A DNA stretch of 64,000 bases, taken from Mobula birostris (taxonomy: Eukaryota). How positions within the stretch are numbered: the stretch's first letter is position 1; each line of letters starts with the position of its first letter. Below the pieces are notes generated by a model, which was given only the letters and a program-made list of their open reading frames with translations, ran no database searches and had not been told where the DNA came from. This document shows positions 1-64,000 of this stretch, one piece after another. The position numbers and the translations under genes were made by a program. The stretch lies in the NCBI RefSeq assembly GCF_030028105.1, contig NC_092376.1, forward strand, positions 178,846,080-178,910,079. The letters run 5' to 3'.

Positions 1-3000
1 AGCAACATATCATTCTGATTTTGAGCTCTAATACTGGTCCAATAAAGCCAAACACATCAACCTTAACGTCTTGCAAATATGGACTTTGACCACAAGATCT
101 TTATTAACTCACTATTAACGACCCCGTCATCCATGTAGTGTCCTTCCCTGCACTAAGCCTTAAGGATTTTTCACCATCCAAGTCATGCCCGCTTATCATT
201 ACTACCAACCAGGAAAAGGTAAACGAGCCGAAAGGAGCTATAAAGGAGCTATAGGCAGATCGTCACAGCGGGGCCTGCGGAGACAGAAGAGTGATTAACA
301 GTCAGGAGAGGAAAGAGCAGGAGTCAAAGGCAAGATAGCAACCCTCTCAGTTAATCCCTTGACAATAAATACTCCTGCTTGAATACTGTTGAGAGAGACG
401 GCCTACCTGGGAGAAGCAACAATGGTCGCAACTCTAGCAAAGAGCGTTGCCCTGTGGCTCAGAAGAGCAAGAAAGGAAGAAGATGGCAGTAGTGATAGGG
501 GAATCTATACTCAGGGGGTCAGACGGGCAATTCTGTGGACGCAGAAAAGAAACGCGGATGATAGTTTGTCTCCCAGGTGCCAGCGTCTGCGAAGATTCTG
601 ATCGTGTCAACGATATCTGGAAGTGGGAACGTGAATAGCCGGATGTCGTGATACATATTGGTACCAACGACGTAGGCAGGAAAAGGGAAGCAGACTACAG
701 GGAGTTAGGAAGGATATTGAGAAGAATGACCACAAATGTAGTCATCTCGGGATTACCGCCTGTGCTACGTGACAGTGAGCATAGGAATAGAATGAAGTGG
801 AGGATAAATGCGTGGCTGAGAGATTGGTGCAGGGATTGGGGGCAGGGATTCAGATTTTTGGATCATTGGGACCTCTTTTGGGGCAGGTGTGACCTGCACA
901 AAAAGGACGGGTTGTGTTAAATCCCAGGGGAACCAATATCCTGGCGGGGATGTTTGCTAAGACGACTGGGGAGAGTTTAAACTGGAATTGCCTGGGAGTG
1001 TGAACCGAACAGATGTGACGGAGGAAAGGGAGGTTGGCTCACAAGTAGGGAAAGCTTGGAGACAGTGCGAAAGGGAGGATAGGTAGGTGATAGAGAAGGG
1101 ACGCGCACAGACCGTTGGTTTGCGATGTGTCTATTTAAATGCGAAGAGTATTATAAACAAAGCGGATGAGCTTAGAGCGTAGATCAGCGCTTGCATCTGT
1201 GATGTTGTGGCCATTAGAGAGACATGGATGGTGCAGGGATAGGAATGGTTACTTCAAGTGCTAGGCTCTAGATATTTCATAAAAGGACAGGTAGGGAGGT
1301 AAAATAGGTGGCGCGTGGCATTGTTGATCAGAGATAGTGCCACGGCTGCAGAAAAGGAGGAAGTCATGGAATGATTGAGTACGGAGTCTCTGTGGGTGGA
1401 AGTTAGGAATCTGAAGGGGACAATAACCATACTGGGTATTTTTTTTAGACCACCCAATAGTAACAGGGCCATCGAGGAGCAGACAGGGAGACAGATACTG
1501 CAAACGTGTAATAATAACAAGGTTATTGTGGTGGGGGATTTTAATTTCCCAGATACTGATTGGCATCTCCCTAGAGTGAGGGGTTTAGATCGGTTGGAGC
1601 TTGTTAGGTGTGTTCAGGAAGGTTACTTGACACGATATATAGATAAGCCTACAAGACGAGAGTCTGTACTTGATCTAGTATTTGGAAATGATCCTGGTCA
1701 GGTGTCAGGTCGGTCAGTGGGAGAGCATTTTGGAGAAAAGTGATCACAATTCTATCTCCTTTACCATAACATTGGAGAAGGATAGGAACAGAGGAGTTAG
1801 GGAAACGTTTAATTGAAGTAAGAAGAAATATGAGGCTATCAGGGAGGAACTTGGATGCATAAATTGGAAACAGATGTTCTCAAGGAAACCTACCGAAGAA
1901 TTGTGGCAAACGTTCAGGGGATGTTTGCGTGGGGTTCTGCATAGGTACATTCCAATGAAACAAGGAAAGGATGGTAGGGTACAAGAACCGTGGTGTACAA
2001 ATGCTATTGTAAATCTAGTCAAGATGAAAATACCTTAAGAAAGGTTCAAAAAAATAGGTGATGATAGAGATGTAGAAGAATATAAGGCTAGCAAGAAGGA
2101 GCTTAGGAATGAAATTAGGAGAGCCAGAAGGGGCCATGACAAGGCCTTGCCGGACACGAGTAAGGAAAATTCCAAGGTATTCTACAAGTATGTGAACGGT
2201 AAGAGGATACAACATGAGAGAATAGGACCATTCAAGTGTGACAGTGGAAAAGTGTGTATGGAACCGGAGGAGATGACAGAGGTACTTAAGTGAATACTTT
2301 GCTTCAGTATTCACTACGGAAAAGGATCTTGACGATTGGAAGGATGACTGGCAGCCGACGGAAAAGCTTGAGCATATAGATATGTTCAAGGGGATGCGCT
2401 GCAGCGTTTGGAAATCATCAAGTTGGATAAGTCACTGGGACCGGACGGGATGTTCCCCAGGCTACTATGGGAAGCGAGGGAGGAGATCGACGAGCCTCTG
2501 GTGATGATCTTTGCATCGTCAATGAGGACGGCAGAGGTTCTGGAGTATTAGAGGGCTGCGGATGTCTTTCCCTTATTCAAGAAAGTGAGTAGAGATAGCC
2601 CAGTAAATTGTAGGCCAGTGAGTCCTACTTCAGTGGTTGGTAAGTTGATGGAGAGGATCCTGAGAGACAGGACTTATGAACATTAGGAGAGGCATAACAT
2701 GATTAGGAATAGTCAGCATGGCTTTGTCAAAGGCAGGTCGTACCTTACGAGCCTGATTGAATTTTTTGAGGATGTGACGAAACACGTTGATGAAGGTAGA
2801 ACAGTAAATGCACTGTATATGGATTTCAGCAAGGCATTTGATAAGGTACCCCATGCAAGGCTTATTGAGAAAGTAAGGAGGCATGATATCCATCGGGACA
2901 TTGCTTTGTGGATCCTGAATTGGCTTTCCCACAGAAGGCAAAGAGAGGTTGTAGATGGGACATATTCTGCATGGAGGTTGGTGACCAGTATTTTGCCTCA

Positions 3001-3756
3001 GGAATCTATTCTGAGACCCCTACTCTTCGTGATTTGTATAAAGGATCTGGATGAAGAAGTGGAGGGATGGGTTAGTAAATTTGCTGATGACACAGAGGTT
3101 GGGGTTTTTTTAGATAGTGTGGATGGCTGACAGATGTTACAGCGGGATATTGATAGGATGCAAAACGGGGCGGAGAAGGGGCTGATGGATTTTAACCCAG
3201 ATAAGTGTGAGCTGGTTCATTTTGGTAGGTCAAATATTATAACACATTATTGCATTAATGGTAAGACTTTTAGCAGTTTGGAGGATCAGAGGGATCTTGG
3301 GGTTCGAGTTCACAGGACACTCAAAGCTACTTGCAGGTTGACTCTGTGGTTAAAAATGCATACGGTGCTTTGGCCTTCATCAGTAGTGGGATTGAGTTTA
3401 AGAGCCGAGAGGTAATATTGCAGCTATATAGGACCCTGGTGAGACCCCACTTGGAGTACTGTGCTCAGTTATGGTCGCATCACTGCAGGAAGGACGTGAA
3501 AACCATAGAAAAGGGTGCCGAGGAGATTTACATGAATGTGACCCGCATTGGGAAGCATGTGTTATGAGAATGAGCTGAGTGAGCTCAGCTTTTTCTCCTT
3601 GGAGGGACGAAGGATGAGAGGTGACCTGATAGAGGTGTGCAAGATAATGAGAGGCATTGATCGTGCGGATAGTCAGAGACTTTTTCTCAGGGTTGAGATG
3701 GCTAGAACGAGAGGACACAGTTTTAAGGTGCTTGGAAGTAGATACAGGGTCGATGG

Positions 3757-5868
3757 CATAGAAACATAGAAACACAGAAAACCTACAGCACAATACAGGA
3801 CCTTTGGCCCATAGTGTTGTGCCGAACATGTTCCTACCTTAGAAATTACTAGGCTTACCTACAGACTTCTATTTTACTAAGCTCCATATACCTATCTAAA
3901 AGTCTCTTAAAAGACCCTATTGTATCCGCCACCACCACCGTTGCCGGCAGCCCATTCGACGAACTCACCACTCTCTGAGTAAAGAACTTACCCCTGACAT
4001 CTCCTCTGTACCTGCTCCCCATCACTACAATTCTGTTATTATTACAACTTCCCTGGATCTGTTTCGCTATCTGCTCCTCGATATCCCTGTGAATATTGGG
4101 CAGCGTATATAAAAAAAAAAAAACTGTAAAGTTATAGCCCCCTTCTTGTTCCTAACCTCCGCCAACAGAGGCTCTGTTGACAATCCCTCCGTAGGGTCCA
4201 CCTTTCCTACAGCCGTGACACTATCTCTGATCAACAGTGCCACGCCCCCTTCTCTTTTGCCTCCTTCCCTGTCCTTTCTGTAATGGCCACCACATCATGT
4301 CTCCTAGTACTGATCTACGCTCTAAGCTCATTCGCTTTGCTCACAACACTCCTTTCGTTAAAATAGACGCATCTCAAACCTTCAGTCGGAGCTCGTCCCT
4401 TGTCTATCACCTGTCTATCCTCCTTCTCGCACTGTCTGCAAACTTCCTCTATTTGTGAGCCAACCTCCTCTTCCCCAATTGTTTGAGGGAGGGTACCGAA
4501 CTGAAGAATTTTCAGTTTAAAATCTCCCCAGTTGCCTTAGCAAACCTTCCTTCCAGGATATTGGTCTCCCTGGGATTCAAGTGCAACCCATCCTTTTTGT
4601 GTAGGTCACAACTGCCCCAGAAGAGGTCCCAATGATCCAGGAATCTGAATCCTTACCTCCTGCTTCAATCCCGCAGCCACGCATTTATCCTCCACGTCAT
4701 TCTATTCCTATTCTCACTGTATCATGGTACAGGCAGTAATCCGGAGATTACTACCTTTGCGGTCCTGTTTCTCAACTTCCTTCCTAAATCCCTGTAGTCT
4801 TTTTTCAGGACCTCTTCCCTTTTCCTACCTATGTCATTTGTACCAATATGTACCACGACATCTGGATGTTCTCTCTCTCTCTCTCTGCAGGATATCTTGG
4901 ACGCTATCTAAAACATCCCGGACCTTGGCACCTCGGAGGAAACCTACAATCCGCGTTTCTTTCCTGCATCCACAGAATCGTCTGTCTGACCCCCTAACTA
5001 TAGAGTCCCTTATCACTGCTGCTATCCTCTTCGTTTCCCTACCTTTCTAAGCCACAGGGCCAGACTCTGTGCCAGACAGACGGTCACTTTCGCTTCCCCC
5101 AGGTAGGCTGTTCTCTCCAACAGTACTCAAACCAGAGTACTTATTGTCAAGGGGTACAGCCGCAGAGGTACTCTCTAGTACCTGACTCTTCCCCTTTCCC
5201 TCCTGACTGTTACCCACTTGTCTGTCTCCTGTGTGACCACCAGCATATAACTCCTTTCTATCACCTCTTCGCTTTCCCTGACCAAGAGAAGGTCTCGAGC
5301 TGCAGCTCCAGTTCCCTATCTAGGTCCCTTAGGAACTGCAGCTCGACATACCTGGTGGGGATATGGCCGCCTGGGAGGCAGGGAGACTCCAGGACCTCCC
5401 AACTCTGGCACCGAGCACAGAAAACTGGCCTCACACTCATAGTACTTCCTTTCCGCAATTAACACAGGCAAACCTACTTCTCCTCTTCCCGTTACTGCCT
5501 AAGCCAGTTGAGCCAAAGCGCTATCACTCTGCCGCCTCTCACGCCGCTGCCCGCGGGATATGGCGGTCTTTTTTTAAACATTTCGCGCTCTACTAGATGA
5601 CGTCACGCACCTGCGCAGTCTCAGCTCTCTTTTACACCAAGTAGTAAATAATTCCCTACGCTCCGAAAAAATCAGCCGTTTACTCGCAGCCTTCTTGCTC
5701 CGAATCAAAAACCGTTGAAGATTCCTTGCCTTTTTAAACCTTTCGCACTCTACTGGCTGACGTCACGCGCCTGCGCAGTCTCGCCTCCCTTTTACCCGAG
5801 TAGTGAATAACTCCCTTCGCTCCGAAAAATCAGCTGTGCACTCGCAACCTTCTTGCTCCGAATCAAAA
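3757..5868 (-). mobile_element. Internally deleted CR1 LINE nested in the element above
   Basis: (CATAGAAA)n tail at 3757-3780 and CR1 3' end to ~4025, joined directly to endonuclease and ORF1 sequence (IRDSIVRGSDRRFCG; zinc-finger-like CARCQSWE...ELQFLRD) and a 5' UTR ending at 5868. Confidence 0.85.
5571..5868 (-). repeat. Two ~160-bp tandem monomers at the CR1 5' end, each with a CRE and an NRF1-like motif
   Basis: Units start at 5571 and 5731 (TTTTTAAAC...CCGAATCAAAA). TGACGTCA occurs at 5598-5605 and 5758-5765, each followed by CGC(A/G)CCTGCGCA. Confidence 0.8.
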
Positions 5869-6295
5869 TGTCAGGGGTAACTTTTTTTGCGCTGAGAGTG
5901 GTGAGTGCGTGGAATGGGCTGCCGGCGGTGGTGGTGGAGGCTCCTCGATAGGTCCATGGAGCTTGGAAAAATAGAGGGCTGTGGTTAAACCTAGATGGTT
6001 CGAAGGTAAGGACATGTTCGGCACAGCTCTGTGAGCCGAAAGATCCAGAATTGCGCTGTGGGTGTTCTATGTTCTAAAGACGTACATACAATGTTTTAGT
6101 TAAAGATTCGTTCTGCACTGTCATCAGATTTCTGAATGGTCCCAGAACCTATTAACACTACCTCACTAATTTGCTCTTTTTGTAATAATTTATTGTTTTA
6201 TGTTTCTTATTGTACTTTAGAGTAACATATTCACGTTTTGCACTGTACTGCTGCAACAAAACAAAATAAAAAAGACTTATCAGTGATACTAACTG

Positions 6296-7620
6296 TGACT
6301 GGTGCCCTGTCGCACTCACCTCAAAAATAAACAAATGCTTTGAGAGGCTGGTCAAGGACTACATCTGCAGCTTGATACCATCCACACTGGACCCACTACT
6401 ATTTTCCTAGCGCACAACTGATCGACAGATGACGCAATATCTACAGCTCTACATACCGTCCTTACACATTTGAAGAAGAGGAATGCTTAAGTAAGAATGC
6501 TGTTCCTGGACTACAGCTCAGCATTCAACATCATAATTCCCGTTACGCTCGACAAGTTCAGAGACCTTGGACTTCACCGTGTCTTTTGTATATGGATACT
6601 GGACTTCCTGTCAGATCGCCGGCAGATGGTAAGAGCTGGCTCCCTCACCTCTGGCCCTCTGACCCTGAACACAGGTGCCCCCCAGGGCTGTGTACTAAGC
6701 CCCTTCTTTTACTCTCTGTATACCCATGACCGTGTCGCCACCCACAGCTTCAATCTGCTAATTCAATTTGCTGACGACACTACGCTGATTGGCCTAATCT
6801 CAAATAATAATGAGGCAGCCCTCTGAGAAGAAGTCATCACCGTGGCAACGTGGTGTCAAAAAATCAACCCCTCCCTCAATGTTGCAAAAACAAAGGAGCT
6901 GTATGTGGATTACAAGGGGAATGGAGACTGACTAACCGCTATTGACATGGGTGGATCTGGGGTTGAGAGGGTGAACAACTTGATGATCCTCGGCATAAAC
7001 ATCACCGAGGATCTCACGTCGTCTCTACATACCGGCTGTGTGATCAAAAAGGCACAACAGCACCTCTTACACCTCAGACGGTTGAAGAAGTAAGGTATGG
7101 GCCCCCAAATTCTAAGTACTCTCTAAGGGGCACAATTGAGAGCATTCTGACTGGCTAAATTACTGCCTGGTATGGGAACTGTATTTCCCTCAATCGCAGG
7201 ACTCTGCAGAAAGTGATGCAGACACCCCAGCGCATCTGTAGATGTGAACTTCCCACTATTCAGTATATTTATAAACACAGCTGTTTAAGAAGTGCCCGAA
7301 GGATCATTAGGGATACGAGTCACCCTAACCACAAACTGCTACAGCTGCTATCTTCCGGGAAACTCTACGGCAGCATAAAAGTCAGGACCAACAGGCTCCG
7401 GGACAGCTTCCTTCACCAGGCCATCAGACTGATTAACTCATGCTGACACAACTGTATTTCTGTGTTATATTGACTATCCTGTTGTACATATTATTTATTA
7501 CAATTTACTATAAAAATTGCACATTACACGTTCAGACTGAGACATAACATAAAGGTTTTTACTCTTCATGTATATGAAGGAAGTGAATAACAAGGTCAAT
7601 TCAATTAAATTCTATTCAAT
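6296..7620 (+). mobile_element. 5'-truncated Rex1/Babar-type LINE (RT to 3' end)
   Basis: [60 protein letters not shown]; (TCAAT)-like tail at ~7597-7620. Confidence 0.85.
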
Positions 7621-7659
7621 AATCTTGCATCTGATACTGATTCTTATCATCAGGCAAGT

Positions 7660-8125
7660 CCACACTGCAATAGGTAGAGGGACTTCCACTTACTTTTACA
7701 AACCATTATGGATTTTTATTTCACATGATAAATTTTCAATTTCATTTACCGTGTGGGCAAGAATGCCTGCGTCTACCTTAAAAGGCCTTGGACATGGTCC
7801 TGTATGCTAAGCTCGTATGGCAGGTTACATCACATGGGATTCAAGCTGAGCTAATCAGATGTACACTAAATTGACTAGATGAAGGTGTTAGAAAGCGGCA
7901 ACGAAGGTTCTTTATTCAGACTGAAGACCTATTACAAATGGTCTGCAATAGACTAAAGTACTGGGTTCGTTGTTGTTTGTTATTTATATTAACGGTGTAT
8001 AGATTAGTGTTGCTAATGCATTTTAAAGTTTCCCGAGAACATAAGAATTGTTAGTGCAGAATGAAGAAGTTTATCTAAGAACAGCTTAGTAGGTATAAGT
8101 AGGGCAAGAAAATGCAAATTATAGT
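7660..8125 (+). mobile_element. Ancient CR1 RT remnant shared with the region upstream of gene 3
   Basis: Degenerate AFDKVPH / GSVLGP-like DNA, colinear with 57870-58260 and 58690-58770. Confidence 0.6.
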
Positions 8126-8130
8126 ACTCA

Positions 8131-8727
8131 GAGTCATAGTCATAGTCATACTTTATTGATCCGGGGGGAAATTGGTTTTCGTTACAGTTGCACCATAAAT
8201 AATAAATAGTAATAGAACCATAAGTAGTTAAATAGTAATATGTAAATTATGCCAGTCAATTATGAAATAAGTCCAGGACCAGCCTATTGGCTCAGGGTGT
8301 CTGACCCTCCGAAGGAGAAGTTGTAAAGTTTGATGGCCACAGGCAGGAATGACTTCCTATGACTCTCTGTGTTGCATCTCGGTGGAATGAGTCTCTGGCT
8401 GAATGTACGCCTGTGCCCACCCAGTGCATTATGTAGTGGATGGGAGACAGTGTCCAAGATGTCATCCAACTTGGACGGCATCCTCTTTTCAGACACCACC
8501 GTCAGAGAATCCAGTTCCATCCTCACAACATCACTGGCCTTACGAATGAGTTTGTTGATCCTGTTGGTGTCTGCTACTCTCAGCCTGCTGCCGCAGCACA
8601 GAACAGCAAACATGATAGCACTGGCCACCACAGACTCGTAGAACATCTTCAGCATCGTCCGGCAGATGTTAAAGGACCTCGGCCTCCTCAGGAAATAGAG
8701 ACGGCTCTGACCCTTCTTGCAGACAGC
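8131..8727 (-). mobile_element. 3' fragment of a Rex1/Babar-like LINE
   Basis: KKGQSRLYFLRR..FNIC..FYESVVASAI..HPLH..RKSFLPVAIKLYN; (CTATGA)n tail at ~8133-8150. Confidence 0.8.
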
Positions 8728-10960
8728 CTTTACACCACGGTTCCTGTACGCTATCATCCTCTCCCTGTCCCATTGGTACGTACCTACGCAGAACGCCACA
8801 TAAATATCCCCTGAACATTTGCCACATTTCTGCCGTACATTTCCCTGAGAACATCTGCTTCCAATTTATGCTACCAAGTTCCTGCCTGATAGCTCCTTAT
8901 TTCCCCTTACTCCAAGTAAACGCTGTCCTAACATATCTGTCCCTGTTCCTCTCTAATGCTATGGTAAAGGAGAAAGAATTGTGATCACTATCTCCAGAAT
9001 TCTCTCCCACTAAGTGACCTGACAGCTAATCAGGTTCATTTCCCAATACTGGAACAATTACAGCCTCTCCTCTTGGAGGCCTATCTACAAACTGTGTCAG
9101 GAAACCTTCCTGAAAATACCTAACAAAGTCTGCCCCATCTAAAGCCCTTGCTCTACGGAGATGCCAATCGATATTTGGGAAATTAAAATCTCCCACCACG
9201 ACAACCCCGTTATTATTACACCTTTGCACATTTATCTTCTCCTCGATGTCCCTGTTACTACTGAGTAGTCTATAAAAACACCTAGTAGAGTTATTGACTT
9301 TTCTGTTTCTAATTTCCACCCACAGAGAATGAGTTGACAATCCCGCCGTGACTTCATCCTTTTATGGAGCCTTGACGTTATCCGTGATCACCAGTGCCAC
9401 GCCCCACCCCGTTTGCCTCCCTCATTGTCCTTTCTGAAACATCTAAAGCCTGGCACTCGAAGTAATCATTAATGCCCCTGAGCCATCAAGTCTCTGTAAT
9501 GGCCACAACATCATAGTTCCAAGTACTTATCCACGCTCTAAGCTAATCGGCTTTGTCAATAATACTCCTTGCAGTAAAATAAACACATCTGAAGCCATCG
9601 GTGTGAGCGCGTTCCTCTTCTATCACCTGCCTATCCCCCCTCTCGCACTGTCTCCAAGCTTTCTCTTTTTGAGAGCCAACCTTCTCTTCCTTCGTCAGTT
9701 CAGTGCCGTTCCCACTTCCCAGCAAGTCCAGTTTAAACCATCCCCAATAGCGCTTGCAAAACTCCCCGCCCGGATATTTCTCCCATTGGGATTCACGTGG
9801 AACCCGTCCCTTTTGTGCACGTTACACCTGCCCCAGAAGAGGTCCCGATAATCCAGAAATCTAAATCTGTGTCCTCTGCTCCAATCTCTCGGCCAGGTAT
9901 TTATCCTCCGCCGCATTCTATTCCTATACTCACTGTCACGTGGGTCAGGCAGAAATCGCGAGGTTACTCCTTTTGTGGTCCTGCTTCTGAACTTCCTCCT
10001 AACTCCCTATAGGCTGTTTTCAGGGAGTCATCCATGTACTACCTATGTCATTAGCACCAATATGTACCACGGCCCCTGGCTGTTCTCCTTCTCACTTCAG
10101 GATATCGTGGACGCGATCAGAAACATCCTGGACCCTGGCACTTGGGAGGCAAACTGACATCCATGTTTCTTTCCTGCGTCCGGAGAATCTCTTGTCTGAC
10201 CCCCTAACTACAGAGTCCCCTATCACTGCTGTCATATCTTCCTTTCCCTACTCCTACTGAGCCACAGGGACAGACTCTGTGCCAAAGGCGCGGCCACTGT
10301 TGCTTCCCCCAGGTAGGCCATCTCCTCCAACAGTAATCAAACAGGAGCACTTATTGTTAAAAGGGACAGCCACTGGGGTACACGCTAGTATCTGCCTCTT
10401 GCCCTTCCCTCTCCTGACTGTTACCCACTTATCTGTCTCCTGAGGCCGCGCTGTGACTATATGTCTATAGCTCATCTCTATCACCTCCACACTTTCCCTT
10501 ACCAGGCGAAGGTCAACGATCTGCATCTCCTGTTCCCTAACTCAGTCCCTAAGGAGCAGCAGCTCGACGCCCTGGCGCAGGTGTGGCCGTCCGGGATGCT
10601 GGAGTCTCCCGAACTTCCCACATCTGACACCGAGTACAGAACACAGGCCTCACACATATACTTCCTGTCTACATTCTACGCAGTTAACCTACCTCGCCTC
10701 GACCCGTTATCGCCGAAGCCCCGTTGAGCCAAAGGTTTCCTACTCTGTCTCTCTCTACTCTAGAAGGTTGACTCTATAAGGCTGTCTCCTTTTAAACTCT
10801 TCTCGCTTTTCTTAGAGGCTGAAGGCCACGCGCTTACGTTGACGTGCCTCGATCAAACCGCCGAAGAAATAACCATCTCCTTTTAAATTCTTCTTGCTGT
10901 TTTCATTGACTGACGTCCATACGCCTGCAGTTGTGCCCCGGTCAAACCGCTGAAGAAATA
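8728..10960 (-). mobile_element. CR1 LINE 5' part (5' UTR, ORF1 esterase, endonuclease)
   Basis: RDGFHVN, FRCVYFTARSIIDKAD, VVGDFNFPNIDW; ~90-bp tandem unit at ~10785-10960. Confidence 0.85.
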
Positions 10961-11432
10961 ATGTACAAGGATGCTTCCTGGATTGGTGAGCATGGTGTAT
11001 GAGAATAGGTTGAGTGAACTTGGCCTTTTCTTCTTGGAGCGACGGAGGATGAGGGATGATGTGATAGAGGTGTATACGACGATGAGAGGCATCGATCAAG
11101 TGCATAGTAAGAGGCATTTTCGAAGGGCTGAATTGGCTATCACGAGAGGGCTCAGTTTTAAGGTGCTTGGAAGTACGTACAGAGGAGATGTCAGGGGTAA
11201 GACTTTGACGTAGAGAGTGGTGAGTGCGTGGAATGGGCTACCGGCGATGGTGGTGGAGAAGTACACGGTAGGGTCTTTTAAGAGACTTCTGGATAGGTAC
11301 ACGGAGCTTAGAAAAATAGTGGGCTATCGGTAACCCTAGGTGATTTCTATAGTAAGTACTTGTTTGGCACAGCATTGTGGGCTGAAAAACCTGTATTGTG
11401 CTTTAGTTTTTCTATGATTCTATGTTTCTATG
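10961..11432 (+). mobile_element. CR1 3' fragment
   Basis: YENRLSELGLFFLERRRMRDD; (TTTCTATG)n tail. Confidence 0.9.
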
Positions 11433-12409
11433 AAGCAAATGTGTACGTTATACTGCAGAAGCGATAGGTTAACGACCTCATGTACACTCCAGCCAGCTGA
11501 TCAAAAACACAGGTGCTTAGTACTTTGCCAAGTACCGCGACTAGTCTGGATGCTATTCATGGGTTCGCCCTCGAAGTATACAACTAGGCTTATACAACAG
11601 TATTTATGTTTCTCCAGAAAGCCACAATACTGAATAACAACATAACAGTGCGAAGCTTCCAAACATTTGGAAATCAGTGCGCTTGGCTATGCCTGTACCT
11701 CATGTTTTACCATCTTGAGCCGAGAAAAGAAATAACGACAAACTCTAGTTGCGCGTATAGGGACTTATATGTAGATTTTATTTTGTTACTCCCGCTAACT
11801 ATATGATTTTCAGACTCCAACATGCGCCTTTGCCACCAAGTAGTATTTTTCCTATATAACACTGGACAGCATATTTTTCACAACGGGTACTTCTTCAGAA
11901 TTTATTTGGTTTATGTTAGACTGCTTGATGCTGAACATCATCAAAATGTTCATACTTCTTTTATCACAGAAATAATGCGTATTGCATAACGGTGCTGACG
12001 GTTTACGATAGTTCAACTGAGATAAATTCCATAAGGTACGCCCCAAAATATCCAGGAAGAAAATCCTTGTTTTCCAGTGCAATATATATTGAACAATATT
12101 ATTAGTCTGGGAGAGTGGAATGCTCCAATGCAATGGTTTTCCCTCTTAAAAGAAACACCTTTCTGCGCAGTTTCTTCCTGCAGTTCACATCACAGTGCAA
12201 TTGCAGCAATCTGTCATGGTGGGACACAAGGGACAACAAACGATTAAACTCACTGGATCATATAAATGCTGATGCGTCTTATCTCTTCCACTTTGCACTC
12301 TGAGTGAATGCGAATGTTGTGCTAAATTTAAGACCAAAATGTTATCTTAATGCTGGTGTCATGACTTACGGAGATATCTGCTGAAAATAATACCAAATGA
12401 GTCATCTTC

Positions 12410-12582
12410 TCAACAACTGCATTTTATGGTTGTACAATGTTAAATACTTAGGACGACAATGCAGCTTTAAGAGCAGCAGTTGTAATTGTCGAAAAGAACT
12501 GGTTGTGTCGCTGTCTACCAATGAGAAGCTGCAGTATACTGATAGATCCATTGCCCCTCCTTCACTCGGAATAAAAGGACAG
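12410..12582 (+). promoter_or_regulatory. Protocadherin gene 1 promoter: conserved sequence element (CGCT core, putative CTCF site), CCAAT and TATA-like box
   Basis: 48-bp block 12480-12527 is identical to 35022-35069. CGCT at 12509-12512 lies 250 bp before the ATG; CCAAT at 12518; GATCCATTGCCCCTCC at 12545; GAATAAAAGGA at ~12569. Confidence 0.85.
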
Positions 12583-12758
12583 AGGCGACTGAAAACACGA
12601 TCCTTACGTGCGTTTTAACTATGGAGTCAGGATGATGCAGAAAAAATATCCTGCCTGTATAGATTCGGTCCTTATCTGCATGTGTCTGCATTTTGTCGTT
12701 CGGAGGGTCTAGCCGATAAATCGAGGCCTGGTTTCGCAAATTAACTGCATACGTAACA

Positions 12759-15143
12759 ATGGCGTGTGTACGGAGGTTAAACCTCATTCTAATTGCTTCC
12801 ATTTTCATCTTGTGTGCCCTGGAGAAGATTTCCGGGCAAATCAGTTACTCTATTCAGGAGGAAATGGAAGAAACGTCATTTGTTGGGAATATTGCTGAGG
12901 ATTTGGGATTGAATATACAGCAATTATCAACTCGTAAATTCCGACTGAGCGCTGATGACGGAGGGCGGTATATGAAGGTCAGTTTGAAAAATGGGGTTTT
13001 GTCTACTCGTGAAAAAATCGACCGGGAACGTCTTTGTGGACAAACAGATAGGTGTACGATGCCCTTTGAAATAATACTGGAAAATCCGTTGGAGGTACTT
13101 CACGGCGAGCTGGTGATTCTTGATGCGAATGACAATTCACCCACTTTCCGGGATAGTAGTATTCCGTTGGAGATATCCGAAGCCGTTTCTACCGGAGCAC
13201 GCTTCCGTCTCGAGAGTGCCGAAGACCCCGATATTGGAAGAAATACTGTCGTTGACTACGCAATCAGTTCAAGTGAGTACTTTAGTCTAAAATCACGGAG
13301 AACCGAGGGGGGTATTGTAATTGCCGAATTGCTGTTAGAGAAATCTTTGGACCGGGAATTGCAGTCATCTTTTCAGCTTGTGCTTACGGCGATGGACGGT
13401 GGGACCCCTCAGAGATCCGGAACAGCTCAGATACTCATTACTGTACTAGACTTCAATGATAATTCACCTGTATTCGAGCATGATGTTTACCGGAGTAGCA
13501 TAAGGGAAAATACACCGCGAGGTACATTAGTGATGAAAGTTAAAGCAAATGATTTGGACGAAGGGCTGAATGCAGAGCTGACATATTCCTTCAGTGGACT
13601 TACTTCACAACGGGTGCATGGTGTTTTCAGTTTGATCCCAGAAACTGGAGAGATTGTAACTGAAGGGCCTCTAGATTTTGAAGAAACAAACAGCTACTCA
13701 CTCGATATTCAAGCTGTTGATCATGGGTCTCCTGCGAATACAGGACACGCCAATGTCCAGATTAAAATTATTGACGTGAATGACAACACACCCGAAATAA
13801 AGGTGACGTCAATGACTAACCAAATCCCGGAAAATGCCCCAGCGGGAACTTATATAACATTAATCAATGTTATTGATCGTGATTCTGGAAAAAACGGTCA
13901 AGTGCGCTGCGAGATACAAAAGAATCTACCTTTTACGTTACAAGCATCATCAAATCATTATAAGTTAGTTACACGGGAAAGATTGGACCGTGAATCGGTA
14001 TCTGGGTATGCAATTCATTTTTCAGCCTGGGATTTGGGGTCACCTTCTCTGTCAACAAATACAATCATCCATATTGTAGTTACTGATGTAAACGATAACG
14101 CCCCACGCTTTTCTGAACTATCCTATAACGTATATGTGGCTGAAAATAATGCTCCTGGCACATCCATTTTCACAGTGTCTGCGTCCGATCCTGATCTGGG
14201 GCAGAATTCATCTGTTTCCTATTCCATTCTGGACGATCATTTCCAAAATCTACCAGTGTCCACATACCTCAGCGTTAACTCCATGAACGGCACCATTTAC
14301 GCCTTGCGCTCTTTTGACTATGAGGAATTCAAAACATTTCAGATCCATGTTCAAGCCCGTGACGCTGGGGTTCCCTCACTGAGCAGCAGCGCTACAGTGC
14401 ATGTGATTATTCTGGATCAAAATGACAACGCTCCGGTAATAGTTTCACATTCAGCAGAGAGTGGATCAGCAGCCGCGGAGATCATTCCTCTGTCAGCGGG
14501 TCAGGGGTATTTCGTCACCAGAATTATGGCTACAGATGTAGATTCTGGTCAGAACGCCAGGTTCTTTTACCAAATAGTGAAAGCTACTGACCCAAACTTG
14601 TTTACCATTGGTCAAACTTCCGGGGAAATCAGAACAACGCGCAAAATCATGGAGGGTGATCTTTCCACACAAACGTTGGTCATCATGGTGAAAGACAACG
14701 GGCAGCCAAACCTATCCAGCACGGTTACCCTTCACATCACAATTTTGCAGAATAGCACCGAAACACTCCCCGAGAGCAGTAATTCAGTGAATACTTCCGA
14801 ATATTTGTCAGATCTAAATCTTCATTTATTGATTATTTTCAGCTGCACTTCCATTGTCTTCCTTCTAATTATCATTGTGTTGATCGGGATCAAGTGTAAA
14901 CAGGACAGAAATAACCCCCAAGAGTACATGTCCCCCAGTTACTGTTACAAACATGGAGATATGCTGGATACGTGTAATCGAAGATCTGCAATGGAGGAAA
15001 CTTTACGTTATCCCGGTACTGAGCAGTTAGTCCGTATGCCTGGAGTGCCTCAGTACTCAGTCCGTCTTTCTCCAGAATCAGCGCAAAGCGACTTCCTTTT
15101 CTTGAAGCCATGCGGCCCTCCCACCTCTCAGAATCAATCCTAA
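12759..15143 (+). CDS. Clustered protocadherin (gene 1), 794 aa, single ORF
   Basis: Signal peptide then QISYSIQEE; EC1 IDRERLC-x5-C; five DxNDNxP linkers (6 EC repeats); TM LHLLIIFSCTSIVFLLIIIVLIGI; cytoplasmic YSVRLSPESAQSDFLFLKP. Confidence 0.97.
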   Translation: MACVRRLNLILIASIFILCALEKISGQISYSIQEEMEETSFVGNIAEDLGLNIQQLSTRKFRLSADDGGRYMKVSLKNGVLSTREKIDRERLCGQTDRCTMPFEIILENPLEVLHGELVILDANDNSPTFRDSSIPLEISEAVSTGARFRLESAEDPDIGRNTVVDYAISSSEYFSLKSRRTEGGIVIAELLLEKSLDRELQSSFQLVLTAMDGGTPQRSGTAQILITVLDFNDNSPVFEHDVYRSSIRENTPRGTLVMKVKANDLDEGLNAELTYSFSGLTSQRVHGVFSLIPETGEIVTEGPLDFEETNSYSLDIQAVDHGSPANTGHANVQIKIIDVNDNTPEIKVTSMTNQIPENAPAGTYITLINVIDRDSGKNGQVRCEIQKNLPFTLQASSNHYKLVTRERLDRESVSGYAIHFSAWDLGSPSLSTNTIIHIVVTDVNDNAPRFSELSYNVYVAENNAPGTSIFTVSASDPDLGQNSSVSYSILDDHFQNLPVSTYLSVNSMNGTIYALRSFDYEEFKTFQIHVQARDAGVPSLSSSATVHVIILDQNDNAPVIVSHSAESGSAAAEIIPLSAGQGYFVTRIMATDVDSGQNARFFYQIVKATDPNLFTIGQTSGEIRTTRKIMEGDLSTQTLVIMVKDNGQPNLSSTVTLHITILQNSTETLPESSNSVNTSEYLSDLNLHLLIIFSCTSIVFLLIIIVLIGIKCKQDRNNPQEYMSPSYCYKHGDMLDTCNRRSAMEETLRYPGTEQLVRMPGVPQYSVRLSPESAQSDFLFLKPCGPPTSQNQS

Positions 15144-15243
15144 ATTAGAGATGGGTAAGATCAACGCATGCCCAGTTTAATGTGATTATTTTTGTTTATA
15201 TTTTGGGTTGTGGTACAGTGGGGTAAAGTATTTAAGAACATAT

Positions 15244-16002
15244 AAGTCAAATATAATGGCAGAATATAGCAATACTGGTAAGATTCTTGGCAGTGTGGAG
15301 GATCAGAGGGATCTTGGGGTCCGAATCCATAGGACACTCAAAGCTTCTACACAGGTTGACTGTGGTTACTACGGTGCATTGGCCTTCATGAATCGTGGAT
15401 TGAGTTTAAGAGCCGAGAGGTAATGGTGCAGCTGTATAGGATCCTGGTCGGACCCCACTTGGAGTACTGTGCTCAGTTCTGGTAGCCTCACTACAGGAAG
15501 GTCGTGGAAACCATAGAAAGGGTGCAGAGGAGATTTGCAAGGATGTTGCCTGGATCGGGGAGCAAGCCTTATGCGAATAGGTTGAGTGAACTTGGCCTTT
15601 CCTCCTTGGAGCGACGGAGGGTGACAAGTGACCTGATAGAGGTTTATAAGATGATGAGAGGCATCGATCGTGTGGATAGTCAGAGGCTTTTTTTACAGGG
15701 CTGAAATGGTTGCAACAAGAGGACCGAGGTTTAAGGTGCTGGGGAGTAGGTACAGAGGAGATGTCAAGGGTGAATGTCTTACTCAGAGAGTGGTGAGTGC
15801 GTGAAATGGGCTGCCGGCAACGGTGCTGGCAGGCGGATATGATAGGGTCTTTTAAAAGACTTTTAGATGGGTACATGGAGCTTAGTAAAATAGAGGGCTA
15901 TAGGTAAGCCTAGTAATTTCCAAATAGGGACATGTTCGCCACAACTCCGTGGGCCGAAGGCCCTGTATGGTGCTGTACGTTTTCTATGTTTCCATGTTTC
16001 TA
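15244..16002 (+). mobile_element. CR1 3' fragment inserted 100 bp after the gene 1 stop codon
   Basis: EDQRDLGV, IERVQRRFARM, LERRRV; TTTCTATG tail; left TSD AACATAT at 15237-15243. Confidence 0.9.
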
Positions 16003-16387
16003 GCACATGCTGAGTGCCTGCAGAATATTGTTTTCATTTGACAACCCACATCTCTATTCTGTTTCCGTTTTTATTCTGCGATTTGGTATACCTTCATCAG
16101 GAATTCATTTCAAAGTACTAACGAATTTTTAGCATCTTATTTTTCCAATACGACCACTTTACGTACACATAACAATCAGATACACCATACATTTTTACGC
16201 AACATATTCAATAGCAACCCATTTGTGAGCGCCATTCAGACACAGGTAATACGATCCTCTTCAAGGTTAACATATACCACTCTCAGGTGCTTAGATTGTG
16301 GTTACTGGATATTTTATTTTTGACCACCATAACAATTAGATCCCTCTTCACAAGGGTGCAAGCATGATTTCACAAAGGAAATATGTT
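16003..16387 (-). other. Inverted segment of the gene 1 3' flank / putative 3' UTR
   Basis: The reverse complement aligns with the gene 3 flank ~62820-63210 and the gene 2 flank ~37775-38155, including AATAAA (now TTTATT at 16070-16075 and 16313-16318). Confidence 0.85.
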
Positions 16388-17478
16388 AGAACATAGAAAA
16401 CCTACAGCACAATACAGGCCTTCGGCCAACAAAGCTGTGCCGAACACATCCTTATCTTACAACTCTACCTCGGCTTACCCATAACACTTGATTTTGTTAA
16501 GCTCCGTGAACCAATCCAATAAGCTCTTAAAAGAGCCTAGCGTTTCTACCTCCAGCACCGCCGCCGGCTGCCTATTCTAACGTACTCACCACTCTCTGCG
16601 GAAAAACAATTACCCCTGACATCTCTGTACCTGCTTCCTACCACCTTAAACCTATGCTCTCTCGTGCTAGCCATTTCAGCTCTGGGGGAAAAAAAAAGTT
16701 TCTCTACCTAATCACACAATCAATGCCTCTCATTATCTTGGTCTGATCAGGGTTCTATATAGCTGCAACATTACCTCTCCGCTCCTAAACTCAATCCCAC
16801 GATTGATGAAGTCCAATACACTGGACGCCTTCTTAACCACAGAGTCAACCTGCACAGCTGCTTTGAGTGTCGTATGGACGTGGACCCCAAGATCCCTCTG
16901 ATCCTCCACACTTCCAAGAGTCTTGCCATTAATCGTATATTCTGCCATCATATTTGACCTATCAAAATGAATAAATTCGCACTTATCTGGTTTGAACTCC
17001 ATCTGCCACTTCTCAGCCCAGTTTTGCATTCTATCAATGTTCTGCTGTAATATCTGACAGCACTCCACACTATTCACAACACCTCCAACCTTTGTGCCAT
17101 CAGCAAACTTACTAACCCATCCCTCCAATTCCTCATTCAGGTCATTTGTAAAAATCACTAATAGTAAGTGTCCCAGCACAGATCCCTGAAGCACTCCACT
17201 GGTGACCGACTTCCATGTAGAATATGACCCGTCTACTAACACTCTTTGCCTTCTGTAGGCAAGCCAGTTCTGGATCCACAAAGCAATGCTCCCTTGGATC
17301 CCATGCCTCCTTACTTACTCACTAAGCCTTGCATGGGGTACCTTATCAAATGCCTTGATGAAATCCACATACACTACATCTAATGCTCTTCCTTCATCAA
17401 TGTGTTTTGTCACATCCACAAAAAATTCAATCAGGCTCGTAAGGCACGACCTATCCTTTACAAAGCCATGCTGACTAT
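16388..17478 (-). mobile_element. CR1 3' fragment (RT to tail, internal deletion near 16740)
   Basis: WIQNWLAYRRQRV..QGSVLG..KFADGTKVGG..WQMEF; tail at 16388-16400. Confidence 0.9.
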
Positions 17479-17611
17479 GTCAGTCTTCACTTCTGGAAAA
17501 CACAAGAGTTCTTCGTTTCATATCCGGAGTGTTTCTCAGAACAAGTATAAAAAATAACGACTACCGTGTTGTATTCACAGAAGAGGAGATTGGGGGATGG
17601 ATGGAACAAAG

Positions 17612-17690
17612 CAGGGTTTCCCCAACTTTTTTTATGCCATAGACCCCTACCGTTAAGCAAGTGGTCCATGGACTCCAGTTTGGACTCATG
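17612..17690. mobile_element. ~80-bp hAT(Charlie)-like mini-MITE
   Basis: CAGGGTTTCCCCAAC...GTTTGGACTCATG degenerate terminal inverted repeats. The segment is absent from the paralogous flanks at ~63340 and ~38288. Confidence 0.6.
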
Positions 17691-18382
17691 CGAATATCAC
17701 TGAAATGGTCAGTGCATGGGAGGAATCGGAACAGTTAAGTCGATATTGATTTTTTTTTTCTTCTGGATAACGTGCTGCTAATAACAACAGGAATTTAGAA
17801 CATGCCAAACAGCCGCGAATCAGTCTGTCTTTAAACTACGTTGATACCTTCTTCTACAAGAAAGATGAAGAACACTCTAACTGCTTGTTACTTTAGAGCT
17901 CCTTCACGACTTCATACATGTCCCATTGTCTCCAGCTAAGATTCCACATCTTTCACGTAGACTACAGAACGGCAAGAGATGCAAAATAGACCTTTTTTTT
18001 TATCACCTAAGCCGCCAGAGTCCAGTTATCTCTCTTGTCAGGAAGAATTGATGTGCATGCAACTCTTCTAATGTAATTCGAAAGACAAATCGCTGATTTG
18101 GATAAATCCCCGTGGTGAGATCCAGCGTTTCCTGGGATATTACGCGAATATGGGGTGGGGGGGGGATGCAAACGTCTGAAGGGCATTTTTCCTTTTTAAT
18201 CTTTGCCATGGGAAAACTGTCTAATGTTATGCTGATATTTAAGAACGGTTACAAAAGCAATCCAGGGCTCCTCAGGCCTGCGAGCCTCACACCACTGGTG
18301 GTAAAATTACAAGAGTGTTCATTGAGGGCCAGAGTCTCTTAGGATTTGTAATGGGAAGGAATTAAAGTTTCGTGAGTAGGAT

Positions 18383-21300
18383 AACATAGAAACATAGAAA
18401 CATAGAAAACCTATTGCACAATAAAGGCCCATCAGCCCACAAAGCTGTGCGGAACGTGCCCTTACCTTAGGAATTACCTCGGGTTACCCATAGCCATCTA
18501 TTTTTCTAAACTCCATGTACCTATGCAGGAGTCTCTTAAAAGACCCTATCGTATCCACCTCCACCACCATTGCTGGCAGCCCAGTCCGTGCACTCATCAC
18601 TCTGTGTGTAAAAAAAAACTTACACCTGCCATGCCCTCTGTACCTTCCTCTAAACACCGTGAAGCTGTGCCGTCTCGTCTTAGCCATTTCAACCCTGCGG
18701 GGGGGGGGGGGCACCTCTGACTATCCACACGATCACTGCTTCTCATCATCTTATACACCTCTAACAGGTCACCTCTCATCCTCCACTGCTCCAAGGAAGA
18801 AAAGGCCGAGTTCACTCAACCTGTTCTCTTAAGGCATGTTCCCCAATCTAGGCAACATGCTCGTAAATCTCCTGGGCACTATTTCTATAGTTTCTACATC
18901 CTTCCTGTAGTGAGGTGACCAGAACTGAGCACAACACTCAAAGTGGGGCCTGACCAGCCGTAACATTACGTCTCGGCTCTTACACTCAATCCCACAGTTG
19001 ATGAAGGCCAATGCACTGTATGCTTTCTTAACAACAGCGTCAATCTGCGCAGCAGCTTTGAGTGTCCTATGGACTCGGAGACCAAGTTCCCTCTGATCCC
19101 TCACACTGCTAAGAGTCTTACCAGTAGTATTATATTCTGCCAACATATTTGACCTACCAAAATGAACCACCTCACACTTATCTGGGTTGAACTCCATCTG
19201 CTATTTCTCAACCTAATTGTGCATCCTATCGAGGTCCCGCTGTAACCTCTGACAGGCCTCCACACTATCCATAACATACCCAACCTTTGCGTCATCAACA
19301 AATTTACTTATCATTCCCCTCACTCCCTCATCCAGGACATTTATGAAAATCCCGAAGAGAAGGCGTTCCAGAACAGATCCCTGAGACACACCACTGGTCA
19401 CCAACCTCTATGGAGAATATGACCCGGCTGCAACTACTCTTTGCCTTCTGTGGGCAAGCCAGTTCTGTATCCACAAAGCAATTTACCCTTGGATCCCATG
19501 CTTACTTACTTTCTCAATAAGCTTTGCATGGAAAACCTTTTGGAATATCTTGCTGAAATCCATATACTCTACATCTACTGCTCTATCTTCATCATCGCGT
19601 TTATTCACATCCTCAAAAATTTCAATCAGGCTCGCAAGGCACGAACCACCTTTGGCAAAGCCATGCTGACTATTCTTAATCACATTATGCCTCTCCAAAT
19701 GTTCATAAATCTTGCCTCTTAGGATCTTTTCCATCAACTTACCAACCACTGAGGTAAAACTCACTGGTCTATAATTTCCTGGGCCAACTCTACTCCCTTC
19801 CTTGAATAAGGCAACAACATCTAGAACCCTCCAATCCTCTGGAACCTCTCCTGCCCCAATTGATGATGCAAAGATCATTGTCAGAGTTCAGTAATCTGCT
19901 CCCATGCCTCCCGCAGTAGATTGGGGTACATCTCATCCGGTCCCGGAGAATTAACCAACTTGATGCTTTCTAAAACTTCAACACATCCACTTTCTTAATG
20001 TCTATAGCTCAATCTTTTCAAACCGCTGTAAGTCAGCCCTACAATCGCAAAGATCCTTTTCCGTTGTGAATACTGAAACAAAGTATTCATTAAGTATCTC
20101 TGCTATATCCTGAATCTTCCATCCACACTGTTTCATTGTCACACTTGATTGGTCCTATTCTCTCACGTCTCATTTCTTGCTCTTCACATCCTTCTAGAAT
20201 GCCTTGGGGTTTTCCTCAATCCGGCTCGTCAAGGCCTTCTTCTGGCCTTTTCTTGCTCTCCTAATTTCATTCTTAAACTCTTTCCTACTAGCCTTATAAT
20301 CTTCTAAATCTCTATCATTACCTAGTTTTTTTTTGAAACTTTCGTGAAGTTTTCTTTTCCTAACAGACAATAGGCAATAGACAATAGGTGCAGGACTTGG
20401 CCATTCGGCCCTTTGAACCAACACGGCCATTCACTGTGATCATCCACAGTCAGTAGCCCGTTCCTCCCTGATCCCCATAACCTCTGATTCCGCTATCTTT
20501 AAGAGTTCTATCCACCTCTTTCTTGAAAGCATCCAGAAACCTGGCGTCCACTGCCTTCTGGGGCAAAGCATTCCACATATTCACCACTCTCCGGGTGAAA
20601 AAAGTTTTTCCTCAACTCCGTCCTAAATGGCCTACCCCTTATTCTTAAACTGTGGCCTCTGGTTCTGGACTTACTCATTAGTGGGAACATGCTTCCTGCC
20701 TCCAGCGTGTCCAATCCCTTAATGATCTTATATTTTCAATCAGATACCCTCTCATCCTTCTAAATTCCAGTGTATACAAGCCCAGTCTCTCCAATCTTTC
20801 AACATGTGGCAGTCCCGCCATCCCGGGAGGTAACCTTGTGAACCTACGCTGCACACTCTCAATAGCAAGAATGTCCTTTCTCAAATTTGGAGAACAAAAC
20901 TGCACACAATACCCCAGGTGTGGTCTCACCAGGGCCCTGTACAGCTGCAGAAGGACCCTTTTGCTTCTATACTCAATTGCCCTTGTTATGAAGGCCAGCA
21001 TGCCATTAGCTTTCTTCACTGCCTGCTGTACCTGCATGCTTGCTTTCAGCGACTGATGTACAAGAACACCTAGATCGCGTTGTAATTCCCCTTTTCCTAA
21101 ATTGACTCCATTTAGGTAATAATCTGCCTTCCTGTTCATACCACCAAAGTGGATAACTTCACATTTATCCAAATCAAACTGCATTTGCCATGCATCCGCC
21201 CACTCACCCAGCCTGTCCAAGTCACCCTGCATTCTCATATCATCCTCCTTACATTTCACACTGCCACCCAACTTGGTGTCATCTGCAAATTTGCTAATGT

Positions 21301-24300
21301 TACTTTTAATCCCTTTATCTAAATCGTTATTGTATATTGTAAACAGCTGCGGTTCCAGCTCTGAACCCTACGGTACCCCACAGGTCACCGCCTACCATTC
21401 CGAGAGGGACCCGTTAATCGCTACACTTTGTTTCCTGTCAGCCAGCCAATTTTTAATCCATGTCAGTACTCTGTCCCCAATACCATTTGCCCTAATTTTT
21501 CCCATTAATCTCCTATGTGGGACTTTATCAAAGGCTTTCTGAAAGTCCAGGTACACTACATCCACTGGCTCTCCCTTGTCCATTTTCATAGTTACATCCT
21601 CAAAAAATTCCAGAAGATTAGCCAAGCACGATTTCCCCTTCGTAAATCCATGATGACTCGGACCTATCCTGTCACTGCTATCTAAATGTGTCATAATTTC
21701 ATCTTTAATAATTCCACCACTGACGTCAGGCTAACCGGTTTATAAATCCCTGTTTCTCTGTCCCTCCTTTCTTGAAATATGGGTCAACATTAGCCACCCT
21801 CCAATCCACAGGAACTGATCCTGAATCTATAGAAGATTGGAAAATGATCACCAATGCGTCTACGATTTCTAAAGCCACCTCCTTAAGTATCCTGGGATGC
21901 AGACCATCAGGTCCCAGGGCCTTATCAGCCTTCAGACTCAACAGTCTATCCAACACTATTTCCTGCCTGATATAAATTTCCTTCAGTTCATCCATTACCC
22001 TAGGTCCTTTGGCCATATTATATCTGGGAGATTGTTTGTGTCTTCCCGAGTGAAGACAGATCCAAAGTACCTGTTCAATTCGTCTGCCATTTCCTTGTTC
22101 CCCATAATAAAGTTACCGGTTTCTGTCTTCAAGGGCCCAATTTTGGTCGTAACTTTTTTTTTTCTTTTGACATACCTAAAGAAGCCTTTACTATCCTCCT
22201 TTACATTCCTGGCTAGTTTACCTTCGTACCTCATTTTTTTTCCCTGTGTCGCTTTTTAGTTATCTTCTGTTGCTCTTTAAAAGTTTCCCAATCCTCCAGC
22301 TTCCCACTCATTTTTGCTATGTTATACTTCTTCTCTTTTATTTTTATTCTGTCCTTTACTTCCCTTGTCAGCCATGGCCTCCCCTTACTCCCCTTGGGAT
22401 CTTTCTTCCTCTTTGGAATGAACAGATCCTGCACCTTCTGCATTATTGCCAGAAGTACCTGCCATCGTTGTTCCACTGTCATCCCTGCTAAGGTATCGTT
22501 CCATTGAACTTTGGCCAGCTCCTCCGTCATAGCATCATAGTTCCTTTTGTTCAACTGTAATACTGACACTTCCGATTTTCCCTTCTCCCTCTCAATTTGT
22601 ACATTAAAACTTATCATATTATGGTCACTACCTCCTAATGGCTCCTTTACCTCGAGATCTCTGAACAAATCCGGTTCATTGCACAACACTAAATCTTGAA
22701 TTGGCTTCTCTCTGGCATGCTCCAGTACAAGCTGTTCTAAGAATCCATCTCGGCGTCACTCCACAAACTCCCTTCCTTGGGGTCCAGTGCCAACCTGATT
22801 CCTCCAGTCTACCTGCATGTTGAAATCCCTCATATCAACTGTAGCATTACCTTTGCGACAAGCCAATTTTAACTCTTGATTCAACTTACACCCTACATCC
22901 AGACTACTGTTTGGGGACCTGTAGATAGCTCCCATTAAGGTCTTTCTGCTTTTAGAGTTTCTCAGTTCTATCCATACTGACTCTACATCTCCTGATTCTG
23001 TTTCCCCTCGCAAGGGACTGAATATCAGTCCTCACCAACAGAACCACGGCACCCCCTCTGACATCAGTCTGTCATTTCGATAGGAAGTATATCCTTGAAT
23101 ATTCATTTCCCAGGCCCTGTCCACTTGAAGCCATGTCTCTGTTATTCCCACAACATCATACTTACCAATTTCCAACTGCGCCTCAAGCTGATCCACTTTA
23201 TTTCTTATACTCCGTGCATTCATATACAATACTTTTAATTCATTACTCCCCTCACCTCCCATATCAATTCCTATTTCACTTGGTCATAGTGTACGATCCC
23301 TTCTTGAAGAAACCGGAGATAACCACCTTGGAATTCCTGCTTTTCAGCCTTCTTCCGAGTTCTCTGAAGTCATACTGTAGAATGTCTTTCCTCTTCTTCC
23401 CCACATCATTTTTGCTGATATGCGCCACCACTTCCGGATGTTCACCTTCACCCTTGAGAATTCCCTGCACTCGGTCCGTGACGTCCTGGATCCTGGCACC
23501 AGGAAGACAACACACCATTCTTAAATCTTGCCTGCTGCGGCAGAAACCCCTTTCAGTACCTCTTACTATGGAGTCCCCTACTACCACGGCTCTGTCTGAC
23601 GTCTGTCTCCTCGGCTTTGCTTCAGCGCCATTTTTTGACTCGCAGACCTGACTGCCTTTTACGCTGGCATCATCTTCTGTCCCGACAGCTTCCAAGAGGG
23701 TGAATCTGTTTACGAGATGACTGGATTTTCAACAATCTTTGTACACTCGGGTTCCTGTACCCTACCATCCTTTTTCTGTCTCATTGGAACGTACCTATGC
23801 AGAACGCCACGCCAATATCCTTGAGCATTTGCCAGATTTCTTCCATGTATTTCCCTGAGAAAATCTGTCCCCAATTTATGCCCAAGTTCCTGCCCGATAG
23901 CTTCATATTTCCCCCTAGTAAAATTAAACGCTTTCCTAACTTGTCTGTACCTATCCCTGTCCAACACTATGGTAAAGGAGATATAATTATGATCACTATC
24001 TCTAAAGTGATCTGCCACTGATAGACCGGACGCCTGACCAGGTTTATTTCCCAATACTAGATCAAGTTCAGCCTCTTCTCATGTAGACTTATCTACATAT
24101 TGTGTCAGAAAATCTTCCTGAACACACCTAACAAACCTGAACCCATCTAAACCCATTGTTTTAGGGAGATGCCAATCAATATTTGGGTAATTAAAATCTC
24201 CCACTACGATACCCTGATATTATTACACCTTCCATAATGTGTCCCCCTATCTGCTCCCCGAAGTCCCTGTTACTTTTGGGTGGTCTATAAAAAAAACTCA

Positions 24301-25510
24301 GTGGAGTTATTGACCCCTACCTGCTTCTAACTTCAACCCACAGACAATCAGTAGACAATCCCTCCATGACTTCTTCGTTTTCTGCAGCCGTGGCACTATC
24401 TGTGATCAGCAGTGCCACGCCCCCACCTTTTTGCCTCCCTCCCTGTCCTTTCTGACGTATCTATCGCCTGGCAATCTAAGTAACCATTCCTGCCCCTGAA
24501 CCATCCAAGTATCTGCAATAGCCACAACATCATAGCTCCAAATAGTGATCCACGCTCTAAGCTATCCGCTTTGTTCATGATGCTTCTTACATTAAAATAG
24601 ACACATCTAAAACAATCGGTCTGAGCGCATCCCTTCTCTATCACCTTCCTATCCTCCTTCTCGAACTGTCTCCAATCTTTCTCCGTTTGTTTGCTAACAG
24701 CCCATCCTCCGTCTCTTGAGTTCGTTTCCCATCCCCAGCAATTCGAATTTAAACTCTTCCCAATAGCCTTAGCAAACCTCCCTGCCAGGATGTTAGTCCA
24801 CCTCCGATTCAGGTGCAACGCGGCTTTTTTGTACAGGTCCGAAAAGAGGTCCCAATAATGCAGTAATCTGAATCCCTGCCCCCTACTGCAATCCCTGAGC
24901 CATGCATTCATCCTCAACCTCAGTTTATTCGTATACTCACTGTTGCGTAGCACAGACAGTAATCCAGAGATTACTATCTTTGAGGTCCTGCTTCTCAACC
25001 TCCTCCCTAGCTCCTTGTAGTTTGTTTTCAGAGCCTCCTCCTCCCCTTTCCTACCTATGTCGTTGGTATCAGACGCACCACGACCACTGATGTGCACCTT
25101 TCCATTTCAGGATACCGTGGACGCGATCCGAAACATCCTGGACCCTGGCACGGGGGAGGCAAACTACCATCCGGGTTTGTTTCCTGCGTCCACAGAGTCG
25201 CCTGTCTGACCTCCTAACTGTTGATTCCCCTTAGTAGGCTGTCCCCCGCCAAGAGCACTGAAACAGGAGTACTTATTGTTAAGGCGGACAGCCACTGTAT
25301 TACTCTCTGGTATTTGCATCTTGCCCATCCCTCTTCTGACTGTTACCCACTTATCTGTCTCCAGAGGCCCTGTGTGACTACAATTTGACGCACCTGGAAG
25401 CTGACTAAGAAGCTGCAATTTGACGCACCTGGCTGAAATTTGTCCGCTCTACAAAGCTGTCTCCATTTAAACTTCGCGCCGGTCTAACTCGCAGTGGTCT
25501 CTTTTCGCTC
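18383..25510 (-). mobile_element. Near full-length decayed CR1, interrupted by a second CR1 at 20364-23710
   Basis: (CATAGAAA)n tail at 18383-18410; RT fragments (NYRPVSFTSVVGKLME, MDFSK). The host breaks at ~20363 and resumes at ~23712 with endonuclease and ORF1 (TNDIGRKG..ALHLN). Confidence 0.85.
20364..23710 (-). mobile_element. CR1 of a second subfamily ((CTATTGT)n-type tail), nested
   Basis: AGACAAT repeats at 20364-20386; VYLDFQKAFDKVPH, LKVLYMNARSIRNK, VVVGDSIVRGTERGFC. Confidence 0.9.
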
Positions 25511-25834
25511 CTTATGCAAATATAAGGACAAGAAATTGCTCAGAATGGAAAAAAATAGCGTAAGCTAATACAGTGAGTACAGAATGGTACAGTGGCGAAA
25601 ATTTGAAATGAAGCAGAATGCTGAATTTCTGTAGAAAGGAACGGATAGCTTTCTGACAAAGTATGTGACCGATAGTAAGATAGGTGGAGGAGGGAGTAGT
25701 TTTGGCAAACCAGAGAATTTGCAGAAGGAATAAGGCAGATAATGAGAATGGGCAAATAACTGGCACATGGAATATAGTGGAGGGAAGTGCATGGTAATGC
25801 ATTTTGACAGAACGAGTGAAGGCGTTGACTATTA

Positions 25835-28800
25835 GGATCATCAGGCCATAACATATAGGAGCAGAATTAAGACATCTGGTCGGTCCATTGACTCTGTTCC
25901 GTCATTCCATCATGACTGATCCAATTATCATTTCAGCCCATTCTCCTGCCTTCTCCCCATATCCTTTCATTCCCTGACCAAAAATATACAGAAAGCTTTG
26001 AAAACGACAGCTGCCTGTGGCAAGAATTTCACAGATTCAGCACTCTCTGACTAATTATATTCTTTTTCATCTCTTTTCCAAAAGGTTTCCCCTCTAATCT
26101 GAGTCTGTGCCTCTGGTCTTAGATTTCCCATCAGAGGAAACATTCTCTTCACATTCATTCTATTAAGGCTTTGCACCATTCGTTGGGTTTTAATGAGGCC
26201 ACCCCTCGTTCTACTGAATTTCATAAGCCATCCTGGAATAATTTTCGTGAGTCTCCTTTGAAAATCTCCAGTTTCAGTACATCTTCTCTAAGATAAGGGG
26301 CCCAAATCTGCTCACAATACTCCAAGTGAGGCCTCAGTAATGCTTTATAAAGTTTCAACATGATATCCTTGCTTTTATATTCCAGTCCTCTTAAAATGAA
26401 TGCTATCGTTGCATTTGCCTTTCCCACCCAGACTCATCCTGCAAGTTACTCTTGAGGGAATCCTGAACAAGGACTCCCAAGTCCATCTGCACTCCCGTTT
26501 TTATTTTTATTTTCTCTGCATTTAGAAAATAGTCATCCCTATCAGTTCTTTCACCAAAGCGAATGACCATACACTTCCCGGCATGGTATTCCATCTGCCA
26601 CTTCTTGCTCATTCTCCTTATCTGACTAAGCCCTTCTGTTGCCTCCCTACTTGCCCCTCCATCTAGCATCATATCGGCAGTAAGCTTTGCAACAAAGCCA
26701 TCAACTCCATTATATAAATCATTAGCGTATAAAATAAAAGAATCGGTCCCAACAGAGAACCCTGTGGAACACTAATATTCACCGGCAGCCGGTCAGAAAA
26801 GGCTCCCTTTATTCCCACTCTTTGCCTTCTGCCAATTAGCCACTGTTTGATCCATGCTAGAACATTTCCCTTGAGGACATACGAGATGTGGTTGATAAGT
26901 TCGTAGCCTAAGTTAGAAGGAGTCAATTTTAGAAAACCTAGCACATTTATTTTTTCCTATACTTACACGCTTAGGGCAGCGGTCGTGGAGCATACAGATC
27001 CCTTCTTTGTAGAAGTTGGCGTCTTGGACTTCCAGAAGTGATTGGTAAGTTCGTGGCCTAAAGTAGAAGGAGATGAGGACAAACTACAAACTTTCTGCAT
27101 TTTCACTCAAAGAGTTCAACTGCACTTGCATGTAACGAGAGCTATATAACTCATCTCCTTTCACCTTATGTCACGAACTTATCAATCACCCCTGCTGTGG
27201 ACCACCTGGAGGTCCAAGACTTTCTTGTTACATGCACGTGCAGTTCAACTCTTTGAGTGATAATGCAGAAAGTTTGAAGTTAATAACTCATCTCCTTCTA
27301 CCTTAGGCCACGAACCTATCAATCTCCCCTACAAAGAAGGGATCCGTATGCTCCACGACCGCTGGACTAAATGTGTACATGTAGGAGGGGACTATGTTGA
27401 AAACTAAATGTGTTAGGTTTTCTAAAATGGACGCCTTCTACCTTAGACCACAAACTTATCAATCACCCCTTGTATGCTGTCTACAACCTGCATTATTTTG
27501 TGCCTTAGTACACTAAGATTTCGTTATTAATAATCGACCCCAACATCTTCCCGACCACTGAGGTCAGACTAACTGGTCTCTAGTTTCCTTTATTCTGCAT
27601 CTCGCTTCTTGAAGAGTGGAGTGACCTTTACACTTTTCGAGTCTTCCAGAACAATTTCAGAAGCTAATGATTATTGGAAGATCATTTCTAATGTCTCCAC
27701 GAAATCTTCAGCCACTTATTTCAAAACTGTAGGATGTACACCATCTAGTGCAGGTGACGTACGTACCTTCAGGCCTTCAGTTGCCCAAGAACCTTCTTTC
27801 TAGTTATGGGATCTTCACACACACTGAACGGGCCCTGACACCGGGAACTTCCACCATACTGCTAATATCTTCCCCAGGGAAGACTGATGCAAAATGTTAA
27901 TTCATTTTGTCCGCTATCTCTCAGTACCCGATCACTATCTCTCCAGTATCGTTTCCCAGCGGTATAATATTGACTCTCACCTCTCCTTTACACTTTACGT
28001 TCCTGAAGAAACGTATGCTTTCCTGTATTATTATAGGCTAGATCACTTTCGTGTCCATCTTTATCTTCGTAATGACTTTTTAAGATGCTTTCGGTTGGTT
28101 TTTAAAATCTTCCCAATTCTCAAGCTTCCCAATGATTTTTGCTCTATTAAATGCTCTCTCTGGCCTTTATATTGGCTTTAATTTCTCTTGTTATCCATTG
28201 TTGTGTCATCTGCCTTTTAGAATAATTCTTCTCTTTAGTATGTATATATCCTGTGTCTTCTGTATTCGTTCCAGAAATTCCAGGCAACGTTCCTCAGCCG
28301 TCATCCTTGACAGTGTTCTTTTGCAATCACTTCTGACCAACTCCTCTCTCATGCCCCTGTCATTCCCCTTATCCACTATAATGCTAGTACATCTGACTTT
28401 CGCTTCTCCTTCAGAAATTTCAGGGTGAATTCGGTCATATTATGATCACTTTCCCTGAAAGGTTTTTTTAAAATCTTAAACTCTAATGTCAATTCTGGTT
28501 AATCGCAAAACACCCAATCCAGAACAGCTGTTTCTCTTGTGGGCTCAACCACGAGGTACTCTGCAAAAACCATTTCTTAAGCACTCCAGAAATTCCACTC
28601 CCTGTAATTGAGCTGCAACATTATTTTCCCAATCTGTCTGCATATTGAAGTCCCCCATGACTATTGTATCATTAACCCTTTGTTTTGCATTTTCTATCTT
28701 CCGTCTTAATTGGTAGGCCACATCCTTGCTATTGTTTGGTGGTATATATGCTCCTCCCATATGGATTCCTTTACCTTTGCAGTTCCCTAGCACTATCCAC

Positions 28801-29990
28801 AATAATTCAACACCTTGCGACCCCATGTCCACTCTTTCTAATGATTTCATTTCATCTTTCTTTTACCAAAGGGATCACGTCGTCCCCCGTCTTTCGTCCT
28901 ATCCTTCTGGTGCAATGCGTATCCTTTGACGTTAAGCTCCAAGCTATAATCTTTGTGCCATGATTCATTGATAGCTACAACATCATACGTGCTAATCTGC
29001 AACTGTGCTGCAAGTTCGTCTACGTTTTTCAGTACACTGCTGGCATTCAGATACAACAGCTTCAATCCTGTATTCAGGCTTTTCAATTTGGTCTGCCTTT
29101 TACGTTGCAACTCATCCTGTTAACTGTAATTTTGCCCTATCAACCGCTTCTCCTCACTACACATTGCCTCTGTCTGTAAAACAGCAACTTCATCTTCAGC
29201 ACTATTTTCCGCCTTTCCTGCATTGAAATACAGGCATCTCAGGACACTAGTCACAAAATGCTCAACCTTCAGTTTCCTAATTTTGTCTGAGGTCTTACCA
29301 AGATCTACTTCCACAGCATCTCCACTCAATGTTTTGGCACTCTGCTTCCTACCATGCAGAATTAACAAGCCATACTGCCTGCATATTAGTCACCTTCCAT
29401 TTCAGGTGCTGAACGTCCTACTGTACAGGTCCCACCCTACCTGGGAAAAAAAAATGATCCAAAAATATTTTGCCCTCCCTCCCACGTATTAAACCCTATA
29501 ACCTCGCTAGTTCGGCCGCACTAGCACATAGCGCGGTTAACACTCCTGAGATCACAACCCTGGAGGCCCTGCCTTTTGATTTAGCATGTAGCTTCCTGAA
29601 CACTCTCTGCAGAACCTCGTCATTTGTCGCAACCATCTTATTGGTACATAAATGGACCAGGACTTCCGGTTGTTCTCCTTCCCACTCATGGTTAATGAGG
29701 ACTAAATCCGAGTTATCCCAGACCCTCGCACGCGACAATCTCGTTCTTGCCCACAGCACCTACTGTTCGTTCCCATTACTAACCAATCTCCTATCATCAC
29801 AACGTGCCTCTTCTCCTCCCTTCCCTTCTGAGACACAGAGGCAGCCACTGCCAGCGACCAGACGACTGTCACTTTCCTCTGTTAGATCATCCTGCTGACA
29901 GATTCCCAAATGATATATCTCTTGTTGAGAGTGATTGCTACAGGGGCACTCTCCACTGGCTCCTTAACCTCGTCCCATCTTTTTTTCCAA
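25835..29990 (-). mobile_element. Older decayed CR1 (composite), interrupted by a mariner MITE
   Basis: LLRPHLEYC, VPQGSLLGP, VMGDFNMQTDW, LKLLYLNASS, PEVLVHLCTN fragments. Confidence 0.75.
26882..27472. mobile_element. Palindromic Tc1/mariner-derived MITE with TA target duplication
   Basis: TA at 26880-26881 and 27473-27474; ~40-bp TIRs; 27330-27407 translates YKEGIRMLHDRWTKCVHVGGDYVEN*, the mariner transposase C-terminus, and is mirrored in the left arm. Confidence 0.88.
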
Positions 29991-30144
29991 ACGGGGCGTA
30001 CATTTAGAAATCAGAGGTGCTAGGGGGGCTTGGGAGTCTACTTACAGGATTCACTAAAGGATAACTTCCTGGTTGAATCCGTGGTAAGAAAGACAAATGC
30101 AAATGTTACTATTCCCTTTGAGAGGATGCAGTGCTACGGCTTTA

Positions 30145-30895
30145 TGGAGACTTAAGGCTCAATGCTAAGGGAGACAGGAGCGGAGTTAAGATTGCGCTAT
30201 ACGGCGACTCGTTTGCTTGCATCTTCGGAAACAGCTCTATTTCCTTCATTGATATCTTTATTTTTTCCCTTTTAGGGATCTTTTGAAGACACTGACCTGG
30301 AGTTGCACGCAGACTTCGGTTCTTTGCGGGAGTGGGATCCGTTCTCGGGATTTCAGGACTGCCGTTATTCAGCACGCCAAGTGTTCCAGCTTGTACTTGG
30401 AAGCCTAAGATCTTGAGGCGCTGGAGATGGGCAGATCGAGGGGTGGTGTCACGGCAGGAGACTCGTGTGTCGTCGGGGGAGTCGGAAAACTACTACTGTG
30501 GGCCCGAAAACCCGAGATCTTTGCGAGCTTCAGGCACAGAGCTCGAAAAGAGCGACGTAACGGATATTTAAAATCGTAAACCAGCGAGTTGCTGTTACGT
30601 GTCCCCACTGGATGGGAAAATGGAGACACCTCCCTCTCTCTTCTAAGGGAGAGGAGAACCTGTGGTATGTCGAATGCCGGATGAAACGCGAAGTCTCTGT
30701 GGTAACTGCGAGTCTGTGTCTTTGCTATTGCTTTGCTCACGCTTGGCTGCTTGCTGGCGGTGCTGATGCTTGCTTTTTTTGCCGGTGGGGGGAGGAGGGA
30801 TCTTTGCTTGCTGCCGCTTACGCACAGGAGGGGGGAGTTGGGGGTAGTGGCTCTATGGTTCTCGCGTTTAGCTGTCGTTCATTCTTTGGGGTGTT
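30145..30895 (+). repeat. Unclassified CpG-rich interspersed repeat (probable non-autonomous retroelement)
   Basis: Abrupt GC/CpG-rich block with no credible ORF; family not identifiable by eye. Confidence 0.35.
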
Positions 30896-32714
30896 ATGTG
30901 CTAACAGCAACAGAACACAGACTCAGTTTTTAATGTTAAACAACTATATTTTCAGTATCTGCCCAAAATACAGACAATTAAACCAGTTACTCCCCTAAAC
31001 AACAATTAACAGTGCTATGCTTTTGTAGCTCACAAAAAGGTGTCATGTTTGGGAACAGTTCTTCTTAAATCTTACTCAAACACAGTCCCAGAAATGGCAA
31101 TACAGATGATTCCAGAAATCCACGGAAACAGGTGAGGGAAAGAAACTTGTGAATCCACACTAAGAAGACGCGAGTCGGCGATCACGGAAAATTCCAGAGC
31201 ATCCACGCTGGGAAAACTAGATAGCAGTCACAGTAGATTCCAGACGTTGAGTACCGTTCCAAAATCCATCTAGGGATATCACAAGGTGACTGTAACGGAA
31301 TATTCCTTAACACATGTGGTCGCCACCTAACACACCCAAATCGCCACAGGAATACTCCAGAAATCCAAGTATGGATCATGTGAAGTGACAGTCAAGTATC
31401 CAAAATGCACTGTGTGCCGCTAATTATAACAATCCTCTGGACATGGAGAAGGATTAGACTCGTCCGCTGCTGCAGCGAACTCTTCAACTATCTCCACCCA
31501 GCTCGCTCTCCTGCTGGTACTTCGCAGTCTGCTGCTCCTTCTCTGCCGAATGTCCCAGAAACCTGTCCGCATTTTTAAAAATAACGTCATCCACCCGCCT
31601 TGTCCAGGCGCCTAAAATGAAAACAAAACGTTGACATGTAATAGGGACACTTCCCTGTTTTCGTGGATGTTTGCGAAGTAAAAAAGATTTGAGATTGTAT
31701 ATTTGATACATTTTTCTGACATTAAATTGGACCTTTGAACCTTTGAAACTTTATAAGGTATTGTTCATATCGCACTTCCATTACACTCATCGCAGAGGAG
31801 TACACTTAGCAGTTTCGTACCTCTTTTGTTCAACGGTTTCATAGCTGCAATTTGCAAAGAACAGACAGAATTACATAGTGATCCACGGATATTTTCTCTT
31901 TGAAACTTTAGTAGGCAAAAAAAGTCCTCTGTCACCAAAATAGCCGTGTATAAGTATTTTTCGAAGTAAACTTCATCTGGAATTTCTCTGCTGGTATTGT
32001 CGATGTAGGCCTTCTCAACAAGTTGAATCTTTGGAACATAATTGTCTGATTGACACATTTTCTCAGAATTACGAAACAACGTGGGACGAAGTTAAATTAT
32101 ATTCACCATTATACTGGGCCTCTTATCTAAGAAGAAAACGTGTTGGCATTGCAGAGGGTCCAAAGGAAATGAATGAATATGATTCTGAAATTGAAAGGGT
32201 TCACAAATGAGTAGCATTTGGTGGCTCTGGTCTTAAAGTCACTGGAATTCAGAAGAATTATGTCAGATTAAGGGGTGGGGAGGGGGTCTCGTTGAAATCT
32301 TTTGAATATTGAAAGGCCTAGAACATGGAGAGTATGATTCCTATAACGGGGAATATAGGAGAAGGTGGCAGAGCGTGAAAATAGATCAGGAAATATTTAG
32401 GTCTACTATCTGAGCAGAATTGGATTTTTGTATAGTATACTAAAGAGCAAAAGAAAAGCGTAGTATTCTGTATTATTCCTGTTGTCTTAAAGAATAGAAG
32501 AAGACAAGAGAATCAATCAGCCTATATTTAGGGGATGATAATCTTCTTAATAAGTATTCAATGAAACAGTACATATATTTGGTCTTTCGTAGAGTCCCAG
32601 TGTACACAGTTTCATTCAAGGTTTTCTCCATACTATTTGAAAGGCTTATAAATGTAGCATCTCGTTTTGTTTCTCAGAACTAAATATTTATTCAACCAAT
32701 AATTTAAAAATAAG

Positions 32715-33338
32715 AACAGGGATGTTGGAATATAAGAGCAGTGATGTGATGTTGAGGCTCTATAAGGCATTCGTGAGACAACACGTAGAGTATTGGTTGC
32801 ACATTGGGGCTCCTTATTTTAGAAAGGATATACTGACATTGGAGAGGGTTCACAGAAGAGTCTCGAGAATGATTCCTGGAATGAAAGGGTTACCATATGA
32901 GGAACATCTGACAGCTCCTGGGCTGCATTTCCTGGAGTTTAGAAGAATGAGGGGGGATCTCATCGAAACATTCTGTATGTTAAAAGGCCTGAACAGATTA
33001 GATATGGCAAAGTTATTACCCATGGTAGGGGAGTCTAGAACAAGAAGGCACGACTTCAGGAATGAAGGACGTCCATTTAGAACAGAGATGCGGCGGAATT
33101 AGTTTAGTCAGAGGGTGGTAAATCTATGCAATTTATTGCCACGAGCGGCTGTGGAGGCCAAGTCATTGGGTGCATTTAAGACAGAGATAGATAGGTTCTT
33201 GATTACCCAGGGAGAAGGTAGGGGAGTGAGGATGACTGGAAGAATAGGATCAGCTAATGATTTAATGGTGGAGCAGACTCCAAGGGTCGAATAGCCTACT
33301 TCTGCCTATATATTTTATGGTCTTATGGTCGTATGGTC
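32715..33338 (+). mobile_element. CR1 3' fragment
   Basis: LYKAFVRQHVEY..LERVHRR..EFRRMRGDLIE; (TTATGGTC)n tail at 33315-33338. Confidence 0.9.
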
Positions 33339-33840
33339 AATGACTTCCTTCCTTTCCCCGAAACCACCATACTCATGGTTGGCATCGAGTGTGAAATAAT
33401 ACTCTGAATATGTTGTAACAAATTAAAAACATGAGATGGCCGAATTTGCCATGTTAATAAAATCCAAAAAAAAAGAAATTAACTTCTGCGTAAATATTGT
33501 TGGAATAGAAATGAATATCAATGTCCATTATCTATTAGATGGCCATACCAGTCACGACCATGTCTTTGTCTCCAACAACCCTTATTTAAACACCGTATGA
33601 AAAAGACGAAATTCATTCTAAATTTAGTGATATCAATACCATCATGTTCTCGATTCTCCACTTACAGATCCGAATATTTACAAATAAATTCTCAAGAATA
33701 TCTAATTCAATGTTTTTGAGGTTACTGTTACTTCAAAAATATTTATTTGTTAGAACTAATAATAAACTCCAGCTGCAAACAAACGGATATGTATATAGAT
33801 CGCATTAGGTTACTACCCTTAACGGGTTCCAAAATAAGTG

Positions 33841-34598
33841 TCAATAGACAATAGACAATAGACAATAGGTGGTGGACTAGGTCATTCCATCCTTCGAGCT
33901 AGCACCGCCATTCACTGTGATCATGGCTGATCATCCACAATCAGTATCCAGTTCCTGCCTTATCCCCATAACCTTTAATTCCGCTATCTTTAAGAACTCT
34001 ATCGATCTCTTTCTTGAAAGCATCCAGAGACTTGTCTCCACAGCCTATGGAGCAGAGCATTCCATATATCCACCACTGGAGCAGAGCATTCCATATATCC
34101 ACCACTCTCTGGGTGAAAAAGTTTTTCCTCAACTCCGTTCTAAATGGCCTACCCTTTATTCTTAAACTGTGGCCTCTGATTCTGGACTCACCCATCAGAG
34201 GGAACATGCTTCCTGCCTCCAGCGTATCGAATCCCTTAATAATCTTATATGTTTCAATAAGATCCCCTCTCAGCCTTCTAAATTCCAGAGTATACAAGCC
34301 CAGTCGCTCCAATCTTTCAACATATGACAGTCCCACCATCCCGGAAATTAACCTTGTGAACCTACGCTGCACTCTTCAATAGCAAGAATGTCCTTCCTCA
34401 AATCTGGAGACCAAAACTACACACAGTATTCCAGGTGTGGTCTCACCAGGGCCCTGTACAGCTGCAGAAGGACCTCTTTGCTCTTACACTCAATTCCCCT
34501 TGTTATGAAGGCCAGCATGCCATTAGCTTTCTTCACTGCCTGCTGTACTTGCATGCTTGCTTTCAATGACTGATGTACAAGAACACCTAGATCTCGTT
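33841..34598 (-). mobile_element. CR1 3' fragment (same subfamily as 20364-23710), with a 29-bp internal tandem duplication
   Basis: (CAATAGA)n tail; LVRPHLEYCV, LEFRRLRGDLIE; duplication at 34048-34076 / 34077-34105. Confidence 0.9.
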
Positions 34599-34952
34599 GT
34601 GATATACAAATCATTTTGTTTTTTAATACATTGAACTATATTACTGAACCGAAAGTGTAGAACTGCCCCAGTGCAATGTGCATTCAGATTTAAAATCTCT
34701 TGCGCATATTGTGTTTGTGCAATTCATATCACAGAACAAATGTAGAAAGCTAACTGTCATGGCGGATACGAGGGTAAAACAGACGTTTAATATAACTGAA
34801 TCATAGAAATGTTCATGGAATTTAACTGCTCCCGATTACATTCTGAGTGATTTTGTAGGACGTACTAAATTTAAGGTTAAAATGTCATCTAAAAGCAGTT
34901 TTATGTTTTACGATGCTGAACACTGAAAATAAAATTTAATGGGAAACGTCAT

Positions 34953-35124
34953 CAACAACTACATTTTATGGTTGCACACCATTAAATATATAGGATAACA
35001 GTTCAGCTTTAAGAGCCGAACTTGTAATTGTCGAAAAGAACTGGTTGTGTCGCTGTCTACCAATGAGAAACTCAATTCCACAGATGGATCCATTGCCCCT
35101 CCCACACCCAGAATAAAAGGACAG
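34953..35124 (+). promoter_or_regulatory. Protocadherin gene 2 promoter with CSE
   Basis: 48-bp block at 35022-35069; CGCT at 35051-35054, 255 bp before the ATG; CCAAT, GATCCATTGCCCCTCC and GAATAAAAGGA conserved. Confidence 0.85.
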
Positions 35125-35305
35125 AGTTGACGAAAGAGACGGCCATTGCGTGCGTTTACATTATGGTGTTAAGCTGAGGCGGGCAAATCTTCTGTCCGTT
35201 TAGATCGGTTATTTATCTGTATGTGTATATATTTTGTATTAAGGATAGTGCGTCACGAATTAATCGAGACGAAGCCTTTTTTTTAAATCAACTGAATGCG
35301 GAACA

Positions 35306-37693
35306 ATGGAGTGGGCTTGGAGGTTAAGCTGCACTGTAATTGCGTCCATCTTTATCGTGTGTACCCCGGCTCGGATTTTAGGACAACTTATTTATTCTAT
35401 TCCTGAGGAAATGGGCGAAGGGACAATCATTGGGAATATTGCTCAAGATTTGGGATTGGATGCACTGCAATTGTCAGCTCGCAAATTTCGGCTCAGCTCT
35501 GCTAACGGAGAACGGTACATGAAGGTTAGTTCGGATAATGGGCTTCTATCTATTCGTGAAAAAATCGATAGGGAACGTATTTGTGGGCAAGCAGATATGT
35601 GTACGATACCTTTGGAAATAATACTGGAAAATCCGTTTGAGGTGTATCGTGGGAAAGTGGAGATTCTTGATATAAATGATAACTCTCCTATATTCCGGGA
35701 CAAAAACATTGCCTTGCAAATTTCTGAAGCTATTGCGCCTGGCGTACGTTTTCGACTCAAGAGTGCGGATGATGCTGATACTGGTATGAATACTATCGCG
35801 AATTACACAATCAGTTCGAGTGATTACTTCAGTCTGAAAACACGGAGAACCGAGGAGGGTATTATAATTGCTGAGTTGCTGTTAGAGAAACCTTTGGATC
35901 GAGAGCTACAATCATCCTTTCAACTGGTGCTTACTGCTGAGGATGGTGGGAAACCCCCGAGAACCGAAACAGCTCAGATCCTCATTACTGTACTGGACAT
36001 TAATGATAATCCTCCTGTATTCGAGCATGATGTTTACAGGGCAAGCATTATTGAAAACGCACCGCAAGGAGAGGTAGTGATACAAGTTAAAGCAACTGAT
36101 TTGGACGAAGGGCTGAATGCAGAGGTAACATATTCTTTCAGTGATGTTACTTCCTTGCGAAAAAATCGGGATTTGTTCAGCTTGAACGGAAATACTGGAG
36201 AGATTCGAGTGGAAGGACTGCTAGATTATGAAGAATCTAGTAGTTATTCAATTGATATTCAAGCTGTTGATCACGGTTCACCTGCGATTACGGGACACTC
36301 GAAAGTGCTAATCAAGGTCATTGACATGAATGACAACGCACCCGAAATAAAAATGACGTCAGCCACCAAGCAAGTCCCAGAAAATGCTTCGCCGGGAACA
36401 TTAATCACCTTGATCGATGTTATCGATCGAGATTCTGGGAAGAACGGTCAAGTGCGCTGCGAAGTACGTCAGAAGGTCCCCTTTCTACTGCAAACATCAT
36501 CTAATCATTACAAATTAATTACAAGTGAAACGCTGGACCGTGAAACGTTATCAGAGTACAAAATATTCGTTTCAGCTTGGGATTTAGGGTCCCCATCACT
36601 TGCAACAAATAAAACCATCCATATTGTAATTACTGATATCAATGATAACGCCCCAAGCTTTGCTGAACAACCCTACAACGTATATGTGACTGAAAATTGC
36701 TCTCCTGGCGTCTCTGTCTTTACAGTAACAGCGTCAGATCCCGATCTAGAACAGAATTCCTATGTTTCTTATTCCATTCTGGACAATTACATTCAAAACT
36801 TACCACTGTCTACTTACCTGAGCATTAACTCTATGAACGGCACCGTTTACGCTTTGCGATCCTTTGACTATGAGGAACTGAAAAGTTTTCAGTTCCATGT
36901 TCAGGCCCGTGACGCTGGAGTACCACCGTTGAGCAGCAGCGCTACTGTGAATGTCATCATCCTGGATCAAAATGACAACGCACCAGTGATTGTTTCACCT
37001 TCAGAGCATGGTGAGTCATCAGCCGTGGAAACCCTGCCCCAGTCAGCGGCTCAGGGGTACTTGGTAACAAAGATAATAGCCACTGATGCAGATTCTGGTC
37101 AAAACGGGCGGCTATTTTACCAAATGAGGAAAGCTACTGATACAAGTTTGTTTATCATTGGTCAAACGTCTGGCGAAATCAGAACAGCGCGCCAAATCTT
37201 GCAGCAAGATCCCACGACACAAACTTTGGTAATCTTGGTGAAAGACAACGGGCAGCCAAACCTATCTAGCACAGTTACCCTTCACATCACAATTTTGCGG
37301 AATAGCACCGAAACTCTCACCGAAAGCAGTAATTTATTGAAGAAGCCTGAATATATATCTGATCTAAATCTTTATTTATTGGTTATTTTCAGTTGCACCT
37401 CCATTATCTTTCTTTTGATTATCATTCTGTTGATCGCAATCAAGTGTAAACAGGACAGAAATATGAACCAAGAGTATACATCTCCCAGTTATTGTTACAC
37501 ACGTGGAGATATGCAGGACACGTTTAATCAAAAAAGTGCAATGGAGGAAACTTTACGCTATTCTGGTACAGACCAGGTAGTCCGTGTGCCAGGTCTTCCA
37601 CAGTACTCGGTTTGTCTGTCTCCAGAATCAGCGAAAAGCGACTTCGTTTTTTTGAAGCCATGCCGCCCTCCCACCTCTCAGACTCAACCCTAG
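35306..37693 (+). CDS. Clustered protocadherin (gene 2), 795 aa, single ORF
   Basis: Signal peptide, QLIYSIPEE, IDRERIC-x5-C, 6 EC repeats, TM, YSVCLSPESAKSDFVFLKP tail. Confidence 0.97.
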   Translation: MEWAWRLSCTVIASIFIVCTPARILGQLIYSIPEEMGEGTIIGNIAQDLGLDALQLSARKFRLSSANGERYMKVSSDNGLLSIREKIDRERICGQADMCTIPLEIILENPFEVYRGKVEILDINDNSPIFRDKNIALQISEAIAPGVRFRLKSADDADTGMNTIANYTISSSDYFSLKTRRTEEGIIIAELLLEKPLDRELQSSFQLVLTAEDGGKPPRTETAQILITVLDINDNPPVFEHDVYRASIIENAPQGEVVIQVKATDLDEGLNAEVTYSFSDVTSLRKNRDLFSLNGNTGEIRVEGLLDYEESSSYSIDIQAVDHGSPAITGHSKVLIKVIDMNDNAPEIKMTSATKQVPENASPGTLITLIDVIDRDSGKNGQVRCEVRQKVPFLLQTSSNHYKLITSETLDRETLSEYKIFVSAWDLGSPSLATNKTIHIVITDINDNAPSFAEQPYNVYVTENCSPGVSVFTVTASDPDLEQNSYVSYSILDNYIQNLPLSTYLSINSMNGTVYALRSFDYEELKSFQFHVQARDAGVPPLSSSATVNVIILDQNDNAPVIVSPSEHGESSAVETLPQSAAQGYLVTKIIATDADSGQNGRLFYQMRKATDTSLFIIGQTSGEIRTARQILQQDPTTQTLVILVKDNGQPNLSSTVTLHITILRNSTETLTESSNLLKKPEYISDLNLYLLVIFSCTSIIFLLIIILLIAIKCKQDRNMNQEYTSPSYCYTRGDMQDTFNQKSAMEETLRYSGTDQVVRVPGLPQYSVCLSPESAKSDFVFLKPCRPPTSQTQP

Positions 37694-38086
37694 GTTACAG
37701 TAATCAGTAACATCAACGTATACCCTTTTTGGTTTATAATCTGTGATGTGGTTTATTGGGGTAATATATTTCAGAGCATATTCTCTTTGTGCCACTTTTT
37801 TTTCTCTCTTTCTGTTGACCAGGGATATAGTTGTTATAATGGTCATTGATGAAATTTACATCAACCGAAATCTAACCATCTGACTAGTGGCATCTATAAA
37901 TCTGAAGCGAATATCACTAACTGTCGCTGAATGACTTTTCTCAAATCGGTTGCTATTGAGTCGGTTACGTAATTTATATCATTGCCGTAAGATTCACATG
38001 CCACTTGAAATGGTATATGGAAAAAAAATGATAATATAATGTTGTCATACTGAAATGCACTCCGGATGAAATGCTTCAACTCACAG

Positions 38087-38092
38087 AATAAA
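38087..38092 (+). terminator. Putative poly(A) signal of gene 2
   Basis: AATAAA ~394 bp after the stop, in CAGAATAAAAA context conserved in gene 3 (63132) and, inverted, in gene 1 (16070-16075). Confidence 0.5.
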
Positions 38093-38769
38093 AAGGGAAG
38101 TAAATATGCAGATGTATTCATTTGTGATTGCACAATTAACTGCAGACACTCAGCTGCTAGTTTGGATCTGTGGGCAAAACAGCAGGTCTCTTCGTTTCAC
38201 ATCTGCACTGTTCGTTGGAACAGGTAAAAGGAATACAGAGTTTAACGCTGAGATGACAGAGCCGGCGATTGAGGGATGGATGCAACAAGGGGAAATTACT
38301 GAGATGGCCAGTCCACGGGAGGGACCGAAACAGTTAGGTGAAATAGAGATTTTTTCGGGGGTTTCTGTAGACTGTACTATTAATAACAGAGATTGGGGTT
38401 ACGCCAAGCAGTCGGGAAGGAATCTGTTCTCCATTTACTCTAGTCCCTTCTCCTCTAATTTCGAACAAGAACAGTCTCACTGCTTATTACCTCCCACTCC
38501 ACCAGATCTTAAAGTGCACACAACTTACACCAGTGGCAACAAGATTTCGTTTCTTTCTTTGTTTTTTGGTCTTTCAAAGCAGCGTTGCTACCCTGTCTTC
38601 TTACTCATATTTCTGAGTCCAGTAGCAACTCCACATCTTGACACGCTAGAAAGAAAGACCAGAGATGAAAAGCAGGCCCTTTTAACCTCTTCCCTTGTAA
38701 CTGTTCAGTTCAAAACCCAATGCTTCTCAGGAAGAACTGATTTGAATGTAACACTTCTTATCTAATCCT

Positions 38770-41420
38770 AAAGCACATTGAATTGGATAAACTGCCGTGC
38801 CTTGATCCGGTGTTTTCCAGGATATTCCGGGAAGCTAGGGGGGAATTTTCCAGTGCTTGACACAGATACCTCTACTTCTTTTTTGTCGATTGTGGGGCAC
38901 TGGAAGATATCTAATGGTGTAGGTATATTTAAGAAAGCTTTCAAGAGTAAGTCAGGGGTCTGCAAGCCCGTAAACATAATATTACTAGAGGGACATTTAC
39001 CAGAGGGGTTTCTGAGGGCCAGGATCTGGCAGCAGTCGTATTGTGAAGGACTTAAGGAACAGGTAGCATTGTTGTGAGGGTGCAATGTCGTGTCCTACAA
39101 GATGGACTGAGCGTTTTGAACGGGCAATGAGAAAGACGGTGAAGTCAAGGCAGTAGAAATTATCTACATGAAGTTAACAAGACCCTTAGCAGGCATCTGC
39201 ATGAGCGTCTGGACTGATAGGTTAAATCACTTCGTATCCAGGGCGAGCTAGAAAGCTGGATCCAAATTAAACATTTAGTGGGAGACAAAGGGTGGTAGTG
39301 CAGGCCTATGGCCAATGGTGTGTCAAAGATATCAGTGGTTAATTCATTCTTATTTGCTATTTATATTATCTATTTCCATGAAAATATTATTTACACAGTA
39401 TGTTTGTGGAGAATATCACAGAAGGCAATGCAGTTAACAGTGAATAATATCATTTAAGATAAGTTCAATATTTTCTGGACAAACCGCACTGTGCAAATGA
39501 GCCAAGGAAAGATAGAGGGAAATTAAGTTGGAGAAGTGCGAACTGTTTCATTTTGGTCCGTTAAACCAGGAAGAGGGTACACAGTAAGTTCTACGGCACT
39601 TGACCATCCTACAACAGATACCTAAAGCCGCGGGTTTATTGTTGCCCGAAGGTCGTGGCGGAGTGAGATATGGAAGTGAAGAATGTATTTAACGTAATTA
39701 CTTTCATAAGTCATTCTTTGGATTACTGCAACTGTGGTTAAAACATCACACATTATTCACGTTGACTAACTATCGGAAGGATATCAGTGAGCTGGTCATG
39801 GTTCAGAGATATTTCGCACGGGTGCTGCCAGTAAGACATTCCATACGAACATCAAGATAAAGAGGATAACTGGGAAAAGAGTAGGAACAATGAAGGATCA
39901 GGAGGACAACATTCGCTTTGCTATGGAATAGAAAGCGTGAGTGGGGTTCGTAATGAGTAGTTTGCTTTAGTGTTCACCAAAGGAAAAGGACATGGAAGGC
40001 CAGAAGTGCATAAATATATTAGGACGTTTACAGGTCAGGGAAGCGGAAGCGTTTGTTCTTTTAATGAGTAGTAAGTGGCATCCATCCCCAGATCGTGATT
40101 GGATTTACCCCAGTTTATTGAACGGGTCAACGAACAAAATTCATTGGCTTTGATCAGTACCTTAGTGTCCTTTCTGTGTACAGGCGATGTCCCGGAGGAC
40201 AAACGAGTAGCTAATGTTGTACTTCTATTTAAGTACGGAACAAGGAAAATTCCTGGAAGTTAAAGATCGGCGAAACTCACGTCACTTGTAGGAAAATTGC
40301 TGGGGAAAATTCGTAGGTCTAGTATATGTAAGCCTTTGGAAACCCATGGCCTAATTAGCAAGGCTTTTTGTGCGGCAGGTCCCGTATTACCAACTTGATT
40401 GATGAAGGGAAAACAGTGGATGTTGTTTACATGGATTTTAGTATAGCGTTTGAAACATGTCCCTCACAGGAAGCTAATCCAGTTTAGGATGCATTGGGTC
40501 CGAGGCCAATCGGCTATTTCGATTTGGAACTGTCATACAGATGAAAGCGAGAGGGTAGTCGTCGAAGGGGCTTATTCAAACTGGAGATCTGTACTGGTGT
40601 TCCGCAGGCATCTAAGTCGGGAACTCTGCGGTTTGTGATGTATATAATGAATTGGATGGAAATGTAAATCGGTGGGTTGGTAAATTTGTGGATCATGCTT
40701 GTCTAGATTCGTGGAGTTACGGCAAGACCGTTAAGCGGGTTGCTGAGCTGAGAAGTCACGGGCCCCAAGTTGATAGCGCTGTTAAACACGTCGACAGGTT
40801 GGGCAAGAAGGCTTATAGAATGCTTGTTTCTTTTTCATCGAGGGATTGCGTTCAATAATCAGGGCGTTATGTTCCAACTTTATAAAACTCTAGTTTGGCT
40901 ATATCTGGAGGATTGCACACAATTCTGGTCGCCTCTCTAAAGAAAGGATGTTGAGGCTTTGGAGAGGGTGTAGAAGAGCTATACTAGGATGCTGCCTGGT
41001 TTAGGAGGCATGTGCTCCCATGAGAAGCTGAGCAGACTTGAGTTATTTTCCCTGGAGCGGCTGTTTCTGAGGGCAGATCTGACAGGTTTATAAGATTGTG
41101 ACAGGCATAGGTAGAGCAGACATATAGTATTTTTTTCTCAGGGTAGTAATGTCTAATGTCAGAGGGCACACAATGAAGGTGAGAGGGTGACAGAGGTAGA
41201 TTCAAAGTAGATGACTGGATGGCTGGTATGGTGGTAGAGGCAAATACACTAGGGGCTTTTAGTGGACGTTTGATAGGCACCTAAATATGAGGAACATAGA
41301 GGGATATCGGCATTGTGTAGGTGGGAAGAATTCGCTTTGTGTGATTTCGGTTTAATATTTGTTGTTTCGACACAGCATTCTGATCCGAAGGGCCTGTTGA
41401 TATGCTGCCCTGTTGTATGT
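38770..41420 (+). mobile_element. Series of old, heavily decayed CR1 ORF2 fragments
   Basis: Degenerate DKSPGPD, YRPVSLT, YMDFS and LERVQ-like DNA. The first part is shared with 18060-18380 and 63790-64000. Confidence 0.7.
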
Positions 41421-41824
41421 TTGGTGCTCTATGTTCAGTACTGGAGGGCTGAAGTTATAAGGAGAAGCTGAATGCGCGGGACTTAGTAGGACAGTAGGAC
41501 AGGAGACAGAACGTTAACATTATGAAGGTTTATAAAATCATTGTGGGAATAATCAGGGAGAGCGTATACTTAGGGAAACATTTTAAAGTAGGATTTGATG
41601 ACAACCTTGTTCCATAGTGTGTACCGGATACATGGAAAGAATACTCAAAGGATGTTGTACAACCATGTACAATAGTAGTGTTTACAAGGTATTTGGACGT
41701 AGACATTGAATGGAAAAAGCTGAACAAAAGGGGCCAGACGCTAGGCAAATACGAGCAGCTTAGACAGACATGTTGGTCGGCATGGTCAGCCAAAGGGCTG
41801 ATCGTGGAGGTGTATCACCGATAG

Positions 41825-42120
41825 GCTCCAATGTAATAAATCTGTCTGCGGAATGTGGTAGCTCTACTTTGGTGAAATAGAGGTAGATTGAGTGATAATT
41901 TGCAGAGCTGACGTGGTTTGTTGGCATGAATGAAAGCAAGCTTCTGGTAGCTATCACGTTGATTTGATATCCCGTTATCACCTTGACCTTTCTGACTCTG
42001 CCCTCTAGCACTGTTACAACGATGTAAAGGCAAGGTAACAAAATTGTGCAGCAATAACTCATATCCCAATAGGAAAACTTTCAGCATTGCATTCTGAATT
42101 AAACTTTGGTAATTCTTTCT
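41825..42120 (+). mobile_element. Decayed Penelope-like GIY-YIG endonuclease fragment
   Basis: Frameshifted motifs SNVI..CG..LYFGE..RLSD..FAEL..LLVA resembling CGLLYIGET.RRL.DRF.EH..LPVA.HF. Confidence 0.5.
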
Positions 42121-43630
42121 TGATGTCTGAATCAAGGCTGACCATCCTTGTCTGTCCTTATTTTGGCGTGTTTTCTTCTCTGAATATTTTTTATGACTTA
42201 TGTATTTGAGAAACTTGTCCTTTGGACTACCAGGTCCACAAGGACCTTAATGTTTATATATACTCATCCCACCCCCTTGCATTAATTTCATATCTCTTTA
42301 TCGCATGATCATTCAGCGATTTATAGAATGGCGCTTGAATATTATTACCACCTGCTGTTGACAATTCATCAATAGAACTAGGTTATGAAACTCACAACGC
42401 AAATCTTAGTTAATCCAAGCTCGCATTTTACTGACTACGCACGAACAATAACCCTACTATGTTGACCTCAGGCAGATAATCTTAGAACATGAAATATATT
42501 GTTCACTCTGTACCACTACTCACTCATGTCTCTTTTCCAATGTATAACACCGATATAGGGGAACTCCGTTGGCCAGACGATCAAGCCTTTCCTCTCCCAG
42601 TCCCTGTCATGACCGTTGTTCTTTGCGGTGGCGAATCGTCGAAGATGTTGTTACTTTGTATTCGAAGCCTCTGATTTTATATTAATTCCTTACTAGTTCA
42701 AATGCTGCATTTCTCTGTTATTAGAAATGAGTCATCTGACTGACCTATAACACCTTCTTGGCTCTGCTCCAAGCCAACATCCATTCATTGCCCTCTTCTT
42801 CAAGTGGCTTTTGGTAACTTATGGCTATTAATGGGTCTTTGTTTTAAACCAGTTTCTAAACCAGCGAGAAACTCACATATTTTAGGGCAGACACAGGCCT
42901 GTCCAATTACTATCCTGAGCGTTATATCTAACCAAAGAACACCTCGCAAATAGCTTCTTATAAACTGTATTTGGAATTTATTTCTAGTCCAGCAGATTAC
43001 CTGGAGTATCTTTGTGTTTACTTTAAAATATTGATTCAGCCAAGCAAAACCAGCTCACAAAATGGAGGATGCAGAGGAGCTTCATAAAATGGAAACCTCC
43101 ATTCGTTCGACTTCATGGCAGGAACACAATTGACTTGTTGTATGAAAACTCATTCCTCTTCAGTTTTCAAAGTAAATATAAAAGCTTGATGCAGAAATCT
43201 GTAAACTCATAATACAAAATTGAAGTAATTTAAGGCATTTAAATTTATTGTCCAGAATACAGAGATAATGCAGGGTTTTGACTTAATTGGGAACAAATTG
43301 AACTGGCATTTGGTCAAAATGAACCTGAATAAAGGGACGTTTGTGAGTTTGATGTGTGCATGGTGGTCGTGTTTCTTATCAGACAGGATCTTGCACAATA
43401 TCAGAAAAGAAATAGTGACCAAATATTGTTAAAATGGGCGGGGAATTCCGAAGTATTTATCTTCTAAATTTTCACAGCAGTATTTTGTTATTGTTGATAC
43501 CTCAATAATTCGCATTTCCACTTAACACTTATAACTTATTCAATTAATTTAAGCATTCTTGCTGGTGTCATTTTTGAAGTTTTTCCATTTTAGCACGTTT
43601 TCAATTATAATTGCGCTCATGTTTTAGATT

Positions 43631-44787
43631 GTCAAGTGCGCTGTGAGATAGAAAACAACGCCCACTGTATGCTGCAAACATCGAATCATTATAAATCAAT
43701 TACAAGTGAAAAGCTGTAGCGTGGAATGGTGACTGCGCCTAAAATACTGGTTTCCGCCTGCGATCTGAGGTTAACTTCACTAATAACGAATAAAAACCAT
43801 CGATATAGCTGTTAATGATGTCAGCGATACCTCCCTGCACATTGCTGAGCCCTCCTAAATTATTGTAACTGAAAACAGCATCCTGGCGCTATCATCCTGC
43901 AACTGCCACCCATGCTGATTTGGAGCAGAATTCCACTTCATTCTGGACAATTTCGTGAAAGACCTGCCAGGTTGACTTACCTCAACATTATCTCAATATT
44001 TGCGCGATGGGATCCTTTTAATATGAGGAATTTATCATCTTCCAGATACATGTTCAAGCCTATGAAGCAGGAGTGTCCCCGATGTGGTAATTGTTCGACC
44101 TTTAACACGGAGTGGATCATCGGCAGATGAGATAATTCCCCAGTCAGTGGGTCAGCGGAACGTCGTTACCAAAATCATAGCCATAGATGCAGCTTTTGGA
44201 CGGAACGAGCGGAGCTTTTACCAAATGTTGAAAGCAACTGATGCTAGATTGTTCATCATTGAGCTAACTTCTGGAGAAATCAGAACAGCGCAGAAAACCT
44301 CTGAGGCGGATCCTGCCAGGCAAATTTTGGTCACCTTGGGGAAAGACAAGGGGCAACGACACCTATCCAGCACGGTTACAATTCATATTACAGTTTTGGA
44401 GAATAACACAGGAAAAGTCACGGAAAGTGGTTACTCAGTGAAGAATGCCAAACATTGCTCTGATCATAATCTTTACTTATTAGTTACTTTCAGTTGTATT
44501 TCCACTGTCTTCCTTCAAATTATGAGCTGTTGTTCGGCATCAAGTGTACACAGGACAGAGATATTACCGAAGGATATACTTCCACAGTTACTGTTACACA
44601 CGTCAAGAAATTCAGGACAAGTTTAATTGAAGACCCGCAATGGAGGAAACATTACGCCATTCCGGGACTGGACAGGTAGTCCGCATGCAAGAACTGCCTC
44701 AATGCTCAACTTGTCCCCAGAATCAGCCAAAAGCGATTTCTTCTGATTGAAGCCTTGCGGTCTTCTACCTCTCAGGCCCAATAGTAA
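43631..44787 (+). pseudogene. Protocadherin pseudogene, 3' half (EC4 to stop)
   Basis: Begins GTCAAGTGCGCTGTGAG (QVRCE). The ORF remnant 44084-44626 has EC6 TSGEIRT..LSSTVTIHITVL and a TM. It ends SPESAKSDF..KPCG..SQAQ**. Multiple stops, deletions and frameshifts. Confidence 0.92.
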
Positions 44788-44829
44788 ATTCCGAGGATGT
44801 TTAAGATCAAGAAATGCCCCCCTTAGAGT

Positions 44830-45630
44830 AATAGAGTCAAAGAAAAGTACAACACAGAAACAGGCCATTAGGCCCATCTCATCTGTACCGAGCCATTTAA
44901 AAAACCTTCACCCATCGACAACCACTTGGACTACAACCTGCCATATTCGTGACGTCCATGTACCTATCCAGTCTTCCCTTGAACTTTGAAATCGAGCGGG
45001 CATAATCACTTGTGTTGGGAATCGGTCCACACTCTTACGACCTCTGAGGGAAGAGGTTTTCCCTCATGTTCCCCTTAAATCTTTTACCTTTCACAGTTAA
45101 CCAATGGTCTGTTGTTTTGGTCCCACCCAACTTCACCTGAAAATGCCTGGTTGCATTTACCCAATCTATCCCCCTTATTTTGCTGTATACCTCTATTAAA
45201 TGTCATCCCAATCTTCTAATTTCCAAGGAATGAAATCCTGAGCTATTAAATCTTTCAATATATCTAGGGTCCTACGGACCTGGCAATATCCATGTAAAAT
45301 TTCTCTGTACTCCGTGAATCTTACTTACATCTTTCTGTTGGCAGTTTACCAAAAGCACATTGTACTACATTAGGCCTCAGGAATGCTTATACAACTTCAA
45401 CACCTCCTTTACTCAATAGTTTCTTTATGAAGGTCATAGTGCGATAAGTTTTCTTTTCATCCATATAAACTTGCGATGCCACTTCCCATGAAATATGGAC
45501 TTGTATTTCCAGAATTTTCCACTCATTTTCCCAAATAGTCCAGATCCCACTGCAAGCCACAATAATCTAACTCGCTGCCCACTATTTTCCAAACTTGGTG
45601 TTATTCGCCATTTTCTGATCCAGTTAACCA
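44830..45630 (-). mobile_element. Decayed CR1 3' fragment
   Basis: CR1 3' UTR (ACAACACAGAAACAGGCC) and degenerate RT C-terminal sequence. Confidence 0.65.
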
Positions 45631-46573
45631 CTTTTATAAGACCACAAGATCATAAGACGAAGGATGAGAATTAGGTCATCTGGCACATCGAGTCTGATCC
45701 GCCATTCAATCATATAACCTTATAACCATATAACAATTACAGCACGGAAACAGGCCATCTCGGCCTTTCAAGTCCGTGCCGAACATTTAGACTCTTCTAT
45801 TCCCACCGACCTGCACTCAGCTCATAACCCTCCATTCCTTTCCTGTCTATATAGCTATCCGATGTTACTTTAAATGACAACATCGAACTTGCCTCTTGCA
45901 CTTCTGCTGGAACCTTGCTCCACACAGCGACGATTCTCAGAGTAAAGAAACTCCTCCTCATGTTACCCCTAAAATTTTTCCCCCTAACTCTCAACTCATG
46001 TCCTCTTGCTTGACTCTCCCCTACTTTCAATGGAAAATATCTATCCACGTCAACTCTATGTATCCCCCTCTGTCACAATGACGTGACATTGGGAGCAAAG
46101 GTGGACCCAAATGCAAGACACATCTTGTGAGGTTACTTAGGTTTAGTTTATTGTACGATACCAGGAGAGCTAGGCAGGAGCAGGAGTAGTGAACTGGACA
46201 AGGACTGAGGACTACGACTAGGCTGGGACCAAGGGTCTGGGCTTGGACTCGGAATCGGCTCCCAGAACTAGAGGAGACATGAAGAGGCTAGGGCATGGAC
46301 TCCGAGCCTGAGACTGGGCAAGGACCCAGTACCTGAGTGTTGCCTCAGGCTCGAACCCCAAAACCAGGCATGGACATGACATGAGCTAGGGAGAGGAGGA
46401 ACATGGAAAACAGAGCCTCGGTCTCGGGAGAGCAGGTACACGGAACCATGGACACATACACAGAACACAGAGTCGGGACCCCTCCTTGGGTACAGGACAT
46501 AGGGCCGGGACTCACACACAGAACAGAGAGCCGGGACCCCTCCTTAGGTACAGGATATAGGGCCGGGAATCAT

Positions 46574-46860
46574 GACCCTCCGCGGGGCAACGGCAAGAGG
46601 GCCTGACTTACCCCACGGAGGCGAGGACAAGACACGACAAAACACGACCCCCCGCGGGCCAACGGCAAGACGGCCTCACTTACCCCACAGAGGCCAGGAC
46701 AAGACAAGACAAGACACGACTCCCCGCGGGGCAACGGCAAGACGGCCTGACTTAACCCACTGAGGGAGGACAGGACAAGACAAGACATGACTCCCCGCGG
46801 GGCAACAGCAAGACGGCCTGACTTACCCCACGGAGGCGAGGAGAAGACAAGACAAGACCA
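46574..46860. repeat. 72-bp minisatellite, 4 copies
   Basis: Units start at 46574, 46646, 46718 and 46789 (GACYCCCCGCGGGGCAACGGCAAGACGGCCTGACTTACCCCAC...). Confidence 0.9.
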
Positions 46861-46997
46861 GACAGTACCTATCTAGCTCCGGTGATGGAACTAGACCGAA
46901 GTGCAGGCAGGGGCTGCAGACGAGGTCTAGAGGCGGGAGGGGCAGAGAAGGGATTCAGACGGAGTGGGGAGGGGGGTAGGGCAGGAATTACAGACCC

Positions 46998-47670
46998 CCA
47001 GGGAAAGGACTTGGACGTGGTACTTGAATGCCGCCAGGGAAAGGACTTGGACGTGGTACTTGAATGCCGCCAGGGCCAGGACTTGAACGTAGTACTTGAA
47101 TGCCGCCAGGGCCAGGACTTGGCCGTGGTACTTGAATGCCGCCAGGGCCAAGACTTGGACGTGGTACTTGAATGCCGCCAGGGCCAGGACTTGGACGTGG
47201 ATCTTGAATGCCACCAGGACAAGGACTTGGACGTGGTACTTGAACGCCGCCGGGGAAAGGAGTTGGACGTGGTACCTGAATGCCGCCAGGACCAGGACTT
47301 GGACGTGGTACCTGGATGCCGATGGAGCAAGAATTGGACGTGGTACTTGGCTGCCACCGGAGCCAGGACTTAGACGTGGTACTTGGATGCCGCCGGAACC
47401 AGGACTTGAACATGGTACTTGGATGCCGTCGGAGACAGGACTTGGACGTGGTACTTGGATGCCGCCGGAACCAGGACTTGAACATGGTACTTGGATGCCG
47501 CCGGAGCAAGGACTTGGACTTGGTACTTGGATGCCGCCGGAGCCAGGACTTGGTCGTGGTACTTGGATGCCGTCGGAGACAGGACTTGGACGTGGTACTT
47601 GGATGCCGCTGGAACAAGGACGTGGGCGTGGTACTTGGATGCCGCCGGAGCCAGGACATGGTACTTGGAA
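46998..47670. repeat. 36-bp minisatellite, ~18 copies, two subtypes
   Basis: Core AGGACTTGGACGTGGTACTTG(A/G)ATGCCGCC; 12-aa periodic translations (QGQDLDVVLECR, then SQDLDVVLGCRR). Confidence 0.93.
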
Positions 47671-48095
47671 CCTCCGCGTAGTGCCGAGCTCTCGACTCGG
47701 CCCGGGAACAGTAGACAGAGGCTCTTGATTCTCTCCGGCGGGTTAACTGACGGACCCACCTTGATGATGAAACTTTGCAGGTTTGCTTCGGCGAGGTAAC
47801 TGGACAGGGTTGCTCCGCTGAGGAAAGGCGAATTACCGGCACTCGCTTCGGGCGGAGACGAGGCTTGCGCCGGCCAGATGACATTGGCACGCCGTGACTT
47901 TGCAGACGCTCCAGCACCGAACGGCTGAAAGCCGGAGACTATAAACTACAATTTCATCCGAGTGTTAAATGTCTCTAATCATCAAAGTCGAGGGACAGGG
48001 GAAAACAGGGAATCAACAGTCCGGATCGTAAAATAAAGAAGTTAAATTTATAGGGGTCCCAATCCGGACCATGACACCCTCATAATTTTAAATAC

Positions 48096-51087
48096 TGTGG
48101 CGGCCCGTACACGCGGAACTCGAACCGCCATCGGGAGCCGCGGGCAGATACGCGGTGGCGTGTTTGGAGCTACCCGCTCGGGGAGGACCTTCCCGGGGCA
48201 GTCTGATGTCACGTCCACTCCGCGGGTCGCAGTGGCCCATGGGAGGGAAGATTTAAGCGCGCGATTTTGAATCAGTAAAGGCATTTTGAGGTTAGCTCTC
48301 TCTGCCTCCGTGTGTTACATTGGTGACCCCGACGTTCCAGACGGCATCTGGAGACGGCGACTCAGCGACCAGCTATGAGTTCTGCAACTCTACAGTGCGG
48401 TCTTTCTGAAGCTCCCGACTTTCTGGGCCACTCAACCCCACGTTTGGTTCGAGCAGGCTGAAGCCTGGTTCAATATCAGAGATATTTTACAGCCGACGCC
48501 ATGCGGTACTACTACGTGGTCAGCACGCTCGACAAAGAGACGGCAGGCCGGATCATCGACTTTCCTACGCCAGCCACCAACGGAGGACAGGTACACTAAG
48601 CTTAAGGCCCTCCTGATCCGTACCTTAGGACTCTCCCGCCCCGAACGGGCCGCGCGGATCCTACACTTGGATGGCCTGGGCGACCGCACGCCATCCGAGC
48701 TCATGAATGATATGCTAGCGCTCATGGACGGCCATAAGCCGTGCCTTTTATTTGAGCAGTTGCTCCTCGCGCAAATGCCAGAGGATATTCGCCTCCTCCT
48801 CGCCAGTGAGGATTTCAGCGACCCACACAGGGTCGTGACTAAAGCAGACATCCTTTGGCAGAGCAAGCAACGTGGAGCACCCTCCACTGGCCTAGCCACG
48901 ATCGCGCGCCCCAAATCCCAGGCCCCGCAACCAAAGCCGTCGAGACCCACGAGGGAAAAAGACCAAAGTTCCGAACAATGGTGTTTCTATCACCAGAGAT
49001 GGGGCTCAGGCGCGCGCCGCTGCCGTCCACATTGTGCTTTTCCGGGAAAAACCGGGGCCAGCCGTCGCTAATGGCTACGACGACTGGCCACCGAGACATC
49101 CTCCTGTACCGCTGGGACCGACACTCCGGGCGGTGCTTCCTGGTAGACACCGGGGCCGAAGTCAGCTAACTCCCCCTCCCCCCAACGAACATGGAAACTC
49201 GTAACGCGGTCTCAGGCCCCGAACTCAGCGCTGTAAATGGCACCAGTATTCGGACGTACGGCCCGCGAACTATCTCACTGCATTTCGTGTCCAGCCGTTT
49301 CACTTGGACTTTCACGTTGGAGGCGGTGGCACAGCAACTATTAGGGACAGATTTCCTACGAGCCAAATGCCTCGTGGTCGACCTTAAAGGCCGGCATTTT
49401 ATCCACGCCAAGACGTTCCAGACTTTGCAGCTCGGAGAAGCCAAGCTACCGGCCCTCCACCTGGATTCCGTGACCCCCGCGGTAACGAATTCGCAAGGGT
49501 GTTGGCGGAATTCCCCTCCGTAGTCACCCTGCAGTTCTCCACGGCCGACCCCAAGCACGGCGTGCAGCACAACCCCACGCAAGGACCGCCGCTGCACGCC
49601 CGAGCCTGCAGGCTCCCACCCGACAAGCTACACCTCGCCAAGGAGGAGTTCCGTAAGATGGAAGAGATGGAAATCATACATCGTTCAGACAGCCCGTGGG
49701 CATCCCCGCTGCACATGCTGCCCAAGTCCGCAGGAGGAAGGAGGCCCTGCGGAGACTACAGAAGGCTCAGCGACGCCACAACCGCCGAGAGATACCCGGT
49801 ACCCGACATCTAGGACTTCACGGCGAACCTGCACGGAGCAACCACCTTCTCGAAAATCGACCTGGTAAGGCGACACCATCAGATCCCAGTGCATCCCGAC
49901 GACGTGCCCAAGACAGCCCTCAACACCCCGTTCGGCTTGTTAGAATTCCCGAGGATGCCTTTCGGTCTCAAGAATGCAGCCCAAACTTTCCAAAGGCTCA
50001 TGGACTCGGTGGGACGCGACTTGGATTTCGTTTTCATTTACTTGGACGATATCCTGGTGGCCAGCAGTTCGCACCAAGAGTACGTGGCACATTTGCGCCA
50101 GGTCTGCCAACGCATGAGTGACCAAGGACTGGCAATCCATCCGGCAAAGTGCCAGTTCGGGCTGACGGAGATCGACTTCTTGGGCCACAGAGTCAACTGA
50201 CATGGCGCTGTTCCCCTACCGGATAAGGTCCAGACCATCCGCCAGTTCCCCAAGCCCAGCACGGTCAAGGGCCTGCAGGAATTCGTAGGGATAGTCAACT
50301 TTTATCATCAGTTCGTGCGGGCGGCGGCACGCATCATGAGACCCTTGTTCAGACTGATGGCTGGCAAGGCCAAAGAAGTGGCATGGGACGCGGAGTCCAC
50401 GGAGGCGTTCGAACAGGTCAAGGTGGCGCTGGTAAAGTCGGCCCTCCTGGTGCACCCGCGAGTCAATGTACCCACGGCACTCACAGTCGACGCTTCCGAC
50501 ACGGCAGTCGGCAGAGTCCTAGAGCAGCTAGTCGAGGACCAGTGGCGACCTCTCACTTTCTTCGGCCGGCACCTACGGCCACCAGAGGTGAAGTACAGCG
50601 CTTTCCACAGAGAGTTGCTAGCGCTCTACCTGGCTGTCCGGCATTTCCGGTACTTTCTTGAGGGAAGGGTCGGCAGCAGAGGCACCCGTCCTTTATTTCA
50701 GAATTCACCACCGATGTCCAGCACATCGCAGGGAAGAACAAAGTCGTCGCCGACACACTGTCTCTCCCCTGCCTCCACTCATTAGTCATATCGTCCTGAG
50801 GAATAGACTATGCAGCACTGGCGGAAGCACGACGGTCGGACACCGATATCCCGGCTTACCGCACCGCCCTTTCGGGACTCCAGTTGGAGGACGTCTCCAT
50901 CGGCCCGGCAGTGGATCGATTCCTGTGCGATGTGTCTACCGGCAACCCCCGACCCGTGGTACCAGCAGCATGGAGGCTCCGGCTGTTCGACACACTGCAC
51001 GACCCGGCCCACCCGTCCATCCGGGCATTCTCCAAGCTCGTGGCGGACAGATTCGTCTGGCACGATTTGTGCAACCAGGCCTGACCC
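48096..51087 (+). mobile_element. 3'-truncated Ty3/Gypsy LTR retrotransposon (5' LTR, PBS, gag, PR, RT, RNase H, start of integrase)
   Basis: LTR TG..CA at 48096-48319; gag LKLPTFW..WFEQAE and WCFYHQRWG..RRC; protease FLVDTGAEVS; RT WASPLH, PFGLKNAAQTFQR, YLDD; RNase H TVDASD, YSAFHRELLA; integrase H-x3-H; stops and frameshifts. Confidence 0.93.
48321..48335 (+). promoter_or_regulatory. Primer-binding site complementary to the tRNA-Trp 3' end
   Basis: TGGTGACCCCGACGT, separated by one base from the LTR-terminal CA. Confidence 0.85.
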
Positions 51088-52390
51088 TTGGAATACCTTC
51101 CAACAGCTTTTCCTGTACTGATGTCAGGCTCACTGGCCTTTAATTTCTTTGTTTATTATTACAGCCATTATGAAACAGCAGTACAGCATGAGCTATTCTC
51201 CAATCCTCCGGTATTTCACCTGTCGCGGTGTGATTTAAATATATCTGCTAGGATCCTGAAAATATCTGCACTTGCTTCCCGTCGGGTCCGAGGGAACACC
51301 TTGTCAAGCCCTGGGCATTTCTCCTCTCTAATCTGCCTCAAAACATCAAACACCTCGTGCTCTGTTATCTGTATAGTGTCCACGAAGTCGATACCATTTT
51401 GACTTACTTGTATACGCTCTGTGTCTTTCTCCTGAGTAAATGCTGATGCAATAAAATGCATTGAGACCTCCTGCATCTCTTTTGGCTACATGCAAGGATT
51501 ACCATTCTGATCTTCCAGATGACCAACTTTGTCCCTTGCAATTTTTTGCACTTAAGGCATCTGTAGAATCTCTTCGGATTCTCCTTCATCTTGTCGGCTA
51601 AGGCATCCTTATGCTTTTTTTTTGGCCCTCCCCATTTCTTTCTTGTGTTACCTTGCATTTCATTACTCCATAAGCACCTATTGTTTTCTTATCTGTCTGT
51701 ACCTGCAATAGTCCTCTTTTTTTCCTTAACCAGGTACTCAATATCTCTTGAAAACCAGGGTTTCCTGAACCTATACTGTTTAACTTTTTCCGACAGACAT
51801 GTACAAGCTTGGTGCTCTCAAAATTTCACTTTTGAAAGTCTCCCTTTGGAAGAAAAAAATACTGTCCAAAAAACACTTTCTAGATCATTTATCACACCGT
51901 AAGAACTGCCCGTTGTCCAATTTCGAATTTCAACCTCTGGATAAGACCTATTTTTTTACAATATTTACTTTGTAACCAATTGCATTGTGGTCACTGGATG
52001 CAAAGTGTTCGCCTCCACGCAGCTTATGTCAGCTGCCCTATCCCATTCTCTAACAGAAGATCGAGTAACACACATAGTTTCTCGATGGGATTTCAACACC
52101 CTGATTAAGGAGACTTTTCTCAACTCAGTCTATCCCATCCAGTCCTTTGACAGTATGGGAGTCCCAGTCAATATGTTTAAAGTTAAAATCGCCCACAACA
52201 GCAACCTTATTTATCTCGCAACTGTCTGTGATCTCTCTCCAATTTTGCTCCATTAAATCCCTCTGCTGTCAGATGGTCTGCAATATAGCCCCATTAGCGT
52301 AATCACATCTTTCCTATGACTCAGTTCTGCCCATAAGGCCTCACTAGTTTTCCGTTCTGTCCTGACTGAGCACTGTCGCAATATCTTCCT
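51088..52390 (-). mobile_element. CR1 ORF2 fragment (endonuclease to RT linker)
   Basis: KENPKRFY, FASAFTQE-like, KCPGLD fragments. Confidence 0.75.
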
Positions 52391-52399
52391 TCAATTACA

Positions 52400-55325
52400 G
52401 TATATGTATATTGAATAGATTTTTAAAATATGTGCAAAAACTGAAATACCGTATATTTTTTAAAAAGTGAGGTAGTCTCCAAAGATTCAATATCCATTTA
52501 GGAATCGGATGGCAGAGGGGAAGAAGATGTTCTTGAATCGCTATGTATGCACCTTCAGGCTTCTGTATCTCTTACCTGATGGTAACTGTGAGAAAAGGGC
52601 ATGCCCTGGATGCTGGAGGTCCTTAATAATGGACGCTGCCTTTCTGAAACATGGCTCCCTAAAGATGTCCTGGGTTCTTTGTAGGCTAGTACCCAAGATG
52701 GAGCTAACTAGATTTACAACCTTCTGCAGCTTCTATCGGTACGGTACAGTAGCATCTCCATACCAGACAGCGATGCAGTCTGTCAGAATGCTCTCCACAG
52801 CACAACTATAGAAGCTTTTTAGTGTCTTTGTTGACATGGTAAATCTCTTTAAATTCCTAATAAAGTATAGCCGCTGCGTTGCCTTCTTTATAACTCCATC
52901 TATATGTTGAGTCCAGGTTAGATCCTCAGAGATCTTGATAGCCAGGAACTTGAATCTGCTCACTCTCTCCACTTCTGATCCCTCTATGACGATTGGTATG
53001 TGTTGTTTCGCTTTACTCTTCCGGAAGTCCACAATCAGCTCTTTCGTCTTACTGACATTGAATGCCGGGTTGTTGCTGCGGCACCACTCCACTAGTTGGC
53101 GTATATCGCTTCTGTACACCCTCTCGTCACCACGTGAGATTCTACCAACAATGAATGCATCGTCAGCAAATTTATAGATGGTTTGGAACTATGGCTAGCC
53201 ACATAGTGATGTGTATTTAGAGAGTAGAGCAGTGGGCTAAGCACACACTCCTCGTGCACTAGTGCTGATCGTCAGCGAGGACGATATGTCATCACCAACC
53301 CGCACAGATTGTAGTCTTCCGGTTAAGAAGATGAGGATCCAATTGCAGAGGGCGGTACAGAGGCCCAGGTTCTGCAATTTCTCAATCAGGATTGTGGGAA
53401 TGATGGTATTAAATGCTGAGCTATAGTCGATGAGCAGCATCCTGACGTAGGTGTTTGTGTTGTCCAGGTGGTCTAAAGCCATGTGGAGAGCAATTGAGAT
53501 TGCGTCTGCCGTTAATCTCTTGCGGTGGTAGGCAAATTCCAATGGGTCCAGGTCTTTACTGAGGCAAGGGTTCAGTCTAGTCATGACCAACCTCTCAAAG
53601 CATTTCATCACTGTCGATGTGCGTGCTACCGGGCAATTGTCATTAGGGCAGCTCACATTATTCCCCTCAGGCACTGGTATAATTGTTGCCTTTTTGAAGC
53701 AAGTGGGAACTTCTGCCCGTAGCAGTGAGAGGTTAGAATTATCCCTGAATTCTCCCGAAGTGGGTTGGCACAGGTTTTCAGAGCTTTACCAAGTACTCCA
53801 TCTGGACCTTCCGCCTTGCGAGGGTTCACTCTCTTTAAAGGCAGTTTAACATCGGCCTCAGAGTCAGAGACCACAGGGTCATCAGGTGCAGCAGGGATCT
53901 TGTTCTCTCTTTCAAAGCGGGCATTGAAGGCGTTAAGTTAACTGGAGTGAAGCATCGCCTCCATTCATACTGTTGGATTTCGCTTTGTAGGAAGTAGTGT
54001 CTTGCAAACCCTGCCAGTGTTGTCGTGCATCGGATGTCGCCCCCAACCTCATTAGAAATTGTCTCTTCGCCCTTGAAATAGCCCTCCACAAATCATACCT
54101 GCTTTTCTGGTATAGTCCTGGGTCGCCAGACTTAAATGCCGCAGATATAGCCTACAGAAGACGGCTTACCTCATCGTTCATTCACGGCTTTTGGTTTGGG
54201 AATGTAAAGTAATAACTTTGCAGGCACACACTCATTCACACAGATTTTAATGAAGTCGGTAACAACTGCAGCATGCGCATCCAGTTCCGAAGATGAAACC
54301 CTGAATACAGTTTAGTCCACCGATTCAAAGCTGTCCTGCAGGCTCTCTTGTGCTGCCCTTGTTTATGCCTTGGTGCTCAATACTGGTGCTGCAGTCTTCA
54401 GTGTCTGCCTATATCCAGGAAGTAGCAGTACAGCCAGTTGACCAGACACCCCGTCGTGAGGGCGTGGAATAGCGCGGTAGGCGTTCTTGATATTCGTGTA
54501 GCAATGCTCCAGTGTGTTGCTTGCTCTAGCATTGCAAGTGATCTGTTGATGGCAATTGCTTAGTGATTTTTTTTTCAGACTGGCCTGGTTCAAATCTCCC
54601 AAAACGATGATGAAGGCGTCAGCGTGCGCAGTTTCGTGCATGTTGATCCCATTACTCAGGTCATCTAAAGCTTGATTGACATGGGCCTGAGGTGAAATAT
54701 ATACGGTTACTAAAATGACCCCGGAGATCTCCCGTGGTAGGTAAAAAGAATGACACTTAATTGCTAGATAGTTCATATCTGGTGAGCAGAATTTGTGCAC
54801 TAAGAAGAGTTGATCATGAGGCATACTCCTCCACCTCGGCTTTGAGAGACTTTATAGATCTATCCTGACGGTGTATTGTAAACACGTCGATCTGAATGGC
54901 TGCATCCGGTACGGAAGAGGTTAACCAGGATTCCGTGAAACATAGGACACGCGCGCTCCTCATGTCCCTCTGTTTCAGCACCCTAACTCTGAGATCATCG
55001 ATTTCATTCACCAGGGACTGCACGTTTGCCAGCAAGATAGTCGGTATAGGGAGTTTGAAACAGCGTTTCCTGAAACGCACTTGTAACTCCGATCTGTACC
55101 CACGCTTTCTCTGTGGTATCCTACGTGGGCGCTTCCGAACACAATCGGCGTTGTTTCCGTCAGTTTTAAGCAGCGATAGTTCGTTTAAACGCATTAAGAC
55201 AGCTTTGTTGACTGTACTGACCTTGGAAGCAGTAGTGCTTTTTTCGTTGTATCAGGTTGAAACGGGAATATTTAATCGTATTCATTGAGAGTACTGCTGC
55301 TACTCGAGTCGCGCCTAGGCGCCCC
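52400..55325 (-). mobile_element. Near full-length decayed Rex1/Babar LINE (endonuclease + RT)
   Basis: [72 protein letters not shown]. Confidence 0.9.
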
Positions 55326-55334
55326 GGACGTACG

Positions 55335-55945
55335 TTTTAGCAGAAAATCTTGGATTGTAACCGATCTTCAAAAAAAAAAACAACGAAAAAGTCAGAACTG
55401 AAATTACAAATTTTAGAAAGCTCTATGTACACGCCTACGCATTTAGATTAACATTACCTGGGAAAGAAGGAGGAAGTGGAATAACAGACATTAAAAAGAA
55501 TACACAACAGCCAGATAAAGCTTCCTAGGATATATTTTAATCATCAAAATCAAGATTCAGTACTGCATACAAGCATATGCAATTCTGAAAAGACGTACAC
55601 ACCATCAAACTTAAATGAAAGCACAATCCAGAGAAATGAAAAAAAAATCACTACAAAAGAAAAAGTTAACCAATGGAAAAAAATTACCCTCTATGGAAGA
55701 CATCCCTACGATCTGACTGGAGGTCAACAAGATGCTGTCAAACGGCTTGCTCGGAGTAGAGGACCTCTTCCTTGTGGTAATAAAATAACGGGTGATTAAT
55801 ACAGAAACATATCTAAACTACAAAATAAAAGAAAACAACTCCAATTTCAAGTTGATAACTACAGAAAATGCCACGAGCAATCAGAAACAATCAAGCACAT
55901 TACACCATCCTGCAGCAGTTTAACTCAAACTGATAACTTCCAATC
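55335..55945 (+). mobile_element. Fragment of an RLE-type (R4/Dong-like) non-LTR retrotransposon
   Basis: RLTLPGKEGGSGITDIK at 55445 (RLYLPRxxGGxGL motif) and a degenerate zinc knuckle YRKCHEQSETIKHITPSC at ~55860. Confidence 0.6.
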
Positions 55946-55974
55946 ACGTGACAGGAGGCCTAGGGAGAATACTG

Positions 55975-56350
55975 CTTGCCTATCCTCTGGGCTCCCCCCC
56001 CCCCACCTTTCTTTCTCCCTAGGCCTCCTGTCCCATGATCCTTTCCCTTCTCCAGCCTCGTATCCCTTTTGCCAATCAACTTTCTAGCTCTTAGCTACAT
56101 CCCTCCCCCTCCTGTCTTCTCCTATCATTTCGGATCTCCTCTCCCCCTCCCACTTCGGATCTCCCCTCCCCCTCCCACTTTCAAATCTCTTACTAGCTCT
56201 TCTTTCAGTTAGTCCTGACGAACGGTCTCGGCCCGAAACGTCGACTGTACCTCTTCCTAAAGATGCTGCCTGGCCTGCTGCGTTCACCAGCATTTTTTGA
56301 GTGTGTTGCTTGAAATTCCAGCATCTGCAGATTTCCTCGTGTTTGCGTTA
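55975..56350 (+). mobile_element. Penelope-like element terminal (pseudo-LTR) fragment
   Basis: Pyrimidine-rich tract followed by a hammerhead motif and GATGCTGCCTGGCCTGCTG..CCAGCATCTGCAG; family assignment from recalled similarity. Confidence 0.65.
56211..56246 (+). ncRNA. Minimal type I hammerhead ribozyme motif (probably impaired)
   Basis: AGTC-CTGACGA-ACGGTCTCGGCCC-GAAA-CGTC-GACT: stem I AGTC/GACT, core CUGANGA and GAAA, GUC cleavage triplet, palindromic ACGT stem III. Confidence 0.7.
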
Positions 56351-56399
56351 ACTAACGAGCCTGGTACATTACGAGTCGCAGTGAGAGGGTTAAGTGATC

Positions 56400-56562
56400 A
56401 ACAACTACATTCTATGAGTAGAAACAAAGTGTTTAGAGTAGCAGCACAGATTTAATAACTGAAATGCAGTTATCGAAAGAACTTGTGTCGATGTCTGTTA
56501 ATGAAAAGATCAATTCCACCGATCGATTCATTGCCCCCCCCCCAAACCCTGAATAAAAAGAT
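56400..56562 (+). promoter_or_regulatory. Decayed protocadherin promoter (CSE mutated)
   Basis: Colinear with the three intact promoters, but CGCT is CGAT (56489-56492) and CCAAT is TTAAT. Confidence 0.8.
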
Positions 56563-56733
56563 AGACGACGAAAGAGTGTGCGTTTAGATTTTGGGGTTAA
56601 GCTGAGGCCAAAATAATCTCCTATCTCTTTCGTTTCGGTATTGATCTGCATCCGTTAATATTTTGTAGTAAAAATGCTGTGATGGATTAATTGAGCAGAG
56701 GCCTTGTTTTGTAAATTACCTGCATGCGGAACA

Positions 56734-57750
56734 AAGCTGTGTGCATCGAGGTGAAGATTTACTGCAACTGCTTCCATTTGTGTCGTATGTGCCCCTATAG
56801 CAATTCCGGGCAAATTCCCGAGAAAATGGAAATAGAGACATTTGCTGGGAATATCTGTCAATAATTGCAATTGAATGTACGGCAATTGTTAGCTCGCAAT
56901 TTTCGGCCGACCTCTGATGACCGAGGACGTTAAATGAAGGCTAGTTTGGCTAATTTATTTTTGTTCATTCTGGAAGAATCGACAGAGAACTTGATTGTGT
57001 ACCGTACCCTTTGAAATAATACTGCAAAATCCGTTCGAGGTGTTTCGCGGGGAAGTGGAGATTTTTGATGTGAATTACAATGCGCCCATTTCCCGGGAAA
57101 GCGGAATTGTTTTGCAAATATCTGAAGCCATTCTGTCTCAAGAGGGCGTAAGACACCAACATTATTCGAGTAAGTACTTTAGTCTCAAAATAGGGAGAAC
57201 CGAGGAGGGTATTGTAATTGCTGCACTGCTCTTAGACAAATCTTTGGACCGAGAGCTGCAGTCATCCTTTCAACTATTGCTTACGACTACAGACGCTGGG
57301 AGTCTCTGGAAACCACAGCACATATCCTCGTTCGAGTCTGGATTTATTATATTGTCCACCGGTATTCGAACATAATGTTTACCGGGGCAGTGTAAGCGAG
57401 AAAGCACATAAAGGCATCGTCATTATGAAAGTTAAAACAAATAAGAGTGGAATCTCGAGGTGGCATATTCCTTTAAGGGACTAACTTCAGAAAAATGTAC
57501 ATGGTGTGTTCAGTTGGACCCAGAAACCGGAGTGTTTGGTGTCGAAAGGCCTGCAAATTTGAAGAAACAAAGACCTATACACTCGATATTAAAGCTGTTG
57601 ATAACGGGATTACGGGACATTTCAACTTGCTGATCCAGGCCATTGAAATGAATGACTACACAACCGAGATAAAAGTAAGATAAATCATGAAGCCAATCCC
57701 GGAAAAAGTTGCGCCGGTAATTTGAATCGTACTTTAAAAGTTAGTGACGA
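56734..57750 (+). pseudogene. Protocadherin pseudogene, 5' half (signal peptide to start of EC4)
   Basis: ATG replaced by AAG at 56734-56736. Remnants VPFEIILQNPFEVFRGEVEIFDVN, LLDKSLDRELQSSFQL and YTLDIKAVD..EMND. Stops and deletions. Confidence 0.92.
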
Positions 57751-57869
57751 TTTAGCATAAACGAGGGAGTTTGGAAATCTGCCTGATTGGTGACACAACA
57801 ACAACGTCTTAATCAAGCAAACAAACAACATTTCGTCCCCAGGCCAAACTGTTTGCCCGTATTCAAAAC

Positions 57870-59370
57870 GTCCACAATTGCCATAGGCAGAGCGGCTTTC
57901 ACGTACTTTGGGAAATCGCTATAGATTTTCATTTAAAATGTATTTTCTCTTTTCTTTACCAGCTGGCAAACTTTTCTGAGTCATGACCTTGGACATGGTC
58001 CCACATTGTGAGGTCGTGTGGAAGGTTACATCACATGGGATCCAGGGTATGCTAATCAGATATATATTAAATTGGCTCGCTAAAGGTGTCCGAAGGTGGT
58101 AACAGAGGTATGTTATTCAGACAGGACACGTGGTCTGCCATAGGCTTAAGTGCTAGGTTCATTGTTGTTTATTATTTATATTAATAAATCACAGAAAAGT
58201 GTCCCTAACGAAGTTCGTGAAGAACCTAAGAATTAGTATTATTGCGTAATGAAAACATGTTAAACAGGTTGACTGAACCTGGCCTTTTCTCGTTGGAGCA
58301 ACGCACGGCGAGGATGACCTGACAGAGGTGTATAAGATGATGAGAGGCATTGATCGTGTGGGTAGTCAGAGGATTTTTTCCCAGGGCTGAAATGGCTGCC
58401 ACAAGAGGGCACAGGTTTACGGTGCCTGGCAGTAGGTACAGAGGAGATGTCAGGGTTAAGTTTTTTTAAGCAGAGAGTGGTGAGTGCGTGGAATGGGCTG
58501 CCGGCAACAGTGGTGGGGGCGGATACAAGAGGGTCTTTTGAAAATAGCTTTTGGATAGGTACACGGAGCTTAGAAAAATAGAGAGTTATGGGTAATCCTA
58601 CTAATTTCTATAGTAAGGACGTGTTCGGCACAACTTCGTGCGCCGAAGGCCCTGTATTGTGTTGTAGGTTTTCTATGTTTCTATTATAGAGCACAGTACA
58701 GAAGGTTATCCCAGAATGGCTTAGTTGAGAATAAAAGATATGAGTGGGACAAAGAAATGCAAATTGGATTTTAGTTATACGTGCGAGGTTTCGCGATTTG
58801 GTTTGTAACACATGGGCAGAACCTGCACAGTAAATGTGCTGCAGACGGCACCGTAGACCATAGATTTTGGAGAAGATGCAAAAATTTCCTTGAATGCTAT
58901 GGCAGAGCTAAATATGCGGCGGGAAAAGAGGCTTGGCGTGCTTGACTTCAATATTGAGGGGATTGATTGCAGGAATTGGGACATAATGTTGCTATTGTAA
59001 GGTTAGTTTTTGAGAACACGCTTGTGAGACTCGTGACAGTATTGTGTGCAGATGTTTTTTTTTAACAAAGGAGGATATAATTTAGAAATAAAATGCGGAA
59101 AAAAGGCGGAAGTGCGTGACTTTTTCCTGCAGGAATGGAACCTGGAAGTTGACTTCATCAATGTTACAAAAATGAAGGGCACAGGCAATTGAAACGTCGG
59201 TGTGTTTTCCTAGGGTAGGGGAGGGTAAAAAAAAAGAGTGCATAGATTTAAAATTAAAGTGGTGAGTTTTAAGGGGCCTGAAATCAACTGTTTTACATAA
59301 ATCATGGTGACTGCATGGAAAAAGCTGTCAGAGGAAGCTGTATAAGGAGGGGAATACATGGATGGATGTA
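57870..59370 (+). mobile_element. Ancient CR1 remnant with a younger CR1 3' fragment nested at ~58262-58683
   Basis: The old part matches 7660-8125; the nested part has the standard 3' end and TTTCTATG tail. Confidence 0.7.
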
Positions 59371-59989
59371 AAAATATTTCCTCTTGAACTTTTTACAACG
59401 AGGCCAAGCGAAGTAAGCATGATTTAGAAAAGCCCTATCTTTCAGTTGAACACGCTTCAGCATTCATGGCTCAATACTGAATTCTATAATTTTGTGAATT
59501 CCTTCTTGCTGTATGTATCACAGCCGGTCAGTTTTACCTGCCACCATTTTGTCTTTCAAGTTTCCTTTTTGCATTTACAGAGAGACGCTTGTTGCACAGA
59601 ATAGAATGCAGCCATTTGCCCACCACGGCCAGGGAAACCATTGGGCCTGTCTGTACAACTGGCATTTAGCTATTCCACATCATTCTCTGCCCCACTGGTT
59701 CTCAGATTGATTTTAAACGCAGTGATATTCGACTTCATTTCACATCTCTACAGTTCACATCATAGATCACCTGTTCAAATCAACTCTCATGGCCGGATAC
59801 GAGGGACAGCCAAACAATTAATTTCATTGGGTAATAGAAATGTTGATAGAACCTATATGTTTCCAATGGCATGCGAAGTGAATTAGTAGATTGTGCTAAA
59901 TTTACGTCTAATATGGCCAAATGAAGGCTGATGATATAACTGACAAATTAAATGCTGAAATTAATACCGATTGGATCAATTTTTCCCCA

Positions 59990-60160
59990 ATAACTACATT
60001 TTATGGTTGTACAGTAACAAATATGTAGAATAACAGTACAGCTTTAAGAACTCCAGTTGTAATTGTCGAAAAGAACTGGTTGTGTCGCTGTCTGCCAATG
60101 AGAAAGTCAATTCCATAGATGGATCCATTGCCCCTCCCACACCGAGAATAAAAGGATAGA
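59990..60160 (+). promoter_or_regulatory. Protocadherin gene 3 promoter with CSE
   Basis: 48-bp block at 60057-60104 (1 mismatch to the other two); CGCT at 60086-60089, 253 bp before the ATG. Confidence 0.85.
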
Positions 60161-60338
60161 GTCGACAACAAAGAGGATCATTACGTACATTTAGATTATG
60201 CAGTCAAACTGAGGCAGAAAAAAAAATCTCCTTTCTGTTTAGATCCGGTCTTTATCTGCATGTGTTTACATTCTGTCGCAAGGACAGTGTTACGGATTAA
60301 TTGACGCCAGGTTTTGTAAATTAATCGGATGCGGAACA

Positions 60339-62723
60339 ATGGCGTGCGTATCGAGGTTAAGCTTCACTGCAATTGCTTCCATTTTCATCGTGTGTGCTCT
60401 GGATCGAATTTCAGGGCAAATTAGTTATTCTGTTCCTGAAGAAATGAAAGAAGGGTCATTTGTTGGGAATATCGCTCAGGATTTGGGATTAAGTGCACTG
60501 CAATTGTCAGCTCGCAAATTTCAGCTGAGCCCTGATGACGGAGGGCGGTACATGAAGGTTAGTTTCGATAATGGGGTTTTGTCTATTTTTGAAAGGATCG
60601 ACCGGGAACGTATTTGTGGGCAGACGGATATATGTACTATCCCATTCGAAATAATGTTAGAAAATCCCCTGGAAGTGCTTCACGGGGAACTGGTGATTCT
60701 TGATGTGAATGACAACTCACCCACTTTCCGGGAGAGCCGTATTGAATTCCAGATATCTGAAGCCATTTCACCTGGAGTACGATTCCGTCTCGAGAGCGCG
60801 GAAGACCCCGACATTGGAATAAATAATGTTGTCGACTACGCAATCAGTTCGAGTGAGTACTTCAGTCTAAAATCACGGAGAACCGATGAGGGTATTGTAA
60901 TAGCAGAGTTGCTGTTAGAGAAATCTTTGGATAGAGAATTACGGTCATCTTTTCAGCTGGTGCTTACGGCTACGGATGGCGGAATCCCTCAGAGATCGGG
61001 AACAGCCCAGATTCTCATTAATGTAGTCGATATCAATGATAATCCACCTGTATTCGAGAAAGATGTTTACAAATTCAGTATAAGTGAAAACGCACCGAAA
61101 AGCAGCTTGCTGATGAAAGTTAAAGCAAATGATTTGGACGAAGGGCTGAATGCTGATTTGACATATTCCTTCAGTGGACTTACTTTACAAAGGGTGCATG
61201 GTGTATTCAGTTTGGTCCCAGAAACTGGAGAGATTGTAATTGAGGGGCATTTAGATTTTGAAGAATCAAACAGTTATTCACTAGATATTCAAGCTGTTGA
61301 TCACGGGTCTCCTGCGATTACAGGACACACCAAAGTGTTGATTAAAGTCATTGATGTTAATGACAACGCACCCGAGATAAAAGTGAAATCACTCACGAAC
61401 CAAATTCCGGAAAATGCCCCGCCAGGAACTTTCATAACACTAATCAATGTTATCGATCGTGACTCTGGACAGAATGGTCAAGTTAACTGTGAGATACCAA
61501 GGGACCTCCCTTTCATGCTGCAAGTATCATCCACTAATTATAAGTTAATTGTAAGTGAAAAGTTGGACCGTGAAACGGTGTCGGAGTATACAATAAACGT
61601 TTCAGCCTGGGATTTTGGGTCACCTTCCCTGTCAACAAATAAAACGATCTATATTACAGTAACTGATATAAATGATAATGCCCCACGCTTTGCTGAACTT
61701 GCTTACAACGTATATGTGGCCGAAAATAATGCTCCTGGCGCTTCTATTTTCACAGTGACAGCGTCCGATACTGATCTGGAGCAGAATTCATATGTATCTT
61801 ACTCCATACTGGACAATCATATCCAAAACTTGCCAGTGTCAACATACATCAACATTAACTACATGAACGGCACCATTTACGCCTTGCGCTCTTTTGACTA
61901 TGAGGAACTAAAAAGTTTTAAGATCCATGTGCAAGCCCGTGACGCTGGAGTGCCCCCACTAAGCAGCAGGGCTACGGTGCATGTGATCATCCTGGATCAA
62001 AATGACAACGCTCCGGTAATCGTTTCACCCTCAGAACAGAGTGGATCAGCAGCCTTGGAAATTCTGCCCCAATCAGCAGGTCAGGGGTACTTGGTCACCA
62101 ATATAATGGCCACTGATGTAGACTCTGGTCAGAACGCGCGTCTCTTTTACCATATGGTGAAAGCTACTGATCCCAGTTTATTTATCATAGGTCAGACGTC
62201 TGGTGAAATCAGAACACAACGCAAAATCGTGCAGGCTGATCTCACCACACAAACTTTGGTTATCTTGGTGAAAGATAATGGGCAGCCAAGCCTATCCAGC
62301 ACGGTTACTATTCACATTACAATTTTGCAGAATACATCCGAAACTCTCACCAAAAACAGTAATTTAGTGAATAATCCCGAATACTTATCTGACATTAATC
62401 TTTATTTATTGGTTATTTTCAGTTGCACTTCTATTGTCTTTCTTCTGATTATCATCGTGCTCATTGGGATCAAGTGTAAACAGGACAGAAATAAACCCCA
62501 AGAGTATACTTCGCCCAGTTATTGTTACGAACGTGAAAATATGCAGGACACATTTAATAGAAGATCTGCATTGGAGGAAACGTTACGTTATCCTGGCACT
62601 GACCAGGTAGGACGTGTCCCAGGGCTGCCACAGTACTCGGTTTGTCTGTCTCCAGAATCAGCGAAAAGCGACTTCCTTTTCTTGAAGCCGTGCGGCCCCG
62701 CCATCTTTCAGGCGCAATCCTAA
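60339..62723 (+). CDS. Clustered protocadherin (gene 3), 794 aa, single ORF
   Basis: Signal peptide, QISYSVPEE, IDRERIC-x5-C, 6 EC repeats, TM, YSVCLSPESAKSDFLFLKP tail. Confidence 0.97.
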   Translation: MACVSRLSFTAIASIFIVCALDRISGQISYSVPEEMKEGSFVGNIAQDLGLSALQLSARKFQLSPDDGGRYMKVSFDNGVLSIFERIDRERICGQTDICTIPFEIMLENPLEVLHGELVILDVNDNSPTFRESRIEFQISEAISPGVRFRLESAEDPDIGINNVVDYAISSSEYFSLKSRRTDEGIVIAELLLEKSLDRELRSSFQLVLTATDGGIPQRSGTAQILINVVDINDNPPVFEKDVYKFSISENAPKSSLLMKVKANDLDEGLNADLTYSFSGLTLQRVHGVFSLVPETGEIVIEGHLDFEESNSYSLDIQAVDHGSPAITGHTKVLIKVIDVNDNAPEIKVKSLTNQIPENAPPGTFITLINVIDRDSGQNGQVNCEIPRDLPFMLQVSSTNYKLIVSEKLDRETVSEYTINVSAWDFGSPSLSTNKTIYITVTDINDNAPRFAELAYNVYVAENNAPGASIFTVTASDTDLEQNSYVSYSILDNHIQNLPVSTYININYMNGTIYALRSFDYEELKSFKIHVQARDAGVPPLSSRATVHVIILDQNDNAPVIVSPSEQSGSAALEILPQSAGQGYLVTNIMATDVDSGQNARLFYHMVKATDPSLFIIGQTSGEIRTQRKIVQADLTTQTLVILVKDNGQPSLSSTVTIHITILQNTSETLTKNSNLVNNPEYLSDINLYLLVIFSCTSIVFLLIIIVLIGIKCKQDRNKPQEYTSPSYCYERENMQDTFNRRSALEETLRYPGTDQVGRVPGLPQYSVCLSPESAKSDFLFLKPCGPAIFQAQS

Positions 62724-63131
62724 ATTACAGGAATGCGTAACATCAACGTTTACCAAACTTATATACGTTTATTTCTGTTTTTGTTCTGGGGTATGGTTTC
62801 TGGTGTAAAGTATTTCAGAAAGTTATTTCCTCTTTTTCTGTAATTATTTGGATTTCTGTTGAAAAGAAGTAGAATTATTACAACGGTCAAAAATAAAATG
62901 TCGAGTAACCAGAATCAAGCCATCTACGAGTGGCCTCTGTTAACCCTGAAGAGAATCTTATGAACTGTCATCGAACCTGTATAAATAGGTTCATATGGAA
63001 TAAGTTTCTTAAAAAAGGATAATCGTTTTGGGATTCGTATGTATACTTGCTGTGCTGATATATGAAAATTGAGATAAAATGCATTGGCGCCTTGAAATGT
63101 ATTACAGATTGTGATCACGCTCAATTAACAG

Positions 63132-63137
63132 AATAAA
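63132..63137 (+). terminator. Putative poly(A) signal of gene 3
   Basis: AATAAA ~409 bp after the stop, at the position homologous to 38087. Confidence 0.5.
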
Positions 63138-64000
63138 AAAAAAGAAGTAAAAATGCAGATGTGGGCTCTCAGATGAAACAGTATGCAGTAATTCAGGCAC
63201 TCAGTATTTCACTCTGCACCTGTGGAAAAGGAAATAGTTTTCTTCGTTTGACATCCAATACTGTTTGTCAGAACAGGTAAAAAGAATAAACAATTTTGTG
63301 CTGAAATTACAGAGCAGGCAATTCAGGGATGGATGGAACGAAGGGATATTACTGGTATGGTCATTTCATGGGAGGAATCGGAACAAGATGCTGATTTTCT
63401 TTCTGTCCGTATAACGTACTGCTAATAACAGGGATCTAGGTTACGACAAGTCGTCACGAAGTAGTTAGTTCTTAATCTACTCTCATCCCTTCTCCTCCAA
63501 GAAAGATGAAGAAGTCTCGAAGCTTCCACTTCCCCGTTTTCAGAGTGAATGTAATTTACGGTGCTGGCTTCAAGATTTCGTTCCCCAAAGCTTTTTTTTT
63601 TGTCCTTCAAAACTGCTCTCCTTCATGACTTCCTGTTTGTACTGATGTATCCAAGAGCAACTCCACATCTTTACACGTTCACAAGAACAGCAGGAGATGC
63701 AAAGCAGGCTCTTTTTAACCCCTAGTCTGCCACCGTGCAATGATCTGTCTTCTCAGGAAGAAGTGACTGGCATGCCACACTTCCAACCTAATCCAAAAAC
63801 TTGTCTTAAATTGAATAAATTCCTGTAGCCCGAGCCAGCGTTTCCTGCGATATTGCTGAAACTGGTTTGGGGTATGCGGGGTCTGCAATTGCCTGACGGC
63901 ATCTTTCCTTCCTTTTTTTTTGTTACTCCGTGTATGGTACCAGAATGTGCTTAATGTTATACATATATTTAATGTCGGTTTCAAAAGCAAGTCGGGGATC

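What the first reader, a model, noticed from the sequence alone, without database searches (positions are those of the whole stretch)
12759..62723. Array of apparently self-contained (constant-exon-free) clustered protocadherins in a probable cartilaginous fish
Seen: all three genes and the 3' pseudogene stop at the same codon (SQNQS*, SQTQP*, FQAQS*, SQAQ**). There is no conserved GT between the FLKP motif and the stop, and a conserved AATAAA lies ~400 bp downstream within a conserved ~1-kb 3' flank. Established: alpha and gamma variable exons splice to shared constant exons, whereas mammalian Pcdh-beta genes are single-exon. Inference: this is a beta-like architecture, possibly independently evolved, giving neuronal barcode receptors without the common cytoplasmic domain.
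Basis: partly seen in the sequence, partly recalled or inferred. Interest (0 to 1): 0.7.

Follow-up and report, generated by a model that had tools for sequence, protein, structure and literature searches.

The report
Tail-less epsilon protocadherins of a ray
Three neighbouring nerve-cell recognition genes of a ray end in a stop codon before the point where their neighbours join a shared tail, so they most likely make short, one-exon proteins; they belong to the epsilon group already named in elephant shark, which likely lost its tail separately from the similar beta genes of mammals.

Summary
The core observation holds. Three intact protocadherin reading frames (794-795 aa) and a 3' pseudogene stop at the homologous codon, with no shared donor after FLKP. 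The AATAAA claim holds for two of three genes; in the first that block is inverted between LINE fragments.

The genes lie in a 2.4-Mb cluster with three terminal constant exons (delta, mu, probable nu). They form a clade (SH 100) with elephant-shark Pcdh-epsilon, whose deposited proteins already lack a tail. A strong in-frame donor occurs in 1 of 25 epsilon frames against 42 of 42 other variable exons. No constant-exon-like sequence was found in the 450 kb before the first mu gene. None of 120 epsilon-type database proteins carries a constant tail. Contigs from probable RNA runs of relatives continue through the stop into the flank.

Independent origin from Pcdh-beta is likely (cluster position, AU tests against gamma-type genes), but no named beta was in my trees. 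This is a ray example of a subcluster described in 2008. I could not read that paper; that it already calls epsilon constant-exon-free is recall plus indirect evidence.

The parts
12505..12522 (+). Promoter element of gene 1 (CGCT box plus CCAAT; CSE-like, predicted CTCF site)
   Evidence: Motif found by Gibbs sampling over 63 cluster promoters; coordinates; CSE described in PMC7811963
12759..15143 (+). Gene 1: intact Pcdh-epsilon variable exon, 794 aa, about 83-aa cytoplasmic part, ends SQNQS*
15242..15990 (.). LINE-like fragments inserted about 100 nt after the gene 1 stop
   Evidence: Repeated elsewhere in the window and an inverted match (75-81%) to 16390-16962; LINE label rests on RT-like frames of such repeats
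16005..16383 (-). Inverted piece of gene 1's 3' flank carrying the poly(A) hexamer on the wrong strand (TTTATT at 16070)
   Evidence: Minus-strand match to flanks of L011, L010, gene 2 and gene 3
16390..16962 (.). Second LINE-like fragment, opposite orientation; the homologous flank resumes at 17476
35047..35064 (+). Promoter element of gene 2 (CSE-like)
35306..37693 (+). Gene 2: intact Pcdh-epsilon variable exon, 795 aa, ends SQTQP*
38087..38092 (+). AATAAA, candidate poly(A) signal of gene 2 (+394)
   Evidence: use not shown
43628..44810 (+). Pseudogene, 3' half (codons about 380-794), frameshifted, ends SQAQ** at 44782-44787
56394..57728 (+).
60082..60099 (+). Promoter element of gene 3 (CSE-like)
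60339..62723 (+). Gene 3: intact Pcdh-epsilon variable exon, 794 aa, ends FQAQS*
62604..62612 (+). In-frame donor-like CAG|GTAGGA inside gene 3, 45 codons after the membrane helix; the only strong one among 25 epsilon frames
   Evidence: use not shown
63132..63137 (+). AATAAA, candidate poly(A) signal of gene 3 (+409)
   Evidence: use not shown

Best explanation
These three genes are ray members of the cartilaginous-fish Pcdh-epsilon subcluster; each has its own promoter element and a stop codon ahead of the position where neighbouring subclusters splice, so each most likely makes a one-exon receptor without a shared cytoplasmic tail, predicted to act as a neuronal self-recognition tag much as mammalian Pcdh-beta does. 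SHOWN: intact frames, a CGCT-box element 250 nt upstream, stops 75-93 codons after the membrane helix where 40 of 42 other variable exons have a donor at 94-135 codons, and membership of the epsilon clade. INFERRED from mouse clustered protocadherins: stochastic CTCF/cohesin-dependent promoter choice, homophilic EC1-EC4 trans binding, and EC5-EC6 cis dimers. The EC6 position equivalent to gammaB7 V560 is hydrophobic in 24 of 25 epsilon frames and never Arg/Lys, so epsilon is predicted to be carrier-like and to signal through cis partners (delta, mu, nu) that do carry tails. INFERRED origin: a duplicated variable exon lying downstream of the delta constant exons gained a stop before its donor and was then amplified, separately from the beta array of lobe-finned fishes and tetrapods.
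For: Cluster map: variable exons from C8 177.81 to 180.10 Mb; exactly three PF15974 hits in the genome, at 177.851, 179.641 and 180.168 Mb; the second matches elephant-shark mu tails; mu exons 1 and 2 lie at 179.459 and 179.465 Mb. Donors: best in-frame donor of at least 8 bits in 1 of 25 epsilon frames against 42 of 42 others, Fisher p 3e-17, paralogues not independent. Scan of 178.846-179.296 Mb (no N): best hit E 0.81, while the controls were found (mu exon 1 at E 4e-7, mu exon 2 at 8e-14, all three terminal exons). Database: 0 of 120 proteins whose best local match is epsilon carry a mu, delta or nu tail; one search lists such proteins from 21 named chondrichthyan species; 0 of 21 mu-tail proteins have an epsilon variable part. 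Trees: 24 ray epsilon plus 10 of 11 named elephant-shark epsilon form one clade, SH 100; it lies outside a clade (95) of mu, nu and 25 bony alpha/gamma-type rows; AU rejects epsilon plus gamma-type units, p 0.012 and 0.027. Contigs of probable RNA runs (two studies, related organisms): all 7 loose ends shown at the 3' end of the frame continue like a paralogue's genomic sequence, 6 of them past the stop, and none resembles mu exon 1; compared by eye. Promoters. EC6 residue: with PMC8901172.
Against: No brain long-read or raw RNA data: the runs are only guessed to be RNA, are contigs from other species, and 8 further loose ends were not shown; unspliced contigs could be pre-mRNA or DNA. Gene 3 has one strong in-frame donor. 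Donor-like sites sit in the epsilon 3' flanks at the position of real donors, modestly above background (mean percentile 0.23; 5 of 25 at 7 bits or more). The epsilon1 orthologue keeps a strong donor and database models splice it to a small private exon, so epsilon is not uniformly single-exon. A diverged private constant exon would escape the scan: the delta profile saw a candidate nu first exon only at E 0.36. The donor matrix uses recalled frequencies and the 8-bit cut was set after seeing the scores. Database models depend on RNA depth. No named Pcdh-beta was in the trees, the AU groups were chosen after seeing the tree, and the search was quick LG+G4. PMC12337331 shows that cis-interface residues alone do not decide surface delivery. 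Gene 1 lacks the usual sense poly(A) signal.
Confidence: 0.87

Rival explanations
1. Epsilon genes are mainly single-exon, but a minority of transcripts splice from weak donors (the in-frame CAG|GT 45 codons after the membrane helix, or donor-like sites 45-100 nt after the stop) to the mu constant exons. This would give chimeric epsilon-mu receptors or decay-targeted messages. It can coexist with the best explanation.
For: Gene 3's CAG|GTAGGA is in the same phase as mu exon 1. Weaker CAG|GTA sites occur in 6 paralogues. 3' flank donor-like sites are modestly enriched at the ancestral position. The epsilon1 orthologue keeps a donor.
Against: The residues at the in-frame site are not kept in skates and sharks (R-V, E-I, E-M). 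Contigs bridge that place with no joint there. 0 of 120 database proteins are chimeric. Mu exon 1 is 549 kb away, beyond nine mu exons with strong donors.
Confidence: 0.15
2. Most transcripts splice to a shared constant region (mu, or an unrecognised epsilon-specific one), and the stop codons are intronic read-through as at the ends of mu and nu exons.
For: Alpha and gamma, and here mu and nu, work this way. A diverged exon could escape the scan.
Against: No conserved donor before the stop. The stop position is conserved across sharks and rays (most end 10-25 residues after the conserved motif), whereas mu and nu read-through lengths vary widely. Elephant-shark epsilon proteins have no shared constant domain. 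Read-through contigs exist.
Confidence: 0.04
3. Epsilon and Pcdh-beta are orthologous: one tail-less array in the ancestral jawed vertebrate, so this is a beta family member and not a convergence.
For: Same architecture. A non-Arg EC6 residue, as in gamma and beta. No beta was sampled in my trees.
Against: Epsilon lies directly after delta and before mu, whereas beta lies between alpha and gamma. AU rejects epsilon plus gamma-type units, and beta is thought to derive from gamma (PMC7811963). Among solved EC1-4 constructs of clustered types, beta8 and beta6 score lowest against gene 2: 330 and 326 bits, against 344-421 for alpha and gamma. PMC2764143 states that epsilon has no orthologue in bony vertebrates.
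Confidence: 0.1

Closest known systems
Elephant shark (Callorhinchus milii) Pcdh-epsilon subcluster (Yu et al. 2008 PNAS, not readable here; proteins ABV59319 and ABV59323-ABV59336 seen; cited in PMC2764143 and PMC4978886)
   Same: One clade with epsilon5-13 and epsilon18 (SH 100). Same place in the delta-epsilon-mu-nu order. 796-827 aa proteins with no constant domain. An epsilon1 orthologue heads the array.
   Different: The window's genes belong to an 11-gene ray expansion with no one-to-one elephant-shark orthologue. Their ends are shorter (12 residues after the conserved motif in the typical case). Genes are spaced by 20-30 kb of retroelements, with many pseudogenes.
Pcdh-beta of mammals, anole and coelacanth (PMC7811963, PMC2764143)
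   Same: Tandem one-exon genes, each with a CGCT-box promoter element; six cadherin repeats, membrane helix and short variable cytoplasmic domain; no constant exons; non-Arg residue at the V560-equivalent position.
   Different: Position in the cluster (after delta, not between alpha and gamma). Not grouped with gamma-type genes in trees. Lowest similarity among clustered EC1-4 structures. Beta is reported absent from elephant shark.
Pcdh-mu and probable Pcdh-nu subclusters of the same locus (and Pcdh-alpha/gamma)
   Same: Variable-exon layout; promoter CCAAT element (mu also keeps the CGCT box).
   Different: They keep a strong in-frame donor (40 of 40 frames by score) and have downstream constant exons; epsilon stops before that point.

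Membership tests
Clustered protocadherins | Tandem large exons each coding signal peptide, six cadherin repeats, membrane helix and variable cytoplasmic domain | tested here: met
Clustered protocadherins | Own promoter per exon with a CGCT-box element at a fixed distance upstream | tested here: met
   Element at -250 to -255 in all three genes; CTCF binding itself not tested
Clustered protocadherins | Stochastic neuronal expression and homophilic trans binding | not testable with these tools
   Inferred from mouse work (PMC7811963)
Pcdh-epsilon (chondrichthyan) | Clade with named elephant-shark epsilon proteins | tested here: met
   SH 100 with 10 of 11 named epsilon proteins; epsilon1 falls outside, and its joining is not rejected (AU p 0.066)
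Pcdh-epsilon (chondrichthyan) | Position between the delta constant region and the mu subcluster | tested here: met
Pcdh-epsilon (chondrichthyan) | No constant exons or constant cytoplasmic domain (recalled from Yu 2008; seen in the deposited proteins) | tested here: met
   at genomic and database level; transcript proof is limited to probable-RNA contigs of relatives
Pcdh-beta | Single-exon genes without constant domain | tested here: met
Pcdh-beta | Location between alpha and gamma subclusters | tested here: not met
   The array lies between delta and mu; a second tailed subcluster follows mu
Pcdh-beta | Orthology by phylogeny with named beta genes | tested here: inconclusive
   No named beta obtained. 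Indirect: AU rejects epsilon plus gamma-type units; beta structures score lowest
Pcdh-alpha/gamma/mu/nu type (spliced) | Conserved in-frame donor at the end of the variable exon | tested here: not met
   1 of 25 against 42 of 42

The most novel reading that the evidence does not exclude
Jawed vertebrates built a tail-less 'carrier' protocadherin array twice: beta from gamma in lobe-finned fishes, and epsilon in cartilaginous fishes. Epsilon arose from a variable exon stranded behind the delta constant exons that gained a stop 15-35 codons before its donor. The steps are still visible: epsilon1 keeps the donor and splices to a private 36-nt coding exon conserved in sharks and rays, and the other epsilon genes keep decayed donors in their 3' untranslated regions. 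Shedding the shared tail would then be a repeated, selected way to add identity tags without adding signalling tails.
Probability: 0.4. Interest if true: 0.5.

Novelty: new member of a known kind. Interest (0 to 1): 0.27.

Why it matters
As a discovery it matters little, because the epsilon subcluster has been named since 2008. What this window adds is breadth. The tail-less array is kept across rays, skates, sharks and chimaera, has carrier-like EC6 residues, and most likely arose apart from Pcdh-beta. That gives a second natural case for an open question, namely why beta-type receptors do without the constant domain and how they arose (PMC7811963 lists two unresolved scenarios). It is testable with skate or catshark brain RNA and cell-aggregation assays.

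Tried and rejected
Primary paper: Yu et al. 2008 was not held under DOI, PMC id or PubMed id; Goodman 2017 was not held. In ten literature searches and the passages read I saw no explicit sentence that epsilon lacks constant exons. The anole paper lists constant regions only for alpha, gamma, delta, mu and nu. The single 'Pcdh-epsilon' hit is an unrelated naming of non-clustered PCDH15/16/21.

No run on record as RNA holds the stretch: no RNA holder listed. The first read-laying was swamped by a repeat. Lack of contig cover beyond about 470 nt after the stop is not used as evidence.

The search of 50% representatives, meant to fetch beta genes, returned Fat-like and fused models; 23 bony units were cut from them, none named beta. 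The two P0440 units in the tree are poorly aligned, mis-joined models.

Global-alignment identity of flanks is inflated: gene 1's disrupted flank still scores about 0.70, so I used BLAST identities instead. Rejected: the flank as evidence of selection; the epsilon1 mini-exon as an epsilon constant exon (it lies upstream of all other epsilon genes); the C-terminal HEFKQ/H of elephant-shark epsilon6-13 as a constant exon (epsilon5, 18 and 1 end differently).

Rows dropped: L015 (broken, 349 aa) from donor counts; L015 and L016 from trees; proteins outside 600-1400 aa from the tail count; three frames without a called start and promoters shorter than 450 nt from the motif search. Look-ups of earlier findings returned nothing relevant. 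No structure or complex was predicted.

Full report
Observation. The window holds three intact protocadherin reading frames on the + strand: 12759-15143, 35306-37693 and 60339-62723 (794, 795, 794 aa). Pfam finds an N-terminal Cadherin_2 domain, five Cadherin stretches and the variable cytoplasmic domain, but no Cadherin_tail. Two broken copies lie between them: a 3' half at 43628-44810 and a 5' half with promoter homology at 56394-57728. The stops are homologous, and no GT is shared between FLKP and the stop. The poly(A) claim holds for genes 2 and 3 only (38087, 63132). In gene 1 the matching block is inverted between two oppositely oriented LINE-like fragments, which suggests recombination between them; an assembly error is not excluded. 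Flank identity between genes 2 and 3 (67%) is close to their fourfold-site identity (61.5%), so the flank is not evidence of selection.

Context. The window is G000:C8:178846080-178910079 in a 4.0-Gb genome. The nearest named proteins are from rays (Mobula, Hemitrygon, Hypanus). Searches with EC1 and with the membrane-proximal part map a cluster from 177.81 to 180.10 Mb. From fetched loci I recovered 68 long frames there plus one Pcdh10-like outlier on C5. PF15974 finds three terminal constant exons in the whole genome. The first, at 177.851 Mb, matches database models of the single delta-like gene. The second, at 179.641 Mb, retrieves elephant-shark proteins named mu1, mu3, mu5, mu6 and mu7; its first two exons are at 179.459 and 179.465 Mb with canonical AG/GT ends. 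The third, at 180.168 Mb, I label nu by position only; no named nu protein was retrieved. The order is delta, delta constant, epsilon1 orthologue, 26 epsilon frames (24 intact, L015 and L016 broken) plus fragments, 9 mu, mu constant, 31 probable nu, nu constant. This fits the four subclusters reported for elephant shark (passages of PMC2764143 and PMC4978886).

Identity. The membrane-proximal region of gene 2 retrieved 94 proteins, 89 of them ranked above the first bony-fish hit. They come from 21 named chondrichthyan species and include elephant-shark epsilon8, 9 and 18. Cluster look-ups added epsilon1, 5, 6, 7 and 10-13. These deposited proteins are 796-852 aa and have no constant domain. 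In a 104-row FastTree, 24 ray epsilon frames, 10 of 11 named epsilon proteins and 8 other shark and skate rows form a clade with SH 100; epsilon1 pairs with ray locus L002 elsewhere. The window's three genes belong to an 11-gene ray expansion.

Do they splice? Four tests. First, donors: scored with a recalled frequency matrix, the best in-frame donor after the membrane helix reaches 8 bits in 42 of 42 delta, epsilon1, mu and nu frames and in 1 of 25 epsilon frames. For 40 of the 42 it is the terminal-type site at 94-135 codons after the helix; two nu frames look damaged near the end. Epsilon frames stop at 75-93 codons. The cut-off was chosen after seeing the scores and paralogues are not independent. 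The exception is gene 3's CAG|GTAGGA, which is not kept in skates or sharks at the protein level. Second, the 450 kb from the window's start to the first mu exon (no N) gave no constant-exon-like hit (best E 0.81), while the same profiles found mu exons 1 and 2 and all three terminal exons; a diverged private exon could be missed. Third, 0 of 120 stored database proteins with an epsilon best match carry a constant tail, although the search admitted lengths up to 1392 aa; and 0 of 21 mu-tail proteins have an epsilon front: 19 match mu best, and 2 (elephant-shark mu1 and mu3) match L002 best. Fourth, contigs from four runs of related organisms (two studies; RNA only guessed) were laid on gene 3's end. 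The 7 loose ends shown at 2769-2900 of L059 continue like the genomic sequence of paralogues (L010, L012, L006, L014, gene 2, L016 twice), six of them past the stop, and none resembles mu exon 1; I compared these by eye. Eight further loose ends were not shown. This is supporting, not decisive.

How it most likely works. Each gene has a CGCT-box plus CCAAT element about 250 nt upstream. In mouse the CGCT element binds CTCF and underlies promoter choice (PMC7811963 passages), and such an element is reported for elephant shark (PMC2926608 passage). By inference, neurons switch on a few epsilon promoters and each makes a one-exon mRNA ending in its own flank. The protein would bind its own isoform in trans through EC1-EC4 and dimerise in cis through EC5-EC6. 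In mouse, Arg at position 560 marks alpha isoforms impaired on the EC6-only side (PMC8901172 passages). Using the published L555/K558/V560 spacing, epsilon has Met, Ile, Leu or Val there in 24 of 25 frames and Thr in one, while alpha-type bony units have Arg or Lys. Epsilon is thus predicted to be carrier-like and to borrow signalling from tailed partners. PMC12337331 (passages) warns that interface residues alone do not set surface delivery. None of these functional steps was tested here.

Relation to beta. The architecture is that of Pcdh-beta (PMC7811963), but membership fails on position and is unsupported by trees. In a 61-row IQ-TREE quick tree, epsilon (100) lies outside a clade (95) holding mu, nu and 25 bony alpha/gamma-type rows. 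AU tests reject epsilon with the gammaA/B-like units (p 0.012) and with all gamma-type units (p 0.027); the groups were picked after seeing the tree, and the alpha/gamma labels of cut units are mine. No named beta sequence could be obtained. Among solved EC1-4 constructs of clustered types, beta8 and beta6 are the weakest matches to gene 2. PMC2764143 states that epsilon has no bony-vertebrate orthologue and that beta is absent from elephant shark. Independent origin is therefore likely, not proven.

Traces of origin. The epsilon1 orthologue (L002) keeps a strong donor. Database models from several rays and sharks end in a short shared peptide that maps to a 36-nt coding exon about 850 nt downstream, with a proper acceptor. 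It lies upstream of all other epsilon genes and cannot serve them. In the other epsilon genes, the window 99-117 codons after the membrane helix falls in the 3' flank and holds donor-like sites somewhat above background (mean percentile 0.23 over 25 genes, 0.26 over 8 clades). That is a weak hint of decayed donors. Joining epsilon1 to the rest is not rejected (AU p 0.066).

Novelty and literature. The subcluster was named by Yu et al. 2008, which I could not read. That it describes epsilon as lacking constant exons is my recall, backed by the deposited proteins and by the anole paper's list of constant regions, which omits epsilon. Ten searches showed no study of the cluster in rays among the listings; subscription papers and supplements were not seen and may cover it. 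Papers seen: PMC2764143, PMC4978886, PMC2926608, PMC1852091, PMC7766791, PMC8901172 and PMC12337331 as passages; PMC7811963 as passages and section 7.

Verdict. The finding is a new member of a known kind: interest 0.27. The bolder case, a twice-evolved tail-less carrier array with visible intermediate steps, has probability about 0.4 and would merit 0.5.

Noticed in passing
window 15242-17475: Gene 1's 3' flank is split by two oppositely oriented LINE-like fragments with the 380 nt between them inverted, which turns the poly(A) hexamer to the other strand; the next sense AATAAA is at 16970.
   Followed up: partly
L002:740-3421 and L061 (G000:C8 178.225-178.228 Mb): The epsilon1 orthologue keeps a strong donor and has a private 36-nt coding terminal exon; the same short ending appears in database models of several rays and sharks. 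It is followed by a 420-kb stretch with no protocadherin hit, which I did not fetch.
   Followed up: partly
3' flanks of epsilon genes, e.g. window 15220-15228 and 37758-37766: Donor-like sites 45-100 nt after the stop, at the distance from the membrane helix where mu and nu exons splice; only modest enrichment.
   Followed up: partly
probable nu genes, L034-L055: Most nu promoters keep CCAAT but have lost the CGCT box that epsilon and mu promoters keep, and most nu proteins have Ser or Thr at the V560-equivalent EC6 position.
   Followed up: no
L055:7322-9646 and L049:713-3376: The last nu exon has a stop 135 nt before its donor-like site; another nu exon appears frameshifted near its end.
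   Followed up: no
L016 and L015 (C8 179.043 and 179.022 Mb); L012: L016 has one stop in EC1 here, while a 3124-nt contig of a related organism matches its 3' end; L015 is broken; L012 stops four codons early, and a relative's contig shows the same early stop.
   Followed up: partly
window 43628-44810; C8 178.957, 179.002 and 179.038 Mb: Several pseudogene remnants begin near codon 350-385, which suggests that gene-plus-pseudogene units were duplicated together.
   Followed up: no
window 46450-51150: GC-rich Gypsy-like LTR retroelement with broken RT and RNase H frames, preceded by 58-, 72- and 36-nt tandem repeats, the last with 18.5 copies.
   Followed up: partly
C8 179.465-179.641 Mb: The mu constant exons 2 and 3 are separated by an intron of about 176 kb.
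   Followed up: no
L033 (C8 179.668 Mb): The first gene after the mu constant region is delta-like in sequence and branches near the base of the cluster, apart from the other probable nu genes.
   Followed up: no

Follow-up and report, generated by a model that had tools for sequence, protein, structure and literature searches.

The DNA that we analyzed (hereafter the window) is a stretch of 64,000 nucleotides from the genome of Mobula birostris. It contains three intact protocadherin ORFs of 794 to 795 aa, all on the plus strand, and profile searches assigned to each of them six cadherin repeats and a Cadherin_C_2 cytoplasmic domain. The first of these, gene 1 (12759 to 15143, plus strand, 794 aa), is an intact ORF that matches Cadherin_2, five Cadherin stretches and Cadherin_C_2, and its stop codon lies within the large exon. 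A large exon with six cadherin repeats, a membrane span (which for gene 1 was read from the sequence), a variable cytoplasmic part and a tandem arrangement on one strand identify it as a clustered protocadherin. The C-terminal part of the protein has 57 matches in its own genome, 56 of them on a single contig and a single strand, over about 2.2 Mb. Its 107 protein homologs are all from sharks and rays, the nearest named ones being those of stingrays and devil rays. Gene 1 does not have the structure of the alpha/gamma type, in which a variable exon is spliced in frame to coding constant exons, because its stop precedes the donor. A coding constant exon for gene 1 was rejected, since 106 of the 107 elasmobranch homologs lack a C-terminal extension and terminate 12 to 28 residues past the start of the same motif (the remaining one could not be parsed). 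As the stop lies within the large exon throughout the family, a downstream exon would be non-coding. Only two Cadherin_tail matches were found in the genome, about 1.0 Mb upstream (G000:C8:177850928-177851137, L019) and 1.3 Mb downstream (180168327-180168548, L018), and they likely represent the constant coding exons belonging to the first and the last subcluster.

Shark protocadherin subclusters named delta, epsilon, mu and nu were reportedly described by Yu et al. in 2008; as far as they are portrayed in the papers citing that work, they share with gene 1 the protein encoded in one large exon and the tandem cluster. Gene 1 also resembles the protocadherin-beta-type genes, which are likewise clustered in tandem and whose entire protein, with its short cytoplasmic part but no constant domain, comes from a single large exon (Wu and Jia 2020, PMC7811963). 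The mammalian beta genes are described there as single-exon, whereas gene 1 appears to be spliced in its 3' UTR, where one contig leaves the genomic sequence at a donor behind the stop. Between genes 2 and 3 there are decayed protocadherin relics (43628-44819 and 56394-57728) with 67 to 68% identity to the intact genes and large gaps. Paralog L009 has a stop four codons early (L009:2428), with the old stop still present downstream, and paralog L012 has an ORF broken after about 350 residues (L012:1136) and looks like a pseudogene.

The inversion behind gene 1 is real. The original prediction held that the segment 16003-16387 is the reverse complement of what follows the stop in genes 2 and 3, that it lies between tail-to-tail LINE copies, and that their target-site duplications (TSDs) are swapped crosswise; all three points were borne out, the last with the coordinates and sequences originally given. 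The chimeric make-up of both LINEs, the 193 bp missing at the junction of the right one and the splice donor 11 nt past the stop, all described below, were not part of that prediction. This unique spacer of 385 bp (16003 to 16387, minus strand by alignment to the paralog flanks) has local alignment scores of 217 and 235 against the flanks of genes 2 and 3 when reversed, versus 39 and 34 in the forward orientation, and 200 shuffles gave maxima of 41 and 43. Its reverse complement aligns to 62885-63207 with 67% identity, inside the interval (62820-63210) where the original prediction had placed its match; the second refuting condition named there, a failure to align to this interval, therefore does not apply. 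We extended the comparison to 19 distinct flanks of other paralogs (17 fetched stretches and those of the window, minus one duplicate and gene 1 itself): the spacer matches 10 of the 19, every one on the minus strand and none on the plus strand, and the DNA on either side of it matches paralog flanks on the plus strand. The best match (74%) is the upstream neighbor of gene 1, paralog L001, which has no LINE at this place.

The two LINEs are flanked by short words that are true TSDs, swapped crosswise. The outer copy of the first (15237-15243, plus strand, 7 bp) is the reverse complement of the inner copy at 16381-16387 (minus strand), and the inner copy of the second (16005-16008, minus strand, 4 bp) is the reverse complement of the outer copy at 17477-17480 (plus strand). 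When aligned to L001, to which all four copies were mapped, each pair collapses onto a single site. The chance of a matching word at a fixed place is 1.6e-4 for the 7-mer and 5.7e-3 for the 4-mer, two letters of which may be microhomology between LINE and target.

By their tail and their ORF2 motifs, both LINEs are putative members of the CR1 clade rather than of the related L2 clade, and we call them CR1-like. The right one retains the end of a reverse transcriptase domain (RVT_1, E 6.8e-9, above the curated cut-off), and the LINE copies show 5' truncation and tails of octamer units. These are traits shared with CR1 LINEs, which are known for heavy 5' truncation and an octamer microsatellite at the 3' tail (PMC4316615). 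For subfamily typing, the 29 best genomic matches were fetched for each of five LINE pieces (145 in total); once duplicates and copies lacking the 3' end had been dropped, 126 were classed by diagnostic sites at the 3' end, as 64 X, 58 Y and 4 unclear. Six further diagnostic sites in the 5' part were chosen by their correlation with the 3' class among natural copies.

Both LINEs proved to be chimeras of the two subfamilies. The 5' part of the left LINE (15244-15510, plus strand) belongs to subfamily Y. It carries the Y allele at all six 5' sites; at least five Y alleles occur in none of the 64 X-class copies and in 28 of 40 Y-class copies. Among the 29 best genomic matches to 15244-15503, 26 could be classed (3 could not), and 24 of these have Y-type 3' ends, with one X and one unclear. 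Unlike them, the left LINE has a 3' end of its own that is X: comparison with genomic copies places its 3' part and octamer-repeat tail (15648-16002, plus strand) in this subfamily. The likelihood score reaches +27 bits for Y up to 15510, where the cumulative score turns, and ends at a total of -81; sites favoring X are weak from 15537 and strong from 15647. This leaves a crossover zone at 15511-15647 (plus strand), within a stretch that is absent from the right LINE. In 15246-15647 the majorities of X and Y disagree at just 9 of 411 columns, versus 23 of 353 in the 3' zone, which places the crossover where the elements match best. From end to end, the left LINE is colinear with copies elsewhere in the genome, and the switch from Y to X is in register.

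The right LINE has the reciprocal composition. Its 3' part and tail (16388-16739, minus strand) favor Y over X by 93 bits, and its 5' part (16740-17476, minus strand), which includes the reverse transcriptase remnant, is of subfamily X (-62 bits). The last 220 bp of this X part are less clearly X: among 18 classed best matches to 16740-16962 there are 10 X, 7 Y and 1 unclear, and sites 16796 and 16790 are Y-like. Each TSD thus joins the 5' end of a LINE to the tail of the matching subfamily. If the halves are reassembled accordingly, the left 5' part and the right 3' part would be those of one original element (A, subfamily Y), and the right 5' part and the left 3' part those of another (B, subfamily X), the two 3' ends having been flipped. 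The halves of element A diverge unequally from the Y majority, by 6% (16/264) and 14% (46/331; Fisher p 0.002); in natural Y copies the 5' and 3' divergences are only 4.4% and 6.1%, with a 3' maximum of 13%. This imbalance and the mixed matches to 16740-16962 both count against the reconstruction. In the segment 16388-16739, decay is roughly double that of the other three (14% vs 6-9%), which could reflect descent from an unsampled older subfamily or error-prone repair.

At the right junction (16739/16740, minus strand) X and Y do not meet in register; the microhomology there is 1 bp at most, and the LINE stretch equivalent to 15455-15647 (193 bp) is absent. As the crossover zone falls inside this gap, the simplest view is that the gap dates from that same event, although its later loss is conceivable. 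Four of the 29 Y-type best matches (L081, L083, L096 and L104) are 5'-truncated within about 10 bp of the point where the right junction resumes, perhaps a preferred point of breakage or truncation.

We infer the following order of events. Element A (about 760 bp, plus strand) would have inserted 100 bp past the stop of gene 1, forming a TSD of 7 bp, and element B (about 1.28 kb, minus strand) a further 385 bp away, forming one of 4 bp. Crossing over within the conserved ORF2 zone (15511-15647) would then have flipped all the DNA between the two elements, the flipped piece, from the crossover to 16739, being about 1.2 kb long and hence larger than the spacer alone. The left junction would have formed in register, and the right one would be missing 193 bp around the crossover, for which end-joining during that event is the simplest cause; such a mixed mechanism, with one homologous and one end-joined end, is part of the explanation that we prefer. 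Transcripts of gene 1 would be spliced from a donor at 15155 past the whole rearranged region, so that the antisense AATAAA hexamers in the spacer would not set the end of the mRNA and a hairpin formed by the LINEs would be confined to the pre-mRNA. Taken together, we consider it likely that some 1.2 kb behind the stop of gene 1 were inverted by recombination between two CR1-like LINEs, and that this happened within a 3' UTR intron, with nearly neutral consequences.

The reciprocal chimeras and the swapped TSDs support the ectopic recombination between inverted LINEs that had been proposed at the outset. One could instead imagine that the inversion arose without a crossover between resident copies, from breaks that were end-joined or resolved by template switching, or through a coupled LINE insertion. 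The out-of-register right junction with its microhomology of 1 bp at most would fit such an origin, as would the stronger decay of the 3' part of the right LINE relative to its partner, and small inversions between Alu copies of about 82% similarity have been ascribed to replication-based repair (PMC9675761). Yet the left LINE is colinear over its full length and changes from Y to X in register, which needs homology, and each TSD links the 5' end and the tail of one and the same subfamily; we therefore regard an origin without homologous crossover as unlikely. A more specific version, in which a non-homologous inversion with staggered breaks duplicated 213 bp and left the entire left LINE of X type, was rejected because the 5' part of that LINE is Y-type; it shares just two derived letters with the overlapping part of the right one. 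Twin priming has the wrong geometry, as the second TSD lies right next to the 5' end of the X piece.

An error of assembly is another matter, because an assembler that flipped a segment between inverted repeats would likewise swap the TSDs and create chimeras, and among the contigs examined no read or contig was seen to cross the internal junctions. Such a flip would however not delete 193 bp from one of the copies. It would also have to occur between sequences whose in-register identity is now merely 85% and 76%, and whose longest exact shared run, 31 bases at 15292, lies about 200 bp from the switch at 15511-15647. We consider an artefact very improbable.

The recombination that we favor has well-described counterparts in primates, where inversions mediated by recombination between retrotransposons (RRMI) involve L1 and Alu elements in human and chimpanzee (Lee et al. 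2008, PMC2603318). The event behind gene 1 is most likely an RRMI with a junction deletion and shows four of the five features by which we compared it with the class; for the fifth, an ortholog with both elements in the pre-inversion state, the contigs of organism B (see below) contain both LINEs but, among those listed, no junction that tells the orientation. The intervening segment is inverted relative to the ancestral state, for which the paralogs serve as proxy; a pair of retrotransposons belonging to one type lies in opposite orientation across both breakpoints; both are chimeric (Y then X on the left, X then Y on the right, where the junction is out of register by 193 bp); and the TSDs are mismatched around each element and matched crosswise. 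It differs from the primate cases in that it involves CR1-like LINEs in a ray and in that the ancestral orientation comes from paralogs rather than from an ortholog. Junction deletions were reported in 12 of 49 primate RRMI cases (PMC2603318) and in 4 of 7 human Alu-mediated inversions (PMC9675761). Our case is closest to the small inversions mediated by transposable elements with complex breakpoints and junction deletions of 38 to 251 bp (Balachandran et al. 2022, PMC9675761), with which it shares a size of about 1 kb, diverged copies and a junction deletion within that range. Those inversions are Alu-mediated and polymorphic in humans, in contrast to the CR1-like LINEs of a ray considered here. 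In the same study, the LINE-1 cases had simple breakpoints and about 97% similarity, and the homology-driven LINE-1 events had a median identity of 93.5%, the Alu events standing at 82%; the in-register identities found here are below the former and near the latter. In the literature that we searched for CR1-mediated inversion or ectopic recombination in sharks, we found only a broad vertebrate survey, which set inversions aside.

How old are these events? The LINE segments differ by 6 to 14% from the majorities of their subfamilies, which makes the insertions old. In a close relative (organism B), DNA contigs match both outer junctions and the block of tail, spacer and tail with 96 to 98% identity, and the insertion of both LINEs hence predates the split from that species. 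These contigs cover 15098-15302, 15962-16416 and 17449-18400, blocks that are identical before and after the inversion and thus neutral as to its orientation; none of those listed crosses 15511-15647 or 16739/16740. In organism C, one contig matches 15086-15244 and continues with 53 unlike letters, and its exit at 15244 would fit an empty site. Organisms D and E gave no matches at the junctions, and no ortholog with both LINEs in the ancestral orientation was seen among the relatives' contigs examined. The original prediction also suggested that the inversion may be polymorphic or recurrent. This seems less likely from the sequence, because identity between the copies is down to 76 to 85%, their longest exact run is 31 bases and the zone in which they matched best is gone.

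The consequences for gene 1 depend on where its transcripts end. A splice donor (GTAAGA, 15155-15160, plus strand) lies 11 nt past the stop and is the likely start of the intron bearing the inversion. A contig of 258 nt from run X10 matches 15040-15154 with no differences over 115 nt and then continues with 118 letters that do not lie on 15040-17580, and a contig from run X9 stops at 15154. The RNA status of these runs is an automated guess, none of the runs being recorded as RNA and X10 being marked as "probably DNA," and both belong to one study and have a depth of 3 to 5. Since GTAAG is rare in the window (0.64 per kb), an exit at this very position is unlikely to be due to chance. This exit at a donor lies upstream of everything that was rearranged, so the inverted piece is probably intronic. 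L001, the sister paralog without the inversion, has this donor as well, and L013 has one like it; being common to L001, the donor predates the inversion and is not a rescue that followed it. About 10 of 19 paralog ends have a GT 12 to 15 nt past the stop (for L009, counted from the older stop); the ends concerned are those of gene 1 (15141-15160), L001, L006, L008, L009, L013, L015 and L016 and the two in the window at 37693 and 62723. This GT is strong only in gene 1, L001 and L013 and is absent there in L002 to L005. Possibly it represents an ancient donor site leading to a non-coding exon.

The acceptor is less apparent. A pyrimidine tract followed by CAG at 18025-18041 (plus strand) provides a candidate, hinted at by sequence alone, for an exon from 18041. 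Of 11 distinct paralog flanks that aligned, counting that of gene 1, 7 have the CAG at this position, and the 118 nt from 18041 end at the start of a run of nine Gs, but 52 other candidates in 17580-35300 have a stronger pyrimidine tract. Three RNA-type runs gave no coverage at 16060-16314, 16485-16569 and 17505-17580, an absence that we do not count as evidence, and run X18 had no piece at the end of gene 1 among those listed. None of the papers searched reports that the 3' UTR is spliced in a protocadherin lacking a coding constant region, although the 2008 article of Yu et al., which lay outside this search, may describe one. Such a structure would matter for the annotation of elasmobranch clusters.

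The spacer carries two AATAAA motifs, and both are now antisense, as had been claimed. The distal one (16070-16075, minus strand) is found at the same place in 5 of 10 paralogs and the proximal one (16313-16318, minus strand) in 1 of 10; the sister L001 has neither. The conclusion drawn from this in the original prediction, a flip of gene 1's own poly(A) signals that obliges its mRNA to end elsewhere, finds no support, for the contigs leave or stop at 15154/15155, upstream of both motifs, at a donor that the uninverted L001 also has. The two motifs are probably not the poly(A) signals of gene 1. The distal one, being kept in half of the paralogs, may work as a signal in some of them.

One could still read the inverted piece as the 3' UTR of gene 1, which would have lost its poly(A) signals, so that the mature mRNA would continue across both LINEs and form a long hairpin liable to editing or nuclear retention. 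The antisense orientation of both motifs, the conservation of the distal one and the long duplex into which the LINE pair folds would all agree with this. It is nevertheless an unlikely reading, because the donor 11 nt past the stop is precisely where one contig leaves and another ends, because L001 has this donor yet lacks AATAAA at both homologous places, and because the LINE segments could pair before the inversion, which in fact removed 193 bp of pairing. A different possibility, hardly less speculative, is that genes of this subcluster have two alternative 3' ends, an intronic poly(A) site about 400 nt past the stop or a spliced non-coding exon downstream, and that the inversion flipped this site in gene 1, leaving the spliced 3' UTR as its sole option. 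Nonsense-mediated decay spares a transcript whose stop is within about 50 nt of the last junction, and under this equally tentative scenario the donor at 11 nt would be close enough for that. Were it true, a transposon would have changed the isoform-specific choice of a 3' end in a cluster that encodes neuronal identity.

As for the hairpin itself, the claim that a long duplex can form stands as a prediction: the fold of 15640-16760 has a minimum free energy of -460 kcal/mol (a value without shuffle control at such length), with 471 pairs between the two LINEs. The claim that it resulted from the inversion does not stand, since the segments could pair beforehand and the hairpin hence dates from the insertion of the second LINE; with the inverted piece spliced out as we favor, it would be present only in the pre-mRNA. 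Editing is common in inverted repeats of introns. No changed letters that would point to A-to-I editing are listed for the RNA-type contigs, which is uninformative because contigs drop rare variants. The window has further inverted LINE pairs, with identities of 77 to 78%, at 229-1997 and 8731-10486, 497-2021 and 23718-25231, and 2039-3758 and 18627-20343. The left LINE (15243-16002) has a second possible inverted partner at 18387-19156, also with 77 to 78% identity.

As it stands, the inversion matters little and is probably harmless or neutral. Its interest lies in providing a base-resolved case in which CR1-like LINEs of cartilaginous fishes make small inversions by recombination, as L1 and Alu do in primates. 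It also indicates that paralogs, TSDs and subfamily markers can be used to rebuild such an event from a single genome. The inversion could serve as a phylogenetic marker among rays.

Other repeats in the window include two tandem arrays, one at 46574-46858 with four copies of a 72-bp unit and one at 46998-47661 with 18.5 copies of a 36-bp unit, the latter having long open frames on both strands. Finally, a stretch of 600 bp at 26878-27476 matches its own reverse complement with 70% identity and has inverted ends, and by its sequence it resembles a decayed non-autonomous DNA transposon.
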